Source: a virus
Length of the DNA stretch: 46,940 nucleotides
Virus record (IMG/VR): IMGVR_UViG_3300025117_001212
Direction: 5' to 3' (one strand)
Shown here: piece by piece, positions 1-46,940 of the stretch
How the letters are laid out: every line of letters begins with the position of its first letter
Position numbering within the stretch: position 1 is the first letter of the stretch
Notes under the pieces: generated by a model
Databases searched by the model: none
Seen by the model: the letters and a program-made list of their open reading frames with translations, nothing else
What the model was told of the DNA's origin: nothing
Translations under genes and position numbers: made by a program

Positions 1-3
1 ATT

Positions 4-789
4 GTGCTAGGTTCTAATAATACTCATCAATTATCGATCATACCTGAAGGGTCTACACTTACTATTCCATCTGGAGCTACTGGATGTAATATATATAGAG
101 ATCTAATTAAAGGAACTTTGATTGTTAATGAATCGGCAACCTTTAAAGGAATAGCAGTTCCAGGATCTGTTACATTAGCAAATGGTAAGACGTTTACTGG
201 AGAAAAATGTTCTTTTTCTCAATCTGAAGCAACTATTGAAGCGAGTGGTGGAACAGTAACTTGTTCTGATTGTCGATTTGAAGTTGCCGATATGGGTTTC
301 ATCGATGAAGATAATGAAGACTTTAGATTAATACCGACTAGTGTTCTTAGAAATGCTGGAGTTGCGATTACTGGAATTGATTATGATATAATAGGAACCA
401 CTCTACCCCAAGAAGGAACTAATGATATAGGTCCTTATGAATTTGCTGTAGGAACGGTTGTTTGGGGTGCTGAGACTGATATTATTGAAGATATATCAAG
501 ATCTTTTACAGATAATTGGTCAGGAACAGGAACTGTTATTGGATCTGGTGATTCTGAGAAACTTAGACTCTATCCTAATCAATATATGGAAATGAATTAT
601 TGTTGGAATATAAATGCTTCAGGATATATGACAATATTTAATAATAAATACAGTTCAGCTTCATCAGGATTTACAATTAAATATAAGACTGGAGCCACAT
701 CTGAAGATTGTGAATCAGATGAATGGAATGTTTATAATGGTTCTAGTTTTAATTGCTTAGGATGGGTTAAGCTCAGAGTGGAGTATTAA
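4..789 (+). CDS. Virion/tail-associated protein (probably 5'-truncated by the window edge), with a beta-helix-associated 'DFRL...DIGPYE' motif
   Basis: 261 aa open from the window edge; FIDEDNEDFRLIPTS...DIGPYEF resembles the C-terminal cap of pectin-lyase-like phage fibre domains. Confidence 0.55.
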   Translation: MLGSNNTHQLSIIPEGSTLTIPSGATGCNIYRDLIKGTLIVNESATFKGIAVPGSVTLANGKTFTGEKCSFSQSEATIEASGGTVTCSDCRFEVADMGFIDEDNEDFRLIPTSVLRNAGVAITGIDYDIIGTTLPQEGTNDIGPYEFAVGTVVWGAETDIIEDISRSFTDNWSGTGTVIGSGDSEKLRLYPNQYMEMNYCWNINASGYMTIFNNKYSSASSGFTIKYKTGATSEDCESDEWNVYNGSSFNCLGWVKLRVEY

Positions 790-790
790 T

Positions 791-1666
791 ATGAAGTTTG
801 AATTTTATATTCAAGGTCATGATATGCCTGATAATGAAAAACATAAGAGGTTAAGGCTCGGAGACATAGTTGCTGTTCGACCATATCCTTGGAATTGGGG
901 ATTGAAAGAGATTAAATATGGTTTGATTTTAATTGTAAATGTTCCATGGTCATTAAATCCAATGCCTGATTTCCAATCATTGACTAAAATCCAAATAGCA
1001 AGATTTTTAATCAAAACAAAGATTTGGTTTAGACTTAAGATTACACCAAGGGAAACTGTTGATGATGTTTTGGCTAGGTTTAACTCTATGCCATTAGCAA
1101 ATGCAAAGTCTTTAATAATTCAAGCATGGAAAGCCCATGAGCAAGATAAGCTAGATAGTTTTATCCAATCTAGGCTTTATGATAAAGGAATTCATAATAG
1201 TGAAATATTAGATATTGATCCTGGAGATCCTAATCTTTCATTGATGAAATCTATTTATCAAGATCCTGTGATTTGTACTAATTTAGATATGAATGAGGCT
1301 TCATTAGTTGATGGGAAGATTTGGCGTAATAGACCTGCTGTTTTGGCTAAACGTAAATTTAGATTACCAGTAGCAAGATTACTTAATCGTATTCCTGAAA
1401 TTGATATTGATAAAATACAAGATTCAAATTATATTTATCAACCTTTTAAATCTGCAAGTCAATTAATTCAAAAATTTGATGGTAGAAATAGTAATCATTC
1501 ATTATCAATTAATGAAGTTGATTGTTCTATTCCAGGAACAATAGATTCAGAAGAAATTATTGAATTTGATTGGATTAGAACTACGAATCCAATTCCTAAA
1601 GATAAATGGAATGATTCTGATGTTGATCCTGAAGAAAATCCTCCTCCTGCCTTAGATGTGGATTAG
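791..1666 (+). CDS. Hypothetical phage protein
   Basis: 291 aa ORF tightly packed between structural-like genes; no recognised motif. Confidence 0.6.
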   Translation: MKFEFYIQGHDMPDNEKHKRLRLGDIVAVRPYPWNWGLKEIKYGLILIVNVPWSLNPMPDFQSLTKIQIARFLIKTKIWFRLKITPRETVDDVLARFNSMPLANAKSLIIQAWKAHEQDKLDSFIQSRLYDKGIHNSEILDIDPGDPNLSLMKSIYQDPVICTNLDMNEASLVDGKIWRNRPAVLAKRKFRLPVARLLNRIPEIDIDKIQDSNYIYQPFKSASQLIQKFDGRNSNHSLSINEVDCSIPGTIDSEEIIEFDWIRTTNPIPKDKWNDSDVDPEENPPPALDVD

Positions 1667-1670
1667 ATAA

Positions 1671-3557
1671 ATGGCAAGTAGTAGACGATTACCATTAGCA
1701 TATAACGAAAGCACTTATGATAGTGCTGGTGGTAAAGACTATTCTGTACTATCGGTATGGGAGGGTGCTACTGATATCGATTTAGTTACCGCTGAAGCAG
1801 GTGAAATTTTAAATTGCTATGCGGGGGCACATGATGATTATGTCACTATCGATGGAGCCACTGTTAGTTCTTCATATTTTCGTGTTATTAGACCGGCAAG
1901 CGGAGAAGGTCATGTCGGTATTCCAAAATATGATGGGTCTGTAGTTGCCTTTGTATCTTCAGCCAGCACTGCACAATTATTTTATCTTGGCGAAAATTAT
2001 ATTGGTATTTATGATTTATGTTTGCAATTCAATAGAAGTTACGCTGGAACTACACGACATGTATATGCTCCCGCAGCAGGGGCATATTCGAAAACTGTTG
2101 GAGATCTAATATCAGGAGCTTCTAATGCTGATGCATCTGGGGTTTTGGTTGGTATTGATTTGCGAGGGGCTTATTGTGTTATTGCAAATAGTCTTGTTGC
2201 TAGAGTAAGTGGCGGAACCAGTATTACTTTATTCAGTTTAGCAAAAAATACAGGTGTTATTTATAATTGTACAGGTGTACAACCATCAAGTGCTGGATGG
2301 GGCATATATGCTTCTGAAGCTGGTACATTAGCTAAAAACTGTATCATAGTCAATGCTGCAATTCATGCTAATGTTACGCAAACTACATGTTTAACTAGTA
2401 ATCCCACCTATGTAGATTCCGATAATGATGATTTTCATTTATCATCGGAAGATACTATAGCAAAAGATCAAGGAACAGATTTAAGTGGAGATGGGGCTTT
2501 TGCTTTTGATGATGATATTGATGGTGAAACACGTAGTGGTACTTGGGATATAGGATTTGATGAATATATTGAACCTAGTTCTAGTTCTTCTAGTGAATCA
2601 AGTTCATCACAATCTAGTAGCTCTAGCTCTCAGTCTTCTAGTTCTTCAATTTCAAGTAGTAGTAGTTCTATAAGTTCTAGTGAATCTAGTAGTTCTAGTG
2701 AATCTAGTAGTAGTAAATCAAGTTCAAGTATTTCTTCTAGTAGTTCATTAGCTTCTTATATTGAAATTGAAGATATAGGAATTCAATCTTCTAGTTCAAG
2801 TATATCAAGTTCTAGTTCCCAATCAAGCTCTATATCTTCAAGTAGTTCTATTTCAAGTTCTTCTCAATCTAGTAGTTCTAGAAGTAGTTCTTCATCATCT
2901 CAAGAATCTAGTTCATCTAGTGAAAGTTCCTCTAGTTCAACTTCTAGTTCTTCCCAATCAAGTTCTTCACAATCTAGTAGTTCTAGTTCACAATCTTCTA
3001 GCTCCCAATCATCATCATCAACTTCAAGTAGTTCTAGTTCTACTTCTAGTTCTTCACAATCATCTTCTTCTACTTCTAGTAGTTCAAGCTCTAGTAGTTC
3101 ACAATCTAGTTCTTCGCAATCTTCTGAATCAAGTAGTTCACAATCATCATCTTCGCAACAATCTAGTTCATCTGCTTCATCAAGCTCTGAAGCGATGGAT
3201 ATGGATAGATATCCATCAACACCAATTCCTGTAGCCACATGGGAAGAAAGTTATGAATTTAAAACAAATATTCTTGAAGCTGTGAATGGTTCAGAACAGA
3301 GAGATAAAAAATGGAGTAATCCTAGAAGAAGATTTAAATTAAGATATCTGTATGAAGATGTTACTGACGGGTTGTGGTGGTTTGCTATTGGGCATAATGG
3401 TATTGCAGATAGTTTTATATTTGACCCACATGATTTTTTACCTACGCTATATGAATCAGAAGAAATCACAATGAGATTTGCTTCAGATGAAATAGGAAGA
3501 AGCATAGTTATAGATGGGATATATAACTTAGACATAGAATTGGTAGAGGTGAAGTAA
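1671..3557 (+). CDS. Tail protein: beta-helix-like N-domain, poly-Ser linker, DUF2460/distal-tail-like C-domain
   Basis: DDFHLSSED...WDIGFDEY motif, a ~200 aa Ser-rich tract, then FKTNILEAVNGSEQR..W..PRRRFKLRY typical of distal-tail-like domains. Confidence 0.65.
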   Translation: MASSRRLPLAYNESTYDSAGGKDYSVLSVWEGATDIDLVTAEAGEILNCYAGAHDDYVTIDGATVSSSYFRVIRPASGEGHVGIPKYDGSVVAFVSSASTAQLFYLGENYIGIYDLCLQFNRSYAGTTRHVYAPAAGAYSKTVGDLISGASNADASGVLVGIDLRGAYCVIANSLVARVSGGTSITLFSLAKNTGVIYNCTGVQPSSAGWGIYASEAGTLAKNCIIVNAAIHANVTQTTCLTSNPTYVDSDNDDFHLSSEDTIAKDQGTDLSGDGAFAFDDDIDGETRSGTWDIGFDEYIEPSSSSSSESSSSQSSSSSSQSSSSSISSSSSSISSSESSSSSESSSSKSSSSISSSSSLASYIEIEDIGIQSSSSSISSSSSQSSSISSSSSISSSSQSSSSRSSSSSSQESSSSSESSSSSTSSSSQSSSSQSSSSSSQSSSSQSSSSTSSSSSSTSSSSQSSSSTSSSSSSSSSQSSSSQSSESSSSQSSSSQQSSSSASSSSEAMDMDRYPSTPIPVATWEESYEFKTNILEAVNGSEQRDKKWSNPRRRFKLRYLYEDVTDGLWWFAIGHNGIADSFIFDPHDFLPTLYESEEITMRFASDEIGRSIVIDGIYNLDIELVEVK

Positions 3558-3585
3558 AATAGTTAAAGTAAAATATCATGATTTG

Positions 3586-3594
3586 TGGTATAAT
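3586..3594 (+). promoter_or_regulatory. Extended -10 promoter (TGnTATAAT)
   Basis: TGGTATAAT in an AT-rich intergenic gap upstream of GGAGG RBS and ATG 3637. Confidence 0.5.
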
Positions 3595-3636
3595 ATTATT
3601 AAGAATAATATTTTAATAATCATAACGGAGGACATA

Positions 3637-3957
3637 ATGAAAAAGGCAATCATCACCTTGGCAATCATTCTTTTCACTTCGACGGCATGGGCTGGACCTT
3701 TTCTGGTCTGCGACCCCTACCAGGCAGAAGTGGCCGTTACCCACTTTCAGATGAAGGACAATGGGGTGCCTGTTCAAGTCCCCTATGCCCTTCACACGGA
3801 CGGGTCGGCAATCGTGCTGGACCTTGGGCCGCTCGACAACGGCGCTCACCAGATAACCGATATCCAAGCGTGTAATGTCCGGGGGTGCTCGGAACCCCCT
3901 TTGGCATTCGCTGTACCCGGACTGCCCGGATCACCAAGTCTACGGATCGTGCCGTAA
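3637..3957 (+). CDS. Small secreted protein with signal peptide
   Basis: GGAGG RBS, then MKKAIITLAIILFTSTAWA-GPFLVCDP (AxA cleavage site); GC-rich. Confidence 0.7.
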   Translation: MKKAIITLAIILFTSTAWAGPFLVCDPYQAEVAVTHFQMKDNGVPVQVPYALHTDGSAIVLDLGPLDNGAHQITDIQACNVRGCSEPPLAFAVPGLPGSPSLRIVP

Positions 3958-4122
3958 TTGAGGAAGTGAAATGGAAATGCAAATAAGGGGGCATCATGCC
4001 TCATTGGTGTAAACATAGAATATTTTCAAAGCAAGTTGACGTAGATATTTTAGATGGGCCAGTCCCTTGTCATTGCAAATTTTGGCAAAGACTGTGGTTC
4101 ATTGTTACCAGGAGGTAGCATC

Positions 4123-4347
4123 ATGACAGACCTTAACCTAACCGGCCAATCCACATCAGCAGGCCAGATCCAGACCAGGATCAATCAACTCAAGACGGCG
4201 ATGGACCTGCGGCTGGCAGTCTGGAACAAACTCTCGGACGAGAAGAAAAAGAAGTGGGTCACAAGCGGCAAAGACCCGATCATGACGTTGGCTTGGAACG
4301 TCTACAAATACCTGCGGGACAACTTCTTTGCTCAGGGGGTGGAGTGA
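4123..4347 (+). CDS. Hypothetical protein (GC-rich module)
   Basis: GGAGG RBS before ATG 4123; TGATG overlap with the next gene. Confidence 0.65.
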   Translation: MTDLNLTGQSTSAGQIQTRINQLKTAMDLRLAVWNKLSDEKKKKWVTSGKDPIMTLAWNVYKYLRDNFFAQGVE

Positions 4348-4700
4348 TGGGTAACTACTCACTAGGCATTAAGCCCCTGCCGGACGTTGAAAACGGCCAC
4401 ACGTTCACGGGGGACAACTTCCTGCAACTTCTGCCCCATACCAAGATATTCGATGGGAAGGCGGGGTTGACGTTCGTGAGCTGTAATCTCACTAATTGTG
4501 ACATCCCTGCCGACTCTGTGTGTGTCATGTGCAGGCCCGTCCAACTCGGCTTTTGCTCCCATGTCCACCCGAACCTTGTTAAACGTGGGTTGCCGGAGTG
4601 CGCCGTCAACTGTGAGCATGTGGTCGATACCGACACCATTACCATTGATGGCGTGGTGGTCGATACCGTTTATCACTATGACGTAAAGGCGGTGGAATAA
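4347..4700 (+). CDS. Cys-rich hypothetical protein (GC-rich module)
   Basis: ATG overlaps the upstream stop; TAATG overlap with the next gene. Confidence 0.65.
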   Translation: MGNYSLGIKPLPDVENGHTFTGDNFLQLLPHTKIFDGKAGLTFVSCNLTNCDIPADSVCVMCRPVQLGFCSHVHPNLVKRGLPECAVNCEHVVDTDTITIDGVVVDTVYHYDVKAVE

Positions 4701-5725
4701 TGACAACGCGATATGTTGATCCGGCTGCAAGTGGGGATAACGACGGCACGAGCTGGACGAACGCTTACGAAACTCTTCAGCAGGCGGCTGACAACGCCGT
4801 CGCCGGGGATGTCGTTTATTGCCGTGGGACTGAGACGCTTGCGGCCAGGGTGGACTTTGACACCCAAACCGGCACCAACGCCGGGGGGTTCATCAAATTT
4901 GTCGGGTGTAATGCTGAGGGGAATGTTGACGGGACGCGGTTTGTGCTGGACGGGGACGGCGGGAATTATGCGGGGATTTACATTGTACCGGGGATAAGCA
5001 CCCTTTGGTTCGAGAACATCAGGGTGACGAATTGCGACGGGGGGAGTAGCGGGTTTGGTTTTCAAGCCACTGCTTGGAATGCAGGATATGGATGTGTGTT
5101 TATAAATTGTTGCTCCGATGGAAATTATTATGGGTTTCAAGGTGGTGCTAATTCGCTTGTTTTTAGGTCCGTTGCTTACTCAAATACGGTTTATGGGTTT
5201 AGTGTTCAAGGAATGATAAAGTTTATTTTTTGCGCCGCCAGGGATAATGGAGTTGGCTCTGGATGGAACTCCTCCGCAAATTGTATGCTTATCGCTTGCA
5301 TCGCTCACGGAAACGGTGAAGACGGAATAGGTCTTTCAGTAAATGGGTGTCTTTTTAATTGTGTAATAGATGGTAACATCGATGACGGAGTGGTTAGCCT
5401 AGCCTCTACTTCGGAAGGCGCCTTCTGGTCCCTCATCGGTTGTCGCATTACCAACCACTCAGGGGCCGGTGATATCGGCCTGAACGCCAACACCGAGGTC
5501 ACAGTGTCCGGTTATTGCTACTTCGAGGACAACGACGGCGACAACATCCAGAACGCCACGCTCCACCAGTTCATACCAATAGAGGGTGGTTCAACCACCT
5601 CCAACGAAGAGGACCAGGCCGACACAACCGAGGGCTATACCAGCACGACAGGCGGCTCTGAAGACTTCAACCTCCGCTCCGACGCCACATTACGCCGGAC
5701 GGCAATCACCATCCCGTGGAGCTAG
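4700..5725 (+). CDS. Pectin-lyase-like right-handed beta-helix protein (tail spike/fibre-like)
   Basis: YVDPAASGDNDGTSWTNAYETLQQA N-terminal motif, Asn/Gly beta-helix repeats, EDFNLRS cap. Confidence 0.7.
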   Translation: MTTRYVDPAASGDNDGTSWTNAYETLQQAADNAVAGDVVYCRGTETLAARVDFDTQTGTNAGGFIKFVGCNAEGNVDGTRFVLDGDGGNYAGIYIVPGISTLWFENIRVTNCDGGSSGFGFQATAWNAGYGCVFINCCSDGNYYGFQGGANSLVFRSVAYSNTVYGFSVQGMIKFIFCAARDNGVGSGWNSSANCMLIACIAHGNGEDGIGLSVNGCLFNCVIDGNIDDGVVSLASTSEGAFWSLIGCRITNHSGAGDIGLNANTEVTVSGYCYFEDNDGDNIQNATLHQFIPIEGGSTTSNEEDQADTTEGYTSTTGGSEDFNLRSDATLRRTAITIPWS

Positions 5726-5733
5726 GGGTTTAG

Positions 5734-7152
5734 ATGGCATCGAACGAATATCAGATTTCAGCCGGCCTAGTCCCGATTGACAACTCCACGGGGGCGACCA
5801 GTAACGCCTATTACATTGCGGCGGGGCTGGTGCCGGGGGATACGGAGGCGGGCGGGGAATCAAGTAGTTCTAGTGAATCTAGTTTATCCGAATCTAGCTC
5901 GTCTAGTACATCTAGTTCTTCTCAATCTAGTAGTTCTAGTAGCTCACAATCTAGTTCTTCTAGTGAATCTAGTAGTAGTAAGTCAAGTTCTTCTCAATCT
6001 AGTAGCTCTAGTGAATCTAGTTCATCACAATCATCTAGTTCATCTAGTGAAAGTAGTAGTTCACAATCATCTAGTTCTAGTGAAAGTAGTAGTTCACAAT
6101 CATCTAGTTCTAGTGAGAGTAGTTCATCACAATCTAGTTCATCTAGTGAGAGTAGTAGTTCACAATCATCTAGTTCTAGTGAAAGTAGTAGTTCACAATC
6201 ATCTAGTTCTAGTGAGAGTAGTTCATCACAATCTAGTTCATCTAGTGAGAGTAGTTCATCACAATCTAGTTCTTCTAGTGAGTCTAGTTCATCTAGTGAA
6301 TCTAGTAGTAGTGAGTCAAGTTCATCTAGTGAATCTAGTAGTAGTGAGTCAAGTTCATCTAGTGAATCTAGTAGTAGTGAGTCAAGTTCATCTAGTGAAT
6401 CTAGTTCATCACAATCTAGTTCTTCTAGTGAGAGTAGTTTATTACATCTCAGTTCGTCTTCATCAAGTGAATCGTTAAGCTCTTCAAGCAAATCAAGCAG
6501 TTCTAGTACGTCAAGTTCATCACAGTCTAGTAGTTCTAGTGAAAGTAGTAGTTCTAGTAAATCTAGTTCTTCGCAATCAAGTAGTTCTTCTACTTCTAGT
6601 TCATCACAATCATCTAGTTCTAGTGAATCTAGTTCTTCACAATCGAGTTCATCTAGTGAATCTAGTTCATCACAATCAAGTTCTAGTACTTCTAGTTCAT
6701 CACAATCTAGTTCTTCTAGCGAATCGAGTAGCTCACAATCGAGTAGCAGTTCGATTTCTAGTAGTTCACAATCATCTAGTTCTAGTGAATCAAGTTCATC
6801 ACAATCTAGTTCTTCTAGCGAATCGAGTTCTTCACAATCATCTAGTTCTAGTGAAAGTAGTAGTTCACAATCATCTAGTTCTAGTGAAAGTAGTTCATCT
6901 AGCACTTCAAGTTCTTCACAATCAAGTAGTTCAAGCGAATCATTTCATCCACTATCAAGTTCAAGTAGTTCTCAATCAAGTTCTTCTATCCAAAGTAGCT
7001 CTTCACAGTCAAGCAGTTCTACAGTTTTTACAGATCTATCAGATCCATCTATTGTTTTCAAAGTTGATAAATTAATAACAAATTTCAAAGTTGATAAATT
7101 AATAACAAATTTCAAAGTTGATAAATTAATAACAAACTTTAAAGTTTCTTAA
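5734..7152 (+). CDS. Poly-serine protein (~390 aa Ser-rich tract) with a C-terminal 9-aa repeat
   Basis: SSSES/SSSQS repeats with mixed TCN/AGY codons; ends in (FKVDKLITN)x3. Confidence 0.7.
   Translation: MASNEYQISAGLVPIDNSTGATSNAYYIAAGLVPGDTEAGGESSSSSESSLSESSSSSTSSSSQSSSSSSSQSSSSSESSSSKSSSSQSSSSSESSSSQSSSSSSESSSSQSSSSSESSSSQSSSSSESSSSQSSSSSESSSSQSSSSSESSSSQSSSSSESSSSQSSSSSESSSSQSSSSSESSSSSESSSSESSSSSESSSSESSSSSESSSSESSSSSESSSSQSSSSSESSLLHLSSSSSSESLSSSSKSSSSSTSSSSQSSSSSESSSSSKSSSSQSSSSSTSSSSQSSSSSESSSSQSSSSSESSSSQSSSSTSSSSQSSSSSESSSSQSSSSSISSSSQSSSSSESSSSQSSSSSESSSSQSSSSSESSSSQSSSSSESSSSSTSSSSQSSSSSESFHPLSSSSSSQSSSSIQSSSSQSSSSTVFTDLSDPSIVFKVDKLITNFKVDKLITNFKVDKLITNFKVS
7057..7146 (+). repeat. 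27-nt tandem repeat, three copies plus a partial copy
   Basis: ttcaaagttgataaattaataacaaat units at 7057, 7084, 7111. Confidence 0.9.
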
Positions 7153-7171
7153 TTCTTAATCGGAGGGTATC

Positions 7172-9793
7172 ATGTCGTCGGAGGGATTAACTAAGGCAGT
7201 TAAAAATTTATTATCAGAATTAAATGATAATCAAGTAGGGCATGGTAAAGTAGATAATGTTTTGGCAGCAATTCAATTTGGAGATGGGCATGTTCATGTG
7301 AACTATCCAGGAAATTTTGAAGTCACTAGGCAGATTCTTTCTGTTCTTAAAAATGAATTGGATAAGAAAGGACTTTTAGGTTTATTTGGATTAAAAGAAC
7401 CAACCATTATTAAGAAAGAGATTCTAACAGAATCAAAACCAGATGAATATAAAAAAGATAGAAAAATAGTCTTCAAACATTCAAGGGCTCTTGGTGATGG
7501 ATTGATGATGACCGCAGGTCTAAGGGATTTTCACTTACTTTTTCCAGATATAAAAGTTAATGTTGAAAGCAATCAACCATCTTTGTGGGAAAATAATCCA
7601 TATATAGATACGTCTATTAAAAAAGAAGATCCTGGGGTTGAATTCTATAAAGTTGGATATCCAATGGTTGGTAATGTAAATAATTCAAATATGCATTTCA
7701 CTAGTATGTTTCTTTTCGATATGATAGCTGCTGCTGATTTGCATGAAGCCCTTCCTCTTAGGATAGGTGAGTTTTGTGCTGCTTTTGCCAATGGGTCAGT
7801 AGGTGATCCTAGTATGGGAGATACTGTTAAAAATCCCGATGCTAAAGAACCATTCATATCTCTAAGAAATAAATATTCTGATTTCTGTAAGAATTTCATG
7901 CGGCAAAGAGGCGATGTTTATTTATCTGAAAAAGAAAAAACTTACAATATGATCAAAGATGTTTACGGAATTGAAAAATATTGGGTTGTAGCTCCTGGAG
8001 GAAAAAGGGATTGCACAACAAAGATTTGGGATTGGAGAAGATTTCAAACTGTCATAGATTATTTCGATGGCCTAATTAAATTTGTTGTAATTGGCAGAAG
8101 TGATCATCTTGTTGAGAAGTTAAATAATGTTATTGATCTTACAGACAAATTCAATGAAGAAGTTAGAGGACTTATACCTCTTGTTTACCACTCAGAGGGT
8201 TGTGTTAGTGGGCTAAGTTTTCTCATGCATATGGCGGCTGCGATCCCTCCTAAGAAGGGCAAGGCACGTAAACCGTGTGTCGTATTGGCTGGCGGTAGAG
8301 AGCCTTCAGGATGGACAGCTTACACAAATCATAGGCATCTGCATACTAATGGTGCGCTCGAGTGTTGTGATAATGGTGGTTGCTGGCAAGCTAGGGTTAT
8401 TCCCATTGCCAAGGATCCTGATCACAATAAAAGACTCTGCCATAAAACTATTACTGATAATGGAAGAACAGTTGCTAAATGCATGGATATGATTTCTGCT
8501 CAAGATGTTATTAGAGCAATTGAAATGTATTATGACGGTGGTGTTTGTGAATATGAAAAAAAGAATGTTCACACAATAAAAACAATAGATGCTGATAGTC
8601 TAGCAAAATTTATTAAGAAGGAAATTGTTACTTCTGAAATAGACACCAATATTCTAAATGAAGTTACTGTATCTAATTATGTTATAGAAGATAGTAAAAA
8701 TCAAAAAGAAATTAATTTAGTTGGTAATCTAAATTCTGCTGGTGGTGGTGAACAAAGTTTCCTAATGATATCTAAGATTTTAGAAAAATCAGGTTGGAAA
8801 ATTAACCTTTATCCGTGGGGTGTAATTCATGCTAATTATTTGAATAATGGAAATAATATTATTGATGCTTCTTTTAAAAGTGGCGCAATGGTTCAACAAA
8901 TGAAAGAAGGTTTGCCACTTCTATTTTATGCTAACGACTGTATTTGGGACTTTTGCAAAGAAGGGCAAGAGTTGGTTAATAAATCAAGTTCAGTTATAAT
9001 AGGTGTTAATTTTGCGAATGGAATCCTTCCTAAATGTAGATGGCTAGATCAAACTGGTAAATTAAAAGCTGTTATATTTCAAAATGAAGAAAAGAAAGAT
9101 GAGTTTGATAGAGATGTTTTAGGTTTTGAAAATACTAAAAGAATAGTTCTGTTTGGAGCTATTGATCTAGATAAATTCTACCAAGTATGTACAGCCGATA
9201 GAAAAGATTCAAAAGGTGAACTAGTTGTGCTTCGTCATTCTACTTCTGATTGGCGAAAATTTGTAACTCAAGAATCAGTTGGCAATGGTGATAAAATTCA
9301 TATTTGGCAAAAGCATATCATAAAAGAGCTTGATACTAAGTTTTATGAAAGATTGTTGAAGGATACAAAGAATATTAGATTTGAATTTATGCCTGTTCAT
9401 TCTGAAATTGAAAAACATTTTAGAAATGAAAAGCGCATGGTTTTTCATAAGTGGAATTCTATGCCAGTAGAAGAGTTTCTTAGTAGAGGACACATTTATC
9501 TTTATAGAACATCTAATATGTGGCGGGATCAATATCCAAGAGTAGTTGCTGAAGCATTGGCCTCTGGATTACCTATCTTATCTGAACCGAGAGATGGAAC
9601 TAAGGATAGGATAGTTCACGGAGATACAGGATTTTATTGTGTTGATTATGATAGTTTTTTACTGTATTTAAAATTACTGCAAAGAAAAGAAGGTTATAGG
9701 AAAGCCATTGGGCTCAATGCTAAAGAATGGTCGAGGAAAAATCTTGATCCCTGCAAATGGGGAGAAATTTTGGATGTAGTTTTAGCGAATTAA
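7172..9793 (+). CDS. Two-domain glycosyltransferase: GT9/heptosyltransferase-like plus GT4-like
   Basis: ALGDGLMMT, APGGKRD..TKIW, SFLMHMAAA, Cys-rich segment; C-half GGGEQS and YPRVVAEALASGLPILS..GTKDRIVHGDTG. Confidence 0.8.
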   Translation: MSSEGLTKAVKNLLSELNDNQVGHGKVDNVLAAIQFGDGHVHVNYPGNFEVTRQILSVLKNELDKKGLLGLFGLKEPTIIKKEILTESKPDEYKKDRKIVFKHSRALGDGLMMTAGLRDFHLLFPDIKVNVESNQPSLWENNPYIDTSIKKEDPGVEFYKVGYPMVGNVNNSNMHFTSMFLFDMIAAADLHEALPLRIGEFCAAFANGSVGDPSMGDTVKNPDAKEPFISLRNKYSDFCKNFMRQRGDVYLSEKEKTYNMIKDVYGIEKYWVVAPGGKRDCTTKIWDWRRFQTVIDYFDGLIKFVVIGRSDHLVEKLNNVIDLTDKFNEEVRGLIPLVYHSEGCVSGLSFLMHMAAAIPPKKGKARKPCVVLAGGREPSGWTAYTNHRHLHTNGALECCDNGGCWQARVIPIAKDPDHNKRLCHKTITDNGRTVAKCMDMISAQDVIRAIEMYYDGGVCEYEKKNVHTIKTIDADSLAKFIKKEIVTSEIDTNILNEVTVSNYVIEDSKNQKEINLVGNLNSAGGGEQSFLMISKILEKSGWKINLYPWGVIHANYLNNGNNIIDASFKSGAMVQQMKEGLPLLFYANDCIWDFCKEGQELVNKSSSVIIGVNFANGILPKCRWLDQTGKLKAVIFQNEEKKDEFDRDVLGFENTKRIVLFGAIDLDKFYQVCTADRKDSKGELVVLRHSTSDWRKFVTQESVGNGDKIHIWQKHIIKELDTKFYERLLKDTKNIRFEFMPVHSEIEKHFRNEKRMVFHKWNSMPVEEFLSRGHIYLYRTSNMWRDQYPRVVAEALASGLPILSEPRDGTKDRIVHGDTGFYCVDYDSFLLYLKLLQRKEGYRKAIGLNAKEWSRKNLDPCKWGEILDVVLAN

Positions 9794-9824
9794 TTGTATA
9801 ATATCAATAGGAAGGAATGATATT

Positions 9825-10391
9825 ATGGTTTTATTAAATCATCCTTGGATCATACTAGACAGATTAGTTGATGTAATCTTAAGTAATGTTAAAGGATGCA
9901 TTGTAGAAATAGGATTAGGCGAATCTACTGAAGTTCTTGCAAGACAGGCTGCTGAAATGAATGTTAAGCATTATGCTTGTGATAAAAGAGGTAAGGTTTG
10001 TGAATGGGTGACTTTCAATGATAATATAGATCACAAGAATATGGTTTTGACTCATTGTTCTTCTTTTGATTTCATGGAAAAATTTAATGATTCACCAGCT
10101 ATTGTGTTTATTGATGGTGATCATCATGCAGAAGTTTTAGGCATTGAAACAGCTTTCTTTTTTGAAAAGATGCTTGTTGGTGGTGTAATGTTTCTTCACG
10201 ATACATGCCCGTGGGAAACTACTTATGACAAAAAAATAAGACAAGGTAGAATTATTGACACATATACCATTAGGAAGACTATTGAGAAGTTTAAATCTGC
10301 AGAAGTTTTTACTTGGCCGTATACTGCAGGAAATTGTGGATTGACTATGATTCTAAAAAAAGATATGAAACAGCCATTCTATAGAATCTAG
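9825..10391 (+). CDS. Class I SAM-dependent methyltransferase
   Basis: IVEIGLGES, FIDGDH, GGVMFLHD motifs. Confidence 0.8.
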   Translation: MVLLNHPWIILDRLVDVILSNVKGCIVEIGLGESTEVLARQAAEMNVKHYACDKRGKVCEWVTFNDNIDHKNMVLTHCSSFDFMEKFNDSPAIVFIDGDHHAEVLGIETAFFFEKMLVGGVMFLHDTCPWETTYDKKIRQGRIIDTYTIRKTIEKFKSAEVFTWPYTAGNCGLTMILKKDMKQPFYRI

Positions 10392-10400
10392 GAGGGGGTT

Positions 10401-11237
10401 ATGACGAAAGGGGCAGTTTATATCGTAATTGATTTTAAAGCATCTGATCCAGGTGATTATTTTGACGACATGGTAATCAGAGATAACTATTATCTTAAAT
10501 TGGCTATAAAATCAGCAAGTAGTCTTAAGAGACATATGCCAGAGATTCCTATAACACTATTCACAAATCTCAATTGTGAACCTCTTAAAGATGTTCCATT
10601 TGATAATTTTATTAATATTCCTGAACCAATAGGTGATATTTGGGTTACTAAATTTGAATGTCTTTTAATCTCTCCATATGATCATACGCTACATATGGAT
10701 GCTGATACATTTGTATGTGATAGGCTTGATGAAGTGTTTGAATCGCTTAATAAATATGATCTAGCTTCGACAATGTCTGTTAGTTGGAATACCAGAAAGA
10801 TATCTGGCGTTCCTAATTGCTTTCCCGAGTTAGCTTTTGGGGTGTTCTGGTGGAGAAAAAATAATGCTACTCAAGAGTTTCTAAATAATACTACAGAGTT
10901 ATTGAAGAAAAGAAAAAGTGGATGTGATGAGCCTTGGGTTAGGGCGGCTCTATATAATAGCGATGTTAAGTTCTATGTTCTTCCATTTGAGTATAATTGT
11001 CTTTATACTCATCCAATCTACTTATTTGATAAAGTGAAAATTATGCATGGGCATAGCCAATCCATAGAAAACGATGCTAAGATTATAAATACAAAAGTTT
11101 ATGACAAATATCCTCCATGGAAAAGATTATTGACTGGGACCAAAATCTTTTTGTTTAAGAAAATCAAACAAAAGCAAATGAAAATTGAGTCTGAAATCGA
11201 ATATGGCGGACTTGGTGGTGGAATATCACGAGCGTAG
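10401..11237 (+). CDS. GT-A fold nucleotide-diphospho-sugar transferase
   Basis: SPYDHTLHMDADT DxD motif; DEP..RAALY, LPFEYN. Confidence 0.75.
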   Translation: MTKGAVYIVIDFKASDPGDYFDDMVIRDNYYLKLAIKSASSLKRHMPEIPITLFTNLNCEPLKDVPFDNFINIPEPIGDIWVTKFECLLISPYDHTLHMDADTFVCDRLDEVFESLNKYDLASTMSVSWNTRKISGVPNCFPELAFGVFWWRKNNATQEFLNNTTELLKKRKSGCDEPWVRAALYNSDVKFYVLPFEYNCLYTHPIYLFDKVKIMHGHSQSIENDAKIINTKVYDKYPPWKRLLTGTKIFLFKKIKQKQMKIESEIEYGGLGGGISRA

Positions 11238-11246
11238 GAGATAACA

Positions 11247-12221
11247 ATGAAGACATTGATTACTGGAGGATTAGGCTTTCTAGGATACCATTTAGCTGAA
11301 TTGTTAGAATCAAAAGGCCATGAAGTAATTATAGTTGATAATTTACAGTCAAATGTGATTGATCCTGAAATTGCTTCTTGCAGATTTGAAGTTTTTGAAA
11401 AATCAATAATGGATATTAATTTTAATCATATGCAATTTGATATTATATATCATTTGGCTTCACCAGTAGGCCCTGTTGGAGTTCTTAAGTATTCTGGCCA
11501 ACTTGCTGAAATGATATTAAATGATTCTAATAAAATAAGAGATGTATGTTTGGCTAAAGGAAAACCTTTTATTTACATTTCAAGTTCAGAAATATATGGG
11601 CATTGTGACCAACTTGACGAAGATTCACAAAAGGTCTTTCCTAATTGTTATACGGTAAGATCAGAATATGGTGCGGCTAAGATGCTTGCTGAGATATCTT
11701 TGGTGAATAAAGCAAGAGTATCTGATTTAAGATATCAAATAATCAGGCCATTTAATGTGGCAGGGCCAAGGCAGTCGCCTACTGGAGGATTTGTCCTTCC
11801 TAGATTTATTTATCAGGCGCTTAATAATAATGATATTACTGTATATGGAACTGGACTACAGAAAAGAGCATTTACCGATGTGAGGGATATGGTTGACGCA
11901 ATTTATTATTTATCAATTAACGAAAATTATAATAATATATGGAATGTTGGAAATTCTGTTAATGAAATGACAATAGGCGGTATTGCATTAAAAGTAATTG
12001 AAACTTTAAATGAGATGGGTATTAAAACTTCTTCAAATATTATTAATATAGATCCAAAGATTTTGCATGGTGATTTGTTTGAAGAAGTCACAGATAAGAT
12101 TCCCTATGCTAAAAAATTATATTCTAATGGATGGAATCCAAAGTATAGTTTTAATGATACAATTAGAGATGCGATTCTAGAGATCATTGAAAGGATTAGT
12201 CATGGCAAAGGCCGTTGTTGA
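11247..12221 (+). CDS. NAD-dependent sugar epimerase/dehydratase
   Basis: TGGLGFLG, SSSEIYG, YGAAK (YxxxK), RPFNVAGPRQ. Confidence 0.9.
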   Translation: MKTLITGGLGFLGYHLAELLESKGHEVIIVDNLQSNVIDPEIASCRFEVFEKSIMDINFNHMQFDIIYHLASPVGPVGVLKYSGQLAEMILNDSNKIRDVCLAKGKPFIYISSSEIYGHCDQLDEDSQKVFPNCYTVRSEYGAAKMLAEISLVNKARVSDLRYQIIRPFNVAGPRQSPTGGFVLPRFIYQALNNNDITVYGTGLQKRAFTDVRDMVDAIYYLSINENYNNIWNVGNSVNEMTIGGIALKVIETLNEMGIKTSSNIINIDPKILHGDLFEEVTDKIPYAKKLYSNGWNPKYSFNDTIRDAILEIIERISHGKGRC

Positions 12222-12792
12222 TAGCCAGTGGGATGTAGGTGGGCACTCAACTGTTTTAGCTGATATCATAACTAAGAGAAATGTAAAGAAGTTTGCTGAA
12301 ATAGGAGTATTTAGAGCCCATAGTGCAAAATATATTCTATATAAATGCCACAATATCATTGATGAATATTGGGGTATTGATAAGTATGACACAAGATGGA
12401 ATGGAGTAACCTATACTCATCCGAAATTAGATGAACACAGATGGCATGAAATGTATATTAGATCATGTAGATTTACGCCATTTTATCCACAGTTTAAAAT
12501 CATGAGAATGAGTAGCGAAGAAGCTGCTCAATTATTTCCAAAAAGATTTTTTCCTGATGGCTATTTTGATTTTGTCTACATTGATGCAGACCATACTTAC
12601 GACATGGTTAAAAATGATATACAATTGTGGCTTCCCATTGTAAAGAAAGGTGGCTTAATAGGTGGCCATGATTATGGATTTCCAGATGAAATATGCAGGT
12701 ATGGGGGAGTTCAGAAAGCTGTTGATGAAATGTTTGAAGCAGATAGGATAGTGGTCTATAAAAAACAAGGTGTCTGGTTGGTGGAGGTCTAG
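12202..12792 (+). CDS. Class I SAM-dependent methyltransferase
   Basis: AEIGVF, DFVYIDADHTY, GGLIGGHDY. Confidence 0.85.
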   Translation: MAKAVVDSQWDVGGHSTVLADIITKRNVKKFAEIGVFRAHSAKYILYKCHNIIDEYWGIDKYDTRWNGVTYTHPKLDEHRWHEMYIRSCRFTPFYPQFKIMRMSSEEAAQLFPKRFFPDGYFDFVYIDADHTYDMVKNDIQLWLPIVKKGGLIGGHDYGFPDEICRYGGVQKAVDEMFEADRIVVYKKQGVWLVEV

Positions 12793-12794
12793 GC

Positions 12795-13484
12795 ATGAGT
12801 GGCAAGATTTTTAAATATGACCCTTATATGTTAAGAATTCTTCAAGATAAAGAAGTGAACTGTTTTATTGATATTGGAGCCAATAAAGGTACAACATCTA
12901 TAATGGCAAGAGTTATATATCCTTTTGCAAAATTAATTGCATTTGAACCCCATGATGAAACATTTGATATTCTAAATGCTCAAGCTGCTCCTTGGGGAAT
13001 TAACTGTTATAGAGAAGCTCTTGGAGCTGGTGAAGATGTTTGGTTTAAACCTGGGAAATTTAGTGGTTTACATAGATTTGTTGATAAAGATATTCTTGAT
13101 AAATCAGAAGATAAATATAATACAAGTGAAAGAACTTATTCTTTGAAAAGTATGTCTTTAATCAATCTTTTCAATAAATATAATATTCCTTATAATAGAA
13201 GTAGTAAGAATGTTATTAAGATTGATTGTGAGGGTGGAGAAAAATGTTTATTGGGAGATGATGAATCTAGAAAAATAATTGAGAATGCCTTAATGGTAAC
13301 GATGGAACTTCATTTAGGATATGTTGGAAGTTATCAATTATGGGAAGATTGGTTTAAATCATTTAATGAAACGCATGTTCTTTATGGTTGGGAAATTAGA
13401 GATAATAAAAGCTATTATCTTCTAATTAATGAATTTCCTAGAAAAGGATGCTCTCAATTGATTCTTCTAAATAGAAATCATTAA
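12795..13484 (+). CDS. FkbM-family methyltransferase
   Basis: FIDIGANKG, AFEP, IKIDCEGGE. Confidence 0.85.
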   Translation: MSGKIFKYDPYMLRILQDKEVNCFIDIGANKGTTSIMARVIYPFAKLIAFEPHDETFDILNAQAAPWGINCYREALGAGEDVWFKPGKFSGLHRFVDKDILDKSEDKYNTSERTYSLKSMSLINLFNKYNIPYNRSSKNVIKIDCEGGEKCLLGDDESRKIIENALMVTMELHLGYVGSYQLWEDWFKSFNETHVLYGWEIRDNKSYYLLINEFPRKGCSQLILLNRNH

Positions 13485-13486
13485 TT

Positions 13487-14050
13487 ATGAGATTAGATCC
13501 AGAAACGGGAATTTGGTCAGCTAGGCTTGCTAGAAAAAATCACAAGCATGATGAAGGTCTTGCTAGTGAAATATTAAAATTTTTTCATCCTAAAAAATTT
13601 GCTGACGTAGGTTGTGGTGATGGATGGTATTGTTCTAAATTCAAAGAGGCAGGATGGCCTATTGTTCACGGGTATGATGGGACATTTGGTGTTTCAAAAT
13701 TAGGAATTTATAAAGATATTATGACAGTTGATCTTACTAAAGAAAGGTATGTTGGTATTGATTATGATTTAGTGATGTGCTTAGAAGTAGGTGAACATAT
13801 TCCAGAAAAATTTGAAACAATATTTATTGAAAATCTAGTTCGCTATTGCTCTAGATATTTGATACTAAGTTGGGCTCCTCCAGGCCAAAAAGGTTCTGGG
13901 CATGTTAATTGCAGAGATTATAAATATGTGATGCAAAAAATGCTCAAATATGGTTTTGAACTTCACGAAGAATTGACTATAAGGCTTCAAGTGGCAGCAG
14001 ATTTACCTTGGCTAAAAAAAAATACGAGGGCGTATGAGAAAGCTAGCTGA
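13487..14050 (+). CDS. SAM-dependent methyltransferase
   Basis: ADVGCGDG, CLEVGEHI, WAPPGQKGSGHVNC. Confidence 0.85.
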   Translation: MRLDPETGIWSARLARKNHKHDEGLASEILKFFHPKKFADVGCGDGWYCSKFKEAGWPIVHGYDGTFGVSKLGIYKDIMTVDLTKERYVGIDYDLVMCLEVGEHIPEKFETIFIENLVRYCSRYLILSWAPPGQKGSGHVNCRDYKYVMQKMLKYGFELHEELTIRLQVAADLPWLKKNTRAYEKAS

Positions 14051-14089
14051 GCAAGTCTTTGATGTAATTCTTAATAAAAATGGGATCTT

Positions 14090-14959
14090 ATGATAGAATT
14101 TAATAAAATAGTTATTAAAGAATTATTTAGTAATATTTTCGAACATGGGGCATGGACTATTTTTGTTGATGAAAAATATAAAACATGTGACGATGGCGAG
14201 TCCATTCTTGTGAATAATAAAATTTCACTATGTACAACTGTTATGAACCGAAGTGATGATTTAATTAGGTCATTGCCACAAAACATAGAGGATAATAAGG
14301 ATTATCCTAACCTAGAGTTTTTGATATTAGATTATAATAGCTCTAGTAATGAATTAATTAAGCTAATTAATTTTTTATCACAACCATTATATTTAGAATT
14401 AATAAACGAAGGTAGATTAATATTTTATAGGACTGAAGAACCTAGTCATTATAGTATGTCTCATTCGCGGAATATTGCTTTTAAGCAGGCCAAGGGTGAT
14501 ATCGTAGTGAATGTAGATGCTGATAACTTAACTAATAAAGGATTTGCGTCAAAAATAAATCAATTGGCAAATGCTAAACCAGAAATGGCCATTTTTGCAA
14601 AAGGTAAAAGAATGTTAAGAGGCAGACTTGGATTCTATAAAAAAGAATTTATAGAATTACTTGGGGGGTACAACGAAGACTTCATTGGTTATGGTGTAGA
14701 TGATAGAGATATCATGTGCAGAGCTTTTGGGTTAGGATTTACAGCCATGTGTTTTGGAGGTAAATATTTTGGAATAGTAGAGCAAATAATTAAAGAAAAT
14801 AAGACTATAAATATGATTAATCAAAATTGGAAGTATACAGAAAAATTGAACAAAATTATTTCATTTTTTAATTTAGCTTATGGTCTTTATAAAGCTAACA
14901 TAAATAGAAAATGGGGAGTTGTTAATGATCTTAAATCATTTTGGGAATTGGAATTATAA
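14090..14959 (+). CDS. GT2/GT7-like glycosyltransferase whose 3' third is a recoded allele associated with the TnpB cassette
   Basis: ISLCTTVMNR, SRNIAF, VNVDADN, GGYNEDFIGYGVDDRD. Confidence 0.85.
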   Translation: MIEFNKIVIKELFSNIFEHGAWTIFVDEKYKTCDDGESILVNNKISLCTTVMNRSDDLIRSLPQNIEDNKDYPNLEFLILDYNSSSNELIKLINFLSQPLYLELINEGRLIFYRTEEPSHYSMSHSRNIAFKQAKGDIVVNVDADNLTNKGFASKINQLANAKPEMAIFAKGKRMLRGRLGFYKKEFIELLGGYNEDFIGYGVDDRDIMCRAFGLGFTAMCFGGKYFGIVEQIIKENKTINMINQNWKYTEKLNKIISFFNLAYGLYKANINRKWGVVNDLKSFWELEL

Positions 14960-16243
14960 TGTTTTTTAAATCTATAACATATAGAATCTATCCTACTAAA
15001 TCTCAAGAACAGATGTTTAATCAATTCTGTGGTAATAATAGATTTGTTTGGAATCACTTCTTGATGAGAAATATTAAACATCATTTTGTTAGTGGTAAGT
15101 TTATCTTTGGATATGATATGTGTAAGGAGTTAACTAAATTAAAAGAAGAATATGAATGGTTAAAATTATCACCAGCACAATCGCTCCAACAGCAATGTTT
15201 GAATCTTGATAAAGCTATCAAGAATTGTTATAAATCTGAATTTGGATTTCCTAAGTTTAAAAAGAAAGGTAAATCTAAAGAAAGTTTTAAAATAGTTCAA
15301 AGATTTTGGTTTTCTAAATCAAGAAAATCCATAAGAATACCTAAAATTGGATTCATTAGAATTAAGCCTAAAATCAATATTAATTTAAAAGATATCAAGA
15401 ATGTAACCATCAAAAAGATCAATAATCATTGGTATCTTTCTATATGTCATCAATTCAATATCTTTAGAACCCCAATGACTGGGAAAAGAGTTGGATTAGA
15501 TTTAGGAACTGTTAGGTTAGCAACTCTCAGTAATGGTAAAGTGATTGATAAGTTTGAAGACAAAGAATTAGTAAAAAAATTTAAATCAACTCAAAGAAAA
15601 CTAGAAAGGAGAACTAGAAGAAATCGTAAGTATAGAATGAAAAAAATTCAATCTATTAGTCGTGCAAAAACCAAGCAATCACTATCTAGATTGAATAAGA
15701 AACTTAGAGACAAGAGAAAAGATTACTTAGATAAAGTTTCTAAGAAGTTAGTGAAACGATATGACGTGATCTGTATTGAAGACTTGAAAATATCCAATAT
15801 GACTAGACAAGTAAGAGAAAATGAAGATGGATCTCCAAGAAAAAGTGTTAGTGCCAAATCAGGATTGAATAGAGAAATACTCAATCAATCTTGGGGTCAA
15901 CTGATAAACATGTTAGATTATAAATCTAAGTGGTTCAATAAGAGTATGATTAAAGTAGATCCCCATCACACATCACAAAGATGTAGTGAATGTGGATTCA
16001 CTCACAAGAGAAATAGGAGATCACAATCAGAATTTAAGTGCTTAAAGTGTGGTTATGAGCTAAATGCAGATCACAATGCTGCAAAGAATATCAAAAGATT
16101 AGGTATTAGGCAATGGAAAAAAGGCAGCGTAGAATTAAAAAGGTTTGGACGTAACCATGTGGAGGACTCACAGAGTCTAATGAAGCTAGAAAGTTCTATC
16201 TTAGATGGTAGATGCCTTAGAAGTAATTCTAAGGAAACGTCAT
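14693..16243 (+). mobile_element. TnpB cassette 1 (recoded gene end, tnpB, omega-RNA); no tnpA
   Basis: Bounded by a diverged duplication of the glycosyltransferase 3' end starting at 14693 and at 16244. Confidence 0.7.
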
Positions 16244-16251
16244 GGAGCTGA
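14959..16251 (+). CDS. tnpB: TnpB RNA-guided endonuclease (IS200/IS605 family), copy 1
   Basis: YRIYPT N-terminus, GLDLG, IEDL, CSECG..CLKCG zinc finger, NADHNAA; ATG overlaps the upstream TAA; ORF reads through the omega-RNA. Confidence 0.95.
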   Translation: MFFKSITYRIYPTKSQEQMFNQFCGNNRFVWNHFLMRNIKHHFVSGKFIFGYDMCKELTKLKEEYEWLKLSPAQSLQQQCLNLDKAIKNCYKSEFGFPKFKKKGKSKESFKIVQRFWFSKSRKSIRIPKIGFIRIKPKININLKDIKNVTIKKINNHWYLSICHQFNIFRTPMTGKRVGLDLGTVRLATLSNGKVIDKFEDKELVKKFKSTQRKLERRTRRNRKYRMKKIQSISRAKTKQSLSRLNKKLRDKRKDYLDKVSKKLVKRYDVICIEDLKISNMTRQVRENEDGSPRKSVSAKSGLNREILNQSWGQLINMLDYKSKWFNKSMIKVDPHHTSQRCSECGFTHKRNRRSQSEFKCLKCGYELNADHNAAKNIKRLGIRQWKKGSVELKRFGRNHVEDSQSLMKLESSILDGRCLRSNSKETSWS

Positions 16252-16263
16252 TGATAGAGACAT
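16120..16263 (+). ncRNA. TnpB omega-RNA (scaffold to 16243, guide about 16244-16263)
   Basis: ~105 nt block conserved in all three copies, ending GAAACGTCAT, with several hairpins; conservation stops abruptly after it; 5' end approximate. Confidence 0.8.
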
Positions 16264-16501
16264 TCTTAATAGGGCATTTGGACTTGGATTTACGGCTATG
16301 TGTTTTGGTAAGAAATACATAAATGTGGTTACTGAAAAACAAAGTAAAACTATAAATATGATAAACAAGAATTGGCGTTATACTGAAAAATTGAATAAAG
16401 TCATTTCTTTCTTTAATCTTTTGTATGGAATCTATAGAGCTAATGAAAATAGAGAATGGGGAGAGGCACCCCTTATATCATTCAAGGATGTTTCTGTATG
16501 A
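16205..16501 (+). pseudogene. Displaced original 3' end of the glycosyltransferase, still an open frame from an ATG inside the omega-RNA
   Basis: GADDRDILNRAFGLGFTAMCFG... aligns with the last ~88 aa of 14090..14959; its TGA overlaps the next ATG. Confidence 0.8.
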
Positions 16502-17199
16502 AGAACCTTATAGTCGCAAATATGAGTAATACTTGGAGATATTGTCCAGAACATATTTCACTATTAATTAATGCTCAAATTGAAAATTCTCTTGAACTTG
16601 GATGGCTACCAGAAGATATAATTCTTATTGCTAATTTTGATCATGAATTCATGGGCGTTAAGGCTCATAATACTGAACTTAATAAAACTTGTTTGACTGG
16701 TAGTAAAATGTTTGCAGTCAAATGGTTCTATGATAATGTTTCTATAGACACAATATGGGCGCATGATTTAGATGCTTGGCAGAATTGGCCTTTTAAAGAA
16801 CCTGAATTTAAAGATGTCGGGGTATGTTGTTACAGTAGACCTAAGTTCAATGGGGGAAGTGTCTTTTGGAAAAGTAGTGCGAAAGATATTGTTAGTGATA
16901 TTGTAAATAATATCCTTAGTGGTGAACAGAGAAAAGAAGAACCAACCCTTAATAGATTATTGAAATCAAAGTATAAAGATAGAGTTACTGTTCTTAACAA
17001 TACATATAATGTGGGATGCAGTGGGTTTATTCCAAGATTTCAAAGAAGCGAAAAGCCTATCAAGGTTTGCCATTTTCACCCTTACAAGCGAAGAGCTTGG
17101 AGGGCTTTCATGACTCCAATTGTAGATAATTCAATAGCTGGTTCAATAAGATTAGAAAGATTACTTAGGAAGTATTATAGTAAATTTATTACGGGGTAA
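16498..17199 (+). CDS. Putative glycosyltransferase (GT-A-like)
   Basis: WAHDLDAW DxD-like motif, FNGGSVFW, LNNTYN, HFHP; position in the glycosylation cluster. Confidence 0.6.
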   Translation: MKNLIVANMSNTWRYCPEHISLLINAQIENSLELGWLPEDIILIANFDHEFMGVKAHNTELNKTCLTGSKMFAVKWFYDNVSIDTIWAHDLDAWQNWPFKEPEFKDVGVCCYSRPKFNGGSVFWKSSAKDIVSDIVNNILSGEQRKEEPTLNRLLKSKYKDRVTVLNNTYNVGCSGFIPRFQRSEKPIKVCHFHPYKRRAWRAFMTPIVDNSIAGSIRLERLLRKYYSKFITG

Positions 17200-17534
17200 T
17201 GGTCATGCCAACTTCACCATCATCATTTACCAAACAACCATATGAAGAATTTGTCATAGGTATATCTTTTAAAAAGAGATTAGATTCTGATGAAACAATA
17301 ACTGCAAAAACTGTTACTGCTACACTATCCAGTGCTGATGCTACTAGTACAGTAATAGCTGGATCAGAAATTGGAACGGATGAATATGCTGGATATATAT
17401 TAATAGGAGTGAAAGGCGGGGTTACTGGAAGCACTTACAAGATAACAACTAAAATCACAACAGACAAACAATTACCTGATGATAGTTATCAGAAGTTTGA
17501 ATCCGATATTAACATGAGAATTGTTGAAACTTAA
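17199..17534 (+). CDS. Phage fibre-tail adaptor-like protein
   Basis: FTKQPYEEF..GISF...VKGGVTGSTYKIT pattern. Confidence 0.6.
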   Translation: MVMPTSPSSFTKQPYEEFVIGISFKKRLDSDETITAKTVTATLSSADATSTVIAGSEIGTDEYAGYILIGVKGGVTGSTYKITTKITTDKQLPDDSYQKFESDINMRIVET

Positions 17535-17549
17535 TTAACCGAGGAGGCT

Positions 17550-18659
17550 GTGATGATAAGCACCATAACTTTACTTGAAAATCAAGAGATCTGGTTGAAT
17601 GAATATGCTGAATCAGATCCTGTACAATTGTCATATTTCGCCCCTGGTGGGAATATGGCATTGGATGTAGTTATTACAGGAATTGGTCATATTAAGATTG
17701 ATAGATATATTGCTGATTCTTCTGATGGTACATTTTTCACTGATTCTTCATGGGGAGTAGTTACTGCGTCTCAGTCAGCAGGACATAAAAGGCATACTGT
17801 AGCGATTGATCCTGTTAGTGAATTTATTAAATTCAGATTTACTGAAATAAGTGGGGTTCTTTCTAGTTCTAGTTCGCAATCAAGCAGTTCACAATCAAGC
17901 AGTTCTTCAGCTAGTAGTGAATCTAGTTCTAGTAGTTCTTCACAATCTAGCAGTTCTTCTGTTAGCAGTGGTTCTAGTGCTAGTAGTTCTAGTGAATCTA
18001 GCAGTTCTTCAGCTAGTAGTGGTTCAAGTGCTAGTAGTTCTTCTACTTCTAGCTCTTCTAGTAGTGAATCTAGCTCTAGTTCTCAAGAGAGTTCAAGTTC
18101 TAGCACTTCTAGTTCTTCTAGCAGTGAATCTAGTTCCAGTTCCTCGCAATCTAGTAGTTCTCAAGAATCTAGTAGTTCTAGTGAATCTAGCAGTTCTGAA
18201 GCTTATTTTAAATCTAGTAGTTCTAGTTCTTCAACTTCATCCTTGAGCTCTTCACATTCTAGTGAATCTAGTTCAAGTAGCTCTACATCATCGATATCAA
18301 GTTCTAGTGAATCGTTATCTAGTGAAAGCAGTTCTTCAAGTTCGACGTCAAGCAGCTCTAGCTCTGAAGAATCAAGCTCTAGTTCACAATCGTCTAGTTC
18401 CGAGGAATCAAGCTCTAGTTCCAGTCAATCTAGTTCAAGCAGTTCTGGATCTAGTTGGTCATCTAGTTCTGAATCTTCTAGCTCTAGTGCTTCTAGTGAA
18501 TCTAGTTCAAGCATTTCTAGTTCTAGTACATCTAGTTCTTCGAGTTCCCAGTCGAGTGAGTCTAGTACTTCTTCTAGTTCTCAATCTTCAAGTTCCTCAA
18601 CCAGTAGCGAAGCACCTTCTGCGGTAAGTGTTACTGCGAAGTTGATTATCATGGGGTAG
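17550..18659 (+). CDS. Poly-serine virion-like protein
   Basis: GGAGG RBS; ~250 aa Ser tract inserted before the last beta-strand-like segment (AVSVTAKLIIMG). Confidence 0.7.
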   Translation: MMISTITLLENQEIWLNEYAESDPVQLSYFAPGGNMALDVVITGIGHIKIDRYIADSSDGTFFTDSSWGVVTASQSAGHKRHTVAIDPVSEFIKFRFTEISGVLSSSSSQSSSSQSSSSSASSESSSSSSSQSSSSSVSSGSSASSSSESSSSSASSGSSASSSSTSSSSSSESSSSSQESSSSSTSSSSSSESSSSSSQSSSSQESSSSSESSSSEAYFKSSSSSSSTSSLSSSHSSESSSSSSTSSISSSSESLSSESSSSSSTSSSSSSEESSSSSQSSSSEESSSSSSQSSSSSSGSSWSSSSESSSSSASSESSSSISSSSTSSSSSSQSSESSTSSSSQSSSSSTSSEAPSAVSVTAKLIIMG

Positions 18660-18769
18660 GTGGCTCGGCAGGTATATTGCAAGGTAAATTACGTGGCTCG
18701 TTTTGCTGTTTTAAATTGCTCGTGGCGTGTTTTTAGGTATGGTTATGGCTAAAGTTATAGGTGCAAAAA

Positions 18770-18910
18770 TTGCGAGGTATTTTATAGTATCTCGCAAAAG
18801 CATGGCTGTCAGTGAGCCTCCGCAGGTCTGCTGCCGACCTGAACTGACAGTCTAGCGGGGGAAACCCTGCGACAACACTCCCGGGGAGAAGCCCTCCCTC
18901 CCCGGGAGTT
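18770..18910. terminator. Cluster of GC-rich hairpins between convergent arms (terminators or structured RNA)
   Basis: ttgcgag/ctcgcaa, ctgtcagt/actgacag with inner caggtc/gacctg, actcccggggag/ctccccgggagt. Confidence 0.55.
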
Positions 18911-18918
18911 CTATATAT

Positions 18919-19644
18919 TCAAGTTTCTTTAATAAAACCAAATCTTACTTCAACTTCGATTTTTAGCTTACTTGCCTTCTTCCCAAGAGCTTTAGTTAAT
19001 TCTTCCGAAATAAAATCTGAATAACCTCCAGGGACCATTGATTTTTTAATCTGTTCAATTATATTTTTAGCTTCATAAGGTGTTTGCTTTTTTTCCGTTA
19101 TTATTTCTTTCTTATATTTCCATCTGCTTTCTATAACTTTTTGATTAATCATTTCGGCGTCATAGTTATCAGGAATTTCTATTTTATAGAATCTATTTCT
19201 TCTTTTTGGATTGTTATCGTCAACAACAATACGCCATGAAAAATTAAAAGCATTCATGATAGATAGGAAAGTTGTTCTTGCAGAATTTTCATTTTTTGGT
19301 TGAAGTTCTTTTTTAATAGTATCAAAAGAAATTTCTTTTCCTGAATTCTTTTTAACAATCCATGCAATATCATTAGCCATTGTACCAATTGATTTAGACA
19401 TTATGCCATACTCCTTTCGTATTTCTTCGTCAGTAAGTTTTTTTGAACTTATTAATTTCTTTTTATTTATATCATACTTTGGCTTTATGTGGTGAAAAAT
19501 AGATTTTTTTACTTTTAATCCAATGTCTCTTATCTCTTTTTCATATTCTATGGTTGCTTGATTCTTCTCCTTTTCTTCTAGATAATCCTCAAGTGGTTTG
19601 CCATCCACGAAAATCTTACATGCAGGAGGACTTATATTTTTCAT
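18919..19644 (-). CDS. Hypothetical protein (possible winged-helix DNA-binding)
   Basis: 241 aa basic ORF with GAGG RBS. Confidence 0.55.
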   Translation of the reverse strand: MKNISPPACKIFVDGKPLEDYLEEKEKNQATIEYEKEIRDIGLKVKKSIFHHIKPKYDINKKKLISSKKLTDEEIRKEYGIMSKSIGTMANDIAWIVKKNSGKEISFDTIKKELQPKNENSARTTFLSIMNAFNFSWRIVVDDNNPKRRNRFYKIEIPDNYDAEMINQKVIESRWKYKKEIITEKKQTPYEAKNIIEQIKKSMVPGGYSDFISEELTKALGKKASKLKIEVEVRFGFIKET

Positions 19645-19652
19645 TACAACCT

Positions 19653-20261
19653 CTACATCACAGGATTACCTCTGTTTATTACAAAATCTCTAAACATATC
19701 TTGTTCCCACTTAGCAAATTTATTTTCTCCTTTCAGATATATGAATAAGGTATCTAAAAACATTTTCAAACAAAAAGCATCACAAATATTGTTGTCTTCA
19801 AATGATTTTCCCCATTTCTTATAACACTCAAGCAGCATTAGTTCTTTTTTAGATGATCCTACCCCCTTTCCTTGTCCTAATACAAATTTCTTTAATGTTG
19901 TGGGTGCAATAACCATATAGGGTATTTTATGACGCCACAAGAGCCGTTTAATATTACCTCCTAATTCAGCCTCTTGTATAACTGTTTTTCCTGCAAATGC
20001 ATAGTCCTCTATAAGAGCTATTGCATTAGAATTATTTAATCTAATATATTGTTTTGCCTCAATTGTTATTTTATGAATTCTTTCAATGATCTGTTTTGAT
20101 TTATCATTTATTGAAAAATTATCTTCTCTAACTGAATAACCAGTATTAAAAGTTCCGAGATCTATACCTATTGATATTCTATGATCTTTTCTAAGTTTAA
20201 GTAATTTCTTTCTATTTCTATTAAATGTATCTTCTTTTTCTGTTTTAGTTAATCGTTTCAT
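19653..20261 (-). CDS. ruvC: RuvC-like Holliday junction resolvase
   Basis: IGIDLGTFNTG, IEDYAF, PTTLKKFV, DNNICDAF. Confidence 0.8.
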   Translation of the reverse strand: MKRLTKTEKEDTFNRNRKKLLKLRKDHRISIGIDLGTFNTGYSVREDNFSINDKSKQIIERIHKITIEAKQYIRLNNSNAIALIEDYAFAGKTVIQEAELGGNIKRLLWRHKIPYMVIAPTTLKKFVLGQGKGVGSSKKELMLLECYKKWGKSFEDNNICDAFCLKMFLDTLFIYLKGENKFAKWEQDMFRDFVINRGNPVM

Positions 20262-20263
20262 TA

Positions 20264-20557
20264 TTATAGTTTCCTTCCAAGATGTCTAAGTTTTCTAGCT
20301 AAGTATGGATATGATTTATTCATATTTCTTATTATATGATCAGCCATTTCAGGTTTCATTTTAATGTCTTCTGGTTTTAATTTTCCAAGTGCTAGTAGTT
20401 CATAACATTTATATCTAACCATAAATCTTGCACAATTAAGTTCATAAGCCATGTCTTCGTAAGACATTCCTTTTTGTCGCATGTCAGTAAATAACTGACT
20501 TGGTTCTCTGAATCCATACTTCCATGCTAATTTGTACCAATCAATTTTTATTGACAT
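20264..20557 (-). CDS. Small HTH-like protein
   Basis: GMSYEDMAYELNCARFMV helix-turn-helix pattern. Confidence 0.55.
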   Translation of the reverse strand: MSIKIDWYKLAWKYGFREPSQLFTDMRQKGMSYEDMAYELNCARFMVRYKCYELLALGKLKPEDIKMKPEMADHIIRNMNKSYPYLARKLRHLGRKL

Positions 20558-20560
20558 GGT

Positions 20561-21082
20561 TTATCCTAGAAATATAAAAGTTTGCTGAAAAGGATAATGG
20601 TAAACGAGGGCTTCATATACTTCATAAAAATTTGCATTATGCTTCGTAAAAGACAAATCTTCGAAGAAGATAGTTTTATAAAATCTATTAGGCCATGCAC
20701 TTTTAGAAATAAAACTATGAATTGTCTTAATATTATTATTCATTCCACAACTAAGATAATGTTTTTTGTAATTATGATTAGGAACAATGATCAATGTATC
20801 ATTGTTTATTTTTGATTTAATATATGTTGTTTTACCAGATTGTCTTCCAATATTACATTCTATGGTACAAAAAGACATTGCAATTTCTATAAGACCCATG
20901 TTAGTATATGGTTGTTTATTAAATAACTCCCTTCTATTAAGGTTTAATTCTATAAGACCATCAATTAAATTATGATAGTCACGATAGCTTTTAAGTTCGT
21001 TGTATTTGTTCATTATCTTTAAATTTACAGCCAGGGTGATGATATTGACCTTTGTAAACTTTACATCCAGGACATTTATCAA
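20561..21082 (-). CDS. Small P-loop protein
   Basis: GRQSGKTT Walker A-like; start uncertain. Confidence 0.55.
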   Translation of the reverse strand: MINVLDVKFTKVNIITLAVNLKIMNKYNELKSYRDYHNLIDGLIELNLNRRELFNKQPYTNMGLIEIAMSFCTIECNIGRQSGKTTYIKSKINNDTLIIVPNHNYKKHYLSCGMNNNIKTIHSFISKSAWPNRFYKTIFFEDLSFTKHNANFYEVYEALVYHYPFQQTFIFLG

Positions 21083-21185
21083 AAGTTAAATTTTGTCTAC
21101 CAAAGTTTGAAATATTACTTTCTTCAATTATTTCATTTTCTTCAACATCTTCAAATAACTCTAATTGATTTTTCACATCTGCCAT
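20991..21185 (-). CDS. Small hypothetical protein with CxxC...HHPGC
   Basis: GAGGA RBS; metal-binding-like motif. Confidence 0.55.
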   Translation of the reverse strand: MADVKNQLELFEDVEENEIIEESNISNFGRQNLTFDKCPGCKVYKGQYHHPGCKFKDNEQIQRT

Positions 21186-21342
21186 CTTTATTCCTCACGA
21201 ATTATTCTAATTATTAATATAATAGATATTCCTAAAATTACAGGCCATATTTTAAATAGAAGTATGAAATCGTCTGCAATTGCTAATTTTAAAACGTCAT
21301 ACCATGAAAGTTTCCATATTTCTTCTATGATCTGGTCTACTG

Positions 21343-21978
21343 TCATATTGAACGATACTCCCACCATACAATATTATGATTTTTTACTCCGGTAAGATCT
21401 TTAAACCATGTCCATTCAAGGATAGCTTTTTCTTTAAACATCAGAGCTCTTACAAATACTTCAAATAATTCAGGCTTCATATCTATCGCTTTTGTAACAC
21501 TATTAGTTATAGAAATATTAGCATCTCTAACCATTGCCCGTATAGGTTTTTCACAATATTCGATTGTGAAACTTATTGCACGCCCTATTGGATTTCTTTC
21601 AATGAAAATATTCCCAGCTAATCGCCCATTATCAGGAACTTCAGCATCTACAAGGCATATATAATTTCTAGAATATTTTCTAACTTCATTCTCAAGATTA
21701 TCTAATTTTATATCGCAAATATGTGGTTGACTAAATGTTTCAGAACCATCATTAAAATATCTATATGTTCTAATATTGAATATCTTATTTTTAAAGTTTT
21801 TTCGTTCAATATTGGTTGCTGTTTTAGTAGCCCATTTCATCAATTCAATAATTTGTTCTTGGTTTGGATTAACGGGTATTGGAAACATTAGTGGAGTATT
21901 GAATCCTAATTCTTTTAATTTTTCAATTCTAACTAATTTTTCACTTAGTTCTTTGACTAATACTATTCCCATTGACAC
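21343..21978 (-). CDS. Hypothetical protein
   Basis: 211 aa ORF, GAGGTG RBS near the second Met. Confidence 0.6.
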   Translation of the reverse strand: MSMGIVLVKELSEKLVRIEKLKELGFNTPLMFPIPVNPNQEQIIELMKWATKTATNIERKNFKNKIFNIRTYRYFNDGSETFSQPHICDIKLDNLENEVRKYSRNYICLVDAEVPDNGRLAGNIFIERNPIGRAISFTIEYCEKPIRAMVRDANISITNSVTKAIDMKPELFEVFVRALMFKEKAILEWTWFKDLTGVKNHNIVWWEYRSI

Positions 21979-22150
21979 ACCTCACGATCTTATCAATTAA
22001 CTGGTTTCTATATTCTTCAGGAGGATTATAAAAATCAATGTCATCATGTTTGCATGAGTAATAAATACTTTGAAGTAATCTGAAATTTGATGTTTGCCAA
22101 ATCTTAGTAACTGATCCTTTTCCCTGATTAATTAGATCCATCATAAATAA

Positions 22151-24091
22151 TTATCCCTCTAAATGGAATGTACTAATGCCGTCTTTTAGTTTAATCATAG
22201 CTCTGTTTGGAAACAGATCTTTGATGTGTTCAGAATGTGAGATTACTATGAATCTTTTATTGTTGTTTGATTCTTCATCAAGCAAATCTCGTATTTTAAT
22301 GATTCCGACTTTATCAATGCCATCAAATAATTCATCTAAGAATATTTCACTTATTAAGTTTGATTCTAAATTCATTAGCGCAAATGATGATATTATTTCA
22401 ATTCTTTTCTTTTGGCCCTTTGACCATTCTTTAAATGGCAGATTTTCTTTGTGAGCATCAGATATGTCAAGTTCAAATATATTTCTTATCTTCTGATTGC
22501 CTTGGGTTTTTTCAGTTAGTAATTTAACATCAATGATTCCATCAGTTAGAACATTAGAAACATCTCTCATATGCTTATTGAGTTCAGCAACAGTCGATTT
22601 TAAAGCGAATGCTTGGATTGCTTCTTTGCCATATCCTTCATGCCATGCTAAATTGTATCTGAGTTTCTTTTGTAACGATTTAACTTCTTCTTTTAGTTCA
22701 TCAATAGTTTTTTCAATTTCTTTTTTTTCTTTTCTAACTGTGTTACTTCTTTCTATATGAACATTTTTTGCATTTTTTATTTCATCAATCCTTTTTTGAA
22801 GTTTACTAAAATCTTGTTTATACATGAGTGCTTTAGTATCCGCTAACGATTTTAGTTTTTCAATACCGTACTCTATGGATGATATTTGATTTTCTATTCT
22901 TTTATTTTCGGCAACAATTACCTCTATATCTTTTAATTTTTGAATTATTATGTTTTTATCATCACAAAGTTGTCTATAATCTTCATTTCTTTTCTTTAAA
23001 TCATTTGTTAATGATATTGTTTCAGTTTTAAGTTTAGAAATTAGTTTATTTATGTTATCATTAGATATTAACGATCCACACTCATCGCATGTTTCTCCAG
23101 TATTTTTTCTATTTCTTTGTAGGTTATTAATTCTGTCTTGTAATGAATTTATATTATTTTGTAGATGAATTGTATTTGCTTTACATATCATTAATTGACT
23201 GTTTATTTTATCACATTCATCTTTTAATTTGTTCAATTTCTTAACAGGTTTAATTTTAGATCTTAGATTTTTAATTAAATTCTTCTGGGATTTTATTGAT
23301 TCTTTTCTATCAGATTCTAGTGATTTTATTTTCTCCTTTATTTCTTTTAATTCTTTGATAAGTTTGGCAATTGTTTCTAATTTATCTTTTGCAAATATTT
23401 TACTTTGCCTTTTTTGTTCTTTAATCTCAGATTTCATCCTAGAAGTTAGAATTAAATGCTTTTCTAATTCATGATTAAGTTCATTAATGCCTTGCTTTCC
23501 TTCTTCTACTTTTGATTTTGCAATATCAACACATTTTGAAAATATATCTAATCCTTTAAGTTGTGATAATAGTTCTTTTCTATCTTTATCACCTAAGTAA
23601 ATAAATTTGCTTCTGACGTCATTACTCTCAAAAATAGATGTATTCAAAACTCTTTTATATGATAATCCTAACTTTGATAATATCCAAGTTGTCATATCAG
23701 TTTGTGTTGATTTTATGTTCTTAAGTTTGCCATTCTTTGCAAAGAGAACCGCATTTCCGTGCTCAGGATGTTTTCTATGTCTAGTAATTGTGTAATCATG
23801 AACCCCGTTAGTGAGTTCAATTTCCGTCATCATTGATTCGCCAAACTTACCAATTAGTTGATCTTTATTAGAATTCTTAGTGGTCTTATCAAATAGTGTG
23901 TAAACTACTGCGTCATAAATAATACTCTTACCAGCTCCGTTGTCAGATGCAAATGCTTGATCATCGTAGTTCTTTCCATACATCAATAATATGTTAGATT
24001 TTGAAAATGCCTTGTCAAAATCTATTGTGGTATCTTTGTAAGATATATAATTAACCATTCTCAACTTTTTGAGAGTCAACATGACAAACAC
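22151..24091 (-). CDS. sbcC: SbcC/Rad50/gp46-like recombination ATPase
   Basis: NGAGKS Walker A, coiled coil with CDECG zinc hook, WSKGQKKR signature, FLDELFDGID, ISH. Confidence 0.9.
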   Translation of the reverse strand: MFVMLTLKKLRMVNYISYKDTTIDFDKAFSKSNILLMYGKNYDDQAFASDNGAGKSIIYDAVVYTLFDKTTKNSNKDQLIGKFGESMMTEIELTNGVHDYTITRHRKHPEHGNAVLFAKNGKLKNIKSTQTDMTTWILSKLGLSYKRVLNTSIFESNDVRSKFIYLGDKDRKELLSQLKGLDIFSKCVDIAKSKVEEGKQGINELNHELEKHLILTSRMKSEIKEQKRQSKIFAKDKLETIAKLIKELKEIKEKIKSLESDRKESIKSQKNLIKNLRSKIKPVKKLNKLKDECDKINSQLMICKANTIHLQNNINSLQDRINNLQRNRKNTGETCDECGSLISNDNINKLISKLKTETISLTNDLKKRNEDYRQLCDDKNIIIQKLKDIEVIVAENKRIENQISSIEYGIEKLKSLADTKALMYKQDFSKLQKRIDEIKNAKNVHIERSNTVRKEKKEIEKTIDELKEEVKSLQKKLRYNLAWHEGYGKEAIQAFALKSTVAELNKHMRDVSNVLTDGIIDVKLLTEKTQGNQKIRNIFELDISDAHKENLPFKEWSKGQKKRIEIISSFALMNLESNLISEIFLDELFDGIDKVGIIKIRDLLDEESNNNKRFIVISHSEHIKDLFPNRAMIKLKDGISTFHLEG

Positions 24092-24450
24092 CTAGCTTTT
24101 TCTTTAGGAAACATTCTACAATATGATGGTCTTATTCTAAGAGAAACACCCACTCTTCCAAATTTTTCAAAGTATTTTTCTATTAACCTCCATATTAGTT
24201 TGGTTATCTGTTTTCTATTTTCAAATACAAGTGAAATAGATCCTTCGCTATCGTAACAAATAGTTGTTTTACAGTCAAAGTCCATTGTCCCTCCCTCATG
24301 CGATTGTGCCAGCTATAAATATCATTATCAACAATAGAAAAATGCATTTAATTAGTTGAGTCGGAGTCGTGTTATGAGTAAAAGATAAAATTGACATTAA
24401 TAGTGTGTTTATAGACATGAATAGAATCATATCTGAAATTAATTTTATGT

Positions 24451-24654
24451 TCATTTTATTATTTTAACTTCAAATCGTAACCAAAATCGCGATTGATATT
24501 CTTGAGTAATTATTTTAGGCCCAAAGGCTTCTCCTATAACAATTTCTTTAATGGTTAATATATGTCCAAGATGTACATTGCCATACATGCCATCTTCAAT
24601 TATCTTGATTTTAGTTCCAGGTTTATATAATTTATTGAATGTATACTTATTCAT
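24451..24654 (-). CDS. Small protein of the MNxYT..K.Y..G family
   Basis: N-terminus shared with three ORFs at 31363-32023; ATGA overlap with the upstream gene. Confidence 0.6.
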   Translation of the reverse strand: MNKYTFNKLYKPGTKIKIIEDGMYGNVHLGHILTIKEIVIGEAFGPKIITQEYQSRFWLRFEVKIIK

Positions 24655-25808
24655 TTCATACTCTTAGCATCAGTTAAAATTTTCATGCCTACTCTTTCAA
24701 CCTTTTTCCTTTTAAGTTCTTTTTCCCTTGCCAAGATTCTACTAAAGTTTGATACTATGGCTTCTGTTGTAACATCTTCTTCATTAATAATCATATCTTC
24801 TTCATCATCTGTGATCGTATTAAATGTTTCATTTTTAAAAGATACATGCCTTGCCCCTAGTTCCATTAATTTTTTATGTGTTTCCCGTTCATTTGTTTTT
24901 TGGCTTTTATCTGTGAATGTGATTTTAACAATATTTCCAGGAACCTTATCTTCATTTATATTATCAAAATCCATGTAGATGAACTTAGGTGCCTTAGGAA
25001 TTACAAAGTATCTTTTATCTTTATTCAAATCTATTATGTGAAATCCATGATCTATACTCCTTTCCCCAAAATTAAGTGGTATTGGTGATGAGGTATAAAA
25101 TCCTAGACCATTACAGATTTCTTGGTATTTATGGATATCGCTTGCCACAATCAAACTAAATATATCTTTCATTTTACCTTTGGTAAATAATTTTTGACTT
25201 AATCCAGATTTAGCTTTTCTTTTTCCAAATTTAGAATTTCTAAAGATATTGTGAACAAATAAGATATTCTTTTTGTTCTGATTTTTTAGATCTTTTTTGA
25301 GATTAAGTATTTGAATTCTATTTTGGGTTTCATTGTCATAAGGAATAACAACTGCATTGAAATCATTCATGTCAATTATACTTGGGGCTGATATAATCTT
25401 ATGGTTTTCGTTGCCAGCAAATCTAAAAAGAGGTGATAACACTGAAGATTTGCCTTCGAGATCGTGGTTTCCTAAATTTATTACTACACGTACATCTTTA
25501 TATAATTCAAAAGTAATAGCCAATGTTGATAGCACTGCATAATCAAGAGTCTTCTGTAGTAATAAATCTCCATTAATAAATACTGGTAATTTGAATTCAG
25601 CACCAGCTCCTAATGCAAGATCTAAAACTGTTGCGATATCTATTAGTCTATCTGAAATTATACTTGCTGATGAATTGTATGGATAATCGTTGAAGAGATG
25701 AACATCACCAATAGCTATGAAACCTGATTTAACTTTCAGATTTCCTAGCTTTTTTTCTCTTATCCTTATCACTTCCATCTTCTTCCTCCCTAGCCATCCT
25801 TCTTTCAA
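24651..25808 (-). CDS. sbcD: SbcD/Mre11/gp47-like metallophosphoesterase nuclease
   Basis: GDVH, NGDL, GNHD, FVH, SDIH motifs; near the SbcC-like gene; start probably the second Met. Confidence 0.85.
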   Translation of the reverse strand: MKEGWLGRKKMEVIRIREKKLGNLKVKSGFIAIGDVHLFNDYPYNSSASIISDRLIDIATVLDLALGAGAEFKLPVFINGDLLLQKTLDYAVLSTLAITFELYKDVRVVINLGNHDLEGKSSVLSPLFRFAGNENHKIISAPSIIDMNDFNAVVIPYDNETQNRIQILNLKKDLKNQNKKNILFVHNIFRNSKFGKRKAKSGLSQKLFTKGKMKDIFSLIVASDIHKYQEICNGLGFYTSSPIPLNFGERSIDHGFHIIDLNKDKRYFVIPKAPKFIYMDFDNINEDKVPGNIVKITFTDKSQKTNERETHKKLMELGARHVSFKNETFNTITDDEEDMIINEEDVTTEAIVSNFSRILAREKELKRKKVERVGMKILTDAKSMK

Positions 25809-26877
25809 TATATCTATCTAATCGTTTATTGAATTTTTCACTTTTGAGATGTTCATCAAGCTTCTTAATAAAGTTGGTTTCGCCCACTCCTGTTACTTGA
25901 TATTTTTTAAAAGACAAAGAATATGTGTTGCCTTGATGCTTGACTAGTTTATGATTCTTTAGGAAGTTAAAAATTGATCTTGCAGGGTCTATCCCTATTC
26001 CGAATATAATTGGCACCTTAACTGTTTTATAAGGCACCATGACTTTATTTTTGATAGTCTTTACATTTGTTTCGATCCCTATAGGATCACCATCTTTAGT
26101 TGGCTTAATAAAACTATCACGCCAAATATCAAGCCTTAGAGATGCATGAAACTTTAATGCAGCTCCACCTATTTCGGTATTTGCATTACCATATCTTACT
26201 CTTGTATCAGTCTTAGTTTGATTAGTACAAACTAGAATAACTTGTTCTCTAGCTATACGTTTACTTATTCCCCTGAAGAATCTAGATAGTCTTCTGGCAT
26301 GTAATCCTTGTGCTTGCTCATCCTCGTTACTGGATGCTTCCCATTCTACTTTAGGAGGGACACCGGCTATTGAATCAAGTACTTGAATCATTGGAACATC
26401 AAATTCTTTGCCTGTTTCTGCTTTATATTCTTCTTTTACAAGTTTAAACATCTCAATATTATTTGATATGATGTCAAGTGCCTGTTCAAGATAATCTGGC
26501 TGCGATATAATAAGTTCATCTAAATTGAGGCCAAGTTGCTCAGCATATACAGGATCAAAAGCATTTTCGGTTTCAATGATGGTTGCCATTCCTCCCATTT
26601 CTTGTACACTTTTCATGAATGAGATAGCGAGAGTTGTTTTCCCAGAAGCTTCTTTACCAGAGATACCTATTATTCTACCAACCGGAAGACCAAATTTGCC
26701 ATTAATATCTTTTGCAAGTATTCTATCTAAATCTAATGATCCAGTAGGAATGGTTTTCCTAACAGTTGACGTAACATTAGAAGATGATAGCAATACTGCA
26801 GAATCAGCACCAAATTTCTTGGTACTGCTCTTCATAATACTATCAATTAGTTTTTCCCTAACTAGCGATTTTTTCAT
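25729..26877 (-). CDS. recA: RecA/UvsX recombinase
   Basis: IPTGSLDLD, GLPVGRII, GKEASGKTT, ISQPD, DSIA, GGAALKFHASLRLD, KNKV. Confidence 0.95.
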   Translation of the reverse strand: MKKSLVREKLIDSIMKSSTKKFGADSAVLLSSSNVTSTVRKTIPTGSLDLDRILAKDINGKFGLPVGRIIGISGKEASGKTTLAISFMKSVQEMGGMATIIETENAFDPVYAEQLGLNLDELIISQPDYLEQALDIISNNIEMFKLVKEEYKAETGKEFDVPMIQVLDSIAGVPPKVEWEASSNEDEQAQGLHARRLSRFFRGISKRIAREQVILVCTNQTKTDTRVRYGNANTEIGGAALKFHASLRLDIWRDSFIKPTKDGDPIGIETNVKTIKNKVMVPYKTVKVPIIFGIGIDPARSIFNFLKNHKLVKHQGNTYSLSFKKYQVTGVGETNFIKKLDEHLKSEKFNKRLDRYIERRMAREEEDGSDKDKRKKARKSES

Positions 26878-26904
26878 CTATTCCTCACGATCTATTCCTC
26901 ACGA
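26877..26904 (-). repeat. 14-nt tandem duplication of the recA RBS
   Basis: tctattcctcacga x2. Confidence 0.8.
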
Positions 26905-26919
26905 GTGCTTGAGCCCAAT

Positions 26920-26989
26920 TGCCGGAGGCGGGATTCGAACCAGCGACCTCCTCTCGAGCGGTGCTCCTGCCAGACTGAGCTACTCCGGC
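26920..26989 (-). tRNA. tRNA-like RNA with a truncated anticodon arm (no assignable anticodon)
   Basis: GCCGGAG/CTCCGGC acceptor stem, TAGCTCAG.CTGGCAGGAGC D-arm, GGTTCGAATCC T-loop; only 12 nt where 17 are expected. Confidence 0.7.
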
Positions 26990-26998
26990 AATATAGTT

Positions 26999-28375
26999 TT
27001 ACTTCTTTCTTGCTTTGCCTCTAAGTTTCTTTTTTAGATCTTCACCCTTCTTCTTATTGGTTTTCTTTTTCTTGTCATCATCATTGTCATTATTGTTATC
27101 ATCATTATTATCATCATTATTATCGTTATCATCATTATTGTCGTCATTATCGTTATCATTGTCATTATTATCATCATTATCATTGTCGTTATCATTATTA
27201 TCATTTTTACTTTTTAGTTCTTCTTCAATGGCTTTTCTAATATCGTCATCATCCATTTTCTTTGTTACTTTAATATCTAACTCATTTTCTTTAATGAATT
27301 GCTTTAATTCTTTTTTGCTCATAGAAGCAAGTGCATCTTCATCATCGTCATTGTCATCGTCATTATCATTATTGTCGTTATCATTGTCATTATCTTTCTT
27401 TTTATTCTTTGATTTCTTCTTATCCTTTTTCTTTTTACTCTTTTTACTATCATCATTGTTATCATCATCATTGTCATTATCGTTTGATTCTTTTTCTATA
27501 GCTTTTTCTTCTTTACAGATATCAGCATATTCACACTTCTTGCATTTCTTTTTATTTTCTTCACCATATTCACCGTAGCAAGAAGGCATATCTACATCTT
27601 CGCTTTTGCCATACCAGGACTCTTCAGTTTCCTGGGGAGTGGCTGGCCTTACAACTTCACACAAGTCAATGAAATTTTCGCTAATGAACTTTCTCATTTT
27701 CTTTGGTACAGTCCATGCCAGATCTTCATCACAATATATTGTATATGAAGTTCCAAACCCTTCACCTTTTCTTTTTATTCTAATATTTCTGCCTTCTTTA
27801 AGATCACTAATATCTATACCACCAGCGGCACAAGTAGCTACGTCATCAATTCTTTGACCACTAAGATTTCCTATCTGAACTCCTCTAGAACAAGATTGAT
27901 TCCATGAACATTTGAGGCATTTACCTACAAAGTCTCCTTCTTCATCTATTTTAACCTCACCCCAACAATCAGGTGGAGGATTATCTGCAACAAATTCATC
28001 TTTTTTCTTCTTAGTGTAAAGAGGAGTTACATCAATCATTTGGAAGGCATAGCCAGAAGATACTTTTCGCTTATCAGCTATTTCTCTTATTTTCTTTTTA
28101 GGTGAGTTAAGATCCTTACTAACTTGCTTACATACGAAGCATGTTTTAGGGTTAAAGGTACATCCTCCCACTCCTTTCATAGAATCAGTTAAACTGAAAT
28201 GTTTCTTAGAAGGCATCCATGGAAAATCTTGGCCCTCTACAGGAGGAAGCATTCTAACGAAATTATTGCCTTTTTGATATTTAAAATATTTTGCAAAATT
28301 TCCTCTTTGATTTGAGAAAGTTTCTGTTTTAACTTTCTCAACATTCATTTTTCCCATCTTTGCTGCCATACTCAT
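26999..28375 (-). CDS. Putative single-stranded DNA-binding protein (gp32-like) with Asp/Asn/Lys low-complexity tail
   Basis: GNNFVRMLPP, HF, C..C..C, EGRNIRIKRKGEG..TSY; next to recA. Confidence 0.6.
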   Translation of the reverse strand: MSMAAKMGKMNVEKVKTETFSNQRGNFAKYFKYQKGNNFVRMLPPVEGQDFPWMPSKKHFSLTDSMKGVGGCTFNPKTCFVCKQVSKDLNSPKKKIREIADKRKVSSGYAFQMIDVTPLYTKKKKDEFVADNPPPDCWGEVKIDEEGDFVGKCLKCSWNQSCSRGVQIGNLSGQRIDDVATCAAGGIDISDLKEGRNIRIKRKGEGFGTSYTIYCDEDLAWTVPKKMRKFISENFIDLCEVVRPATPQETEESWYGKSEDVDMPSCYGEYGEENKKKCKKCEYADICKEEKAIEKESNDNDNDDDNNDDSKKSKKKKDKKKSKNKKKDNDNDNDNNDNDDDNDDDEDALASMSKKELKQFIKENELDIKVTKKMDDDDIRKAIEEELKSKNDNNDNDNDNDDNNDNDNDNDDNNDDNDNNDDNNDDNNNDNDDDKKKKTNKKKGEDLKKKLRGKARKK

Positions 28376-28881
28376 CTCCTATTCTTCAATTTTGACTTAA
28401 AGCTATTTCTAACTTCTTCACTATCCCTTACATTGAAATCACTAAGTTGTCTATCCCTATTCTTTATTCTTGCATTGAGATTAAGTCCTTTCATCCAGAT
28501 TCCCTTACCAGCCCCATAAATTAATTGATTACCAAGTTTTTTATATTTTGATATTTGAATTTTAGTTCTCATTCTATGTGCGCTTGATTCTATTTTTCTT
28601 CTAGCATCATTGTCAGTATACTTTTTCTTTTTAGATGATTTAAGTTTACGCCATTTATCTCCTTCCCATTTTTCAAGTTGTATTGATAATATTTCTGCTT
28701 TATCTATAAACTCTTGCCCTAATACAGAATAGAAGGTAAACATTATATGTGATTTATCTAAATCTTCATCAATATCTTCACCAACAATTAAATCTTCGTA
28801 TAAGAAAAGTTCTTCTGTTGCCCCATCAATATCCAGCTCTAGTGTAAGAACTTTTTTGAGCAGCTTTTTATCAGTTGTCAT
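28372..28881 (-). CDS. Hypothetical helical protein (possible UvsY-like mediator)
   Basis: Position next to ssb-like/recA; K.YTD pattern; weak. Confidence 0.45.
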   Translation of the reverse strand: MTTDKKLLKKVLTLELDIDGATEELFLYEDLIVGEDIDEDLDKSHIMFTFYSVLGQEFIDKAEILSIQLEKWEGDKWRKLKSSKKKKYTDNDARRKIESSAHRMRTKIQISKYKKLGNQLIYGAGKGIWMKGLNLNARIKNRDRQLSDFNVRDSEEVRNSFKSKLKNRR

Positions 28882-28908
28882 GAGAATTACCTAAGAAGTG
28901 AAGATGAA

Positions 28909-28939
28909 GGTAGTGTAGGAAAAGAAACCCTACACTACC
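28909..28939 (-). terminator. Hairpin downstream of the HU gene
   Basis: ggtagtgtagg/cctacactacc 11-bp perfect stem followed by a pyrimidine-rich run on the minus strand. Confidence 0.6.
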
Positions 28940-28947
28940 ATTGCGAA

Positions 28948-29295
28948 CTATTTCTTTGCTTTCTTTGAAGCTTTTTTGGTTTTTGTTTCAGCAGGAGTTT
29001 TAATTTCGAGTAGAGATTTTTGAACCAACGAAGAAGTCTTGAATTTTAGAACGTAGTGGGTAGGAACATTAATAGTTCCTCCTGTCTTAGGATTTCTTGC
29101 AACTCTTGCTGGCTTAAGAAGAATTCTGAATGCTCCTACCTTTGGAATTACCAAATGGAAATCTTTTGGATTCTTAATTGCAAGTTCTGTAAGACTTTCA
29201 AATCCAGTCCTTACAACATCAATAAGGTCAGGCATTGGAATTTCTTCGTATCCTTTTTCTTCTTTCATATACTTTGCTATTTCTTGAACGTTCAT
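28948..29295 (-). CDS. hup: HU/IHF-family DNA-binding protein
   Basis: VGAF...ARVARNPKTGGTINVP..LKFK. Confidence 0.9.
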   Translation of the reverse strand: MNVQEIAKYMKEEKGYEEIPMPDLIDVVRTGFESLTELAIKNPKDFHLVIPKVGAFRILLKPARVARNPKTGGTINVPTHYVLKFKTSSLVQKSLLEIKTPAETKTKKASKKAKK

Positions 29296-29308
29296 AAATT
29301 CTCCTTGT

Positions 29309-30112
29309 TTAAATGTTAATGGATTTTCTAAATGGATTATCTGTAGCCCAATCTTTATTCAATCTTTCAACAAACATCTTATATAGAACTTCAAAATTTA
29401 TGTCAAGGTTCGCCTCCTTTCTATAGTCATTCACTAGCTGATTTGTAACTTCAACTAGAGATTCTATATTAGAAAATTGAGTCACAATAATATTGTAGGC
29501 AGTGTCTATTATCTGACCAAACTGTGTGTTTCCAAGTTTTACTTCTGTTAATGCGTAAATCAATATTTCAAACTTGTCAACACCAGAAACAAGTAATCCT
29601 TCTTCACTGCCATCTTTTGAAGACTTCCATAGATTTATATAGTATTGCTTGATATTCTCTGGAAGCCCTTCAAACACTTCTTGCTCTACGCATTTAATAG
29701 CAATTGTTTTGAATAATGCTGATACCTGATCAGATCCATGTTTAACTGGAAACAAAATGTCGCCAGTTACACTTTCTTCTATATCATGGATAAGGGCTCT
29801 TTTAATAACTTCTGATGTATCATATCTTTTTAATTTACTATTTTCAAGATCAGCAAACAACATTGCATAGAGGGCAGTATAGAATGAATGTTCAGAAACT
29901 GGATATTTTCCAATATGCGGAGTATTTGAACATCTGTCTATGCTGCATAATCTGCGTGCCCTGAACACAAAATCTGATATATGACGTTTCTCTAATTCTT
30001 TGGAGTTAGAGCATCTACCATTTAAGGTAGAACTTTCTAGTTTCAACGGACTCAATGAGTCCTCCACATGGTTGCGCCCCAACCTTTTTTCACCTAAGCT
30101 GCTTTTTTCCAT
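29309..30112 (-). CDS. HD-domain 5'-deoxynucleotidase (YfbR-like) with a 44-aa N-terminal extension encoded by TnpB omega-RNA
   Basis: VSEHSF, ALIHDIEESVTGDI, DKFE; the first 44 codons are the omega-RNA scaffold. Confidence 0.85.
   Translation of the reverse strand: MEKSSLGEKRLGRNHVEDSLSPLKLESSTLNGRCSNSKELEKRHISDFVFRARRLCSIDRCSNTPHIGKYPVSEHSFYTALYAMLFADLENSKLKRYDTSEVIKRALIHDIEESVTGDILFPVKHGSDQVSALFKTIAIKCVEQEVFEGLPENIKQYYINLWKSSKDGSEEGLLVSGVDKFEILIYALTEVKLGNTQFGQIIDTAYNIIVTQFSNIESLVEVTNQLVNDYRKEANLDINFEVLYKMFVERLNKDWATDNPFRKSINI
29961..30110 (-). ncRNA. TnpB omega-RNA copy 2 (scaffold ends 29981; guide about 29980-29961)
   Basis: Same conserved block ending GAAACGTCAT. Confidence 0.8.
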
Positions 30113-31269
30113 TATCTGATTCCCTTCTTTTTGATATTTATAGCAGCATTATGATCTGCATTTAATTCATATCCACACTTCAAACATCTGAACTCACTTT
30201 GAGATCTCCTATTTCTCTTATGAATGAAACCGCATTTACTACATTTCCTAGAAGTATTCTCAGGATTTACCCTAATCACCTTTTTGTTAAACCAAGAACT
30301 CTTATACTCTAATATTGAAATCAGTTGTCCCCAAGACTGATTCAGTATTTCCCTATTGAGCCCTGATTTAGCACTGACACCACTTCTATGAGATCCATCA
30401 TCAGTTTTATTTACTTGTCTAGTCATATTCTTGATCTTTAAGTCTTCAATGTAGATCATATCATACTTCTTTACTAACTTCTTAGAAACTTTATCTAAGT
30501 AATCTTTTCTCTTGTCTCTAAGTTTCTTATTCAATCTAGATAGTGATTGCTTGGTTTTTGCACGACTAATAGATTGAATCTTTTTCATTTTATGTTTTTT
30601 ATTTTTTCTAGTCCTCCTTTCTAGTTTTCTCTGTGTTGATTTAATCTTTTTCAGTAACTCTTCATCTTCAAATTTATCAATCACTTTTCCATTAGAAAGA
30701 GTTGCTAATCTTACTGTTCCTAAATCTAACCCGACTTTTCTACCTGACATTGGAGTTCTAAATATACTGAATTGATGACAGATATAAAGACACCAATTGT
30801 TCCCTTGCTTTTTAATGGTTACATTTTTAATATCTTTAAGATTAATATTAATTCTAGGTTTGATTCTAATAAATCCAATTTTAGGAATCTTAATTGATTT
30901 TTTAGATTTAGATATTTTAATGTTTTGATTAACCCTAAAACTTTCTTTAGATTTTCTTTTCTTTTTAAACTTAGGAAATCCAAATTCTGATTTGAAGCAA
31001 TTTTTTAGTGCTTTATCTAGATCTAAGCATTGTTGTTGAAGTGGTTGGCTAGGAGATAGTTTTAGCCATTCATATCCTTTATACTGTTTTAATCTAGTTA
31101 ACTCTTTACACATATCATACCCAAACAGGAACTTACCACTAACAAAATGATGTTTAATGTTTCTCATTAAGAAGTGATTCCATGTAAATCTATTATTACC
31201 ACAAAACTGATTAAACATCTGTTCTTGCGATTTAGTAGGATAGATTTTATATGTAAAAGATTTTATCAT
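30112..31269 (-). CDS. tnpB: TnpB RNA-guided endonuclease, copy 2
   Basis: GLDLG, IEDL, zinc finger, NADHNAA; close paralogue of copy 1. Confidence 0.95.
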   Translation of the reverse strand: MIKSFTYKIYPTKSQEQMFNQFCGNNRFTWNHFLMRNIKHHFVSGKFLFGYDMCKELTRLKQYKGYEWLKLSPSQPLQQQCLDLDKALKNCFKSEFGFPKFKKKRKSKESFRVNQNIKISKSKKSIKIPKIGFIRIKPRININLKDIKNVTIKKQGNNWCLYICHQFSIFRTPMSGRKVGLDLGTVRLATLSNGKVIDKFEDEELLKKIKSTQRKLERRTRKNKKHKMKKIQSISRAKTKQSLSRLNKKLRDKRKDYLDKVSKKLVKKYDMIYIEDLKIKNMTRQVNKTDDGSHRSGVSAKSGLNREILNQSWGQLISILEYKSSWFNKKVIRVNPENTSRKCSKCGFIHKRNRRSQSEFRCLKCGYELNADHNAAINIKKKGIR

Positions 31270-31307
31270 TGTTAAAATTTGTTAAGTTATTTAGCTCTTT
31301 AATTTAT

Positions 31308-31336
31308 ATTATACAACAGTTATGCCACAATTGCAA
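31308..31336 (-). promoter_or_regulatory. Sigma70-type promoter for tnpB copy 2
   Basis: TTGCAA-17 nt-TATAAT. Confidence 0.7.
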
Positions 31337-31362
31337 CAAAAATTTTATATATTCATTGAAGA

Positions 31363-31593
31363 TTATGCTTTGATTGGTTTAAATGTACCTTTATTAATTT
31401 CATGTAAGAAAAAACCTTTTGAAAATATATCTATGTGGCCATTGTTATATTTTACAGTAAGAAATAGTTTATTTAAATTTATATTGAGAAAGATTCTAAA
31501 TATTTCAAAAGTATTACTTTCAGGAAATATTGGTTGCAGGTTTTTATATTTACTTCCTATTGGATATTTTTTTCTAAATGTATATGAATTCAT
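31363..31593 (-). CDS. Small protein of the MNxYT.RKKY..G family
   Basis: MNSYTFRKKYPIGSKY; ATGA overlap. Confidence 0.65.
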   Translation of the reverse strand: MNSYTFRKKYPIGSKYKNLQPIFPESNTFEIFRIFLNINLNKLFLTVKYNNGHIDIFSKGFFLHEINKGTFKPIKA

Positions 31594-31823
31594 ATTGGTA
31601 CTAGCCTTTTATCTCTTAGCATTCTTTCAAAAAGTTCAATACTATAGCTGTTTGAATTAATAAATCTAGACTTAACATCAAAGGTTATTACAATTCCGCC
31701 AGGATAACTATCAAATTCCTTAATTGTGTAGATATCATCTTCATTATCCTCCATATAAATTACTCTTTTCATTTTATATTTACTTCCAACAGGATATTTC
31801 TTTCTTATTGTATATAAGTTCAT
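31590..31823 (-). CDS. Small protein of the MNxYT.RKKY..G family
   Basis: MNLYTIRKKYPVGSKY; ATGA overlap. Confidence 0.65.
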   Translation of the reverse strand: MNLYTIRKKYPVGSKYKMKRVIYMEDNEDDIYTIKEFDSYPGGIVITFDVKSRFINSNSYSIELFERMLRDKRLVPI

Positions 31824-32023
31824 TCTATAACTCTTAATTGTGAGTAATGCCAAATTATTTCTCTTCCATCATCTATGCAATTAAGGAGTAAATGGCCAGT
31901 AAAAGGAATATATATATCTTTAACTATGAATTTTTTACCAACATCTTGTGGAGTATTGGTATATTTAATAGGAGTTAATATTGTTCCTGGTTTATATTTC
32001 TTTCTTATTGTATATAGATTCAC
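31820..32023 (-). CDS. Small protein of the MNxYT.RKKY..G family
   Basis: MNLYTIRKKYKPGT; ATGA overlap. Confidence 0.65.
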   Translation of the reverse strand: MNLYTIRKKYKPGTILTPIKYTNTPQDVGKKFIVKDIYIPFTGHLLLNCIDDGREIIWHYSQLRVIE

Positions 32024-32974
32024 TTCAATACCTTAATGTATGCTTCTGGTTCATTACCTAAAGCAATTTGCGGTTCATTCATCCTAGACATTGATTTGAA
32101 CCCAGATATTTTAAGTGGCATATCTACTTTAATAGTTATATCCTTTTTATCTAATTTAGCAATCATATCAGACCATAAAACAATATTATACGTATCCCCA
32201 ATATTGGATAGATTTAAGATAGCCATCTTTCCACGCTTAGAATTAATATATCTAACTGATGAAACAATTCCAGCAACTACTATACGTTGACCAGTTCTAG
32301 CCAATGAAAATTTTTCATACGGTATTACACCTTTGAGTTGATCAGGGAATAGTTCTTCTACTGATTGTTTAAAATAAGGCATAACCTTACTCGCTTCAAA
32401 ATCCCATTGTTTTTTCTTTAGTGGTTCAAATGTTTCATTGATTTTATGAAGTTTATAGAATCTTTTTATTAACTTATTTCGCTTACTAAATTCATTAAGA
32501 GAATTAGTTGTTATCAACAATCTAAATATTTTGACGTTCACAATTCTTTTATTAACAGTTTCATAAATATGTTTGAAAGAGTCATATGGTTGATGTTTTA
32601 CTATTTCGTTAGCTGCACTAATTCCTATTCCTTTAATACTTGTGAAAGGCCAAACTATTTCATCATCATTGATGGAAAAATTGACCTTAGATAAGTTTAT
32701 ATCTGGCATGTGGTACTTTATACCATAGTATTTTTCTGAAACAGCCTTGATGCCTTCATACTCGTCATCAGTTGCTTGTGATAATAATGAACAGAAAAAC
32801 TCTAATGGATATTTAACCTTAAGATATTGTGTCGCATTAGCGACTAATGCATAAGAAGTCGCATGAGCTTTCCTTACATTACGGGAAACAATATTGTCCG
32901 AACGCATGAAGCTCAGACCATATTGTTTCCGCTGCCCTCCTTGCTTTATCTTTTGATTTAAAATGCTTTTTCAT
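32020..32974 (-). CDS. dnaE: DNA polymerase III alpha, C-terminal part, interrupted by a 10-nt gap (32872-32881)
   Basis: 32974..32882 encodes MKKHFKSKDKARRAAETIWSELHAFGQYCFP; 32871..32020 continues KAHATSYA..YLKVKYPLEFF, PDINLS, IKGIG (HhH) and an OB fold. Confidence 0.85.
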
Positions 32975-33004
32975 TATTTATCCATTATGGTATTAATGTT
33001 TGTT

Positions 33005-33187
33005 TTATAATATTTCTCCTTTAAGGATAATTTGCCGTAATTTTTCCCCATCAGGAGAAATTATAACCCCAGTCCCATTACAATCGGTACATTTAGCGTC
33101 ATCATCTTCGTCGTATCGTGATTTTATTCCTGAACCTCCACACACTTGACATGTCATTGTCATTTCTTGGATTAGTTCATCAATCAT
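33005..33187 (-). CDS. DnaJ-type zinc-finger protein resembling anti-TRAP
   Basis: CQVCGGSG...CTDCNGTGVIISPDGEKL. Confidence 0.6.
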   Translation of the reverse strand: MIDELIQEMTMTCQVCGGSGIKSRYDEDDDAKCTDCNGTGVIISPDGEKLRQIILKGEIL

Positions 33188-33380
33188 AAAAGTGCCCTTC
33201 TGTTTCATCTCTCCATTCAACTTCTCTTTCAACTTCATCATATAATTCTTCATATTTATCTTCAAACCAATCTTGATTTAGTAAATATTTAAGATAACCG
33301 GATTCTACTTCTTGGACTAGTTTCCCTTTATGTTTGCCGAAATAGAAACGATATTTCTTTTCAGTAAATTGTGTTGGCAT
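33180..33380 (-). CDS. DUF3820-like small protein
   Basis: FYFGKHKGKLVQEVESGYLKYL. Confidence 0.65.
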   Translation of the reverse strand: MPTQFTEKKYRFYFGKHKGKLVQEVESGYLKYLLNQDWFEDKYEELYDEVEREVEWRDETEGHFYD

Positions 33381-33382
33381 GA

Positions 33383-33595
33383 TTACGCCTTTTTCTTTTT
33401 ACTTTGTTTAGATTCAACCTTAAGAATTTTTGTTACAGTAATGACAAAATCACTAAAAACGGCTGGTTTTCCACGATTGTTATACCCACTATAAGTTTTA
33501 ACATTCATAACCCGAGCCGTTCCACCTTGATAATCAAAAGATTCGCCGTTATAAAATAGTTCAAACAATTCTTCATATGTATATTTTGTTCCCAT
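33383..33595 (-). CDS. Hypothetical protein
   Basis: Packed small ORF in the dnaE gap. Confidence 0.5.
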   Translation of the reverse strand: MGTKYTYEELFELFYNGESFDYQGGTARVMNVKTYSGYNNRGKPAVFSDFVITVTKILKVESKQSKKKKA

Positions 33596-33599
33596 ATTT

Positions 33600-33863
33600 T
33601 CACCACTTCATTTTCTTTGCGAGTTTTCTAATTCTGTTAGACATTGCCATTGCTTCTTTCTTATTAAATCTCACCCTTTGAACTGCTAGACTAAAATCTA
33701 TATGAATCATATTATCCATAAGATAAATATTATGTTGGACAGTCCGGAATGGCAGATCTGATGGTGTAGGTTCTTGCTTTTTCTTTAAATCAGCCTCATA
33801 AAATTCTTGAAGTTGTTTTTTCAGTTCTGGTGTTATTGCCGGCTCTTGTGATTCGCTGCTCAT
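33600..33863 (-). CDS. Hypothetical protein
   Basis: AGGAG RBS. Confidence 0.55.
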   Translation of the reverse strand: MSSESQEPAITPELKKQLQEFYEADLKKKQEPTPSDLPFRTVQHNIYLMDNMIHIDFSLAVQRVRFNKKEAMAMSNRIRKLAKKMKW

Positions 33864-33873
33864 GATTCTCCTT

Positions 33874-34194
33874 TTATGTTGAAAGAGTTAATTTAAATGA
33901 AATTCCTCTACGATAACGGTAGTCATCAGTAATGGTGATTGTTAATGTTTTTATCTTGTAGTCATTTAGATTTAAACTACTCCATTTGGTAAATTCTTCA
34001 AGATTTGTGGAACATTTTTCTGATGTTATTACTATTACACCTTCGAGTGATATTTCATTATAACCAAAATTTTCTTGCATCATAACAGCATCAAGTCTGA
34101 ACATTATTGCAAAATTATCATATGTTGTTGGTAAATTTTCTTTAAAATGTTTGATTAAATAATTTTCAAATTTAGTTAGATTATATTTATTCAT
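33874..34194 (-). CDS. Hypothetical protein
   Basis: 106 aa ORF. Confidence 0.5.
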   Translation of the reverse strand: MNKYNLTKFENYLIKHFKENLPTTYDNFAIMFRLDAVMMQENFGYNEISLEGVIVITSEKCSTNLEEFTKWSSLNLNDYKIKTLTITITDDYRYRRGISFKLTLST

Positions 34195-34360
34195 CGATTA
34201 ATATTTTCTCTTGCGGTTCCTCATGATGCTTACCACGGCCTACCGGATTTTCAGGATGCTTCTTGTTCCAAATCTTTGCAGCGGTCTCTTTAGCTTCTTC
34301 ATCAGATTTGCCTTCTTTTTTCAATTTATCTCTAATTTTAACGTATCCTTCTGGTGGCAT
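34187..34360 (-). CDS. Small basic protein not in the ORF track (MPPEGYVKIRDKLKKEGKSDEEAK...)
   Basis: AGGAG RBS before ATG 34360; 57 codons filling the gap between neighbours. Confidence 0.5.
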   Translation of the reverse strand: MPPEGYVKIRDKLKKEGKSDEEAKETAAKIWNKKHPENPVGRGKHHEEPQEKILIDE

Positions 34361-34362
34361 GA

Positions 34363-34740
34363 TTATTCTCCTTCTAGTTTTCTATTTTTAGTCTTGTTTT
34401 TACTTTTTTCAAACCATTGATATCTACACCTTGCACAAGTAAAATAAAATCCATATATTTCAGGAATATCATCTTTTGATGTATCATCATATTCAACTTT
34501 AATATCATAATTTTCTTGCACTTCATTATAATACGGAGGAGGATTTTTAACTATTAAAGGTTTTTTACATGCTGGACAACTATTGTACCTTGATATAACA
34601 ACATCATTATCTTTATTACTTAATCCAAAAGGATTAGATGATTGGGATTCTAATTCTTTACCAGTGTCAATATCTAGTGTAAATGGATTTTTAACTTGTG
34701 GTCCAAATGTAACTCTTCCTACTGTTTCTTTTTTATCCAT
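34363..34740 (-). CDS. Zinc-ribbon protein
   Basis: CPAC...CARC. Confidence 0.55.
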   Translation of the reverse strand: MDKKETVGRVTFGPQVKNPFTLDIDTGKELESQSSNPFGLSNKDNDVVISRYNSCPACKKPLIVKNPPPYYNEVQENYDIKVEYDDTSKDDIPEIYGFYFTCARCRYQWFEKSKNKTKNRKLEGE

Positions 34741-34958
34741 TTATCGTGCTCCTTAATTTTGTTCCAATATAATTGTCTTTCTTCTTCAGAAGAATCTATG
34801 CATGAAGTTTTAAATACACGATAATCCTTGTAATTGGTGGTTCTAACAATAAATGTGCTATCATATGCAACATTAATATCGGGCATATTAGATACCAACG
34901 AAACTAATCCAAGCCTCTTATGTTTAAATACTTTCCCTATTTGACTTTCTTTGTCCAT
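34719..34958 (-). CDS. Hypothetical protein
   Basis: 79 aa ORF overlapping the dnaE-N stop. Confidence 0.5.
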   Translation of the reverse strand: MDKESQIGKVFKHKRLGLVSLVSNMPDINVAYDSTFIVRTTNYKDYRVFKTSCIDSSEEERQLYWNKIKEHDKWIKKKQ

Positions 34959-37669
34959 TTTTTTACAAACCCTTCTATAAATTTTTCTTTGAATTTTCCG
35001 AACTCTTCTGGATTTTTAGACTTAACAATCTTTCTGAGTTTCTCTGAATCAATTGGTGACATTCCTGCAGCTTCAAGTCCCGCCAACATTAAATGTTCAC
35101 TATAGACTAGTACACCCATTGAATCTTTGGTTATTTCGGTGATTGATGGATGAAGTTCTTCTATTTCTTCTCTTCCATTTTTGCGATCAGCATATTTTTC
35201 AAATGCTCCAGCCGCAATTGGCCCAGGTCTATCAGCAGCTATTAGAAATATCAAATCTTCAATGTTATCTGGCTTAGTATTTCTTAAGGTTCCTTTTATT
35301 TTAGAACTACCTAACTGGAAAAACCCGATGTTTTCTCCTTTTGATAGAGTTTTGTAAACTTTCTTATTGCTTAATGGTATGTCTTCCAAATTTAGTTTAA
35401 TTCCATATCTTTTTTTAATTAAGCCAAAAGTATCTTTTATTACAGATAAGGTTTTAACTCCTAAAATATCCATAACCATGACACCGGCTTCATTAAGATG
35501 TTCTACTGAAGTATGTGAATTTTCCCATTGTGTTGTAAATACTCTTTCATCATTTTTACCCTTGCTGACTTTATTTGTTCTTACTGGAAGCCATTCATAG
35601 TATGGGATGGGAGATACTACAATTCCTGCAGGATGTAAGGAAGGGGCATATCTGTTATTTAGAATTGGGTGAACATATTTGAAATACCAATCTTTATTCT
35701 TAGCAAACCATCTTGATACTTCACCAATTTTTGTTATGTCATTTTCATCCCCAATGAGTTTTGTTATTTTGTTTATTTCCATAAAACTAAATGATTCTAA
35801 TCTAGCTTTATACTCAGCAGCTTCTTCAGCAGTTTTAGAATCATTAATTTTTTTATTTAGTTCTTCTGCTTCAACTCTAGCCATGTTCTTAATGGCTGAT
35901 CGTAATTGTGTCCTTCCAAAACTCCCAACAGGACATACCCTGTCTTCACCATACCTTTTCTTTAAATAATCTATTGCCATATCTCTGTAGGTATGGCATA
36001 TGTCTAAGTCAATATCGATATCAGCCATTCTAGCCTCTATACGAGCAGGTGAAATAAATCGTTCAAATAGAATTTTAAATTTGATAGGGTCAACAATTGA
36101 CAAACCAATGAGCCAAAGCACAACACTTCCATTAGCTGATCCTCTTAAAGAACATAGACATCCTTGCTTTTTAAGAAATCTTACTAGATCATCATAAATA
36201 AATATGTACGATATAACACCCATCTTTGTGAAAGCATCTATTTCATAATCTATACGTTTTTTGTATTCCTTTAATGGTGCCGATAATTGATCCTTTCTTT
36301 TCTTTAGGCCCTTCTTTATTCTCCATTTGAGATATTCTAATTCATCTAGTCGTTTTTTCTTATTGCCTGGAAATTTAGCCACACTTATTTTTGGGATTTT
36401 TAATCCACCAGTTTCTAATTCATGATTACATTTGTAAGCAACTTCTAAAGTATTAAGAACAGAAGACTTAAAAACATCGTCCGAGAAATGTTTCTTTTCT
36501 TTATGCGTTTCGTATATATCTTTGAAAGATTTAAACCAAATAGAATCACAATATGTTTCTGATAATTCAGAATCTTTTTCCCTCATCCTCATTACTTTAC
36601 TCTGTATTTCATGTCCACCTTCTTTTAAATAATGAACATCATTTGTAATAACTGTTTTGATATTCATTTCATCAGCAAGTTCTATAAGTCTTCTATTATA
36701 TCTTTTTTGAATGTTTATATCATCTACATAAATATCATGCAATTGCAATTCGAAATATAGATCATCCTTGAACATGTCTTTTAGATCTTGCGCAATTGCC
36801 CTTGCCTTCCTAATTTTGCCGTTAATAAGTTTACTGGCAAGCACACCTTTGAGGCAAGCTGTGAGGACAATGAGACCATCTTTATATTGCTCTAACATTT
36901 GGTAGTCAATACGAGGCCTGTAATAATAATTTTCAGTGCTCCATGCTAATTTTTGGAGAATAAGCATGTTACGATAGCCTATGCTATTCTTAGCTAATAG
37001 AACGATATGGTTACTTGATCTATGATCGCCATCATGAATTGTTGCATCATCAGTTATATATGCTTCAATTCCCATTATTGGTTTTATTCCAGCTTTCTTA
37101 CAAGCTAGATGTAGAGACATATGTGAAGCCATATTACCGTGGTCAGTGACAGCTAGGGCATCCATTCCAAATTCTTTAGCTTGTGCTACATATTTTTCGC
37201 AACTAGTAACTCCGTCCAAAATTGAACTATCGGTATGAACATGTAGGTGGACAAAGTCTGATTTTGAATTAGTAATTTTAGTTTTTTCAATCAACCTCAT
37301 AAGAGAGAATGGAATTGAATAAACGGCTAATCCTATCTTTTTAATGATCCTTATCTTTTTAGATATCATATATTTTGAAACTAAATATGGATCACCTCTA
37401 AAATCTATAATAATATCATCTATTCGTTCTGGAATAGAACGAAATATGCTTAGAGGAATATTTGTTTCTTTAATTTCTCTGAATCCATAGTTAGCTGAAT
37501 AAAAGAAAAATTCTTCACCTAAATCAGATAAGATAATAGCCGTATCATTAGATAATTGTTTTACTTCAGCAGGAACAATATATGTTCCACTCAAAAGAAG
37601 ATCTATTCCTGTCATGGTGATCCTAATTTTAAACATTAGAGGTCTTTGGAGTTCCTCGCCAAAATACAA
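34937..37669 (-). CDS. dnaE: DNA polymerase III alpha, N-terminal part (PHP and catalytic domains)
   Basis: FVHLHVHT, TDHG, TNDVHY, RGSANGS, LFERFISPAR, DIDIDLD, HPAGIVV, MDILG, GFFQL, RPGP. Confidence 0.95.
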   Translation of the reverse strand: MYFGEELQRPLMFKIRITMTGIDLLLSGTYIVPAEVKQLSNDTAIILSDLGEEFFFYSANYGFREIKETNIPLSIFRSIPERIDDIIIDFRGDPYLVSKYMISKKIRIIKKIGLAVYSIPFSLMRLIEKTKITNSKSDFVHLHVHTDSSILDGVTSCEKYVAQAKEFGMDALAVTDHGNMASHMSLHLACKKAGIKPIMGIEAYITDDATIHDGDHRSSNHIVLLAKNSIGYRNMLILQKLAWSTENYYYRPRIDYQMLEQYKDGLIVLTACLKGVLASKLINGKIRKARAIAQDLKDMFKDDLYFELQLHDIYVDDINIQKRYNRRLIELADEMNIKTVITNDVHYLKEGGHEIQSKVMRMREKDSELSETYCDSIWFKSFKDIYETHKEKKHFSDDVFKSSVLNTLEVAYKCNHELETGGLKIPKISVAKFPGNKKKRLDELEYLKWRIKKGLKKRKDQLSAPLKEYKKRIDYEIDAFTKMGVISYIFIYDDLVRFLKKQGCLCSLRGSANGSVVLWLIGLSIVDPIKFKILFERFISPARIEARMADIDIDLDICHTYRDMAIDYLKKRYGEDRVCPVGSFGRTQLRSAIKNMARVEAEELNKKINDSKTAEEAAEYKARLESFSFMEINKITKLIGDENDITKIGEVSRWFAKNKDWYFKYVHPILNNRYAPSLHPAGIVVSPIPYYEWLPVRTNKVSKGKNDERVFTTQWENSHTSVEHLNEAGVMVMDILGVKTLSVIKDTFGLIKKRYGIKLNLEDIPLSNKKVYKTLSKGENIGFFQLGSSKIKGTLRNTKPDNIEDLIFLIAADRPGPIAAGAFEKYADRKNGREEIEELHPSITEITKDSMGVLVYSEHLMLAGLEAAGMSPIDSEKLRKIVKSKNPEEFGKFKEKFIEGFVKKWTKKVK

Positions 37670-38828
37670 AGTCTACAGATCGACTATCATAATTTTGATT
37701 TGTTATAAAATCTGTTACTTCTTTTCTAGATTGTGCTATTATATTTGCATCATCACAATACTTATGGATATTTGTCATAATATATTCTAAAGTTGCTATG
37801 ATTACATCATTATTAAGATGTAATGCAAATGAAGTTAAGGTTTTTATTGCGGCAATTGGCCCATGTTTTTTCAACATTACATAAGACATGCATGGTGCCA
37901 GATAACTGAGTGTTGCCATCTGTTCATTTGAATAGTTTGTTGAAAATTCTGTTATAAATCTTATTCCGCTAAAAGGTTCTGTTTTAGAATCAATTGCATA
38001 TTCTATCCAATCAATAATATCTCTGATTATTATATCGAATTTATCATATGATTTAAACTTCAATTGATATTTTGGATGATTTTGTTTAAAATCATAAGCA
38101 TTATATCTAGTTTTTTCATCATATATTATATTTTCTGCTCGTTGATAATGTTCCTTATATAAATGAAAACTAACTGCACTATGATGATAAATTCCAACTT
38201 CACATCCCATTATACCTGCGATGATTTCTTGTAATACTGTAAATTCAAACACATTTATATTAAACGTTCCAAAAATCACATCATTTGACCTCATTCTTAC
38301 AAAGCAATGTAATTTTTTATCTCTTATTAGAAATTGAGCGAATACGGTACATGGCCTATCTTTAGTTTCAATTTCTGGGTTATAATCGTAATCTGGCCTA
38401 GGAATAACAATAATTGCTTGTCTAGTGAATGGATCTTTTTTAAGAGCTTCTATGACTCCGATAATTTGATTATAGTTATCAAAGAAATATTTCAAACGCG
38501 CCCCATATGCCCCACGCCATTCTCGCCCTGGAGGATCTGCATAATTAGTTGCATTAGGTAGAAAATATGATAGGAATTTCATATCAGATCTACCACTTAG
38601 AACCCAAAGTGTTTCGGCTACAGTGGCAGGGAAATTATTATAGCGATGAGGGCAGACGAGAACTTTATGCGTTGGATTTAATATACGAAAAGAATAATCT
38701 ATAATCTCTTTAACTTCTTTTCCTCTTATTACATATGTAGTTCCATATTTATGTACATTCCATAATGACTGTAGAAATGCATCGTTTATATTATTAAAAG
38801 TTGTACCTTCGTTCATAAATGAAAGCAT
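37629..38828 (-). CDS. Thymidylate-synthase-family enzyme, likely dUMP hydroxymethylase
   Basis: GAYGARL, TRQAII, DRPCT, MRSNDVIFG..NINVFEFTVLQE, SFHLY; long C-terminal extension. Confidence 0.75.
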   Translation of the reverse strand: MLSFMNEGTTFNNINDAFLQSLWNVHKYGTTYVIRGKEVKEIIDYSFRILNPTHKVLVCPHRYNNFPATVAETLWVLSGRSDMKFLSYFLPNATNYADPPGREWRGAYGARLKYFFDNYNQIIGVIEALKKDPFTRQAIIVIPRPDYDYNPEIETKDRPCTVFAQFLIRDKKLHCFVRMRSNDVIFGTFNINVFEFTVLQEIIAGIMGCEVGIYHHSAVSFHLYKEHYQRAENIIYDEKTRYNAYDFKQNHPKYQLKFKSYDKFDIIIRDIIDWIEYAIDSKTEPFSGIRFITEFSTNYSNEQMATLSYLAPCMSYVMLKKHGPIAAIKTLTSFALHLNNDVIIATLEYIMTNIHKYCDDANIIAQSRKEVTDFITNQNYDSRSVDFVFWRGTPKTSNV

Positions 38829-38837
38829 ACTCCCTCC

Positions 38838-39365
38838 TTATTTCACCGGTCTTCTTTTATATACAATAGCAATTGATGTGTCTGTATAATCTTTCAAATC
38901 AAAATTGTCACATTTAAATGTTAATTCTCTAAATGATCTCATTTTATTTCTTGATGATTCAGCAATTTGACATTTATGTTTTCTGTCCTTAGTATATTTT
39001 CTATCGCATATTTGACATTTACGATTTACTAGAAATGCGAGAGCATCATAGTTGTTATTTCTAATATATGACAATAGTAGAGTATAGGCTTTGGCTGAAA
39101 GTTTCAAAGTTACTAGATCATCTGGTTTCTTTTTATGGATTGCAATATGTTCTTCAATATTATCAAATTTCTTTTGGCACCACGGGCATTTAGTTGTTCT
39201 TAATTTACCTACAGGAATATCCCATATATCCATTATTTTGCCATCTAACCAATTGGAAAAATCTTTTTCATTAAATCCATGTTCTTCGAACTCATATAGA
39301 AAACATCCATCACTATTTATCTTGATATGTGGATTTTTAATTTGAATTGATTTTAGTAGTTCCAA
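38838..39365 (-). CDS. Zinc-finger hypothetical protein
   Basis: CPWC..H..H and CQIC..HKC. Confidence 0.55.
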   Translation of the reverse strand: MELLKSIQIKNPHIKINSDGCFLYEFEEHGFNEKDFSNWLDGKIMDIWDIPVGKLRTTKCPWCQKKFDNIEEHIAIHKKKPDDLVTLKLSAKAYTLLLSYIRNNNYDALAFLVNRKCQICDRKYTKDRKHKCQIAESSRNKMRSFRELTFKCDNFDLKDYTDTSIAIVYKRRPVK

Positions 39366-39368
39366 ATT

Positions 39369-39728
39369 TTACTCCTCTTCATAATCTATTGAATCACACA
39401 GGCTTTCTATTAGCGTGAGTCTTGAATCAAGAAATTTTATTGTGTTGATTAAATTAATACAAAGCTGTCGCATGTATTCTTTACCTTCATGGTAAAGATT
39501 ACCATTACTACAATTAATTTGATCTTCGATATCATATAACCCATCAAAATCATGTGTTATGGATTCATCTACATAATGAAGAAGATTTTTGATTAAAATT
39601 TTAATAAAATCCTTATCCCCAACATGAATACAAAATGCTATAGAATCACATATATTTTCTATGCTAATACCTGCTTCATTGATATGAATGGGTCCTTTAA
39701 CTCTTATAAATCTTAACTTATCATCCAT
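39369..39728 (-). CDS. Hypothetical protein
   Basis: GGAGG RBS. Confidence 0.55.
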   Translation of the reverse strand: MDDKLRFIRVKGPIHINEAGISIENICDSIAFCIHVGDKDFIKILIKNLLHYVDESITHDFDGLYDIEDQINCSNGNLYHEGKEYMRQLCINLINTIKFLDSRLTLIESLCDSIDYEEE

Positions 39729-39731
39729 TAT

Positions 39732-40007
39732 TTAGCCCTCCTTTCGTATATTTTCAAACTCGTTTATCATATTTTTTAATCTACCTACATCATTTTCATC
39801 CATGATCCAACAATCAAAATGTGAATAGTGAAGTCCTTGTTTAAAGATATATTTTATTGCTAACCAAATTCTTTTATGCCATCTATGATATGGATCAAGA
39901 TGGAACTCTGCATATATTTCTTTGTCTTTTTTATCAAGTGTAAACCTAATGGTATGTTCTACTGTTCCACATCTACATTCGAAATAGTATGTTCCGTCTA
40001 GCATCAA
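39732..40007 (-). CDS. Hypothetical phage protein
   Basis: FECRCG..EH, KRIWLAIKYIF pattern. Confidence 0.6.
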   Translation of the reverse strand: MMLDGTYYFECRCGTVEHTIRFTLDKKDKEIYAEFHLDPYHRWHKRIWLAIKYIFKQGLHYSHFDCWIMDENDVGRLKNMINEFENIRKEG

Positions 40008-40013
40008 TTAACC

Positions 40014-40628
40014 TCACATTAAAATTGCTGTTATTGTAGTTAATTCATTGATTACAGGATACTCATATTCAATTCCTAATTTTTCCATAGTTGCATACAC
40101 ATCAATCCCAATAGCTTCTAATGATGGAAGGCCATTTCTGCGGCATGGTGGATGATCGCGATTAGGGCATCTTATTCCGCATTTATCACAATGACCCTGA
40201 AGCAAAGCAAACACATTCTTATTAAGCTGTTTTAGTTCACGTTTATATCTTACCATTAATTGACATGTTTCTCTTGATTGACCCATTTCACATCCTTTGA
40301 GCTGCCTACCTTTCCTTACTTTAAAGTCTATATGTGATAGATCTTTTTTGTTAATTTTCCAACTTTTAGTTCCATCATTTTTCCATATGAATAATATGCA
40401 GTGATCAAAGCTATTTACGAAATTCATTGATAATTCAAGAGTTTCAAATTGAGGATAAGTAAGTTTAAGATATGATGGACATAAGATAAATCTTCCCACT
40501 CCGCCGCATGTGTAACATTTCAACCTAGCGATTAAATCAAAAATTAATTCATCAGGTTTGATAATTTTATATTCAGAAAAGATTTCTGGTTTAGGCAATT
40601 TGTTTAATATCTTTATTAATTTTTTCAT
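40014..40628 (-). CDS. DUF2284-like metal-binding protein
   Basis: RLKC..C....CP, GHCDKC..C....C, PSLEAIGIDVYAT. Confidence 0.75.
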   Translation of the reverse strand: MKKLIKILNKLPKPEIFSEYKIIKPDELIFDLIARLKCYTCGGVGRFILCPSYLKLTYPQFETLELSMNFVNSFDHCILFIWKNDGTKSWKINKKDLSHIDFKVRKGRQLKGCEMGQSRETCQLMVRYKRELKQLNKNVFALLQGHCDKCGIRCPNRDHPPCRRNGLPSLEAIGIDVYATMEKLGIEYEYPVINELTTITAILM

Positions 40629-41497
40629 TTTAATCCTACGATATGTTTATATCTAAACCATGAACCAAAATTTTTATAAACAACCTTAAATGATACTCCT
40701 GTTAATTTGGTAAATTCTATTTGGGTCATAAGTTCGTTATGTGTTTCGGCTAATTCTCTACCTACTTTAACTAAACTTTTCTTAGTATGTTTCTTTGGTT
40801 TTTTTATTATTTGTGTTTTCCATTTTAATTTTTCAGCTTCAGATTTTTCTCTATGCAGATTCATTCTTTTCATAAGTCTCGTAACAACTACCTTAGTTAG
40901 ATTAAGATTTTTAGCAATTTGCCTTGATGATAGTCCTTGGTGATGCATATTGTAAATTTTTTTGTAATATAAGTCATATTTAATTTTATTATTTTTTGTC
41001 CAACGCACTGGATCTTTAGTTTTTTGCCCATTTGATTTTTTATTCGAACATAATCCCATTCGCCCTGCGTGTTCCATATTTTCTTTATGAGTCACATATT
41101 CCAAATTTTTAATATTATTGTTTGTTTTAATCCCATCAATATGATTTACTTCTTTATTGTTCGGGCATGGACCTAAAAAAGCATGGGCTACTAATCTGGC
41201 AGTACGTATCCATATTTTATTTTTACATAAACTTAGTTTAGTGTTTAAATATCCAGAGGTAGATATCCTTTGATTAGCTAATTTACCAGGCCAATTATCT
41301 GTTTTATCATCATATATTAGCCCTCTAATTCTAGCTAGATTTGATACTTCATAATCAGGAAATTCTATTAGTTTATTCTTAACCATTACAGCACATGGTT
41401 TCCAAATTTCGCCAGGCAGGGTTCCACAATGTGGTTGCCTTTTTAATTGATATTTTCTAGACATTATCTCAAAATTTACCTTCTGGATAATAGTCAC
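40625..41497 (-). CDS. Free-standing NUMOD4/HNH homing endonuclease
   Basis: EIWKP..YEVSNLARIR, RLVAHAFL, VNHIDGIKTNN..NLEYVT..EN..H, C-terminal HTH and FGSW repeat. Confidence 0.9.
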   Translation of the reverse strand: MTIIQKVNFEIMSRKYQLKRQPHCGTLPGEIWKPCAVMVKNKLIEFPDYEVSNLARIRGLIYDDKTDNWPGKLANQRISTSGYLNTKLSLCKNKIWIRTARLVAHAFLGPCPNNKEVNHIDGIKTNNNIKNLEYVTHKENMEHAGRMGLCSNKKSNGQKTKDPVRWTKNNKIKYDLYYKKIYNMHHQGLSSRQIAKNLNLTKVVVTRLMKRMNLHREKSEAEKLKWKTQIIKKPKKHTKKSLVKVGRELAETHNELMTQIEFTKLTGVSFKVVYKNFGSWFRYKHIVGLK

Positions 41498-42005
41498 TTT
41501 GTTTACGGTATACTTGGCCTATTAGATCTTCTATTTCAAAATATACTCCTGTAGTTACATTACCTCCTATTCCTAACGATTTGCTTTTAGCTCTTAGGCA
41601 TGAGTTACAAAATTTATAATTAGGTGTTTTAGTGCCGCACCTTTGACATTTATGTTCTTTAGGAGGGTATAGTGGTTCTGATGGACCAAGTAATTCCATA
41701 GATGCTTTCGGTAAACCATGAACTCTTTTAGATTTTCTATTAAGTTCTAAGTTTATATGTGCCATTTCTAAACATTCATCATCTCCACATGAAATTCTTC
41801 TGACATCTGAATAATAAAAATTTCTATTGCAATATGGACATAATTTAACAAACTTATGCAATCTTCTGCAGATTGCTAAGTAATGTCTTCGTAAAGATAT
41901 CAATCTATCTTTTTTATTTTGGCATTCTATTTCATTACACACATAAAAAAGTTGATTTGGTTTTCTATTTGTTTCTTCGTTACAAAACATACATGAAACT
42001 TTCAT
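41469..42005 (-). CDS. Multi-zinc-finger hypothetical protein
   Basis: Several CxxC/CxxxxC motifs. Confidence 0.55.
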   Translation of the reverse strand: MKVSCMFCNEETNRKPNQLFYVCNEIECQNKKDRLISLRRHYLAICRRLHKFVKLCPYCNRNFYYSDVRRISCGDDECLEMAHINLELNRKSKRVHGLPKASMELLGPSEPLYPPKEHKCQRCGTKTPNYKFCNSCLRAKSKSLGIGGNVTTGVYFEIEDLIGQVYRKQSDYYPEGKF

Positions 42006-42006
42006 A

Positions 42007-43050
42007 TCAGATTTTCCTCACAAGCTCTTGAGCTTCTTGAAAAGCATTGACTTCTATCAATTCAAGAATTGATACAGTTGATGTTCCTAGTTTAGAGCAA
42101 GCTATGCCCGACGCAATGTTGGCAATCCCAGCAGCAAGCTCTGTAGAGTATCCTGAGACACATGCCATTACAAATGCCGCCATTGCAGTATCACCGGCCC
42201 CTGTGACGTCATAGACATTTAATTTTTTCATGGGATTTATTTGCCAAGCATTGTATTTATCACCTACTAGAGTGCCAAGAATCATTCCTTCTTTGCCATG
42301 TGTCACTAAAACATTTGAGATATATGTTCCTTGAAACCCTCTTAAATATTTGATAAATGCTTCTATTTCATTTGTAAACAGTAGATTATTAGGACTTATA
42401 TATAAACCTTCATTTTCTAACAACTTTATATTATATTCGAATTCTTTCATATTTGGTTTAAACGCAAAGATTTTTTTTCCCCAAAAATTAATTATATTTT
42501 GTTTAGTATCAATGAATATTGGAACTTCATTAGAATTGTTAATTATTGTTGCATATATAGGTCTAGTAATAAATCCTTTATTATAATCAGAAATAACAAT
42601 AGCCTTAACCTTTTTTGATAATTCTACAATAGTATTTGATAATTGTTCTAGGTATGGCGATCCAGTAACAACATGGTGTTGATTTTCACCAAAATCATGC
42701 CTTACAATATGATGATGTTCACTTACAGTTCTAACCTTTGTAGGTGTTTTATAGTCATGGCTACGACTTCCATAGAAGCTAATTTTGTTTCTTTTTAATG
42801 TTTTTTCTAATATTTCTCCATTTGCATCAAATCCTATTCTTCCTATTAAGTGTACATTACCACCTAAAGAAGTTATATTAGCAGCAACATTTCCAGCTCC
42901 ACCAGGAGCATATGTTATGTTTTTAACATCACATATAGGTGTAGGTGATTCAGGACTTATTCTATTTACCTCAACATGCTGATAAACATCTAGCATTATA
43001 TCGCCAATAATAAGAATTTCTTGATTAGAGTTTAGCATGTTATTCTCCAT
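42007..43050 (-). CDS. rfaE: D-glycero-D-manno-heptose-7-phosphate kinase (RfaE/HldE kinase domain, PfkB family)
   Basis: GDIMLD, RISPESPTP, GGAGNVA, SDYNKG, PNMKE, YDVTGAGDT. Confidence 0.9.
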   Translation of the reverse strand: MENNMLNSNQEILIIGDIMLDVYQHVEVNRISPESPTPICDVKNITYAPGGAGNVAANITSLGGNVHLIGRIGFDANGEILEKTLKRNKISFYGSRSHDYKTPTKVRTVSEHHHIVRHDFGENQHHVVTGSPYLEQLSNTIVELSKKVKAIVISDYNKGFITRPIYATIINNSNEVPIFIDTKQNIINFWGKKIFAFKPNMKEFEYNIKLLENEGLYISPNNLLFTNEIEAFIKYLRGFQGTYISNVLVTHGKEGMILGTLVGDKYNAWQINPMKKLNVYDVTGAGDTAMAAFVMACVSGYSTELAAGIANIASGIACSKLGTSTVSILELIEVNAFQEAQELVRKI

Positions 43051-43059
43051 GATGTTTCA

Positions 43060-43266
43060 TTATTTAGAATAGGTCTTTGTTTTGAAACAAACATCGCTAT
43101 GTTTTAATTCACATGAATCACAATATCCATGATTAATACATGGATATTTTTTAGCTGCTACAAGCATTGCAAATAGATTTTGTGATCTATTAGTCCATTT
43201 CTTTAATTCTTCGTCTCTTAGATTCTTTAAGTTATAATATTCTTCCTCATTCAATAAGAATTGCAT
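43060..43266 (-). CDS. Hypothetical protein
   Basis: GGAG RBS; Cys-rich end. Confidence 0.5.
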   Translation of the reverse strand: MQFLLNEEEYYNLKNLRDEELKKWTNRSQNLFAMLVAAKKYPCINHGYCDSCELKHSDVCFKTKTYSK

Positions 43267-43537
43267 TAGATTCTATCTCCTTTTTCTCTTCTTGATTACC
43301 TTGGACTCCCTTTTTATCAAAAAGCCTGTTTAGCCACCATTTAAAAGATTTGTCTGCATGATTTTTGCATTGCATTAAACTAGTATGGCAAATAGTTTTT
43401 GATAACCCAGGTAGTTCAGAAGTCATTTCATACTCATTTGGTTTAGTTTGTTTGATATTAAACAATCTCCATTTTCCAACATTTCCTGTTATATTTTTAC
43501 CAAATCCGTTCCAATTGATATCAGGATACTTTTTCAT
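43247..43537 (-). CDS. Hypothetical protein
   Basis: 96 aa packed ORF. Confidence 0.5.
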   Translation of the reverse strand: MKKYPDINWNGFGKNITGNVGKWRLFNIKQTKPNEYEMTSELPGLSKTICHTSLMQCKNHADKSFKWWLNRLFDKKGVQGNQEEKKEIESNAILIE

Positions 43538-43539
43538 TT

Positions 43540-44061
43540 TTATACCCCATATATTTCGTTACGCTTCCAAGGTGCTAGACAATATCGCTCTAACTTTTGT
43601 AAATCAAATAATTTCCCAGGGCATGATTTCTTTGCAAATGCTCTATGCCCTTGTATTCCATTTATTACTGATATTCCAAATGTTGATACTAATGTTATTA
43701 TAAGTTTCACTAGTTTATCAATCATTTCCATAGGTGGTTCTATTTCATCATAATTCCCCACACAACATACTCCAATGCTATTACTATTCTGGCCTTTCGT
43801 GTGAGCTCCTGGAATATTCCAAGATCTACCAACTAAAGTCTCATATTCATTATTTATTCTTTCAATTCCGAAATTATATCCTATGTCTATCCAAGGTTCT
43901 TCTACGGATTTACCATCATATATTAATTTTTCTGATTCTTCTTTTGTTATTATATTTCCATTATACCTCCATGAAGTATGATATCTCCGAATGGCTTGCC
44001 AATCAACAACAGCACCATCTTTGGTTAGAGAATGATGTATAATAATATTTTTATATTCCAA
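43540..44061 (-). CDS. N-acetylmuramoyl-L-alanine amidase (endolysin-like, Amidase_2)
   Basis: IIIHHS, DIGYNF, GAHTKGQNSNSIGVC..GNY, GHR..KSCPG. Confidence 0.9.
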   Translation of the reverse strand: MEYKNIIIHHSLTKDGAVVDWQAIRRYHTSWRYNGNIITKEESEKLIYDGKSVEEPWIDIGYNFGIERINNEYETLVGRSWNIPGAHTKGQNSNSIGVCCVGNYDEIEPPMEMIDKLVKLIITLVSTFGISVINGIQGHRAFAKKSCPGKLFDLQKLERYCLAPWKRNEIYGV

Positions 44062-44076
44062 GACACTCCTCCCTAA

Positions 44077-45249
44077 TTAAATAAAAATTAATCTTCTTGG
44101 CCTCCAAATTAATTTAGATTTAGAATATGATATCGGGAAATTGCTATCAATGTTTGTACGTATAGTAATTCCTAATACTTTTAAGCTCCTAATAGATCCT
44201 ACTATATTCCCTAGTTTATAATGTTTTGCTTTTATAATATCCCAATGTCTAAATCCATTTCTTTCAATACAAGTTTTAGTTGGATTATTTTCCCATACCT
44301 TGGTTCTTTTGGGAATTATCAAATATTCCTTACATTTAAACTTAAAAGACTTAATCATAGCTGAGGCATCATTTGCATGAGATTTTTTTAATCCAAGTTC
44401 TATTCTTTTATTTTTAGTCATCCAACCAAAACAAATTCTCACTTTTTTAAATCTTTCTTTCAATGCATTAAATAAAAACCATTTTCCTTGTTGAACATGT
44501 GCTGGATATCTGAATTGTTTAACACTTTTATTAAATAGCCATTTACCATTATGTAATGAATTATGACAATTCTTGCACAAAGTCAATCCGTTCTTAACTA
44601 TGTTAGTTCCACCATTTGATCTAGGAATTATATGATGGGCATTTAAATTTTCTTTACTTTTACAATGTTGACAAATATATTTATCTCTCCATAGAACCTT
44701 TTGTCTCCAATTTTCACCTTCATATCTAGATTGTTGATATTCTTTCCCAACCAATTTATATCCAGCACTCATTGATGAAATATCAAATTGTCCTTGTTCG
44801 ACAACACATTTAGTGATATTTAATCTTTTCATCATAAAATCAATCACTCTAAGAATTGATTCTTTCTTTTGTCTTATAGAAGGAGGAATCCAACCTTTTT
44901 CTCTTTTTCTATTCAAAAACCTACATTGTCTATATCTTAAATTACGATTTCTTCTATTTCTACGATACATCATTCTTTGCAACATTTTTCTATGTACATC
45001 TTGCCTTAATTTAATAGTTCCACAAAATACAACATTTTTCTTGTGACCTATTGATATCCCTACTTCTTTAGCTCCATCATCAATTCCGATTTTAAATTTG
45101 CCTACAGGATTATTAATCACTTTCTTCAATTGAATCGTAAACGGAATCACTGAATATACAAATGCTTTCTTTTTCTTCAAAAGAAGTCTTGCCCTTGCTT
45201 CAGTGGTAGGAAGCAATGGCTTAAATTCTCTATCTATGACAAAGACCAT
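44077..45249 (-). CDS. iscB: IscB RNA-guided endonuclease
   Basis: PLLP (PLMP) N-terminus, GIDDG RuvC-I, RRNRR bridge helix, VEQG, HNH (HHIIPRSNGG..N..CKNCH), KSHANDA. Confidence 0.95.
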   Translation of the reverse strand: MVFVIDREFKPLLPTTEARARLLLKKKKAFVYSVIPFTIQLKKVINNPVGKFKIGIDDGAKEVGISIGHKKNVVFCGTIKLRQDVHRKMLQRMMYRRNRRNRNLRYRQCRFLNRKREKGWIPPSIRQKKESILRVIDFMMKRLNITKCVVEQGQFDISSMSAGYKLVGKEYQQSRYEGENWRQKVLWRDKYICQHCKSKENLNAHHIIPRSNGGTNIVKNGLTLCKNCHNSLHNGKWLFNKSVKQFRYPAHVQQGKWFLFNALKERFKKVRICFGWMTKNKRIELGLKKSHANDASAMIKSFKFKCKEYLIIPKRTKVWENNPTKTCIERNGFRHWDIIKAKHYKLGNIVGSIRSLKVLGITIRTNIDSNFPISYSKSKLIWRPRRLIFI

Positions 45250-45505
45250 TTAAGGTATCTCCTCTCGGGTTACGGTATCCTCGACAAACTGCGTCTCACG
45301 TCTTAACGATAAGAACCCATGATTCCTATCCCACAGAGCTCCAAACTGGATAAATTCGGAGGTGTTTAGTGAGAACAGGTAGCTGGACAAACTCACCTGC
45401 ATACTCGGCTTAACAACCAGCTTAGTCTCGAAGTCAATCATTGTATGCTACGACTCCTTGAATGAATCTAAAAACGAATGTTGACTTGCTACTTCTAAAA
45501 ATGTG
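45250..45505 (-). ncRNA. IscB omega-RNA (guide about 45505-45486; scaffold from GTCAAC at 45485)
   Basis: GC-richer block upstream of iscB; AAGTCAACATT pairs with AATGATTGACTT, followed by AGACTAAG, as in IscB omega-RNA 5' stems. Confidence 0.7.
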
Positions 45506-45870
45506 GCCGTGGCGGTAACTGATCTAAAGCGATGCCTAGTATAAGGTTGAATTCTAAATGTTTCATTTCTTGATAATTCAATGCATCTAGGTTTGCCTAC
45601 AAAATTATCAGCAGTTCCATGCAACCATTCTAACATTATTATTCCATCTAGAACATAAAAGGTTTCATCTTTATGTTTATGATAATGAAATGCACCATTT
45701 GATGAAATGACTTGATTAGCGCAATATAGAAGTTTTAGGCTATATATTTCAGTGCTTACAATAAGTTTCTCATATCCCCAAGGTTTAACTACTACATTGT
45801 CTTCATCATTTATGTCTATAGGTTCATAAAATCTTAGTGCAATTCCTTTTGGATAAAGTAAATCATTCAT
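45448..45870 (-). CDS. Cupin (sugar isomerase-like) protein
   Basis: VVKPWGYE, FHYHKHKDETFYVL.G, HRF, FLEVA. Confidence 0.8.
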   Translation of the reverse strand: MNDLLYPKGIALRFYEPIDINDEDNVVVKPWGYEKLIVSTEIYSLKLLYCANQVISSNGAFHYHKHKDETFYVLDGIIMLEWLHGTADNFVGKPRCIELSRNETFRIQPYTRHRFRSVTATATFLEVASQHSFLDSFKES

Positions 45871-45879
45871 TATATACCT

Positions 45880-46293
45880 CTATTTAACCGGAGTTCTTTT
45901 AATCTTCCCTTTTTGAATTTGTAATCTTAAACTAGTGTCACACCTAAGATATGCCTTATTTCTTTGGTATTTTGGATCTAATCTAATAGATCCTCCTAAC
46001 CCAAATAACTTTCCTGTTATTTCACATCTCGAGCATTTATAAAGGTCACAATATGCGCCATTTCTTTTTACTGTTACTAAATTTATCTTTTGCCATTCAT
46101 GATCTTTTATTGAAAATTTGTTTAATATTCTCACGCCAAGTAAAACTCTTTCTTTATCCCCCTCGTAAAGTGTTTCATTATATCTTTTGATTATTTCTTT
46201 AGCCCATTCTTCAGGATTATCTATATTTTGATCATACTCCTCTTCATGAATGTTACTTAAATCTTTATTGGCTACCTTAATTACAAACTTCAT
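45880..46293 (-). CDS. Hypothetical protein
   Basis: HEW.K.NLVT..YKCSRC.ITGK motif; ATGA overlap. Confidence 0.6.
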   Translation of the reverse strand: MKFVIKVANKDLSNIHEEEYDQNIDNPEEWAKEIIKRYNETLYEGDKERVLLGVRILNKFSIKDHEWQKINLVTVKRNGAYCDLYKCSRCEITGKLFGLGGSIRLDPKYQRNKAYLRCDTSLRLQIQKGKIKRTPVK

Positions 46294-46493
46294 GGTATCT
46301 CCATACCAGACCTAATATACAATTGATCTGCAAGAAATTCATCTTCTTCATTAGACACACCCATTGATAATAGTCTTCCCAATGCAAGCATTATAATTCT
46401 ATCATTACTCATATCGCATATTTTGCTTTCAAAAATTTTTTGTTGGTTTTTTTCTTCAAGTTTTTCGTTCTCTGATTTTCTAAACAATCCCAT
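46290..46493 (-). CDS. Hypothetical protein
   Basis: GAGGTG RBS. Confidence 0.55.
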   Translation of the reverse strand: MGLFRKSENEKLEEKNQQKIFESKICDMSNDRIIMLALGRLLSMGVSNEEDEFLADQLYIRSGMEIP

Positions 46494-46503
46494 TTTTTAC
46501 CAC

Positions 46504-46625
46504 CTCTTCTTTTTACTAATTTCATGACGTTTCCTCTAAGAGGCATCTACCATCTAAGGTAGAACTTTCTAGCTTCAACGGACTCTGTGAGTCCTCCACA
46601 TGGTTGCGTCCCAACCTTTTTGATT
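46504..46625 (-). ncRNA. TnpB omega-RNA copy 3 (scaffold ends 46524; guide about 46523-46504)
   Basis: Same conserved block ending GAAACGTCAT. Confidence 0.8.
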
Positions 46626-46940
46626 TCAAGCTGCTAACCTCAATCCTAATCTCTTAATATTTATAGCAGCATTGTGATCTGCATTCATTGTGAATCCACA
46701 CTTCAAACATCTAAAGTCAGATTGTGATCTCCTATTTCTCTTGTGAGTGAATCCACATTCGCTACATTCTCTTGAAGTGTTCTTAGGATTAACTTTTATC
46801 ACTTTTTTATTATACCAAAGACTCTTATATTCTAACATATTAATCAGTTGTCCCCAAGACTGATTCAGTATTTCCCTATTGAGCCCTGATTTAGCACTGA
46901 CACCACTTCTATGAGATCCATCATCAGTTTTATTTACTTG
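46626..46940 (-). CDS. tnpB: TnpB copy 3 (3' part only; truncated by the window edge)
   Basis: SGLNREILNQSWGQL, zinc finger, NADHNAA. Confidence 0.9.
   Translation of the reverse strand, partial: QVNKTDDGSHRSGVSAKSGLNREILNQSWGQLINMLEYKSLWYNKKVIKVNPKNTSRECSECGFTHKRNRRSQSDFRCLKCGFTMNADHNAAINIKRLGLRLAA

Follow-up and report, generated by a model that had tools for sequence, protein, structure and literature searches.

Among described systems, the TnpB and IscB nucleases of the IS200/IS605 family (ISDra2 TnpB, 8bf8; HfmIscB, 9k2z; Meers et al.) resemble those of the DNA analysed here, a stretch of 46,940 nucleotides from a virus (IMG/VR record IMGVR_UViG_3300025117_001212) referred to below as the window, in protein families, catalytic residues, position of the RNA and a guide taken from the flank. 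In the window, unlike in those elements, there is no nearby tnpA, the three complete cassettes lack a hairpin at the left or distal end, the nucleases sit in genes that are kept whole, and the RNA scaffold is also coding. A TnpB drive independent of TnpA catalysis has been demonstrated in plasmids (PMC11870625; 'non-restorative homing', PMC13565253), where it likewise cuts the empty allele on a co-resident replicon; it involves a complete IS in an engineered, non-phage test and, unlike here, the interrupted gene is not rescued. Free-standing phage homing endonucleases such as T4 SegF and SegB (PMC13565253) are also intronless, cut a rival allele by the neighbouring gene and leave their own allele resistant through sequence change, as is proposed here, but their specificity is protein-coded and they are intergenic, whereas here it would be provided by RNA templated by a displaced gene piece. 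In the mobile-ORF hybrids found in the mitochondria of fungi (Allomyces atp6; Glomus atp6, atp9, cox2 and nad3; PMC3630166) the cassette brings a foreign C-terminus and the native end is displaced, as at locus 1 of the window; these encode LAGLIDADG or GIY-YIG proteins and have neither a guide RNA nor a dual-coding RNA. Finally, IStrons (PMC10690162) place a TnpB element in a gene without destroying it, as here, but they splice out as group I introns.

The window contains three related tnpB genes, one of them truncated at the window end, and one iscB. tnpB1 (14959-16251, plus strand) encodes a protein of 430 aa with the RuvC residues D181/E274/D371 and a C-terminal tail read through its own omega-RNA, while tnpB2 (30112-31269, minus strand) encodes 385 aa with D182/E275/D372; both triads align with the ISDra2 TnpB residues. 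Of tnpB3 only the 3' part lies in the window (46626-46940, minus strand), including just the third RuvC Asp, and the full protein is likely P0001 of 387 aa. The HTH, OrfB and zinc-finger domains typical of TnpB accompany the RuvC D/E/D triad, partly within the window in the case of TnpB3. The iscB gene (44077-45249, minus strand) encodes 390 aa with intact RuvC and HNH residues (PLLP motif, D57, E151, H206, H291 and D294), in keeping with the PLMP motif, split RuvC and HNH of the IscB/HEARO class. A structured block of ~125 nt, terminating in AAACGTCAT, is found 3' of each tnpB, and, as in known TnpB omega-RNAs, the predicted guide is taken from the flank; the right-end hairpin with AAACGTCAT is present in 3/3 tnpB copies. 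The support for the structure comes from only five sequences, in an alignment fitted to the model. An additional AAACGTCA at 21292 was considered as another omega-RNA and rejected after a model check, and two loci recovered with a relaxed RNA pattern (L162 and L164) were discarded as chance matches. Upstream of iscB, a HEARO-like omega-RNA (45269-45485, minus strand) matches its model over the full length (E 1.6e-7) at 42.5 bits, below the 83-bit gathering score, and the fold of the full IscB RNA is no more stable than that of shuffled sequences (z -1.0 and -1.4). Pfam, residue alignment and RNA models agree with the original prediction of three tnpB genes and one iscB, each with an omega-RNA and with visible catalytic residues intact.

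At locus 1 a GT2/GT7C glycosyltransferase gene, recognised by Pfam (14090-14959, plus strand), encodes a full-length protein of 289 aa, whose atlas model (pTM 0.84) is placed alongside viral GT clusters. Its 3' end (14693-14959, plus strand) is a replacement, and the displaced end (16244-16501) is located beyond tnpB1 within a remnant ORF (16205-16501, plus strand) that is open and reads in frame from an ATG located within omega-RNA 1; the stop of the displaced end overlaps the ATG of the next gene at 16498. The 98-aa remnant ORF gave no usable atlas match. The omega-RNA 1 scaffold (16119-16243, plus strand; the 5' limit is approximate) ends in AAACGTCAT, and predicted guide 1 (16244-16263, plus strand) corresponds to the first codons of the displaced end. 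The left copy of the duplication begins exactly at TTAT, and the right copy exactly at the omega-RNA end. As in the mobile-ORF hybrids, a foreign C-terminus in frame is combined with a native end 3' of the nuclease, the foreign end being judged by position and not by a tree. Over 76 aligned codons, the replacement (the patch) and the displaced end show pS 0.76 (saturated) and pN 0.19 (Fisher p 5e-12), with 71% amino-acid identity and no stop or frameshift. Judged by these rates, the two ends are descendants of long-diverged working alleles rather than products of a decaying tandem duplication. Patch and guide 1 disagree at positions 3, 5, 6 and 18, three of these lying within the first six; the protospacer as a whole holds no excess of mismatches (4/20, compared with 17/52 outside it).

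The remaining complete loci keep the frame by other routes. At locus 2 an ORF for a YfbR-like HD nucleotidase (29309-30112, minus strand) starts with an ATG overlapping the tnpB2 stop (TAATG), and its first 44 codons are omega-RNA 2, the scaffold of which (29981-30108, minus strand) is dual-coding; predicted guide 2 (29961-29980, minus strand) comprises the first native YfbR-like codons (ISDFVFR). This N-terminal extension is found in 0/62 other YfbR homologues, many of which begin where guide 2 begins, and in the predicted fold of the fusion (pLDDT 84.6) the first helix begins right after the junction; a single-sequence fold (pLDDT 39) was uninformative. At the IscB locus, the first 38 nt of the HEARO-like RNA are the last 12 codons and the stop of a cupin gene (45448-45870, minus strand), whose conserved H-x3-D-S-F-K end falls within the first helix of the RNA; this helix still pairs (z -2.3). 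The cupin residues inside the scaffold are D135 (conserved in 148/151 homologues), H131 (98/151) and S136, and a near-invariant Thr (138/151 homologues) is replaced by Ser exactly at the junction. The predicted IscB guide (45486-45505, minus strand) is cupin coding sequence. Predicted guide 3 (46504-46523, minus strand), adjoining the omega-RNA 3 scaffold (46524-46634, minus strand), could belong to a 9-codon gene remnant or, alternatively, open an ORF of 38 codons. The view that the guides are phage coding sequence was upheld at the three complete loci, the proposed remnant at copy 3 being one of two options, and all three postulated routes of frame keeping (foreign 3' end, omega-RNA start and C-terminus in the omega-RNA) can be read in the sequence. 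Neither dual-coding omega-RNAs nor an IscB version of the spare-end layout was found in a literature search.

Layouts of this kind may arise as assembly artefacts around repeated tnpB copies, and it is relevant that TnpB2 and TnpB3 are identical across 249 residues and that chimeric proteins occur in other assemblies. This explanation is scarcely credible, however, as exact, letter-for-letter copies are recorded on 7-11 contigs for glycosyltransferase, remnant ORF, YfbR fusion, cupin and IscB alike, and single contigs span, with no differences, both the omega-RNA 2/YfbR junction (X1 and X6) and the cupin/IscB RNA junction (X1, X6 and X10).

As originally predicted, no tnpA was detected in the window: with Pfam, neither a Y1 nor a serine transposase was recognised among 108 of the 128 ORFs of at least 60 aa (the 20 left out are all of at most 71 aa), a search covering the 47-kb window of a ~140-kb contig, about two thirds of which lies beyond it. 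The expected lack of a shared left end was likewise confirmed, the tnpB1 start and the glycosyltransferase stop overlapping as TAATG and the upstream sequences of tnpB1 and tnpB2 having nothing in common past the start codon region. A left-end hairpin is absent at tnpB1 and, in GC-rich form, also upstream of tnpB2, and there is no room for one after iscB, where the gap to the amidase gene is just 15 nt and includes a ribosome-binding motif. Splicing, and with it an IStron reading, was rejected, in line with the same prediction, because no intron family reached the gathering score in the window. The claim that the cassettes are retargeted without TnpA was not supported. All three tnpB copies terminate at one common IS605-type right-end motif, the relatives L114b and L082 retain a left-end hairpin after TTAT or TTAC, and at the locus L159 a patch occurs together with both IS ends. 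The TTAT at 14689-14692 (plus strand), directly 5' of the recoded target, is the same motif that precedes the intact left end of L114b, and is probably the TAM of the TnpBs. As these close relatives keep IS605 left-end hairpins, new insertion sites likely stem from TnpA acting in trans. The opposite proposal, a transposase-independent lineage gaining new guides via recombination at the omega-RNA end, draws on the grouping of the three TnpBs in one clade (support 100) at three sites with no common left end, on right-end hairpins that vary in length and sequence between copies and on the 0 matches of the omega-RNA core pattern in GTDB genomes. It is nevertheless considered highly improbable, since TnpA chemistry agrees with the precise identical right junctions and with the TTAT at the only left junction that can be read, and the sister loci carry left-end hairpins, with L159 as an intermediate.

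For none of the four guides does the window contain a TAM-adjacent exact match; the resident alleles differ from the guide targets, and immunity to self-cleavage is predicted on this basis. The protection given by three seed mismatches is uncertain because of the weak seed dependence of TnpB and IscB binding, as reported by Meers et al. (10.1101/2023.03.14.532601). A self-immune layout would also suit nucleases kept as weapons in interference competition, cutting genes for nucleotide and sugar metabolism in rival phages, with cassette copying secondary. An intron endonuclease in phage competition provides a precedent, according to PMC11620839, and tnpB2 lies behind a sigma70-type promoter match (TTGCAA-17-TATAAT, 31308-31336, minus strand), which is weak alone, being the best of 9 matches compared with 9.3 expected by chance. 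Such a role is nonetheless quite improbable: every guide is simply the insertion flank, no guide arrays or detached guides are present in the window (3 model matches), and the target genes look accessory.

Empty alleles matching the guides were predicted to exist in related phages. In IMG/VR no empty allele or relative was found with an omega-RNA 18-mer, TnpB2, the glycosyltransferase or IscB as queries, no joint skipping tnpB2 or iscB was seen among those listed for four runs, and there was no holder of the RNA among those listed for 11 runs. The prediction was borne out in an analogue, the cultured Silviavirus phages, seven records of which have IscB in the start of a resolvase gene together with a synonymously recoded replacement start. 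The unbroken 71-nt site occurs in 44 records, 30 of them identical to Remus, and in the two empty alleles retrieved the sequence is an exact match to the IscB guide; no Y1 TnpA was found in the Silviavirus phage VL10. Three other tnpB loci support homing with rescue through apparent protospacer-focused recoding, the mismatches between the patch and the guide-bearing copy numbering 5/20 in the first 20 nt vs 3/114 in L114, 6/20 vs 2/48 in L081, and 4/20, all synonymous, vs 0/40 in L159. The patch layout is rare: 3/130 non-window loci in one survey and 0/91 clear cases in another. Loci dropped by eye from the duplication count had extra omega-RNA copies (L043, L047, L051 and L158), repetitive genes (L126, L145 and L201) or end hairpins (L194 and L234). 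It can be added that L251, L257 and L268 resemble paralogue arrays, and that the 15-kb fragment with L161 gave no tnpB match and was uninformative.

The cassettes could also be ordinary insertions of tnpB or iscB alone that a host TnpA moved on a single occasion and that compensatory mutation and recombination then repaired, in which case they would now be passengers and homing would play no part in keeping them. The common right-end motif, the relatives with IS ends and the lack of skipping joints described above agree with this, as do solo TnpBs mobilised in trans, described in PMC10691335 and 10.1101/2023.03.14.532601; moreover, a recoded protospacer is proof of nuclease activity in the past and no more. 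This alternative is regarded as unlikely, given that the four nucleases retain all visible catalytic residues and structured RNAs despite lost left or distal ends, and that the locus 1 remnant is intact, with constraint at the protein level although synonymous divergence is saturated. The observations are best read as homing with gene rescue, with cleavage predicted from sequence, and it is considered probable that IS200/IS605-derived TnpB and IscB cassettes persist as RNA-guided homing elements in phage genes that are kept whole. That part of the original prediction is favoured by the locus 1 codons, the recoding at three tnpB loci and Silviavirus, to which the plasmid drive by TnpB can be added; TnpA-free retargeting is not supported.

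In the proposed course of events, a transposase supplied in trans would first insert each element at its TAM (for the TnpBs probably TTAT) and thereby fix the guide. When a relative co-infects, the nuclease would then cut its uninterrupted allele, into which recombination would copy the cassette. SbcC-, SbcD- and RecA-like genes, noted in the original prediction, were identified in the window outside the cassettes (22151-26877, minus strand) and could repair the cut by recombination. The interrupted gene would be restored by selection; in cases in which a spare copy had re-established the TAM and the target, the protospacer would be recoded to escape self-cleavage. Decay of the transposase-binding end would fix the cassette, while repeated homing may refresh the downstream remnant from working alleles, the patch travelling with the cassette.

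A broader conclusion can be offered only tentatively and with more doubt than belief: large phages would host natural RNA-guided home-and-rescue drives, built from TnpB as well as from IscB, with guide RNAs that at the same time serve as coding sequence of the invaded genes; such drives would increase in number inside a genome, change the codons of their own protospacers, carry foreign gene ends from one phage lineage to another and may gain targets transposase-free. With the Silviavirus pair (VL10 and Remus), the mechanism can be put to a direct test in cultured phages. Omega-RNAs supplying a start codon or the conserved C-terminus of an enzyme mark the scaffold parts that tolerate change. 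If true, the finding would show transposon RNA-guided nucleases turning into intronless, retargetable homing endonucleases, a step from an insertion sequence toward a domesticated guide system, and would provide a natural recoded rescue resembling that of engineered home-and-rescue drives. The patches would then also shuttle gene fragments across phage lineages, distorting phage gene trees.

Three tnpB genes and one iscB gene are present in the window, with the visible catalytic residues in place as originally predicted. tnpB1 (14959-16251, + strand), tnpB2 (30112-31269, - strand) and the 3' part of tnpB3 (46626-46940, - strand) match the three TnpB Pfam domains as far as these are present, and the TnpB RuvC residues align with ISDra2 TnpB (E 2e-44). 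The iscB gene (44077-45249, - strand) has intact RuvC and HNH residues, and the nearest solved structure to its product is HfmIscB (E 9e-49). No transposase was found among the 108 of 128 window ORFs scanned, in line with the predicted absence of tnpA. TnpB1 and TnpB2 are 82% identical; P0001, a protein that is likely the full-length TnpB3, is 93% identical to TnpB2, including an identical run of 249 residues. A quick tree, built from 64 sequences chosen among search matches, puts the three TnpBs in one clade (support 100) and the 15 rows from GTDB genomes in a separate group. The identical stretch with divergent ends (30320-31060 and 46840-46940) suggests gene conversion between the TnpB2 and TnpB3 copies; chimeric versions of the two occur in other assemblies.

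Each nuclease is accompanied by a predicted omega-RNA. On the 3' side of all three tnpB genes lies a conserved block closing with a hairpin and AAACGTCAT; the terminal hairpin varies among the copies in sequence and length (20, 22 and 11 nt). A model made from these three RNAs, run against 20 sources, matched only the same three in the window and two more in the comparison locus L114. Paired positions changed on both sides number 12 of 33 (five sequences, in an alignment fitted to the structure). At iscB, Rfam HEARO aligned over its full length (45485-45269) with a score below the gathering threshold. The noted lack of a shared left end, with no room for a hairpin at tnpB1, is also borne out at the three complete loci: tnpB1 is joined to the upstream gene by a TAATG overlap only, the 93 bases ahead of tnpB2 are AT-rich and include a promoter match but no stable hairpin, and 15 bases separate iscB from the amidase start.

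Three routes by which the interrupted gene stays whole can be read in the sequence, as had been proposed: a foreign, recoded 3' end, a start supplied by the RNA, and a C-terminus within the RNA. At locus 1 the glycosyltransferase gene (14090-14959, + strand) is complete, with an open frame. Its end from 14693, right after TTAT, recurs from 16244, right after the RNA end, with 71% protein identity over 76 codons (pS 0.76, pN 0.19). The downstream copy is free of stops and shares its frame with an ATG in the RNA; since it also retains the ATGA overlap with the following gene, its position marks it as the native end. Given this divergence and the open downstream copy, two long-diverged working alleles are joined around tnpB1. 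Repeated homing predicts such a pattern, but a foreign end imported once and recently would look the same. The guide (about 20 nt adjoining the RNA end) mismatches the resident glycosyltransferase copy at positions 3, 5, 6 and 18, and mismatches are not enriched in its target (4/20 vs 17/52).

At locus 2 the YfbR-like ORF starts at a TAATG shared with the tnpB2 stop and reads through the RNA for 44 codons, an extension found in none of 62 other YfbR homologues. Many of these start at the position of ISDF, and in the predicted fold helix 1 begins directly past the junction. The frame used is ancestral, since it is open in all three window RNAs. Three differences separate the copy 2 RNA from that of copy 1, namely a stop, the loss of 1 nt and a hairpin 2 nt longer; because these changes jointly link the ATG to the gene, they suggest selection for the predicted gene start. 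At the IscB locus the RNA scaffold begins at GTCAAC, inside codon 129 of the cupin gene, whose last 12 codons and stop lie within the first RNA helix. This helix keeps its pairing with the canonical TTGAC strand, and the codons in it encode family-conserved residues (D in 148, H in 98 and S in 83 of 151 homologues); at the junction a Ser stands in place of a Thr that 138 of the 151 keep. The scaffold may have received a copy of the native tail, or this tail may have mutated in place. The guides at these three loci are gene coding sequence, as predicted; at copy 3, whose 5' side lies beyond the window, the guide could be what is left of a gene, ending EISKKKRW, or could open a 38-codon ORF with an ATG formed by the RNA end.

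A first survey took in 132 tnpB loci whose flanks were long enough (74 from IMG/VR, 53 from metagenomes, three from cultured phages and two window controls). A same-strand repeat spans tnpB in ten of them and begins at the RNA end in four: locus 1, L081, L114 and L159. Among the matches listed, no full-length relatives with flanks on both sides are closer than L081 (47%) and L114 (43%), which share the RNA core with the window; the L114 contig begins at the repeat, its upstream gene falling outside. Mismatches cluster in the first 20 nt in L081 (6/20 vs 2/48, hypergeometric p 0.006), L114 (5/20 vs 3/114, p 0.002) and L159 (4/20 vs 0/40, p 0.01), where each cluster may be one event; all four in L159 are synonymous. 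A second survey of 91 loci (65 GTDB, 26 viral) gave six repeats and no clear case of a patch, i.e., a replacement gene end carried with the cassette; none occurred among the 65 cellular loci. The patch layout is real and uncommon. In the Lactobacillus phage Iacchus (L166:2430-3780, compared with L281 and L282) TnpB sits between the promoter -35 and -10 boxes, the spacer and -10 on the left are similar but altered, and the first 19 nt of the guide are identical to the empty allele of Bromius; this appears to be a promoter version of the patch.

Several other features were observed in related loci. An orphan RNA of the window's family lies between two genes in L161 (4940-5036, - strand) with no adjacent tnpB, and has an internal GTG in frame with a downstream glycosyltransferase. 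Additional omega-RNA-like copies 5' of tnpB in L043, L047, L051 (two) and L158 are possibly small guide arrays. A small ORF, Arc/RHH-like by resemblance, directly precedes tnpB in L081 (5755-5987; no Pfam match, with three 17-nt repeats), L082 and L084, and is absent from the window copies.

Empty alleles, the same sites without the cassette, were expected to match the guides. None was found for the window phage in IMG/VR, and among the joints listed for four runs none skipped tnpB2 or iscB, contigs dropping rare variants; the expectation holds, however, in a cultured analogue. In Staphylococcus phage VL10 and six CIFT phages (Silviavirus), IscB and a HEARO-like RNA sit within the first codons of a resolvase gene of the RusA-like type (L165:2190-3790, OP940114, compared with L279 and L280). 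In VL10 the right end provides a new resolvase start, with two synonymous changes in the target, and the guide has an exact match in the cassette-free phages Remus and LSA2308. The 71-nt empty site matched 51 records, duplicates of one phage counted, of which 44 are unbroken (30 identical) and seven split. A Y1 search found no Y1 TnpA in VL10 (control positive in 6 of 14 genomes). In the accessible text of the CIFT phage paper HEARO is merely listed (PMC13346280).

The window is AT-rich and phage-like; its genes include dnaE, RecA, SbcC/SbcD, RuvC, thymidylate synthase and an amidase, alongside a sugar-modification cluster. Contigs bearing its proteins reach 139,835 bp. Among the matches listed, 11 sequencing runs contain its sequence, labelled groundwater or soil metagenome and none recorded as RNA. 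The dnaE gene is split (32020-37669, - strand): one part has 910 aa, and the C-terminal part follows some 2 kb further downstream, beyond a set of small genes. Within this second part, a stop and a change of frame come right before the conserved KAH motif (~32880). A contig of another assembly carries identical letters, so the break is probably no one-off error, and either a programmed frameshift or decay may account for it. The genome also has a candidate homing endonuclease of the conventional kind, a free-standing NUMOD4-HNH gene (40625-41497, - strand). Three proteins contain very long serine-rich tracts of up to ~390 residues (2550-3200, 5850-7050 and 17850-18620) in a virion-like region. 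A tRNA-like Rfam match (26920-26989, - strand, 42 bits; no ARAGORN call) lies between the RecA gene and the gene upstream, and four small paralogous ORFs share an N-terminal motif similar to MNxYTxRKKY (24603-24654, 31542-31593, 31772-31823 and 31972-32023, - strand).

As to how new sites arose, retargeting without TnpA had been proposed. A left-end hairpin is kept in L114b (after TTAT) and L082 (after TTAC), and L159 has both IS ends together with a patch. Meers et al. describe nearly 50 tnpA-less elements predicted to be mobile in trans (10.1101/2023.03.14.532601), and Altae-Tran et al. report solo TnpBs as mobile (PMC10691335). For these reasons TnpA acting in trans is the more likely source: it would place the element, and the transposon end would be lost afterwards. 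That the sites arose without TnpA is unlikely. The RNA core pattern had no match in GTDB, and the best full-length GTDB protein is 45% identical to a sister-clade query, so the search pointed to no donor element.

Among known systems, TnpB carries IS elements through plasmid populations even with a dead TnpA (PMC11870625), and in fungal mitochondria foreign C-termini are brought by protein-guided endonucleases (PMC3630166); IStrons (PMC10690162), a phage intron nuclease (PMC11620839) and an engineered home-and-rescue drive (PMC7968924) are further such systems. The accessible text of the Arc preprint, like that of a preprint on cyanophages, contains nothing on gene rescue, and a review from 2026 discusses homing into co-infecting phages as theory (PMC13565253). 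In the full-text literature searched, which covers few subscription papers and preprint supplements, no paper was found on gene patches in RNA-guided phage cassettes or on dual-coding omega-RNAs in phages. The original prediction of homing elements that repair the genes they interrupt thus stands in its anatomy, which is confirmed, but not in its transposase-free origin. On balance, the cassettes would seem to be RNA-guided homing elements with gene rescue, their activity being predicted from sequence.

Follow-up and report, generated by a model that had tools for sequence, protein, structure and literature searches.

Splicing is what normally makes a homing nuclease tolerable within a conserved gene. 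The closest described systems in layout are the fungal mobile ORFs (mORFs) of Allomyces macrogynus atp6 and of Glomus atp6, atp9, cox2 and nad3, in which a gene with a foreign C-terminus is followed by an endonuclease gene and by the orphaned native C-terminus (PMC3630166). For TnpB, drive without excision has been described in plasmids (PMC11870625). A 2026 review divides homing into intron, intronless and transposon homing, and the portions of it available to us do not mention a TnpB that carries a gene tail (PMC13565253); the same holds for the available portions of PMC10691335, PMC10055350, PMC10690162 and 10.64898/2026.02.14.705889. In the literature searched, which included few subscription papers and no supplements, where such loci may be listed, no description of a TnpB with the layout reported below was found.

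The locus lies in a stretch of 46,940 nucleotides (the window; IMG/VR record IMGVR_UViG_3300025117_001212) that is part of a 140-kb contig from an uncultured phage, found in groundwater and soil runs. We propose, with a probability of roughly 0.6, that a unit of this window, cassette 1, is a transposase-less IS605-type tnpB/omega-RNA element that acts as an RNA-guided home-and-rescue system, much as the fungal mobile ORFs do. The window encodes phage-type replication and recombination genes, namely dnaE, thyA and RecA-, RuvC- and SbcCD-like genes. The domains of DNA polymerase III alpha are divided between two ORFs, separated by about 2 kb in which small genes lie (32020-37669, minus strand). 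A free-standing NUMOD4-HNH nuclease gene (40625-41497, minus strand) is a further homing-type element, and an IscB gene (RRXRR plus HNH; 44077-45449, minus strand) lies behind a cupin gene, with about 190 nt of non-coding DNA upstream; the putative IscB guide has no duplicate within the window. A promoter scan stayed at chance level (15 vs 20.9), and no RNA run is among the listed runs containing the contig.

Cassette 1 is laid out on the plus strand as follows. An intact glycosyltransferase (GT) gene is followed by tnpB and its omega-RNA and then by an orphaned second copy of the last 85 codons of the GT gene; that is, the arrangement is of the mORF type, with a duplicate tail on the intact upstream gene and an orphan tail after the nuclease. 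The GT gene (14090-14959) lies inside a sugar/methyl-transferase cluster and encodes a GT2-like protein of 289 residues, of which only the N-terminal half was matched in a search of solved structures. We take its GxDD motif to be catalytic. Three proteins with long poly-serine tracts (1671-3557, 5734-7152 and 17550-18659, plus strand) flank the GT cluster and are likely glycosylation substrates. The last 88 codons of the GT gene (14693-14959), the resident tail, are likely foreign; their stop codon overlaps the tnpB start as TAATG, with no left-end sequence between. The tnpB frame (14959-16251, 430 residues) crosses the omega-RNA scaffold, or right end (16137-16243), and stops inside the predicted guide (16244-16263), which consists of the first 20 nt of the orphan tail. 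The orphan tail (16244-16501), likely the native one, has 85 open codons, contains the AAGGA of the next gene (16484-16488) and overlaps its ATG. That next gene (16498-17199) encodes a protein of 233 residues with no Pfam or NCBIfam match and would form part of the right homology arm. As the initial annotation had noted, the homology of the two tails starts at the end of the omega-RNA, at 16244 and 14693, and there is no similarity 5′ of the junctions.

TnpB1, the product of the cassette 1 tnpB, has HTH, OrfB_IS605 and TNB domains and matches the TnpB family NF040570 with 286 bits (cut-off 100). The RuvC residues D181, E274 and D371 (D-E-D) and the four zinc-finger cysteines are intact. The tail of ISDra2 TnpB is dispensable (PMC10097598), and the frame of TnpB1 likewise runs through the scaffold. 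No left end with a subterminal hairpin after the TAM was found; ahead of tnpB codon 2-3, cassettes 1 and 2 have no sequence in common, and an omega-RNA profile run on the window matched only the three right ends. No Y1 transposase TnpA was found in the 52 of the 87 listed window ORFs that were scanned. Rfam detected no group I intron and the end motif lacks the final G, so the features of an IStron are absent.

The three omega-RNAs of the window align through GAAACGTCAT and diverge immediately afterwards. Because all three copies diverge right after this sequence, the guide of cassette 1 starts at 16244, where the initial annotation had set it. In the last hairpin, the letters differ among the three copies while the pairing is kept, i.e., the two arms covary. 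The RNA is conserved and structured, lies at the right end and finishes in a TCAN-type motif, here TCAT (16240-16243), all of which are features of omega-RNAs; single-sequence folds give z-scores of only -1.6 to -2.2, and Rfam returned no match. The resident tail is preceded by TTAT (14689-14692), which lies on Gly-Tyr codons at the homologous junction and is a plausible TAM for cassette 1, in keeping with the earlier proposal. TTAT accounts for 1% of the 4-mers of the window and is one base away from the end motif TCAT. It is the TAM of ISDge10 (PMC12908284), and in ISGst elements the TAM and the end motif differ little (10.1101/2023.03.14.532601). Among the best 120 of 261 GT homologues, its codons specify Tyr in all 120 and Gly in 91. 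The assignment rests on one site, since cassette 2 has no TTAT between its promoter and its tnpB start. Within the window, no TTAT-flanked match to guide 2 or guide 3 occurs.

The two tails align by blastn with 165/231 nt (E 5e-28). Their peptides are identical at 57 of 85 residues, which is the two-thirds first estimated by eye, and at 54 of 73 residues in the core; the synonymous changes seen by the initial annotation are present as well, with different codons at 22 of these 54 identical residues. A dN/dS comparison gave a pS of 0.76, so that synonymous sites are saturated, and a dN of 0.21. It points to purifying selection and gives no support to recoding: the two tails are old working alleles and not, given this divergence, a decayed local duplicate. 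The guide and its resident counterpart (14693-14712) differ at positions 3, 5, 6 and 18, as reading the two 20-mers confirms. These four mismatches are fewer than the tail mean of 5.8 per 20, and 42% of the 67 20-mers in the tail alignment have four or fewer. The initial annotation described the mismatches as mostly TAM-proximal; the letters are right, but at least three mismatches in the first six nt occur in 28% of the 71 in-frame windows of the tail alignment, and the seed bias of cassette 1 is no more than chance. The description of the resident tail as a recoded replacement, the product of a design, is not supported at this locus, since synonymous sites between these old alleles are saturated and the tails differ less within the guide window than they do on average.

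For ISDra2 TnpB, TAM-proximal double mismatches abolish cutting (PMC10097598). If TnpB1 behaves likewise, the resident site, with its four mismatches, is predicted to be immune. Given this sensitivity, and because 84% of 69 windows of the tail alignment have at least two mismatches in the first twelve positions, nearly any foreign tail is predicted to be immune. Immunity at this locus would then be a by-product of an old divergence between alleles, which a survival filter has preserved, rather than engineered recoding. Guide positions 4-6 correspond to the x of GxDD, a variable codon with 10 residue types in 120 proteins (the best 120 of 261). Since only 7 of the 119 other GT homologues listed among these have the Ala of the guide and synonymous sites are saturated, the target range would be narrow.

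Which of the two tails is native can be judged from an uninterrupted GT homologue, P0002, known as protein sequence only. It contains GYGADDRD and is one such gene in a list of 119 further homologues, from the best 120 of 261. P0002 agrees with the downstream tail at 84% of 73 columns, against 71% for the resident tail; its tree distance is 0.22 to the orphan tail versus 0.45 to the resident tail, with a grouping support of 0.76. P0002 and the orphan tail share the GADDRD motif and a 2-residue gap, and their ends fall within one residue of each other. Because P0002 is closer to the downstream tail, that tail is likely native, which backs the earlier reading of the ATGA overlap with the next gene (16498-16501), itself real, as the native end. 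In a full HMMER search with the orphan tail, nothing apart from itself was closer than 53%. In an mORF-type cassette, the foreign piece would begin at the insertion point; within the GT gene, the signal for such a breakpoint is mixed. Residues 141-201 are native-like, being 85% identical to P0002 (10 of 23 native-like and 85 of 90 foreign-like pairs are as low), and residues 44-140 are foreign-like, with 62.5% identity (none of the 23 native-like pairs is so low); the comparison pairs are non-independent. Either gene may be a mosaic.

Two sister cassettes occur in the window. Cassette 2 (29309-31269, minus strand; tnpB 30112-31269, omega-RNA 29981-30089) sits at the start of a YfbR-like HD gene. 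An ATG that overlaps the stop of the cassette 2 tnpB (TAATG) opens 44 codons through the omega-RNA into the YfbR-like gene. Among 59 other matches to this gene product, 55 have 8-17 residues ahead of the aligned Arg, two have 20 and 24, and in the remaining two no Arg is aligned; the window keeps 8 after the junction, with no Met. The scaffold frame is open in all three omega-RNA copies and is in phase only with the 20-nt hairpin of cassette 2 (the others are 18 and 9 nt), an outcome expected one time in three by chance. As a mirror of cassette 1, cassette 2 thus apparently restores the start of a gene, and its omega-RNA would also be coding. Cassette 3 (46524-46940, minus strand) is cut by the end of the window, beyond which its upstream side lies, and its guide can be read in frame as an 8-codon gene end; a fourth omega-RNA, with another guide, is seen at a loose end. 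The tnpB copies are mosaic (14965-16243, 29981-31266 and 46524-46940), with a 100% identical 60-nt block amid about 80% identity, and the first 50 nt of cassette 3 in the window are those of cassette 2. Recombination among tnpB copies is therefore common. In run X11, a low-depth contig joins cassette-2-type letters to the end of cassette 1, by gene conversion or as an assembly chimera.

Two related contigs, L177 and L196, were reached through a weak match to the omega-RNA profile, and their TnpBs fall in one clade with those of the window (SH-aLRT 96 in a quick tree of 41 rows). In the first locus of L177, L177-A, TnpB is 45% identical to that of the window, and a second copy of the 44 codons that follow the end of the omega-RNA lies in front of tnpB, starting behind TAC (L177:4-138 and 1625-1758, plus strand). 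The repeats are identical at 126 of 134 nt, and five of the eight differences lie at guide positions 8-12. The corresponding p of 2e-4 is overstated, since adjacent bases were counted as independent and one base past the stop was included; the five seed differences sit side by side and may go back to two events, and 3 nt of the contig precede the repeat. Selection on the seed is nonetheless indicated most clearly by this relative and not by the window locus. A hairpin resembling that of the right end lies directly after the upstream stop of L177-A. At L177-B, the first 9 guide bases are repeated upstream after TTAT and are followed by a hairpin (L177:4800-4860 and 6151-6200, plus strand), presumably of the left-end type, and the gene end is supplied by this left-end-like sequence. 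The arrangement suggests that two alleles with insertions at different TAMs crossed over to produce it. L196 (827-1363, plus strand) has an omega-RNA ending in TCAT and then a startless frame of 178 codons; its upstream side is outside the contig.

Such tail duplications are rare in this sample, with two clear cases, the window and L177-A, among 190 distinct tnpB ends (of 248 found). In earlier screens of 194 loci and of 122 loci in 73 TnpB clusters, the window was the only clear case; both missed L177-A for its short flank, so the rate of this layout is a lower bound. L080 and L223 proved to be paralogous genes, L102 and L138 were rejected by eye as end hairpins, and L112-116, L140-142 and L221 are multi-segment repeats. 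At L026, a 40-residue similarity (z 6.5) links an upstream gene end to the frame after the omega-RNA (3365-3976 and about 5237-5366, plus strand); its motif recurs in neighbouring paralogues, and the case is weak, if possible. L256 (about 4501-4536, minus strand) has a stand-alone omega-RNA of this type, without tnpB, which is flanked by two phage genes and overlaps the start called for a 352-residue ORF.

A GT allele lacking tnpB is represented by P0002 as protein; as DNA, no uninterrupted allele was found. GT relatives in viral contigs gave 13 stretches, none of them confirmed, and the DNA of the orphan tail had no match in 50,697 phage records. The predicted empty-site motif gave only matches with three mismatches, at 5 of 256 loci. 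A scan with the right-end motif returned 14 viral stretches, none with tnpB, the scaffold motif matched twice in GTDB, and further viral motif scans gave 1, 0, 0 and 0 matches. A metagenome scan covering 11 of 64 parts did not recover the close TnpB family. No joint across cassette 1 was present in the contigs of four runs, nor one across cassette 2 in those of four others; because contigs drop rare variants, this is not evidence of absence. A joint of 14659 to 16341 was set aside, as it rests on 23 letters.

We suggest that cassette 1 arose and acts as follows. An IS605-type element would have inserted after TTAT, just before GxDD, whereupon the severed native tail became the guide. Recombination with a diverged allele would then have restored a full upstream gene and removed the left end, possibly when an allele with the insertion within the gene crossed over with another that carried it behind the stop codon. 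Because its left end is lost, the cassette should no longer be excisable, and tnpB would be translated by TAATG coupling. TnpB is predicted to cut TTAT followed by native-type sequence in the uninterrupted alleles of co-infecting phages and to spare the resident site. The break would be repaired from the cassette allele by the recombination proteins of the phage (RecA-, RuvC- and SbcCD-like), with the orphan tail serving as both guide and right homology arm, and the cassette would spread in this way. The locus had been classed as cleave-and-rescue; home-and-rescue fits instead, because the cassette is located at its own target. To our knowledge, Cleave-and-Rescue (ClvR) does not copy itself.

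The alternative that survives best, though we consider it unlikely, is that the locus is an inert recombination scar, in which an IS605 insertion was repaired by a diverged allele and the cassette merely persists, with its targets absent or its nuclease idle. The origin step is common to both accounts, so they differ only in present activity. The scar fits the failure to see an empty allele as DNA, the lack of targeted seed recoding and the mosaic tnpB copies, a sign that recombination among copies is common. It also fits the orphan tail, from which a Gly found in 91% of homologues is missing and part of which would be retained anyway, because it carries the ribosome-binding site of the next gene. 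Against an idle nuclease stand the catalytic residues, intact in all six close TnpB copies aligned, the scaffold hairpins, retained across tnpB/omega-RNA copies about 20% apart in DNA, and L177, where the same layout recurs with seed-clustered differences. Less probable again is a domesticated weapon of phage against phage, with a TnpB that cuts and excludes rival alleles while the cassette is not copied. An immobilised cassette without a left end, coupled to a phage gene, would suit that role, and marker exclusion by free-standing phage nucleases is described (PMC13565253; PMC2988022); however, the guide is the cassette's own flank with homology arms on both sides of the cut, which is homing geometry, and the at least four copies with unrelated flank guides look like selfish spread. 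A downstream tail maintained for its protein product, be it a 98-residue polypeptide or an alternative C-terminus giving enzyme variation, is the least probable alternative: the 85 codons are open from an in-frame ATG at 16205, but this ATG is a conserved scaffold triplet in all three copies with no evident ribosome-binding site, the conserved Gly is gone, and the intron and final G of an IStron are missing. The frame itself (16205-16501), pointed out by the initial annotation, is real and its expression doubtful; the translational coupling ascribed to it is weak for the same reasons of scaffold origin and ribosome binding and because the next gene is preceded by an AAGGA of its own, at a distance of 9 nt.

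Home-and-rescue thus remains the preferred reading of cassette 1. Its extension to the whole phage clade of these TnpBs is more tentative, at somewhat under even odds: a natural home-and-rescue drive, in which each cassette would invade a gene and restore it with a spare tail (cassette 1 and L177-A) or with a new start whose frame crosses the omega-RNA (cassette 2), and in which self-cutting would select seed-escape versions, would replace the intron as a homing nuclease's means of residing in conserved genes. If true, DNA-level rescue, in which the native tail left behind automatically serves as the guide, would add a third way for a conserved gene to tolerate a homing nuclease, and would be the natural equivalent of engineered home-and-rescue drives. 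The retention of transposase-less tnpB copies by lytic-type phages would also become easier to explain, as would the swapping of gene tails between phage alleles. Because the guide, the TAM candidate and the site predicted to be immune can all be read from each such locus, the proposal is directly testable.

Compared with known systems, cassette 1 shares with the IS200/IS605 TnpBs of ISDra2, ISGst2 and ISDge10 the TnpB family, an omega-RNA at the right end, a guide taken from the flank and a T-rich TAM similar to the end motif. It differs from them in that no left end or tnpA was found and in lying inside a phage gene with the tail of a second allele upstream; in addition, it keeps the resident TAM, and protection is predicted to come from seed mismatch. 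Like the free-standing Seg and Mob homing endonucleases of T4, it is a promoterless cassette with UAAUG-type coupling (as in mobE) whose own copy would be spared by sequence differences (PMC2988022; PMC13565253). In contrast, the T4 enzymes cut far from their genes and are protein-guided, and the portions of PMC2988022 available to us describe no duplicated gene end. IStrons, which combine TnpB with a group I intron, likewise make a TnpB element harmless inside a gene (PMC10690162), but they do so by splicing, whereas cassette 1 has no intron and would be rescued at the DNA level. The engineered HomeR and Cleave-and-Rescue systems pair an RNA-guided nuclease with an uncleavable version of the target gene (PMC7968924, PMC6442612); these are eukaryotic constructs, and the difference at cassette 1 is natural divergence. 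The nearest counterparts are the fungal mORFs, which have the same layout (PMC3630166). Their nucleases are LAGLIDADG or GIY-YIG enzymes with specificity encoded in the protein, whereas in cassette 1 the nuclease is a TnpB, RNA-guided, and the orphan tail is itself the guide. Judged by its layout, cassette 1 would work like a mobile ORF without being a member of that group.

Follow-up and report, generated by a model that had tools for sequence, protein, structure and literature searches.

An omega-RNA scaffold as the likely N-terminal coding sequence of an HD nucleotidase gene interrupted by a TnpB cassette

In a large-phage-like contig, a TnpB cassette has replaced the start of a gene for a YfbR-like HD 5'-deoxynucleotidase, and this gene is probably rescued by translation that begins at the 3' end of the element and runs through its omega-RNA. 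The HD gene has no start at the native position, an open frame crosses the scaffold and joins it, and the motifs of both the enzyme and the nuclease are intact. A first-pass annotation of the sequence had proposed that the cassette displaces the HD start and that the omega-RNA doubles as N-terminal coding sequence. This proposal is supported by our analysis as likely, all credible start codons lying at or inside the scaffold.

The window, that is, the whole stretch of 46,940 nt analyzed here (IMG/VR record IMGVR_UViG_3300025117_001212), is part of a low-GC contig. It encodes DNA polymerase III alpha, RecA, HU, RuvC, thymidylate synthase, an amidase, and one tRNA. This tRNA was the only match in an Rfam search of the window, which returned neither a group I intron nor an omega-RNA family. 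The stretch is present in 11 runs from five studies, all labeled groundwater or soil metagenome and none of them an RNA run, and the HD protein is recorded on contigs of up to 139,835 bp. Besides one iscB gene, the window carries three tnpB copies, at 14959–16251 (+), at 31269–30112 (−), and a cut copy ending at 46626 (−), which belong to cassettes 1, 2, and 3, respectively. A further cassette copy, or more than one, is indicated by loose contig ends, whose consensus agrees with the GTCAT end motif. The features discussed below are, with their strand:

14688–16501 (+): sister cassette 1, with GTTAT, a divergent copy of the 3' half of a glycosyltransferase gene, the TAATG-coupled tnpB1, the omega-RNA, and the second 3' half
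28909–28939 (−): terminator-like hairpin that closes the predicted transcript
28948–29295 (−): HU-like DNA-binding protein downstream of HD, with its own ribosome site
29309–29980 (−): body of the YfbR-like HD 5'-deoxynucleotidase, 223 aa, with R60, H75, H109, D110, E113, and D179 conserved
29961–29980 (−): guide, equal to codons 45–51 of the HD ORF (ISDFVFR)
29981–29985 (−): element end motif GTCAT (TEM), in 3/3 window copies
29990–30011 (−): terminal hairpin, with a TGC-to-GAAACGTCAT segment of 20 nt versus 18 in cassette 1 and 9 in cassette 3, pairing kept
30014–30031 (−): conserved right-end hairpin TCTACC/GGTAGA
29981–30104 (−): omega-RNA scaffold or IS605 right end, with an approximate 5' limit and stems conserved in three copies
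29981–30112 (−): N-terminal extension MEKSS...EKRH of 44 codons, encoded by the 3' end of tnpB together with the omega-RNA scaffold
30053–30067 (−): alternative starts GTG16 and TTG20, with GGAGG 5 nt before TTG20, within a hairpin
30080–30095 (−): alternative start TTG11, with a cassette-2-specific, ribosome-site-like AGGTGA
30112–31269 (−): tnpB2, a 385-aa IS605-type TnpB with intact RuvC triad and zinc finger, ending in TAA where cassette 1 has CAA
31308–31336 (−): sigma-70-like promoter TTGCAA-17-TATAAT (10/12), likely driving tnpB2, omega-RNA, HD, and HU
31339–31356 (−): AT-rich sequence ATG AAT ATA TAA AAT TTT (ATGAATATATAAAATTTT), a putative remnant that matches ATATCAGATTTT at 10/12
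46524–46940 (−): sister cassette 3, a tnpB 3' end and omega-RNA cut by the window end

TnpB2 contains the HTH_OrfB_IS605, OrfB_IS605, and TNB zinc-finger domains, all three above cut-offs. Its RuvC triad (D182/E275/D372) is invariant in the alignments and aligned to that of ISDra2 TnpB (E 2e-44). TldR proteins are nuclease-dead TnpB regulators in which the RuvC catalytic residues are inactivated; the intact triad sets TnpB2 apart from them. The HTH-RuvC-zinc-finger organization is shared with ISDra2 (PDB 8bf8/8h1j) and ISGst, and TnpB2 is predicted to perform RNA-guided cleavage dependent on an inferred TAM. As in IS200/IS605 omega-RNA elements, the right-end scaffold ends in GTCA-N and the guide is the flanking DNA; transposase-less copies, such as those described here, are common in this family (bioRxiv 10.1101/2023.03.14.532601, in part). 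Unlike known IS200/IS605 elements, cassette 2 has neither a left-end hairpin nor a tnpA nearby, and the reading frame that stays open across its scaffold continues directly into that of the interrupted gene. A Y1 or serine transposase is absent among the 64 window proteins. Neither tnpB1 nor tnpB2 is preceded by a second copy of the right-end hairpin, and cassettes 1 and 2 have nothing in common on their left side before about codon 3. We therefore consider cassette 2 as a fixed cassette with the predicted function of an IS605 TnpB and not as a mobile element.

The three right ends can be aligned up to GAAACGTCAT and diverge immediately beyond, at the boundary GTCAT|29980 in the numbering of cassette 2, so that position 29980, in the codon for Ile45, is the first of the guide. 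All 31 scaffold base pairs are kept in cassette 2, the changed hairpin included, and its scaffold differs from those of the two sisters at 20–23% of the columns. With three sequences, stem covariation is not significant (31/500 shuffles reach the observed level), and the folding z-score, computed on a single strand, is −1.32. The left junction of cassette 1 reads GGTTAT followed by a copy of its guide that matches at 16/20 and is mismatched in the seed. Together with relatives of 30–38% identity, this one junction likely gives a TTAT-type target motif. GTTAT against GTCAT in cassette 1 fits the reported pattern in which TAM and end motif differ at positions 3 and 5, and the two motifs of ISGst elements likewise differ at position 3 (bioRxiv 10.1101/2023.03.14.532601, in part). 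In relatives with shared left ends, the element is preceded by TCAT (three loci) or TGAC (three loci), a fourth locus of the TCAT group lacking it and a further group showing no clear motif. The left junctions of these relatives read T-N-A-Y, and left-end hairpins are present.

The tnpB2 stop TAA (30114–30112) overlaps an ATG starting at 30112, forming a TAATG at 30114–30110. Reading the ORF confirmed that 44 codons are open from this ATG through the whole scaffold into ISDFVFR. The ORF (30112–29309, −) encodes 267 aa, with ISDF from residue 45. Methionine is found only at positions 1, 84, and 246, and the absence of another ATG before the first conserved His (His66/His75) was thus correctly noted; the in-frame TTG and GTG codons at positions 11, 16, 20, 23, and 49 had been overlooked. 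Before the junction, ATG1, TTG11, GTG16, TTG20, and TTG23 are available, and after it ATA45 and GTG49. We scored ribosome sites by their pairing to an anti-Shine–Dalgarno motif, the median of 42 annotated starts being −6.15 kcal/mol. The values were −9.1 kcal/mol for ATG1, a score that depends on bulged pairing, −8.3 for TTG11, −4.7 for GTG16, −9.3 for TTG20, and −5.6 for TTG23; the ATG of cassette 1 equivalent to ATG1 reached −4.0. Starts within the scaffold are partly sequestered (mean unpaired 0.43–0.56). As all pre-junction starts are at or inside the scaffold, scaffold DNA is translated whichever one serves. Judging from the sequence, an HD start codon can credibly come only from the omega-RNA DNA, which likely doubles as N-terminal coding sequence. 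Within this reading, the most likely start is the ATG coupled to the tnpB stop, TTG11 being a back-up. Overlaps of the TAATG and ATGA types also occur at other gene pairs of the same phage, with TAATG junctions at 14959 and 17199.

The HD protein scores above the Pfam cut-off for PF12917, and the R, H, HD, E, and D ligands of Escherichia coli YfbR (PDB 2paq, 2par) align to it (E 2e-11). We classify it as a YfbR-like nucleotidase, for which dNMP substrates and their hydrolysis are predicted. Unlike E. coli YfbR, it carries about 40 extra N-terminal residues that come from the element. Its best homologs are at 61–64%, and in a 37-row alignment including 36 of the 59 homologs, it agrees with the others at each of the 36 invariant columns. 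Among the 59 matches, 56 were scorable, that is, carried the RCSN anchor. The invariant Phe is residue 4–16 in every one of these 56 versus residue 48 here, and the native HD start is therefore lost. In an AlphaFold model of the 267-aa protein (mean pLDDT 82.9), residues 1–36 are unstructured and helix 1 spans residues 37–57, which suggests that the extension would be tolerated. The last eight scaffold codons (37–44) are predicted to replace the lost N-terminus by extending helix 1. A search of residues 1–71 against 1.84 billion representatives returned three matches, namely the protein itself, a fragment from the tail of tnpB1, and the start of one HD protein, and no second fusion of the extension to an HD protein.

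The tail frame (KRLGRNHVEDS...GRC) is open in 3/3 scaffolds, which indicates that the open frame is inherited; in TnpB1, it is translated as part of the protein and forms a C-terminal tail. The ATG at the tnpB 3' end is also found in cassette 1, as CAATGG. Two changes are specific to cassette 2. The substitution of CAA by TAA creates the TAATG overlap and removes the last TnpB codons; otherwise, the tnpB2 frame would run on to WKKAA*, and several TnpB homologs similarly end in AA. The 20-nt segment of the terminal hairpin brings the tail frame in register with CAT|ATA, so that the junction codon is read in frame in cassette 2 only, both sister copies ending out of frame. An in-frame ATG likewise leads into the gene remnant of cassette 1 (16205), which shows that such starts arise easily. 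As a background, among 71 distinct tnpB loci of distant viral relatives, seven have an ORF of 100 codons starting between −8 and +10 of the tnpB stop. By eye, silent and replacement substitutions are mixed among the three scaffolds, without evident protein-level constraint on the tail frame.

In seven of the eight runs compared, single contigs bridge the scaffold-HD junction without differences, the exception being X10, whose listed pieces do not bridge; X1, X3, and X4 among the bridging runs may be the source of the window. These contigs rule out a misassembly of this junction. No other letters were seen over the HD gene in the contigs compared and the population looks clonal. No joint skipping the cassette was found in the contigs of the eight runs, contigs being prone to drop rare variants. 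The left flank is tied to the right end only across a repeat of about 750 bp shared with another copy (30319–31064), which no listed contig spans. In assemblies P0182–P0184, the N-terminus of another copy is joined to the C-terminus of the cassette 2 copy. In our interpretation, the shared repeat was collapsed in these assemblies, as it is the path of the window that also takes in, at equal depth, the 16 kb in between.

Upstream of tnpB2, the promoter TTGCAA-17-TATAAT (31336–31308) and the 10/12 guide match (31356–31339) pointed out by the first-pass annotation are both present. Promoter-like sites are as numerous in the window as in shuffles (16 vs. 16.4), and this one is the sole TATAAT of the window with a TTG-led −35 box matching at 4/6 or more. 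The match at 31356–31339 had been taken as an original MNISDF start, now mutated in the seed, with the cassette and its promoter dropped between start and gene body and the whole cassette locked in. We hold this interpretation to be doubtful. The remnant is weakly enriched locally (p 0.003–0.04): when the upstream gap was shuffled, a match of at least 10/12 arose in 1.5–3.9% of cases and one preceded by an in-frame ATG in 0.06–0.3%, both figures being post hoc. Its ATG lies 6 nt after the stop of the upstream small ORF, and the left guide copy of cassette 1 offers a seed-mismatched parallel. Of the 56 homologs, 13 begin with MN, 11 have the MNISDF length, and four begin with MNVLDF, in favor of the remnant; the closest N-terminal homolog starts with MNESIADF, with four residues before Ile and not two. 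Combined with the TTAT motif, MNESIADF suggests that four HD codons, the last one for Tyr, would have been lost. Several further features argue against an HD origin. The remnant is preceded by GAAT where the likely target motif TTAT would be expected, its match ends after 12 nt, and its ribosome-site pairing (−0.8 kcal/mol) is among the weakest. Six of its ten matching bases belong to an AAATTTT located 32 nt before TATAAT, exactly as at the promoter-like site 9797. It also matches the small-ORF starts at 31593 and 34194 at 13–14 of 18 bases, in support of the caveat that had accompanied the proposal. IS200/IS605 insertion does not duplicate its target, and a guide copy on the left is consequently not expected from plain insertion. 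In addition, the left flank is joined only through the 750-bp repeat. Throughout the window, 36 non-self sites, the remnant among them, match the guide at 10/12 or better. The only 12/12 match (+42004) was taken as chance, no TTAT preceding it, and none of the TTAT-adjacent window sites matches guide 2 better than 12/20. Rather than the former start of HD, positions 31339–31356 more likely represent sequence upstream of the promoter or a start of the small-ORF type.

Less probable still is a recent knockout, in which the element would have inactivated HD, the in-frame ATG would be accidental, and the gene would persist, still undecayed, as a pseudogene without expression. Chance alone opens the 44 codons in the fixed frame in 5.2% of dinucleotide shuffles and leaves some in-frame ATG, GTG, or TTG after the last stop in 45% of them, and a random indel yields the correct register one time in three. 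The clonal appearance of the contigs over the HD gene is compatible with this scenario. We simulated an unused 223-codon gene and scored retention of the frame and all 36 invariant residues; it survived in 60% and 37% of the simulations at 0.5% and 1% drift, respectively, but in only 13% and 0.7% at 2% and 5%, the latter values favoring a gene in use. The intact HD gene may simply be young. However, the left end of the element had time to vanish, about 20% of the scaffold columns differ from each of the sisters, and the two copy-specific changes both favor translation. Moreover, an in-frame TAATG overlap, even accidental, is expected to yield some product. A start at or after the junction, with the scaffold as a mere 5' leader on a transcript possibly trimmed by TnpB or an RNase, appears quite improbable. 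In-frame ATA45 and GTG49 codons do exist and 6 of the 56 homologs have only three or four residues before the invariant Phe, but the ribosome sites of these codons are very weak (−2.9 and −1.5 kcal/mol, respectively, weaker than 83–90% of the annotated starts). GTG49 would moreover remove the invariant F48 and the beginning of helix 1, and ATA start codons are rare. Most remote of all is a rescue in which the element leaves the RNA and an upstream start is rejoined to ISDF, as known for IS605 IStrons (PMC10690162, in part). No group I intron was matched in Rfam, and only 93 nt, containing the promoter, separate the upstream ORF from tnpB2.

For the rescue by translation through the omega-RNA, we propose the following scenario. 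A full element, mobilized by a transposase supplied in trans, would have inserted after a TTAT-type motif near HD codon 4. Its left end would then have been lost, leaving the promoter, tnpB, and the scaffold fixed in place. The element would already have contained the ATG at the tnpB 3' end and one stop-free scaffold frame; the 20-nt hairpin segment would have set the register with the HD codons and the CAA to TAA change made the TAATG. A single transcript would extend from the promoter at 31336–31308 to the terminator at 28939–28909, and ribosomes that have terminated on tnpB would reinitiate at the ATG and translate through the scaffold into HD. A given transcript would have one of two fates, as HD mRNA or, after TnpB has bound it and processed its 5' side, as guide RNA. 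Conservation among the scaffolds starts about 124 nt before the junction and ATG1 lies at −132, so that binding or cutting by TnpB would separate or mask the start. AmaTnpB omega-RNA is processed only at its 5' end, with a 106-nt scaffold and untrimmed 3' padding, and TnpB proteins cut their own mRNA at the 5' end of the scaffold, with clear sites in 30 of 59 orthologs (PMC10278001, in part). In IStrons, TnpB binding likewise represses the rival use of its RNA (PMC10690162, in part). With this guide, HD alleles that lack the cassette in co-infecting relatives would be targeted, in a TnpA-independent homing, and self-cutting would be avoided because the guide sequence follows GTCAT here and not GTTAT. 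The lock-in of the cassette proposed earlier would be partial. The promoter and the scaffold-derived start and frame would be needed for HD expression, but the tnpB frame would not be strictly required and could decay, and TTG11 has its own ribosome-site-like motif.

We looked for relatives and for empty alleles. The HD search for an empty allele in viral contigs gave three pattern matches and none confirmed; in INPHARED, it gave 21 records, of which the 20 listed do not exceed 31%. When tnpB2 alone was used to query viral contigs and genome contigs, no match was confirmed, and the scaffold pattern had no match in viral contigs. Scaffold 15-mers, searched in 13 of 64 parts of the metagenome contigs, identified 115 loci, none matching tnpB or the scaffold. 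A degenerate hairpin pattern retrieved 43 viral loci, none with a tnpB. In an alignment-based search, 80 of 471 distant tnpB loci were kept, none with a blastn-similar scaffold. In the mostly open-access literature searched, no report of an omega-RNA translated as the N-terminus of an interrupted gene came up.

Several known systems resemble cassette 2 in part. Like IStrons, it lies within a gene that likely stays expressible, and its omega-RNA region would have a second, competing use that is repressed by TnpB binding (PMC10690162, in part), but it lacks a group I intron and the rescue likely occurs by translation, which adds an N-terminal extension, and not by splicing. As in TnpA-independent TnpB homing and gene drive (PMC11870625, PMC13565253, both in part), the fixed cassette is predicted to cut cassette-free alleles. 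The intronless homing of the free-standing endonucleases T4 SegB and SegF likewise sets a fixed phage nuclease cassette against co-infecting relatives (PMC13565253, in part). Unlike these, cassette 2 is RNA-guided, its guide is the start of a gene likely translated through the scaffold, and its homing is a prediction. All component families are known and the case is a single clonal locus; its value is therefore that of a clean and long (44-codon) example.

If the fusion is translated, a TnpB scaffold carries an RNA structure and the reading frame of an enzyme together. Transposase-less TnpB cassettes would thereby gain a splice-free means of persistence in tightly coupled phage operons, which may help to explain why such cassettes are common in large phages. 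The competition of ribosomes and TnpB for one RNA would parallel the conflict between splicing and guide production in IStrons (PMC10690162, in part). More tentatively, and with less confidence than the rescue itself, one may imagine that the omega-RNA has been selected as a triple-use sequence (transposon end, scaffold, and obligatory N-terminus) and that TnpB gates the nucleotidase as an mRNA-or-guide switch. Every OMEGA element of this phage might then keep translation running in its own way, by duplication of a gene half in cassette 1, by read-through fusion in cassette 2, and by a stop-free omega-RNA in the case of IscB. If true, this would represent a third way, besides excision and splicing, for an RNA-guided selfish element to reside within a gene.

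The window holds the following features:

14688-16501 (+): cassette 1 (tnpB and omega-RNA), between two glycosyltransferase 3'-half copies
30319-31064 (-), with a copy at the window end: stretch common to two tnpB copies
46524-46490 (-): cassette 3 guide
37669-32020 (-): DNA polymerase III alpha, in three pieces
45250-45441 (-): open frame upstream of iscB
31363-32023, 24451-24654 and 33874-34194 (-): small-ORF family; common start MN(L/S/K)Y(T/N)
1671-7152 and 17550-18659 (+): Ser-rich repeat genes; 33-nt period
7056-7159 (+): tandem array of a 27-nt repeat, three to four copies; end of the 472-aa Ser-rich gene

The first piece of DNA polymerase III alpha (910 aa, 37669-34937, -) is followed by approximately 2 kb of small ORFs. 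The second is short (32974-32879, -), ending in ...AFGQYCFP*, and the third, in the +1 frame (32907-32020, -), resumes with RKAHATSY. The second break is located at TTC CCG TAA, near the insertion motif of DnaE split inteins. Frameshifting, bypassing or splicing may operate here. Where the iscB omega-RNA is expected, upstream of iscB, lies a 63-codon open frame. Its ATG is 6 nt past the preceding stop, and its TAA abuts the iscB ATG. Shuffled versions of the stretch stay open in this frame in 1.6% of cases, and in any frame in 4.7%. The open frame could be a ribosome bridge.

Three members of the small-ORF family stand in tandem immediately upstream of the cassette-2 promoter. Several genes carry the long Ser-rich repeats. 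They adjoin a cluster of glycosyltransferase, methyltransferase, and epimerase genes, and their products are possibly glycosylated virion proteins.

Two tnpB copies, P0061 and tnpB2 (of cassette 2), have identical middles and differ at both ends, which suggests gene conversion. Assemblies are split by this repeat. The cassette 3 guide reads as the end of a gene, its last codons giving EISKKKRW*, and it spans the following gene's ribosome site. For each of cassettes 1-3, the junction appears to coincide with a codon boundary.

The two glycosyltransferase 3' halves, one on each side of cassette 1, are divergent. The upstream copy, directly preceded by GTTAT (the left junction and likely target motif), is the one that completes the glycosyltransferase gene; it has three seed mismatches to the cassette 1 guide and is coupled to tnpB1 by TAATG. 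The downstream copy remains open in frame and ends in an ATGA overlap with the following gene. Cassette 1 looks like a cleavage-resistant allele-replacement cassette. Within the window, it may be the stronger case for homing, the predicted spread by cutting cassette-free alleles of co-infecting relatives.

Follow-up and report, generated by a model that had tools for sequence, protein, structure and literature searches.

A conserved break in the DNA polymerase C-subunit gene of related phages, a candidate site of short programmed ribosomal bypass

How can a replicative DNA polymerase be read from a gene that is broken, by a stop codon and a gap of a few nucleotides, inside a conserved motif? 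The question is raised by a 46,940-nt stretch of virus DNA (IMG/VR record IMGVR_UViG_3300025117_001212; hereafter the window), which represents 47 kb of a ~140-kb contig from a large phage genome and is found in groundwater and soil runs. A preliminary description of this DNA, made from the letters alone, had noted a 10-nt interruption of the polymerase frame, a hairpin and an AGGAGG ahead of it, and had proposed that ribosomes cross the gap in a programmed manner, as in T4 gene 60. Natural systems of programmed bypass are few, those named in the accessible portions of the literature being T4 gene 60 and its homologues, the mitochondria of Magnusiomyces, and the Hau3 terminase; our search, of freely accessible papers, found no description of the present polymerase site. 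Here we present what appears, from comparison of sequences, to be a conserved recoding site in the C-subunit gene, whose two frames are most likely joined by a short programmed ribosomal bypass, a reading that we favor with some reserve.

By Pfam, the window carries genes for RecA, HU, thymidylate synthase and TnpB together with structural-side genes. Its family C polymerase gene lies on the minus strand, as do all of the polymerase features located below, and consists of three open stretches: an N part, a leader, and a remainder. The gene for the DnaE N-terminal subunit (34937..37669; 910 aa, with its own stop codon) encodes the PHP domain, catalytic core and fingers (PF02811, PF07733, PF17657), contains the motifs HLHVH, TDHG, DIDIDLD and MDILG, and is 55-57% identical to its relatives. 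Between it and the C-subunit gene is a spacer of about 2 kb (33005..34958) with eight small open reading frames (ORFs), among which Pfam and PHROG-type searches recognized only a CxxCxGxG zinc finger and detected no endonuclease; the content of this spacer differs among relatives. The C-subunit gene opens with a leader ORF (32879..32974) of 31 codons (32974-32882) plus TAA, which ends in YCFP and has a weak ribosome-binding site of its own (-3.1 kcal/mol). From K-A-H onward, the remainder (32020..32871; 283 codons) encodes the HhH and OB domains of the DnaE C subunit, and can be aligned with E. coli and other solved DnaE chains by way of a relative with a continuous gene, P0005.

The gene has a second split, 96 nt upstream of the first base of the gap, which the preliminary description left unmentioned. 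The division into N and C genes is an ordinary trait of this family, and the break inside the C gene is the finding: relatives have either fused proteins (L002, L118, P0211, P0212) or stand-alone C subunits of ~314 aa that read through F-P-K-x-H. Pfam searches of the window found no intein domain in the N or C piece, in the leader, or in any spacer ORF. A three-codon ORF, M-D-K-stop (32975-32987), overlaps the leader start as TAATG; the C subunits of relatives often start with M-D-K, and this ORF could be a remnant of an old start or a coupling device.

The break itself is a coding gap of 10 nt (32872..32881) that opens with the stop codon TAA (32881-32879) and is followed by the Lys codon of K-A-H (32871-32869). 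The putative take-off codon before it is a CCG for Pro (32882..32884), rare in this gene (2 of 37 Pro codons), and the candidate landing codon is the last triplet of the gap, an unmatched AGG (32874-32872). Ending at the take-off codon is a 47-nt RNA hairpin (32884..32930). Its outer stem of 11 bp is perfect and pairs 32930-32920 with 32894-32884; its inner stem has 8 bp. The folding energy is -25.6 kcal/mol (z -5.6, matched by 0 of 200 shuffles), and only one other locus is more stable among 15,630 minus-strand windows of 51 nt. The stem may extend to 32932/32881, taking in the U of the stop, and 3 nt 5' of this extended stem lies an internal Shine-Dalgarno (SD)-like sequence, AAGGAGG (32936..32942), within tandem AGG codons for Arg. 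The break, 10-nt gap, hairpin and AGGAGG were all confirmed where the preliminary description had placed them. It had also offered initiation at an in-frame ATG in the hairpin loop (32905..32907), the start chosen by gene callers; the SD for this ATG, only -2.2 kcal/mol, is not usable, and the ATG is not at the same place in relatives, which speaks against that reading.

We confirm that the gap is real and conserved, and find no support for its being a lesion. The comparison with other sequence data that the preliminary description had proposed showed the gap without variant in six of eight assemblies (11 runs listed), with X8 breaking beside the gap and X11 lacking coverage there. Five of the six bridging assemblies may be the window's own source, and one of these five has a sample in common with the sixth; moreover, contigs drop rare variants, and these assemblies consequently exclude only a one-off error. 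Because the assemblies may share a source, independent support for the gap comes from relatives.

Among close loci with DNA over the junction, 11 are distinct, comprising three gapped loci (the window included) and eight continuous ones; duplicates (L049/L207, L119/L208, L209, L142/L210/L226) and L120, in which the junction is absent, were dropped from this count. L001 (49% identical) has a 32-codon leader ending in F-P, then TAA, with an 11-nt gap that ends in AUG. L117 (51% identical), which matches a second record, L210, exactly over 1975 nt, has F-P followed by TAG and CUC, a 6-nt in-frame gap. A fourth, putative break, in P0024/P0159, is deduced from protein: when the called N-terminus of P0024 is read backward, it yields Y-A-F-P, then what is probably a stop, and a gap of 10 nt whose last triplet would be AUG. 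The gapped phages are 49-62% identical to one another, with both flanks of the gap conserved. In all of them the gap follows the same codon, its lengths of 6, 10 and 11 nt cover all three frames, and in all three loci with DNA a stop codon (TAA, TAA, TAG) directly follows Pro. The true ends of the N and C genes vary among relatives, unlike the end of the leader at Pro. Reassignment of TAG in the phage with the 6-nt gap was considered and rejected: TAG is a real stop in L210, since both its N piece and its thymidylate synthase gene end in TAG.

Beyond these close relatives, the gap was absent in all 45 of the more distant loci inspected. GTDB genomes provided 64 loci with a single close relative, which is continuous, and among annotated phages the 20 listed of 359 records were all less than 30% identical. 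Scans of viral contigs with the single proteins P0001 and P0159 gave no match; a first DNA-pattern scan of viral contigs gave 67 matches, none encoding DnaE, and two further pattern scans gave one match (the L210 phage) and three (the L210 phage and two unrelated). The three pattern scans are not exhaustive, as all missed L001, which fits one pattern and nearly fits another. Gene callers mis-annotate these genes, as seen in P0004, P0007, P0024 and P0159. One continuous close relative of the C subunit, L143, lies in a contig binned to an archaeal genome and is probably a mis-binned phage contig. In four distant loci, an intein-like sequence was seen by eye at or beside the motif (L042, ~5890-6003; L032, L033 and L041, near 6000); that of L042 looks like the C half of a split intein with its own start.

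The RNA signals around the break track the gap, as judged from the three gapped loci with DNA. In all three, folding of the final 17 codons of the leader gives -25 to -26 kcal/mol, a stability that none of 1000 synonymous shuffles reaches; for the same region in the eight continuous loci, the native stability is reached by 212-951 of 1000. Counted in a single register, Watson-Crick pairs of the outer stem number 11 of 11 in each gapped locus and 4-5 of 11 in each continuous one (Fisher's test, p 0.006, or 0.012 with close pairs merged), and the inner stems differ by one register between lineages. The preliminary description had suggested looking in relatives for the same gap and for compensatory changes in the hairpin, and both were found in L001 and L117/L210: four of the 11 stem pairs are compensated across the three loci, which 7 of 500 shuffles reach, in a test that is inflated because the stem was defined on the same three sequences. 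Slid controls were 36-58% paired.

The SD-like sequence just 5' of the stem, evaluated against a generic anti-SD, has energies of -11.9 (the window), -12.2 and -8.7 kcal/mol in the gapped loci. At the same place the continuous loci range from +0.4 to -8.4 kcal/mol, the latter value, from L123, being close to those of gapped loci. It is the strongest such sequence in each of the three gapped polymerase genes (0 of 1160, 1166 and 1182 15-nt windows as strong, the window first), and its strength is reached by 90, 45 and 105 of 5000 synonymous shuffles. No motif that continuous leaders lack is common to the gapped leaders, and a T4-like KKYK nascent-peptide signal (motif as given in the accessible part of PMC5009743) was set aside as evidence: the KKHFK of the window leader is shared with continuous P0005 and is absent from the other gapped leaders. 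An intrinsic terminator is also unlikely, given one weak match where 0.9 is expected and no U run after the outer stem.

What the protein tolerates at this position was judged from 209 proteins, in 164 of which a regular expression recognized the motif. F-x stands directly before K-x-H, with no insertion, in 159 of these, and the other five are the gapped phages. Continuous P0005 aligns gap-free to the GYGFNKSH of E. coli DnaE, a motif that we take to contact the incoming nucleotide. In an AlphaFold model of P0005 (pLDDT 89.5 overall, 63-73 near the site), F-P forms a two-residue elbow between helices 8-29 and 32-51. This predicted position argues against products with inserted residues and would be compatible with a break between two separately made helices; the fold predicted for the C piece alone was poor (pLDDT 64) and was set aside.

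The recurrence of the break, the stop as first codon, the co-varying stem and the SD, together with the lack of the stem in continuous loci, back the original proposal of a programmed event at the level of the ribosome. In the bypass that we favor, a ribosome holding peptidyl-tRNA-Pro in its P site would pause at the stop, which would occupy the A site, while the 3' arm of the stem is still inside the ribosome. The stem would then zip up behind the ribosome and push it forward; once closed, the hairpin would loop out about 50 nt, so that only 6-10 unpaired nt would separate the SD from the triplet before Lys, at which the SD would park the P site with only partial codon pairing. Decoding would then resume, restoring F-P followed by K-A-H. 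In the window, an alternative landing could occur one codon earlier at GUA, which would add one Arg. Slow termination after Pro would help take-off, and the efficiency of bypass is probably low. Completion of a 5' stem-loop has been proposed as the motor that pulls mRNA through the ribosome in T4 gene 60, according to the available text of PMC5009743 and PMC7026636.

The landing is the harder part of this proposal. With the hairpin closed, the distance from the SD to the triplet before Lys is 10 unpaired nt in L117, and in the window it is 9 nt without the weak basal extension of the stem and 1 nt with it. The lowest-energy fold of the window includes the extended stem and so gives the 1-nt spacing, which counts against bypass; spacing of 6-10 nt is in any case too loose to fix the frame alone. 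The codons for take-off and for landing read CCG/AGG in the window, CCG/AUG in L001 and CCU/CUC in L117, so that the mismatch conceded by the preliminary description is confirmed and extends to the relatives. Pairing with tRNA-Pro would be confined to position 3 for AGG (with tRNA-Pro(CGG)), would extend to positions 2 and 3 for AUG, and for CUC would involve all three positions, one of them as a wobble; in L117 a single substitution would create a matched landing, which the locus nevertheless lacks. Minimal pairing can reportedly suffice, to go by the title of a 2004 study by Herr cited in PMC3014915. T4-family cassettes, by the available text of bioRxiv 2022.08.31.505936, all keep a landing codon that matches the one used for take-off, and in the bypass of yeast mitochondria the landing match is described as sometimes imperfect (PMC5009743, in part).

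A tentative extension is that landing is set by an RNA ruler and not by codon-anticodon matching. In this version, the 25-bp coding hairpin would refold behind the stalled ribosome and loop out about 50 nt, and the distant SD would dock the ribosome at the codon where decoding resumes. If this were true, gap length, frame and landing codon would be free to vary, and the device would have been gained, or precisely lost, repeatedly in one polymerase family.

The strongest rival to bypass, doubtful in our judgment, is a polymerase made from three pieces. This rival is a real one, since an in-frame AUG closes two of the four gaps (in one of these as deduced from protein). The ribosome would terminate after Pro and release a 31-residue peptide, and the C piece would be started from the hairpin-bridged SD, de novo or by restart, at the codon before Lys, in the manner of the split ribosome-binding sites of T4 genes 25 and 38. 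An AUG stands directly before Lys in L001, 6 unpaired nt from the SD when the hairpin is looped out, and probably in P0024/P0159; bypass does not need it. Also counting against bypass and toward a separate start, the internal SD of the window is far stronger than the leader's own. This polymerase family already tolerates an intein-free N/C split, and the break is predicted to fall between two helices, yet it cuts a conserved motif (GYGFNKSH in E. coli DnaE). No standard start codon precedes Lys in the window, which offers only AGG or GUA, or in L117, which offers only CUC, although AGG is one substitution from AUG; in E. coli, non-canonical codons are described as starting translation at 0.01-3% of the level of AUG (bioRxiv 063800, in part). 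Furthermore, separate genes would need neither a leader that stops precisely at Pro nor a gap kept within 6-11 nt, both of which are seen here.

The T4 precedent for such a start is itself only partly alike. According to the accessible text of PMC3014915, genes 25 and 38 have the same initiation layout of SD, hairpin and AUG, and the hairpin between the SD and the target of the ribosome shortens the distance between them, as it would here. The T4 sites have AUG as their target and span 22-27 nt, whereas the distance here is about 60 nt and the hairpin is coding; only one of three loci with DNA (L001) has an AUG.

It is improbable that the ribosome shifts frame at the stop and leaves extra residues behind, by +1 or -2 in the window, by -1 in L001, and by stop readthrough in L117. 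In the shifted frames no stop codon intervenes between the Pro codon and Lys, and two positions of the -1 (CCC) and -2 (UCC) triplets would pair with tRNA-Pro, but one conserved device would need three mechanisms and would add 2-4 residues at a place where none of the 159 continuous proteins has an insertion. The simple +1 frameshift among the preliminary alternatives fares no better, as the gaps of relatives would need other shifts, and residues would be inserted. In addition, backward sliding would be blocked by a 5' stem that refolds, according to the available text of PMC7026636.

Very unlikely, in turn, is excision of the gap from the RNA by a nuclease and ligase guided by the hairpin. 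Such excision would account for precise joining over variable gap lengths and for repeated precise loss of the gap, but the loci have no common splice-site sequence and no conserved pairing across the junction, Rfam intron families gave no match, RtcB or PF09414 ligases were found in none of four related contigs (which are only 24-70% complete), and the SD and first-codon stop would be left unexplained. An assembly error or decayed gene is largely refuted and hardly credible: an A8 run inside the 11-nt gap of L001 could make its length wrong, and a second gene copy could lie in the part of the contig beyond the window, but the gap is invariant in the six bridging assemblies and the same site is broken in phages 49-62% identical, with a compensated stem and both flanks conserved, which tells against the lesion that the preliminary description had listed.

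Among known systems, the closest likeness of the site is to Hau3-type short bypass, here within a split gene like T4 39/60, and it departs from the defining features of both. Hau3-type bypass is described in the terminase of Streptomyces phage Hau3 and also of StrepC.1, a prophage of S. catenulae (PMC10732093 and PMC5009743, in part). In the available text of PMC10732093, bypass in the Hau3 terminase is proposed to depend on a strong internal SD together with a 5' hairpin, on a slow codon in the A site, and on a gap of 7-10 nt, and the junction peptide of bypass was found by mass spectrometry in E. coli with UUA replaced by UAA. Shared with Hau3 are the short gap in an essential phage gene at an insertion-intolerant junction (10 nt here; 0 insertions in 159 continuous proteins) and the strong internal SD with a hairpin 5' of the gap. 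Unlike Hau3, the present gene is a DNA polymerase and not a terminase, a natural stop occupies the A site in place of the hungry UUA, and the gaps of 6, 10 and 11 nt extend over all three frames; set beside the Hau3 terminase, the landing codons here are unmatched, a feature stated for the present loci alone.

The T4 model put forward in the preliminary description holds for the split gene and for the stop right after the take-off codon, and gives way to the 10-nt bypass of the Hau3 terminase as the closer parallel. As in T4 gene 39/mobA/gene 60, an ancestral gene is split in two with foreign ORFs between (bioRxiv 2022.08.31.505936, in part); the gap comes early in the downstream gene, close to its 5' end, at codon 31 here and at codon 46 in T4, and a 5' stem-loop may serve as motor. 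It differs from T4 gene 60 in that the gap measures 6-11 nt and not 50 nt, there is no take-off/A-site stem-loop, the take-off codon ends the 3' arm of the stem (in T4 it is on the 5' side), no landing codon is matched, and the SD lies 5' of the hairpin and not within the gap. As for a homing endonuclease between the gene halves, one gapped relative has an HNH endonuclease in its spacer (L210, 10648-11229); no endonuclease was recognized in the spacer of the window or of L001, and small GIY-YIG genes lie between the N and C genes of the continuous L121 (1163-1438) and L123 (470-769). Like the split-intein DnaE of cyanobacteria and the fractured genes of phages (PMC2677866, in part), the present DnaE comes in pieces; unlike split-intein DnaE, none of its pieces has an intein domain, and any rejoining would take place on the ribosome.

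The gapped phages do not form a single group in a tree of 29 C pieces built with FastTree. The window has continuous P0005 as its sister (support 1.0), and the other three gapped phages share a clade (0.97) with the continuous L124, L143 and P0169, among which they are interspersed. The leader of the window is 68% identical to the N-terminus of P0005, compared with 35% and 29% for the other gapped leaders, on which ground recent transfer of a single hairpin cassette was rejected. This scatter on the tree and these leader identities imply that the device is old with repeated precise loss, or was gained more than once. By analogy with what has been proposed for T4 gene 60, the insert may have originated as protection of a conserved nuclease target.

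The site offers three natural alleles and a probable fourth, with varied gap lengths, frames and landing triplets around a conserved core of SD, hairpin, Pro and stop, and its gap-free relatives serve as controls. These alleles bear on two questions: how far a 5' stem-loop drives sliding, and whether landing needs anticodon pairing. Should separate initiation of the C piece prove true, the site would still be unusual, as a replicative polymerase assembled from three pieces and broken in a conserved active-site motif, with non-AUG starts made through a ribosome-binding site looped out by 50 nt.

Several other features of the window were observed. Downstream of the polymerase gene are three short paralogous ORFs (31363-32032, minus strand) with similar M-N-x-Y-T-x-R-K-K-Y starts, for which PHROG gave no match. 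The genome is rich in mobile nucleases, with two TnpB/Cas12f-like genes, one RRXRR-HNH gene (presumably IscB-like) and one NUMOD4-HNH gene, at 30112-31269 (-), 14941-16251 (+), 44077-45249 (-) and 40625-41497 (-). Finally, a tRNA-like RNA (26920-26989, minus strand) scores 42 bits with the Rfam tRNA family and is missed by ARAGORN; the tRNA family gave no match in four related contigs. Its anticodon arm is shortened to 12 nt from 17, and it directly follows an ORF for an acidic protein of 458 aa and is itself followed by a short direct repeat.

Follow-up and report, generated by a model that had tools for sequence, protein, structure and literature searches.

A GG-ended IscB/omega-RNA element at a phage cupin-amidase junction: evidence for a link to IS607

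The IscB gene and its genomic context

Where does a phage gene end and the guide RNA behind it begin, when an IscB nuclease has settled between two genes and both of them appear to have survived? The question is raised by a 46,940-nt stretch of viral DNA (IMG/VR record IMGVR_UViG_3300025117_001212, hereafter the window), which is contained in a phage-like contig of about 140 kb and is known from groundwater and soil metagenomes. The window encodes DNA polymerase III alpha, RecA, thymidylate synthase, three TnpB proteins and one IscB. On its minus strand a cupin gene is followed by an omega-RNA, iscB and an amidase gene (Table 1). A preliminary description had placed the start of the omega-RNA scaffold inside the cupin reading frame, at 45485, with a first stem encoding the last 12 cupin codons and a guide at 45505-45486. 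Our preferred reading, which we consider likely, is a different one: a non-autonomous IscB/omega-RNA element spanning 45457-44068 and belonging to a GG-ended clade, likely inserted in IS607 fashion at the GG of the cupin-amidase ribosome-binding site, with a nuclease predicted to cut the empty junction.

Table 1. Features of the cupin-amidase region (window coordinates).
Feature	Positions	Strand	Basis or remark
Phage cupin gene, 140 aa	45448..45870	-	Cupin_2 E 1.8e-5, below cut-off
Cupin end K138-E139-S140-stop	element holds final two codons and stop	-	Clade left-end boundary
Predicted guide, 20 nt of host flank, codons S132-K138 including D135/S136	45458..45477	-	From clade left end; length assumed
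Element left end, GG core and AGTCG; 5' strand of first stem	45451..45457	-	Best profile score in 135 nt upstream of anchor
3' strand of first stem	45430..45436	-	T5-A pair
Alternative 5' strand (cupin codons S-Q-H), host coding sequence	45477..45487	-	Pairs with 45431-45442 in long transcripts
Omega-RNA scaffold, HEARO-like	45253..45457	-	Conserved with relatives from 45429 downstream
iscB, 390 aa, RRXRR and HNH	44077..45249	-	Pfam RRXRR and HNH; NCBIfam NF040563
Short right end and GGGAGG, also amidase ribosome-binding site	44068..44076	-	GG core within 44073-44068
Right flank, possible displaced cupin codons to TAA 44053-44051	44051..44067	-	Overlaps amidase TTG start; register uncertain
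Amidase_2 gene, intact	43540..44061	-	TTG start 6 nt past GGAGG

The IscB protein matches the NCBIfam model guided_IscB (NF040563) with 309.5 bits, above the cut-off of 175, and its nearest solved protein is HfmIscB (9k2z, E 9e-49). The residues D57, E151, H291 and D294, which we take to be those of the RuvC site, as well as H205/H206, H229 and H233, which we take to be those of the HNH site, are all present and invariant across 33 aligned rows. Single-protein scans of viral contigs with the window IscB and cupin gave no match, no RNA dataset was among the listed carriers of the window, and a promoter scan remained at chance level (17 vs 15.9).

Several features lie elsewhere in the window. 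A weak tRNA-like Rfam match (42 bits) is located at 26920-26989, in the stretch that separates the RecA gene from its upstream ORF, and three ORFs contain imperfect, mutually related repeat arrays (2580-3190, 5857-7020 and 17860-18610), possibly representing repeat-rich fibre or collagen-like proteins. The three TnpB copies (14968-16215, 30011-31263 and 46543-46940) are 78-84% identical and each ends GAAACGTCA. The TnpB element at 14941-16251 (plus strand) sits between two versions of the C-terminal part of a glycosyltransferase (14090-16462), and residues 201-276 of the upstream glycosyltransferase match 16241-16462 at 71%; it looks like this element brought a replacement gene end. Behind the TnpB copy at 30112-31269 an HD-domain gene follows in frame, opening exactly at the element end.

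The left end of the element and the end of the cupin gene

Position 1 of the Rfam HEARO model (RF02033) aligns to 45485, with 42.5 bits (E 2.5e-6), half of the gathering score of 83 bits; the window RNA is a diverged omega-RNA. Relatives of the IscB protein (39-70% identical) were gathered from 17 viral, 8 genome, 6 pattern-matched and 80 metagenome loci, and the window RNA matches theirs from the conserved GAGACTAAG anchor onward. The first stem of these relatives opens with GGAG(C/T), not with GTCAA. The best partner of the stem base begins with GGAG in 35 of 62 distinct upstream regions; in the window it is GGAGTCG at 45457, 28 nt from the anchor, and GGAGTC (45457-45452) pairs with GACTTC (45435-45430). 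Where near-identical elements occupy different sites, their divergence starts immediately upstream of GGAG. On a 16-nt left-end profile of 49 relatives, the window being excluded, position 45457 comes out top at 2.2, which is low for the clade (only 5 of the 49 relatives score lower), whereas 45488 scores -10.6 and 45485 scores -37. Pair 5 of the first stem is C-G in 42 of the 49 relatives and T-A in six, and the window has T-A; as the relatives' left ends were chosen by pairing, there is some circularity in such counts. In MAFFT alignment the variable first hairpin came out misaligned. In a quick tree search the window IscB falls into a branch of 70 rows (SH-aLRT 100), apart from 19 other IscB-like rows, and GTCAA stems are found in 7 of the 8 rows of the nearest separate IscB branch.

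A scaffold start at 45485 is not supported by these comparisons: alignment to omega-RNA relatives puts the guide boundary at 45457. More generally, the HEARO start of Rfam would misplace guides in the GG-ended IscB clade by about 28 nt. In four relatives (L012:1199-1243, L175:530-599, L011 and L126; L and G denote our loci and genomes) the first-stem bases depart from GGAG, compensated on the 3' strand, and a host ORF crosses the altered bases for 6-11 codons; if a scaffold is adapting to host coding, these four are more promising cases of it than the window.

The stem closing at 45431-45442, as first described, is readily obtained when the naked RNA is folded, its partner being 45487-45477. 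In long transcripts this stem has a probability of 0.91-0.99 and beats the native stem by 5.6 kcal/mol in ViennaRNA folding, which includes neither pseudoknots nor protein. The native stem never exceeds a probability of 0.5 in whole-scaffold folds (0.04 with a 20-nt guide); folded alone with 20 nt of flank, the first hairpin has its native stem at 0.96, and at 60 nt of flank the rival stem wins. The flank out-pairs the native stem in 8 of 48 elements, the window included. The duplex at 45487-45477 is equalled by 872 of 20,000 synonymous recodings (p about 0.04) and by 15 of 400 flank shuffles, and flank-first-stem pairing reaches p<=0.05 in 4 of the 48 elements. On these folding models the stem is likely either a chance product or a fold that masks the guide. 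Strong pairing with the first stem is seen for the flanks of two relatives, L122 and L146 (equalled by 0 of 400 shuffles). Another IS607-like right end is often found 20-140 nt upstream of an IscB element (L001:2144-2173; L112:1561-1589; the L122 flank), and the strong L122 and L146 pairing is possibly due to this arrangement.

We consider it very unlikely that the scaffold starts at 45485-45488 and contains the last 12 cupin codons. Such a model, or a softer form in which the upper hairpin was lost, the 3' strand of the stem found a new partner in cupin codons and the guide thereby shifted about 30 nt upstream, would agree with the start of the Rfam alignment, with the folds of long transcripts and with a stem length (59 nt) typical of relatives. 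The codon of S129 forms a G-C pair in the stem, at a residue which is T in 46 of 48 homologues, and keeps a small door open for it. In contrast to these points stand the profile scores, the fact that the GTCAA start belongs to IscBs of a separate branch, and the 7 of 47 other elements in which the flank likewise beats the native stem. Furthermore, the bases following a guide at 45505-45486 are identical in occupied and empty alleles, and no GG follows; because of this identity such a guide could not drive homing here.

What, then, of the cupin tail? GTCAAC is indeed found within the cupin ORF (45485-45480), the codons after it are the final 12, S129 to S140, followed by TAG, and the resemblance of this tail to homologues, as first noticed, is borne out. 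Among the best 48 of about 150 listed cupin homologues E126 and D135 are invariant, H131 occurs in 31 and S136 in 34. With respect to the motif E-x-S-T-x-H-x-x-x-D-S-Y-R the window cupin keeps E126, H131, D135 and S136 and deviates at A128 and S129. All positions of this motif are upstream of 45457. From a left end at 45457 it follows that the conserved H-x-x-x-D-S-F-K tail is likely host flank on the guide side and not scaffold, and that the element's own contribution is likely E139, S140 and the stop instead of 12 codons, as judged from sequence comparison. The preliminary description had also stated that no displaced cupin end follows iscB; in two of three possible GG registers, however, the frame can continue behind iscB to the stop at 44053-44051, giving 143 or 144 residues depending on the register. 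Since the tails of cupin homologues vary from 4 to 73 residues past D135, homology can neither prove nor exclude this continuation.

A further possibility, which we regard as improbable though less so than a 12-codon scaffold, is a dead-end copy in the window, whose native stem would be too weak, whose cupin-derived stem would mask the guide and whose RNA would be non-functional or switched off. Its first stem-loop measures 28 nt (29-130 nt in relatives) and is the shortest first hairpin of 48, with -5.2 kcal/mol as compared to mostly -9 to -46; the whole-RNA folds disfavour the native stem, and the element's ends are eroded. Against this stand the intact iscB with all invariant catalytic residues, the conserved remainder of the scaffold and two relatives with hairpins of 29 nt. 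The short hairpin may suffice by analogy, because 42 nt of the first hairpin are dispensable in OrufIscB as described in PMC13180657. The dead-end reading is compatible with the ancestry assumed in our preferred explanation.

Right ends, empty alleles and the transposition system

Both ends of the clade's elements are defined by multi-copy and iscB-less copies in two genomes (G001 and G003), in which three types of right end, GGAGG, CCAGG and GCAGG, are followed by variable flanks. GGAG(G) itself was considered as a fixed target, and was narrowed to GG after these multi-copy right ends. Right ends could be called by motif in 45 of 71 distinct iscB 3' ends (26 uncalled), and with 11 further copies, ten of them iscB-less, these make a set of 56; all 56 finish with A-GG, by the calling rule. 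GGAGG lies at most 90 nt past iscB in 25 of 53 elements (78 of 797 control windows), and an ATG follows the right end after 3-13 nt in 43 of the 56 (273 of 1240 control AGG sites). The two ends have only GG in common. The window's right end, TTAGGGAGG at 44076-44068, stands 6 nt ahead of the amidase TTG and scores -7.9 on the family-B right-end profile. An ORF of at least 100 codons enters the left end in 11 of 31 GGAG elements with enough flank, and 10 of these 11 ORFs stop within 10 codons. The clade likely inserts at ribosome-binding sites between genes, such that both neighbouring genes survive. Gene-less copies of about 400-500 nt (L199, L202-L206 and L208, in G001 and G003), in which omega-RNA is accompanied by a GC hairpin replacing iscB, occupy housekeeping operon junctions.

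Empty alleles were found for the sites of two relatives. A related phage (L285) lacks the element of L004 and has GGGAGG between the same flanks, with a joint 1-4 nt off the clean prediction of a two-base GG core; because of this allele, the Shine-Dalgarno sequence at that site is largely the host's own. The gene-less copy L202 is located at the nuoA junction, where a gene for NADH dehydrogenase chain 3 (PF00507) ends, and replaces only the last few codons of this upstream gene; the gene after it is presumably nuoB. The best 9 of 60 relatives of the L202 site are all without the element, and their GG precedes the start codon at an identical spacing of 10 nt in seven and at 11 nt in two. GG at both termini and in the target, with no further duplication, is thus exact at the L202 site and 1-4 nt off at L004/L285. 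C does not occur at TAM base 5 in any of the 56 called right ends; L285 shows that GAGG can be host-derived and this count is therefore register-dependent, base 5 also being non-C if it is the G of GGAGG.

For the window itself, contigs of 8 of 11 runs, several possibly the window's own source, gave no cupin-amidase joint across the element, and X11, considered as an empty allele, was rejected, its low share reflecting patchy cover. An exact search of viral contigs with the predicted guide returned 0 matches, and a second target of either guide with up to 4 mismatches was not present in the window. The L015 flank met occupied copies only in viral contigs, the L023 and L195 flanks had no match in relatives of G003 and G001, and L112, considered as an empty allele of the tnpA element of L001, was ruled out on comparison.

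Which system moved the element? IS607 elements are described as having GG ends, inserting at GG without duplication and carrying helically phased end motifs (PMC6188088; PMC13565253). The left ends of the clade are periodic at 10 nt, with values of 0.51 at lag 10 in 11 elements and 0.39 in seven others (0 of 300 shuffles each); this phasing appears in both groups of relatives tested and is absent from the shortened left end of the window. A profile of 13 left ends has a single good match in 80 kb of 27 transposase loci (E 0.0016), just upstream of a full IS607 tnpA (204.6 bits) at L261, the only one of 15 IS607-type loci to match. A profile of eight right ends scores 23.0 behind a tnpA pseudogene with an in-frame stop (L001) and 20.5 behind a tnpA fragment and a TnpB-like gene (L112), compared to 26.5 and 24.9 for the IscB right ends of the same loci and a background of at most 2.1. 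Ends common to the IscB clade and IS607 tnpA/tnpB elements are hence seen in three loci, all of them loci of relatives, the window's own ends being eroded. No serine recombinase was found in the window, in five phage records (one complete) or in G001 despite its many copies, and no tnpA lies inside any element copy examined, the nuclease being IscB and not TnpB. IS607 TnpA is above cut-off in 3 of 5 bacterial genomes, G001 not among them.

The same boundaries could belong to an IS200/IS605-type element whose Y1 transposase now uses a G-rich target (read on the other strand, CCTCC, with RCTCC as the motif encoded by the element), a reading we regard as quite unlikely. The ISC elements described in PMC4810608 are all of the Y1 type, parts of the literature associate IscB with AT-rich targets and Y1/IS200-IS605 transposons, and according to the Meers 2023 preprint few positions normally distinguish TAM from TEM. 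G001 and G003 both contain Y1 genes, the L285 allele agrees with an insertion immediately ahead of a host GGAGG, and hairpins occur at some right ends (z -1.48 and -2.05 in the window, -2.99 in L015, -2.01 in L004, 0.09 in L007, none in L116). In contrast, GG is all that the right flanks of the CCAGG group have in common with those of the GCAGG group, the ends match IS607 elements in three loci and carry phased motifs, and no clade end matched 12 Y1 loci by blastn or profile.

According to the preferred IS607 reading, an ancestor would have inserted at the cupin-amidase ribosome-binding-site GG by means of a borrowed serine recombinase of the IS607 type (TnpA_S acting in trans), and the IS607 left end would have become the first hairpin of the scaffold. 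Transcripts reading through from the cupin gene would carry its last 20 or so nucleotides as the guide. The TAM would begin with GG and differ from the element's GGAG(C/T) at base 5 (likely GGAGG here), and by excluding the fifth base that the element carries, such a TAM would leave the occupied allele uncut. Cleavage of the empty allele would allow the element to be copied across by recombination, i.e. homing. The cupin would lose only a few terminal codons and gain a new stop, and the amidase would keep its Shine-Dalgarno sequence, both genes being little harmed because the insertion site is a gene junction. The window copy, which has no phased left-end motifs, is likely immobile and would persist by homing or drift.

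The idea of a gene-preserving insertion thus stands in part: the cupin is left intact and the scaffold begins in its ORF and supplies its stop, with an overlap of about two codons and the stop instead of 12 codons. Likewise, element sequence does take the place of the 3' TAM, as it does in the IscB elements treated in the Meers 2023 preprint, where the guide comes from transcription of the 5' flank. Gene preservation comes from landing at a ribosome-binding site at a gene junction, not from a scaffold that recodes a gene end.

Known systems and biological meaning

ISC elements (PMC4810608; Meers 2023; RF02033) resemble the clade in their IscB, an upstream omega-RNA, a guide in the 5' flank, a TAM in the 3' flank and the occurrence of non-autonomous and gene-less copies. 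They are described as starting with GT-CA and targeting GT|GR or ATGA (PMC4810608), whereas the clade starts with GG-AG(C/T) and targets GG in a ribosome-binding site; its separate tree branch and its IS607-matching ends also set it apart. With the IS607 family (IS607, IS1535, PMC6188088; CboIStron) it shares GG ends and target, the lack of a longer duplication, motifs phased by 10 bp in the two groups of relatives tested and, in three loci, the ends themselves, and its G-rich target recalls the AGGAG and GAGGG TAMs reported for RAGATH-18 IS607 TnpBs (PMC11061315). Unlike IS607, which encodes a serine TnpA and TnpB, the clade carries IscB, takes its guide from the left flank and makes an RNA hairpin of its left end. 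Section 9 of PMC10691335 describes IscB, unlike TnpB, as not strongly linked to transposases. Like IStrons and free-standing phage homing endonucleases (as described in PMC13565253; 10.1101/2023.11.20.567912), the clade combines a selfish nuclease with a spared host gene and predicted homing; in contrast to IStrons it does so without splicing, by its choice of site and an early stop in the left end.

No report of an IscB with IS607 ends, or of one inserting at ribosome-binding sites, was found in the literature searched. The clade may already be catalogued in the supplements of Altae-Tran 2021, which reportedly hold omega-RNA groups and TAMs.

On balance we favour, with somewhat less assurance than our reading of the window locus, the view that in this clade an IscB was re-housed in IS607 ends, its left end doubling as the first omega-RNA hairpin, and that the Shine-Dalgarno GG is recognised by the recombinase as well as by the nuclease. 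The outcome would be an RNA-guided homing endonuclease of 390 aa with a GG-starting TAM, parked at operon junctions of phages and bacteria, which would cap the upstream gene with its own stop and leave or supply the ribosome-binding site of the next. Such a clade would imply that one transposase system can be exchanged for another in the Cas9 ancestor, whose RNA is then rebuilt at its base out of the new end. It predicts a TAM starting with GG on a very small nuclease, and it would explain how elements of this kind persist in gene-dense phage operons without splicing.
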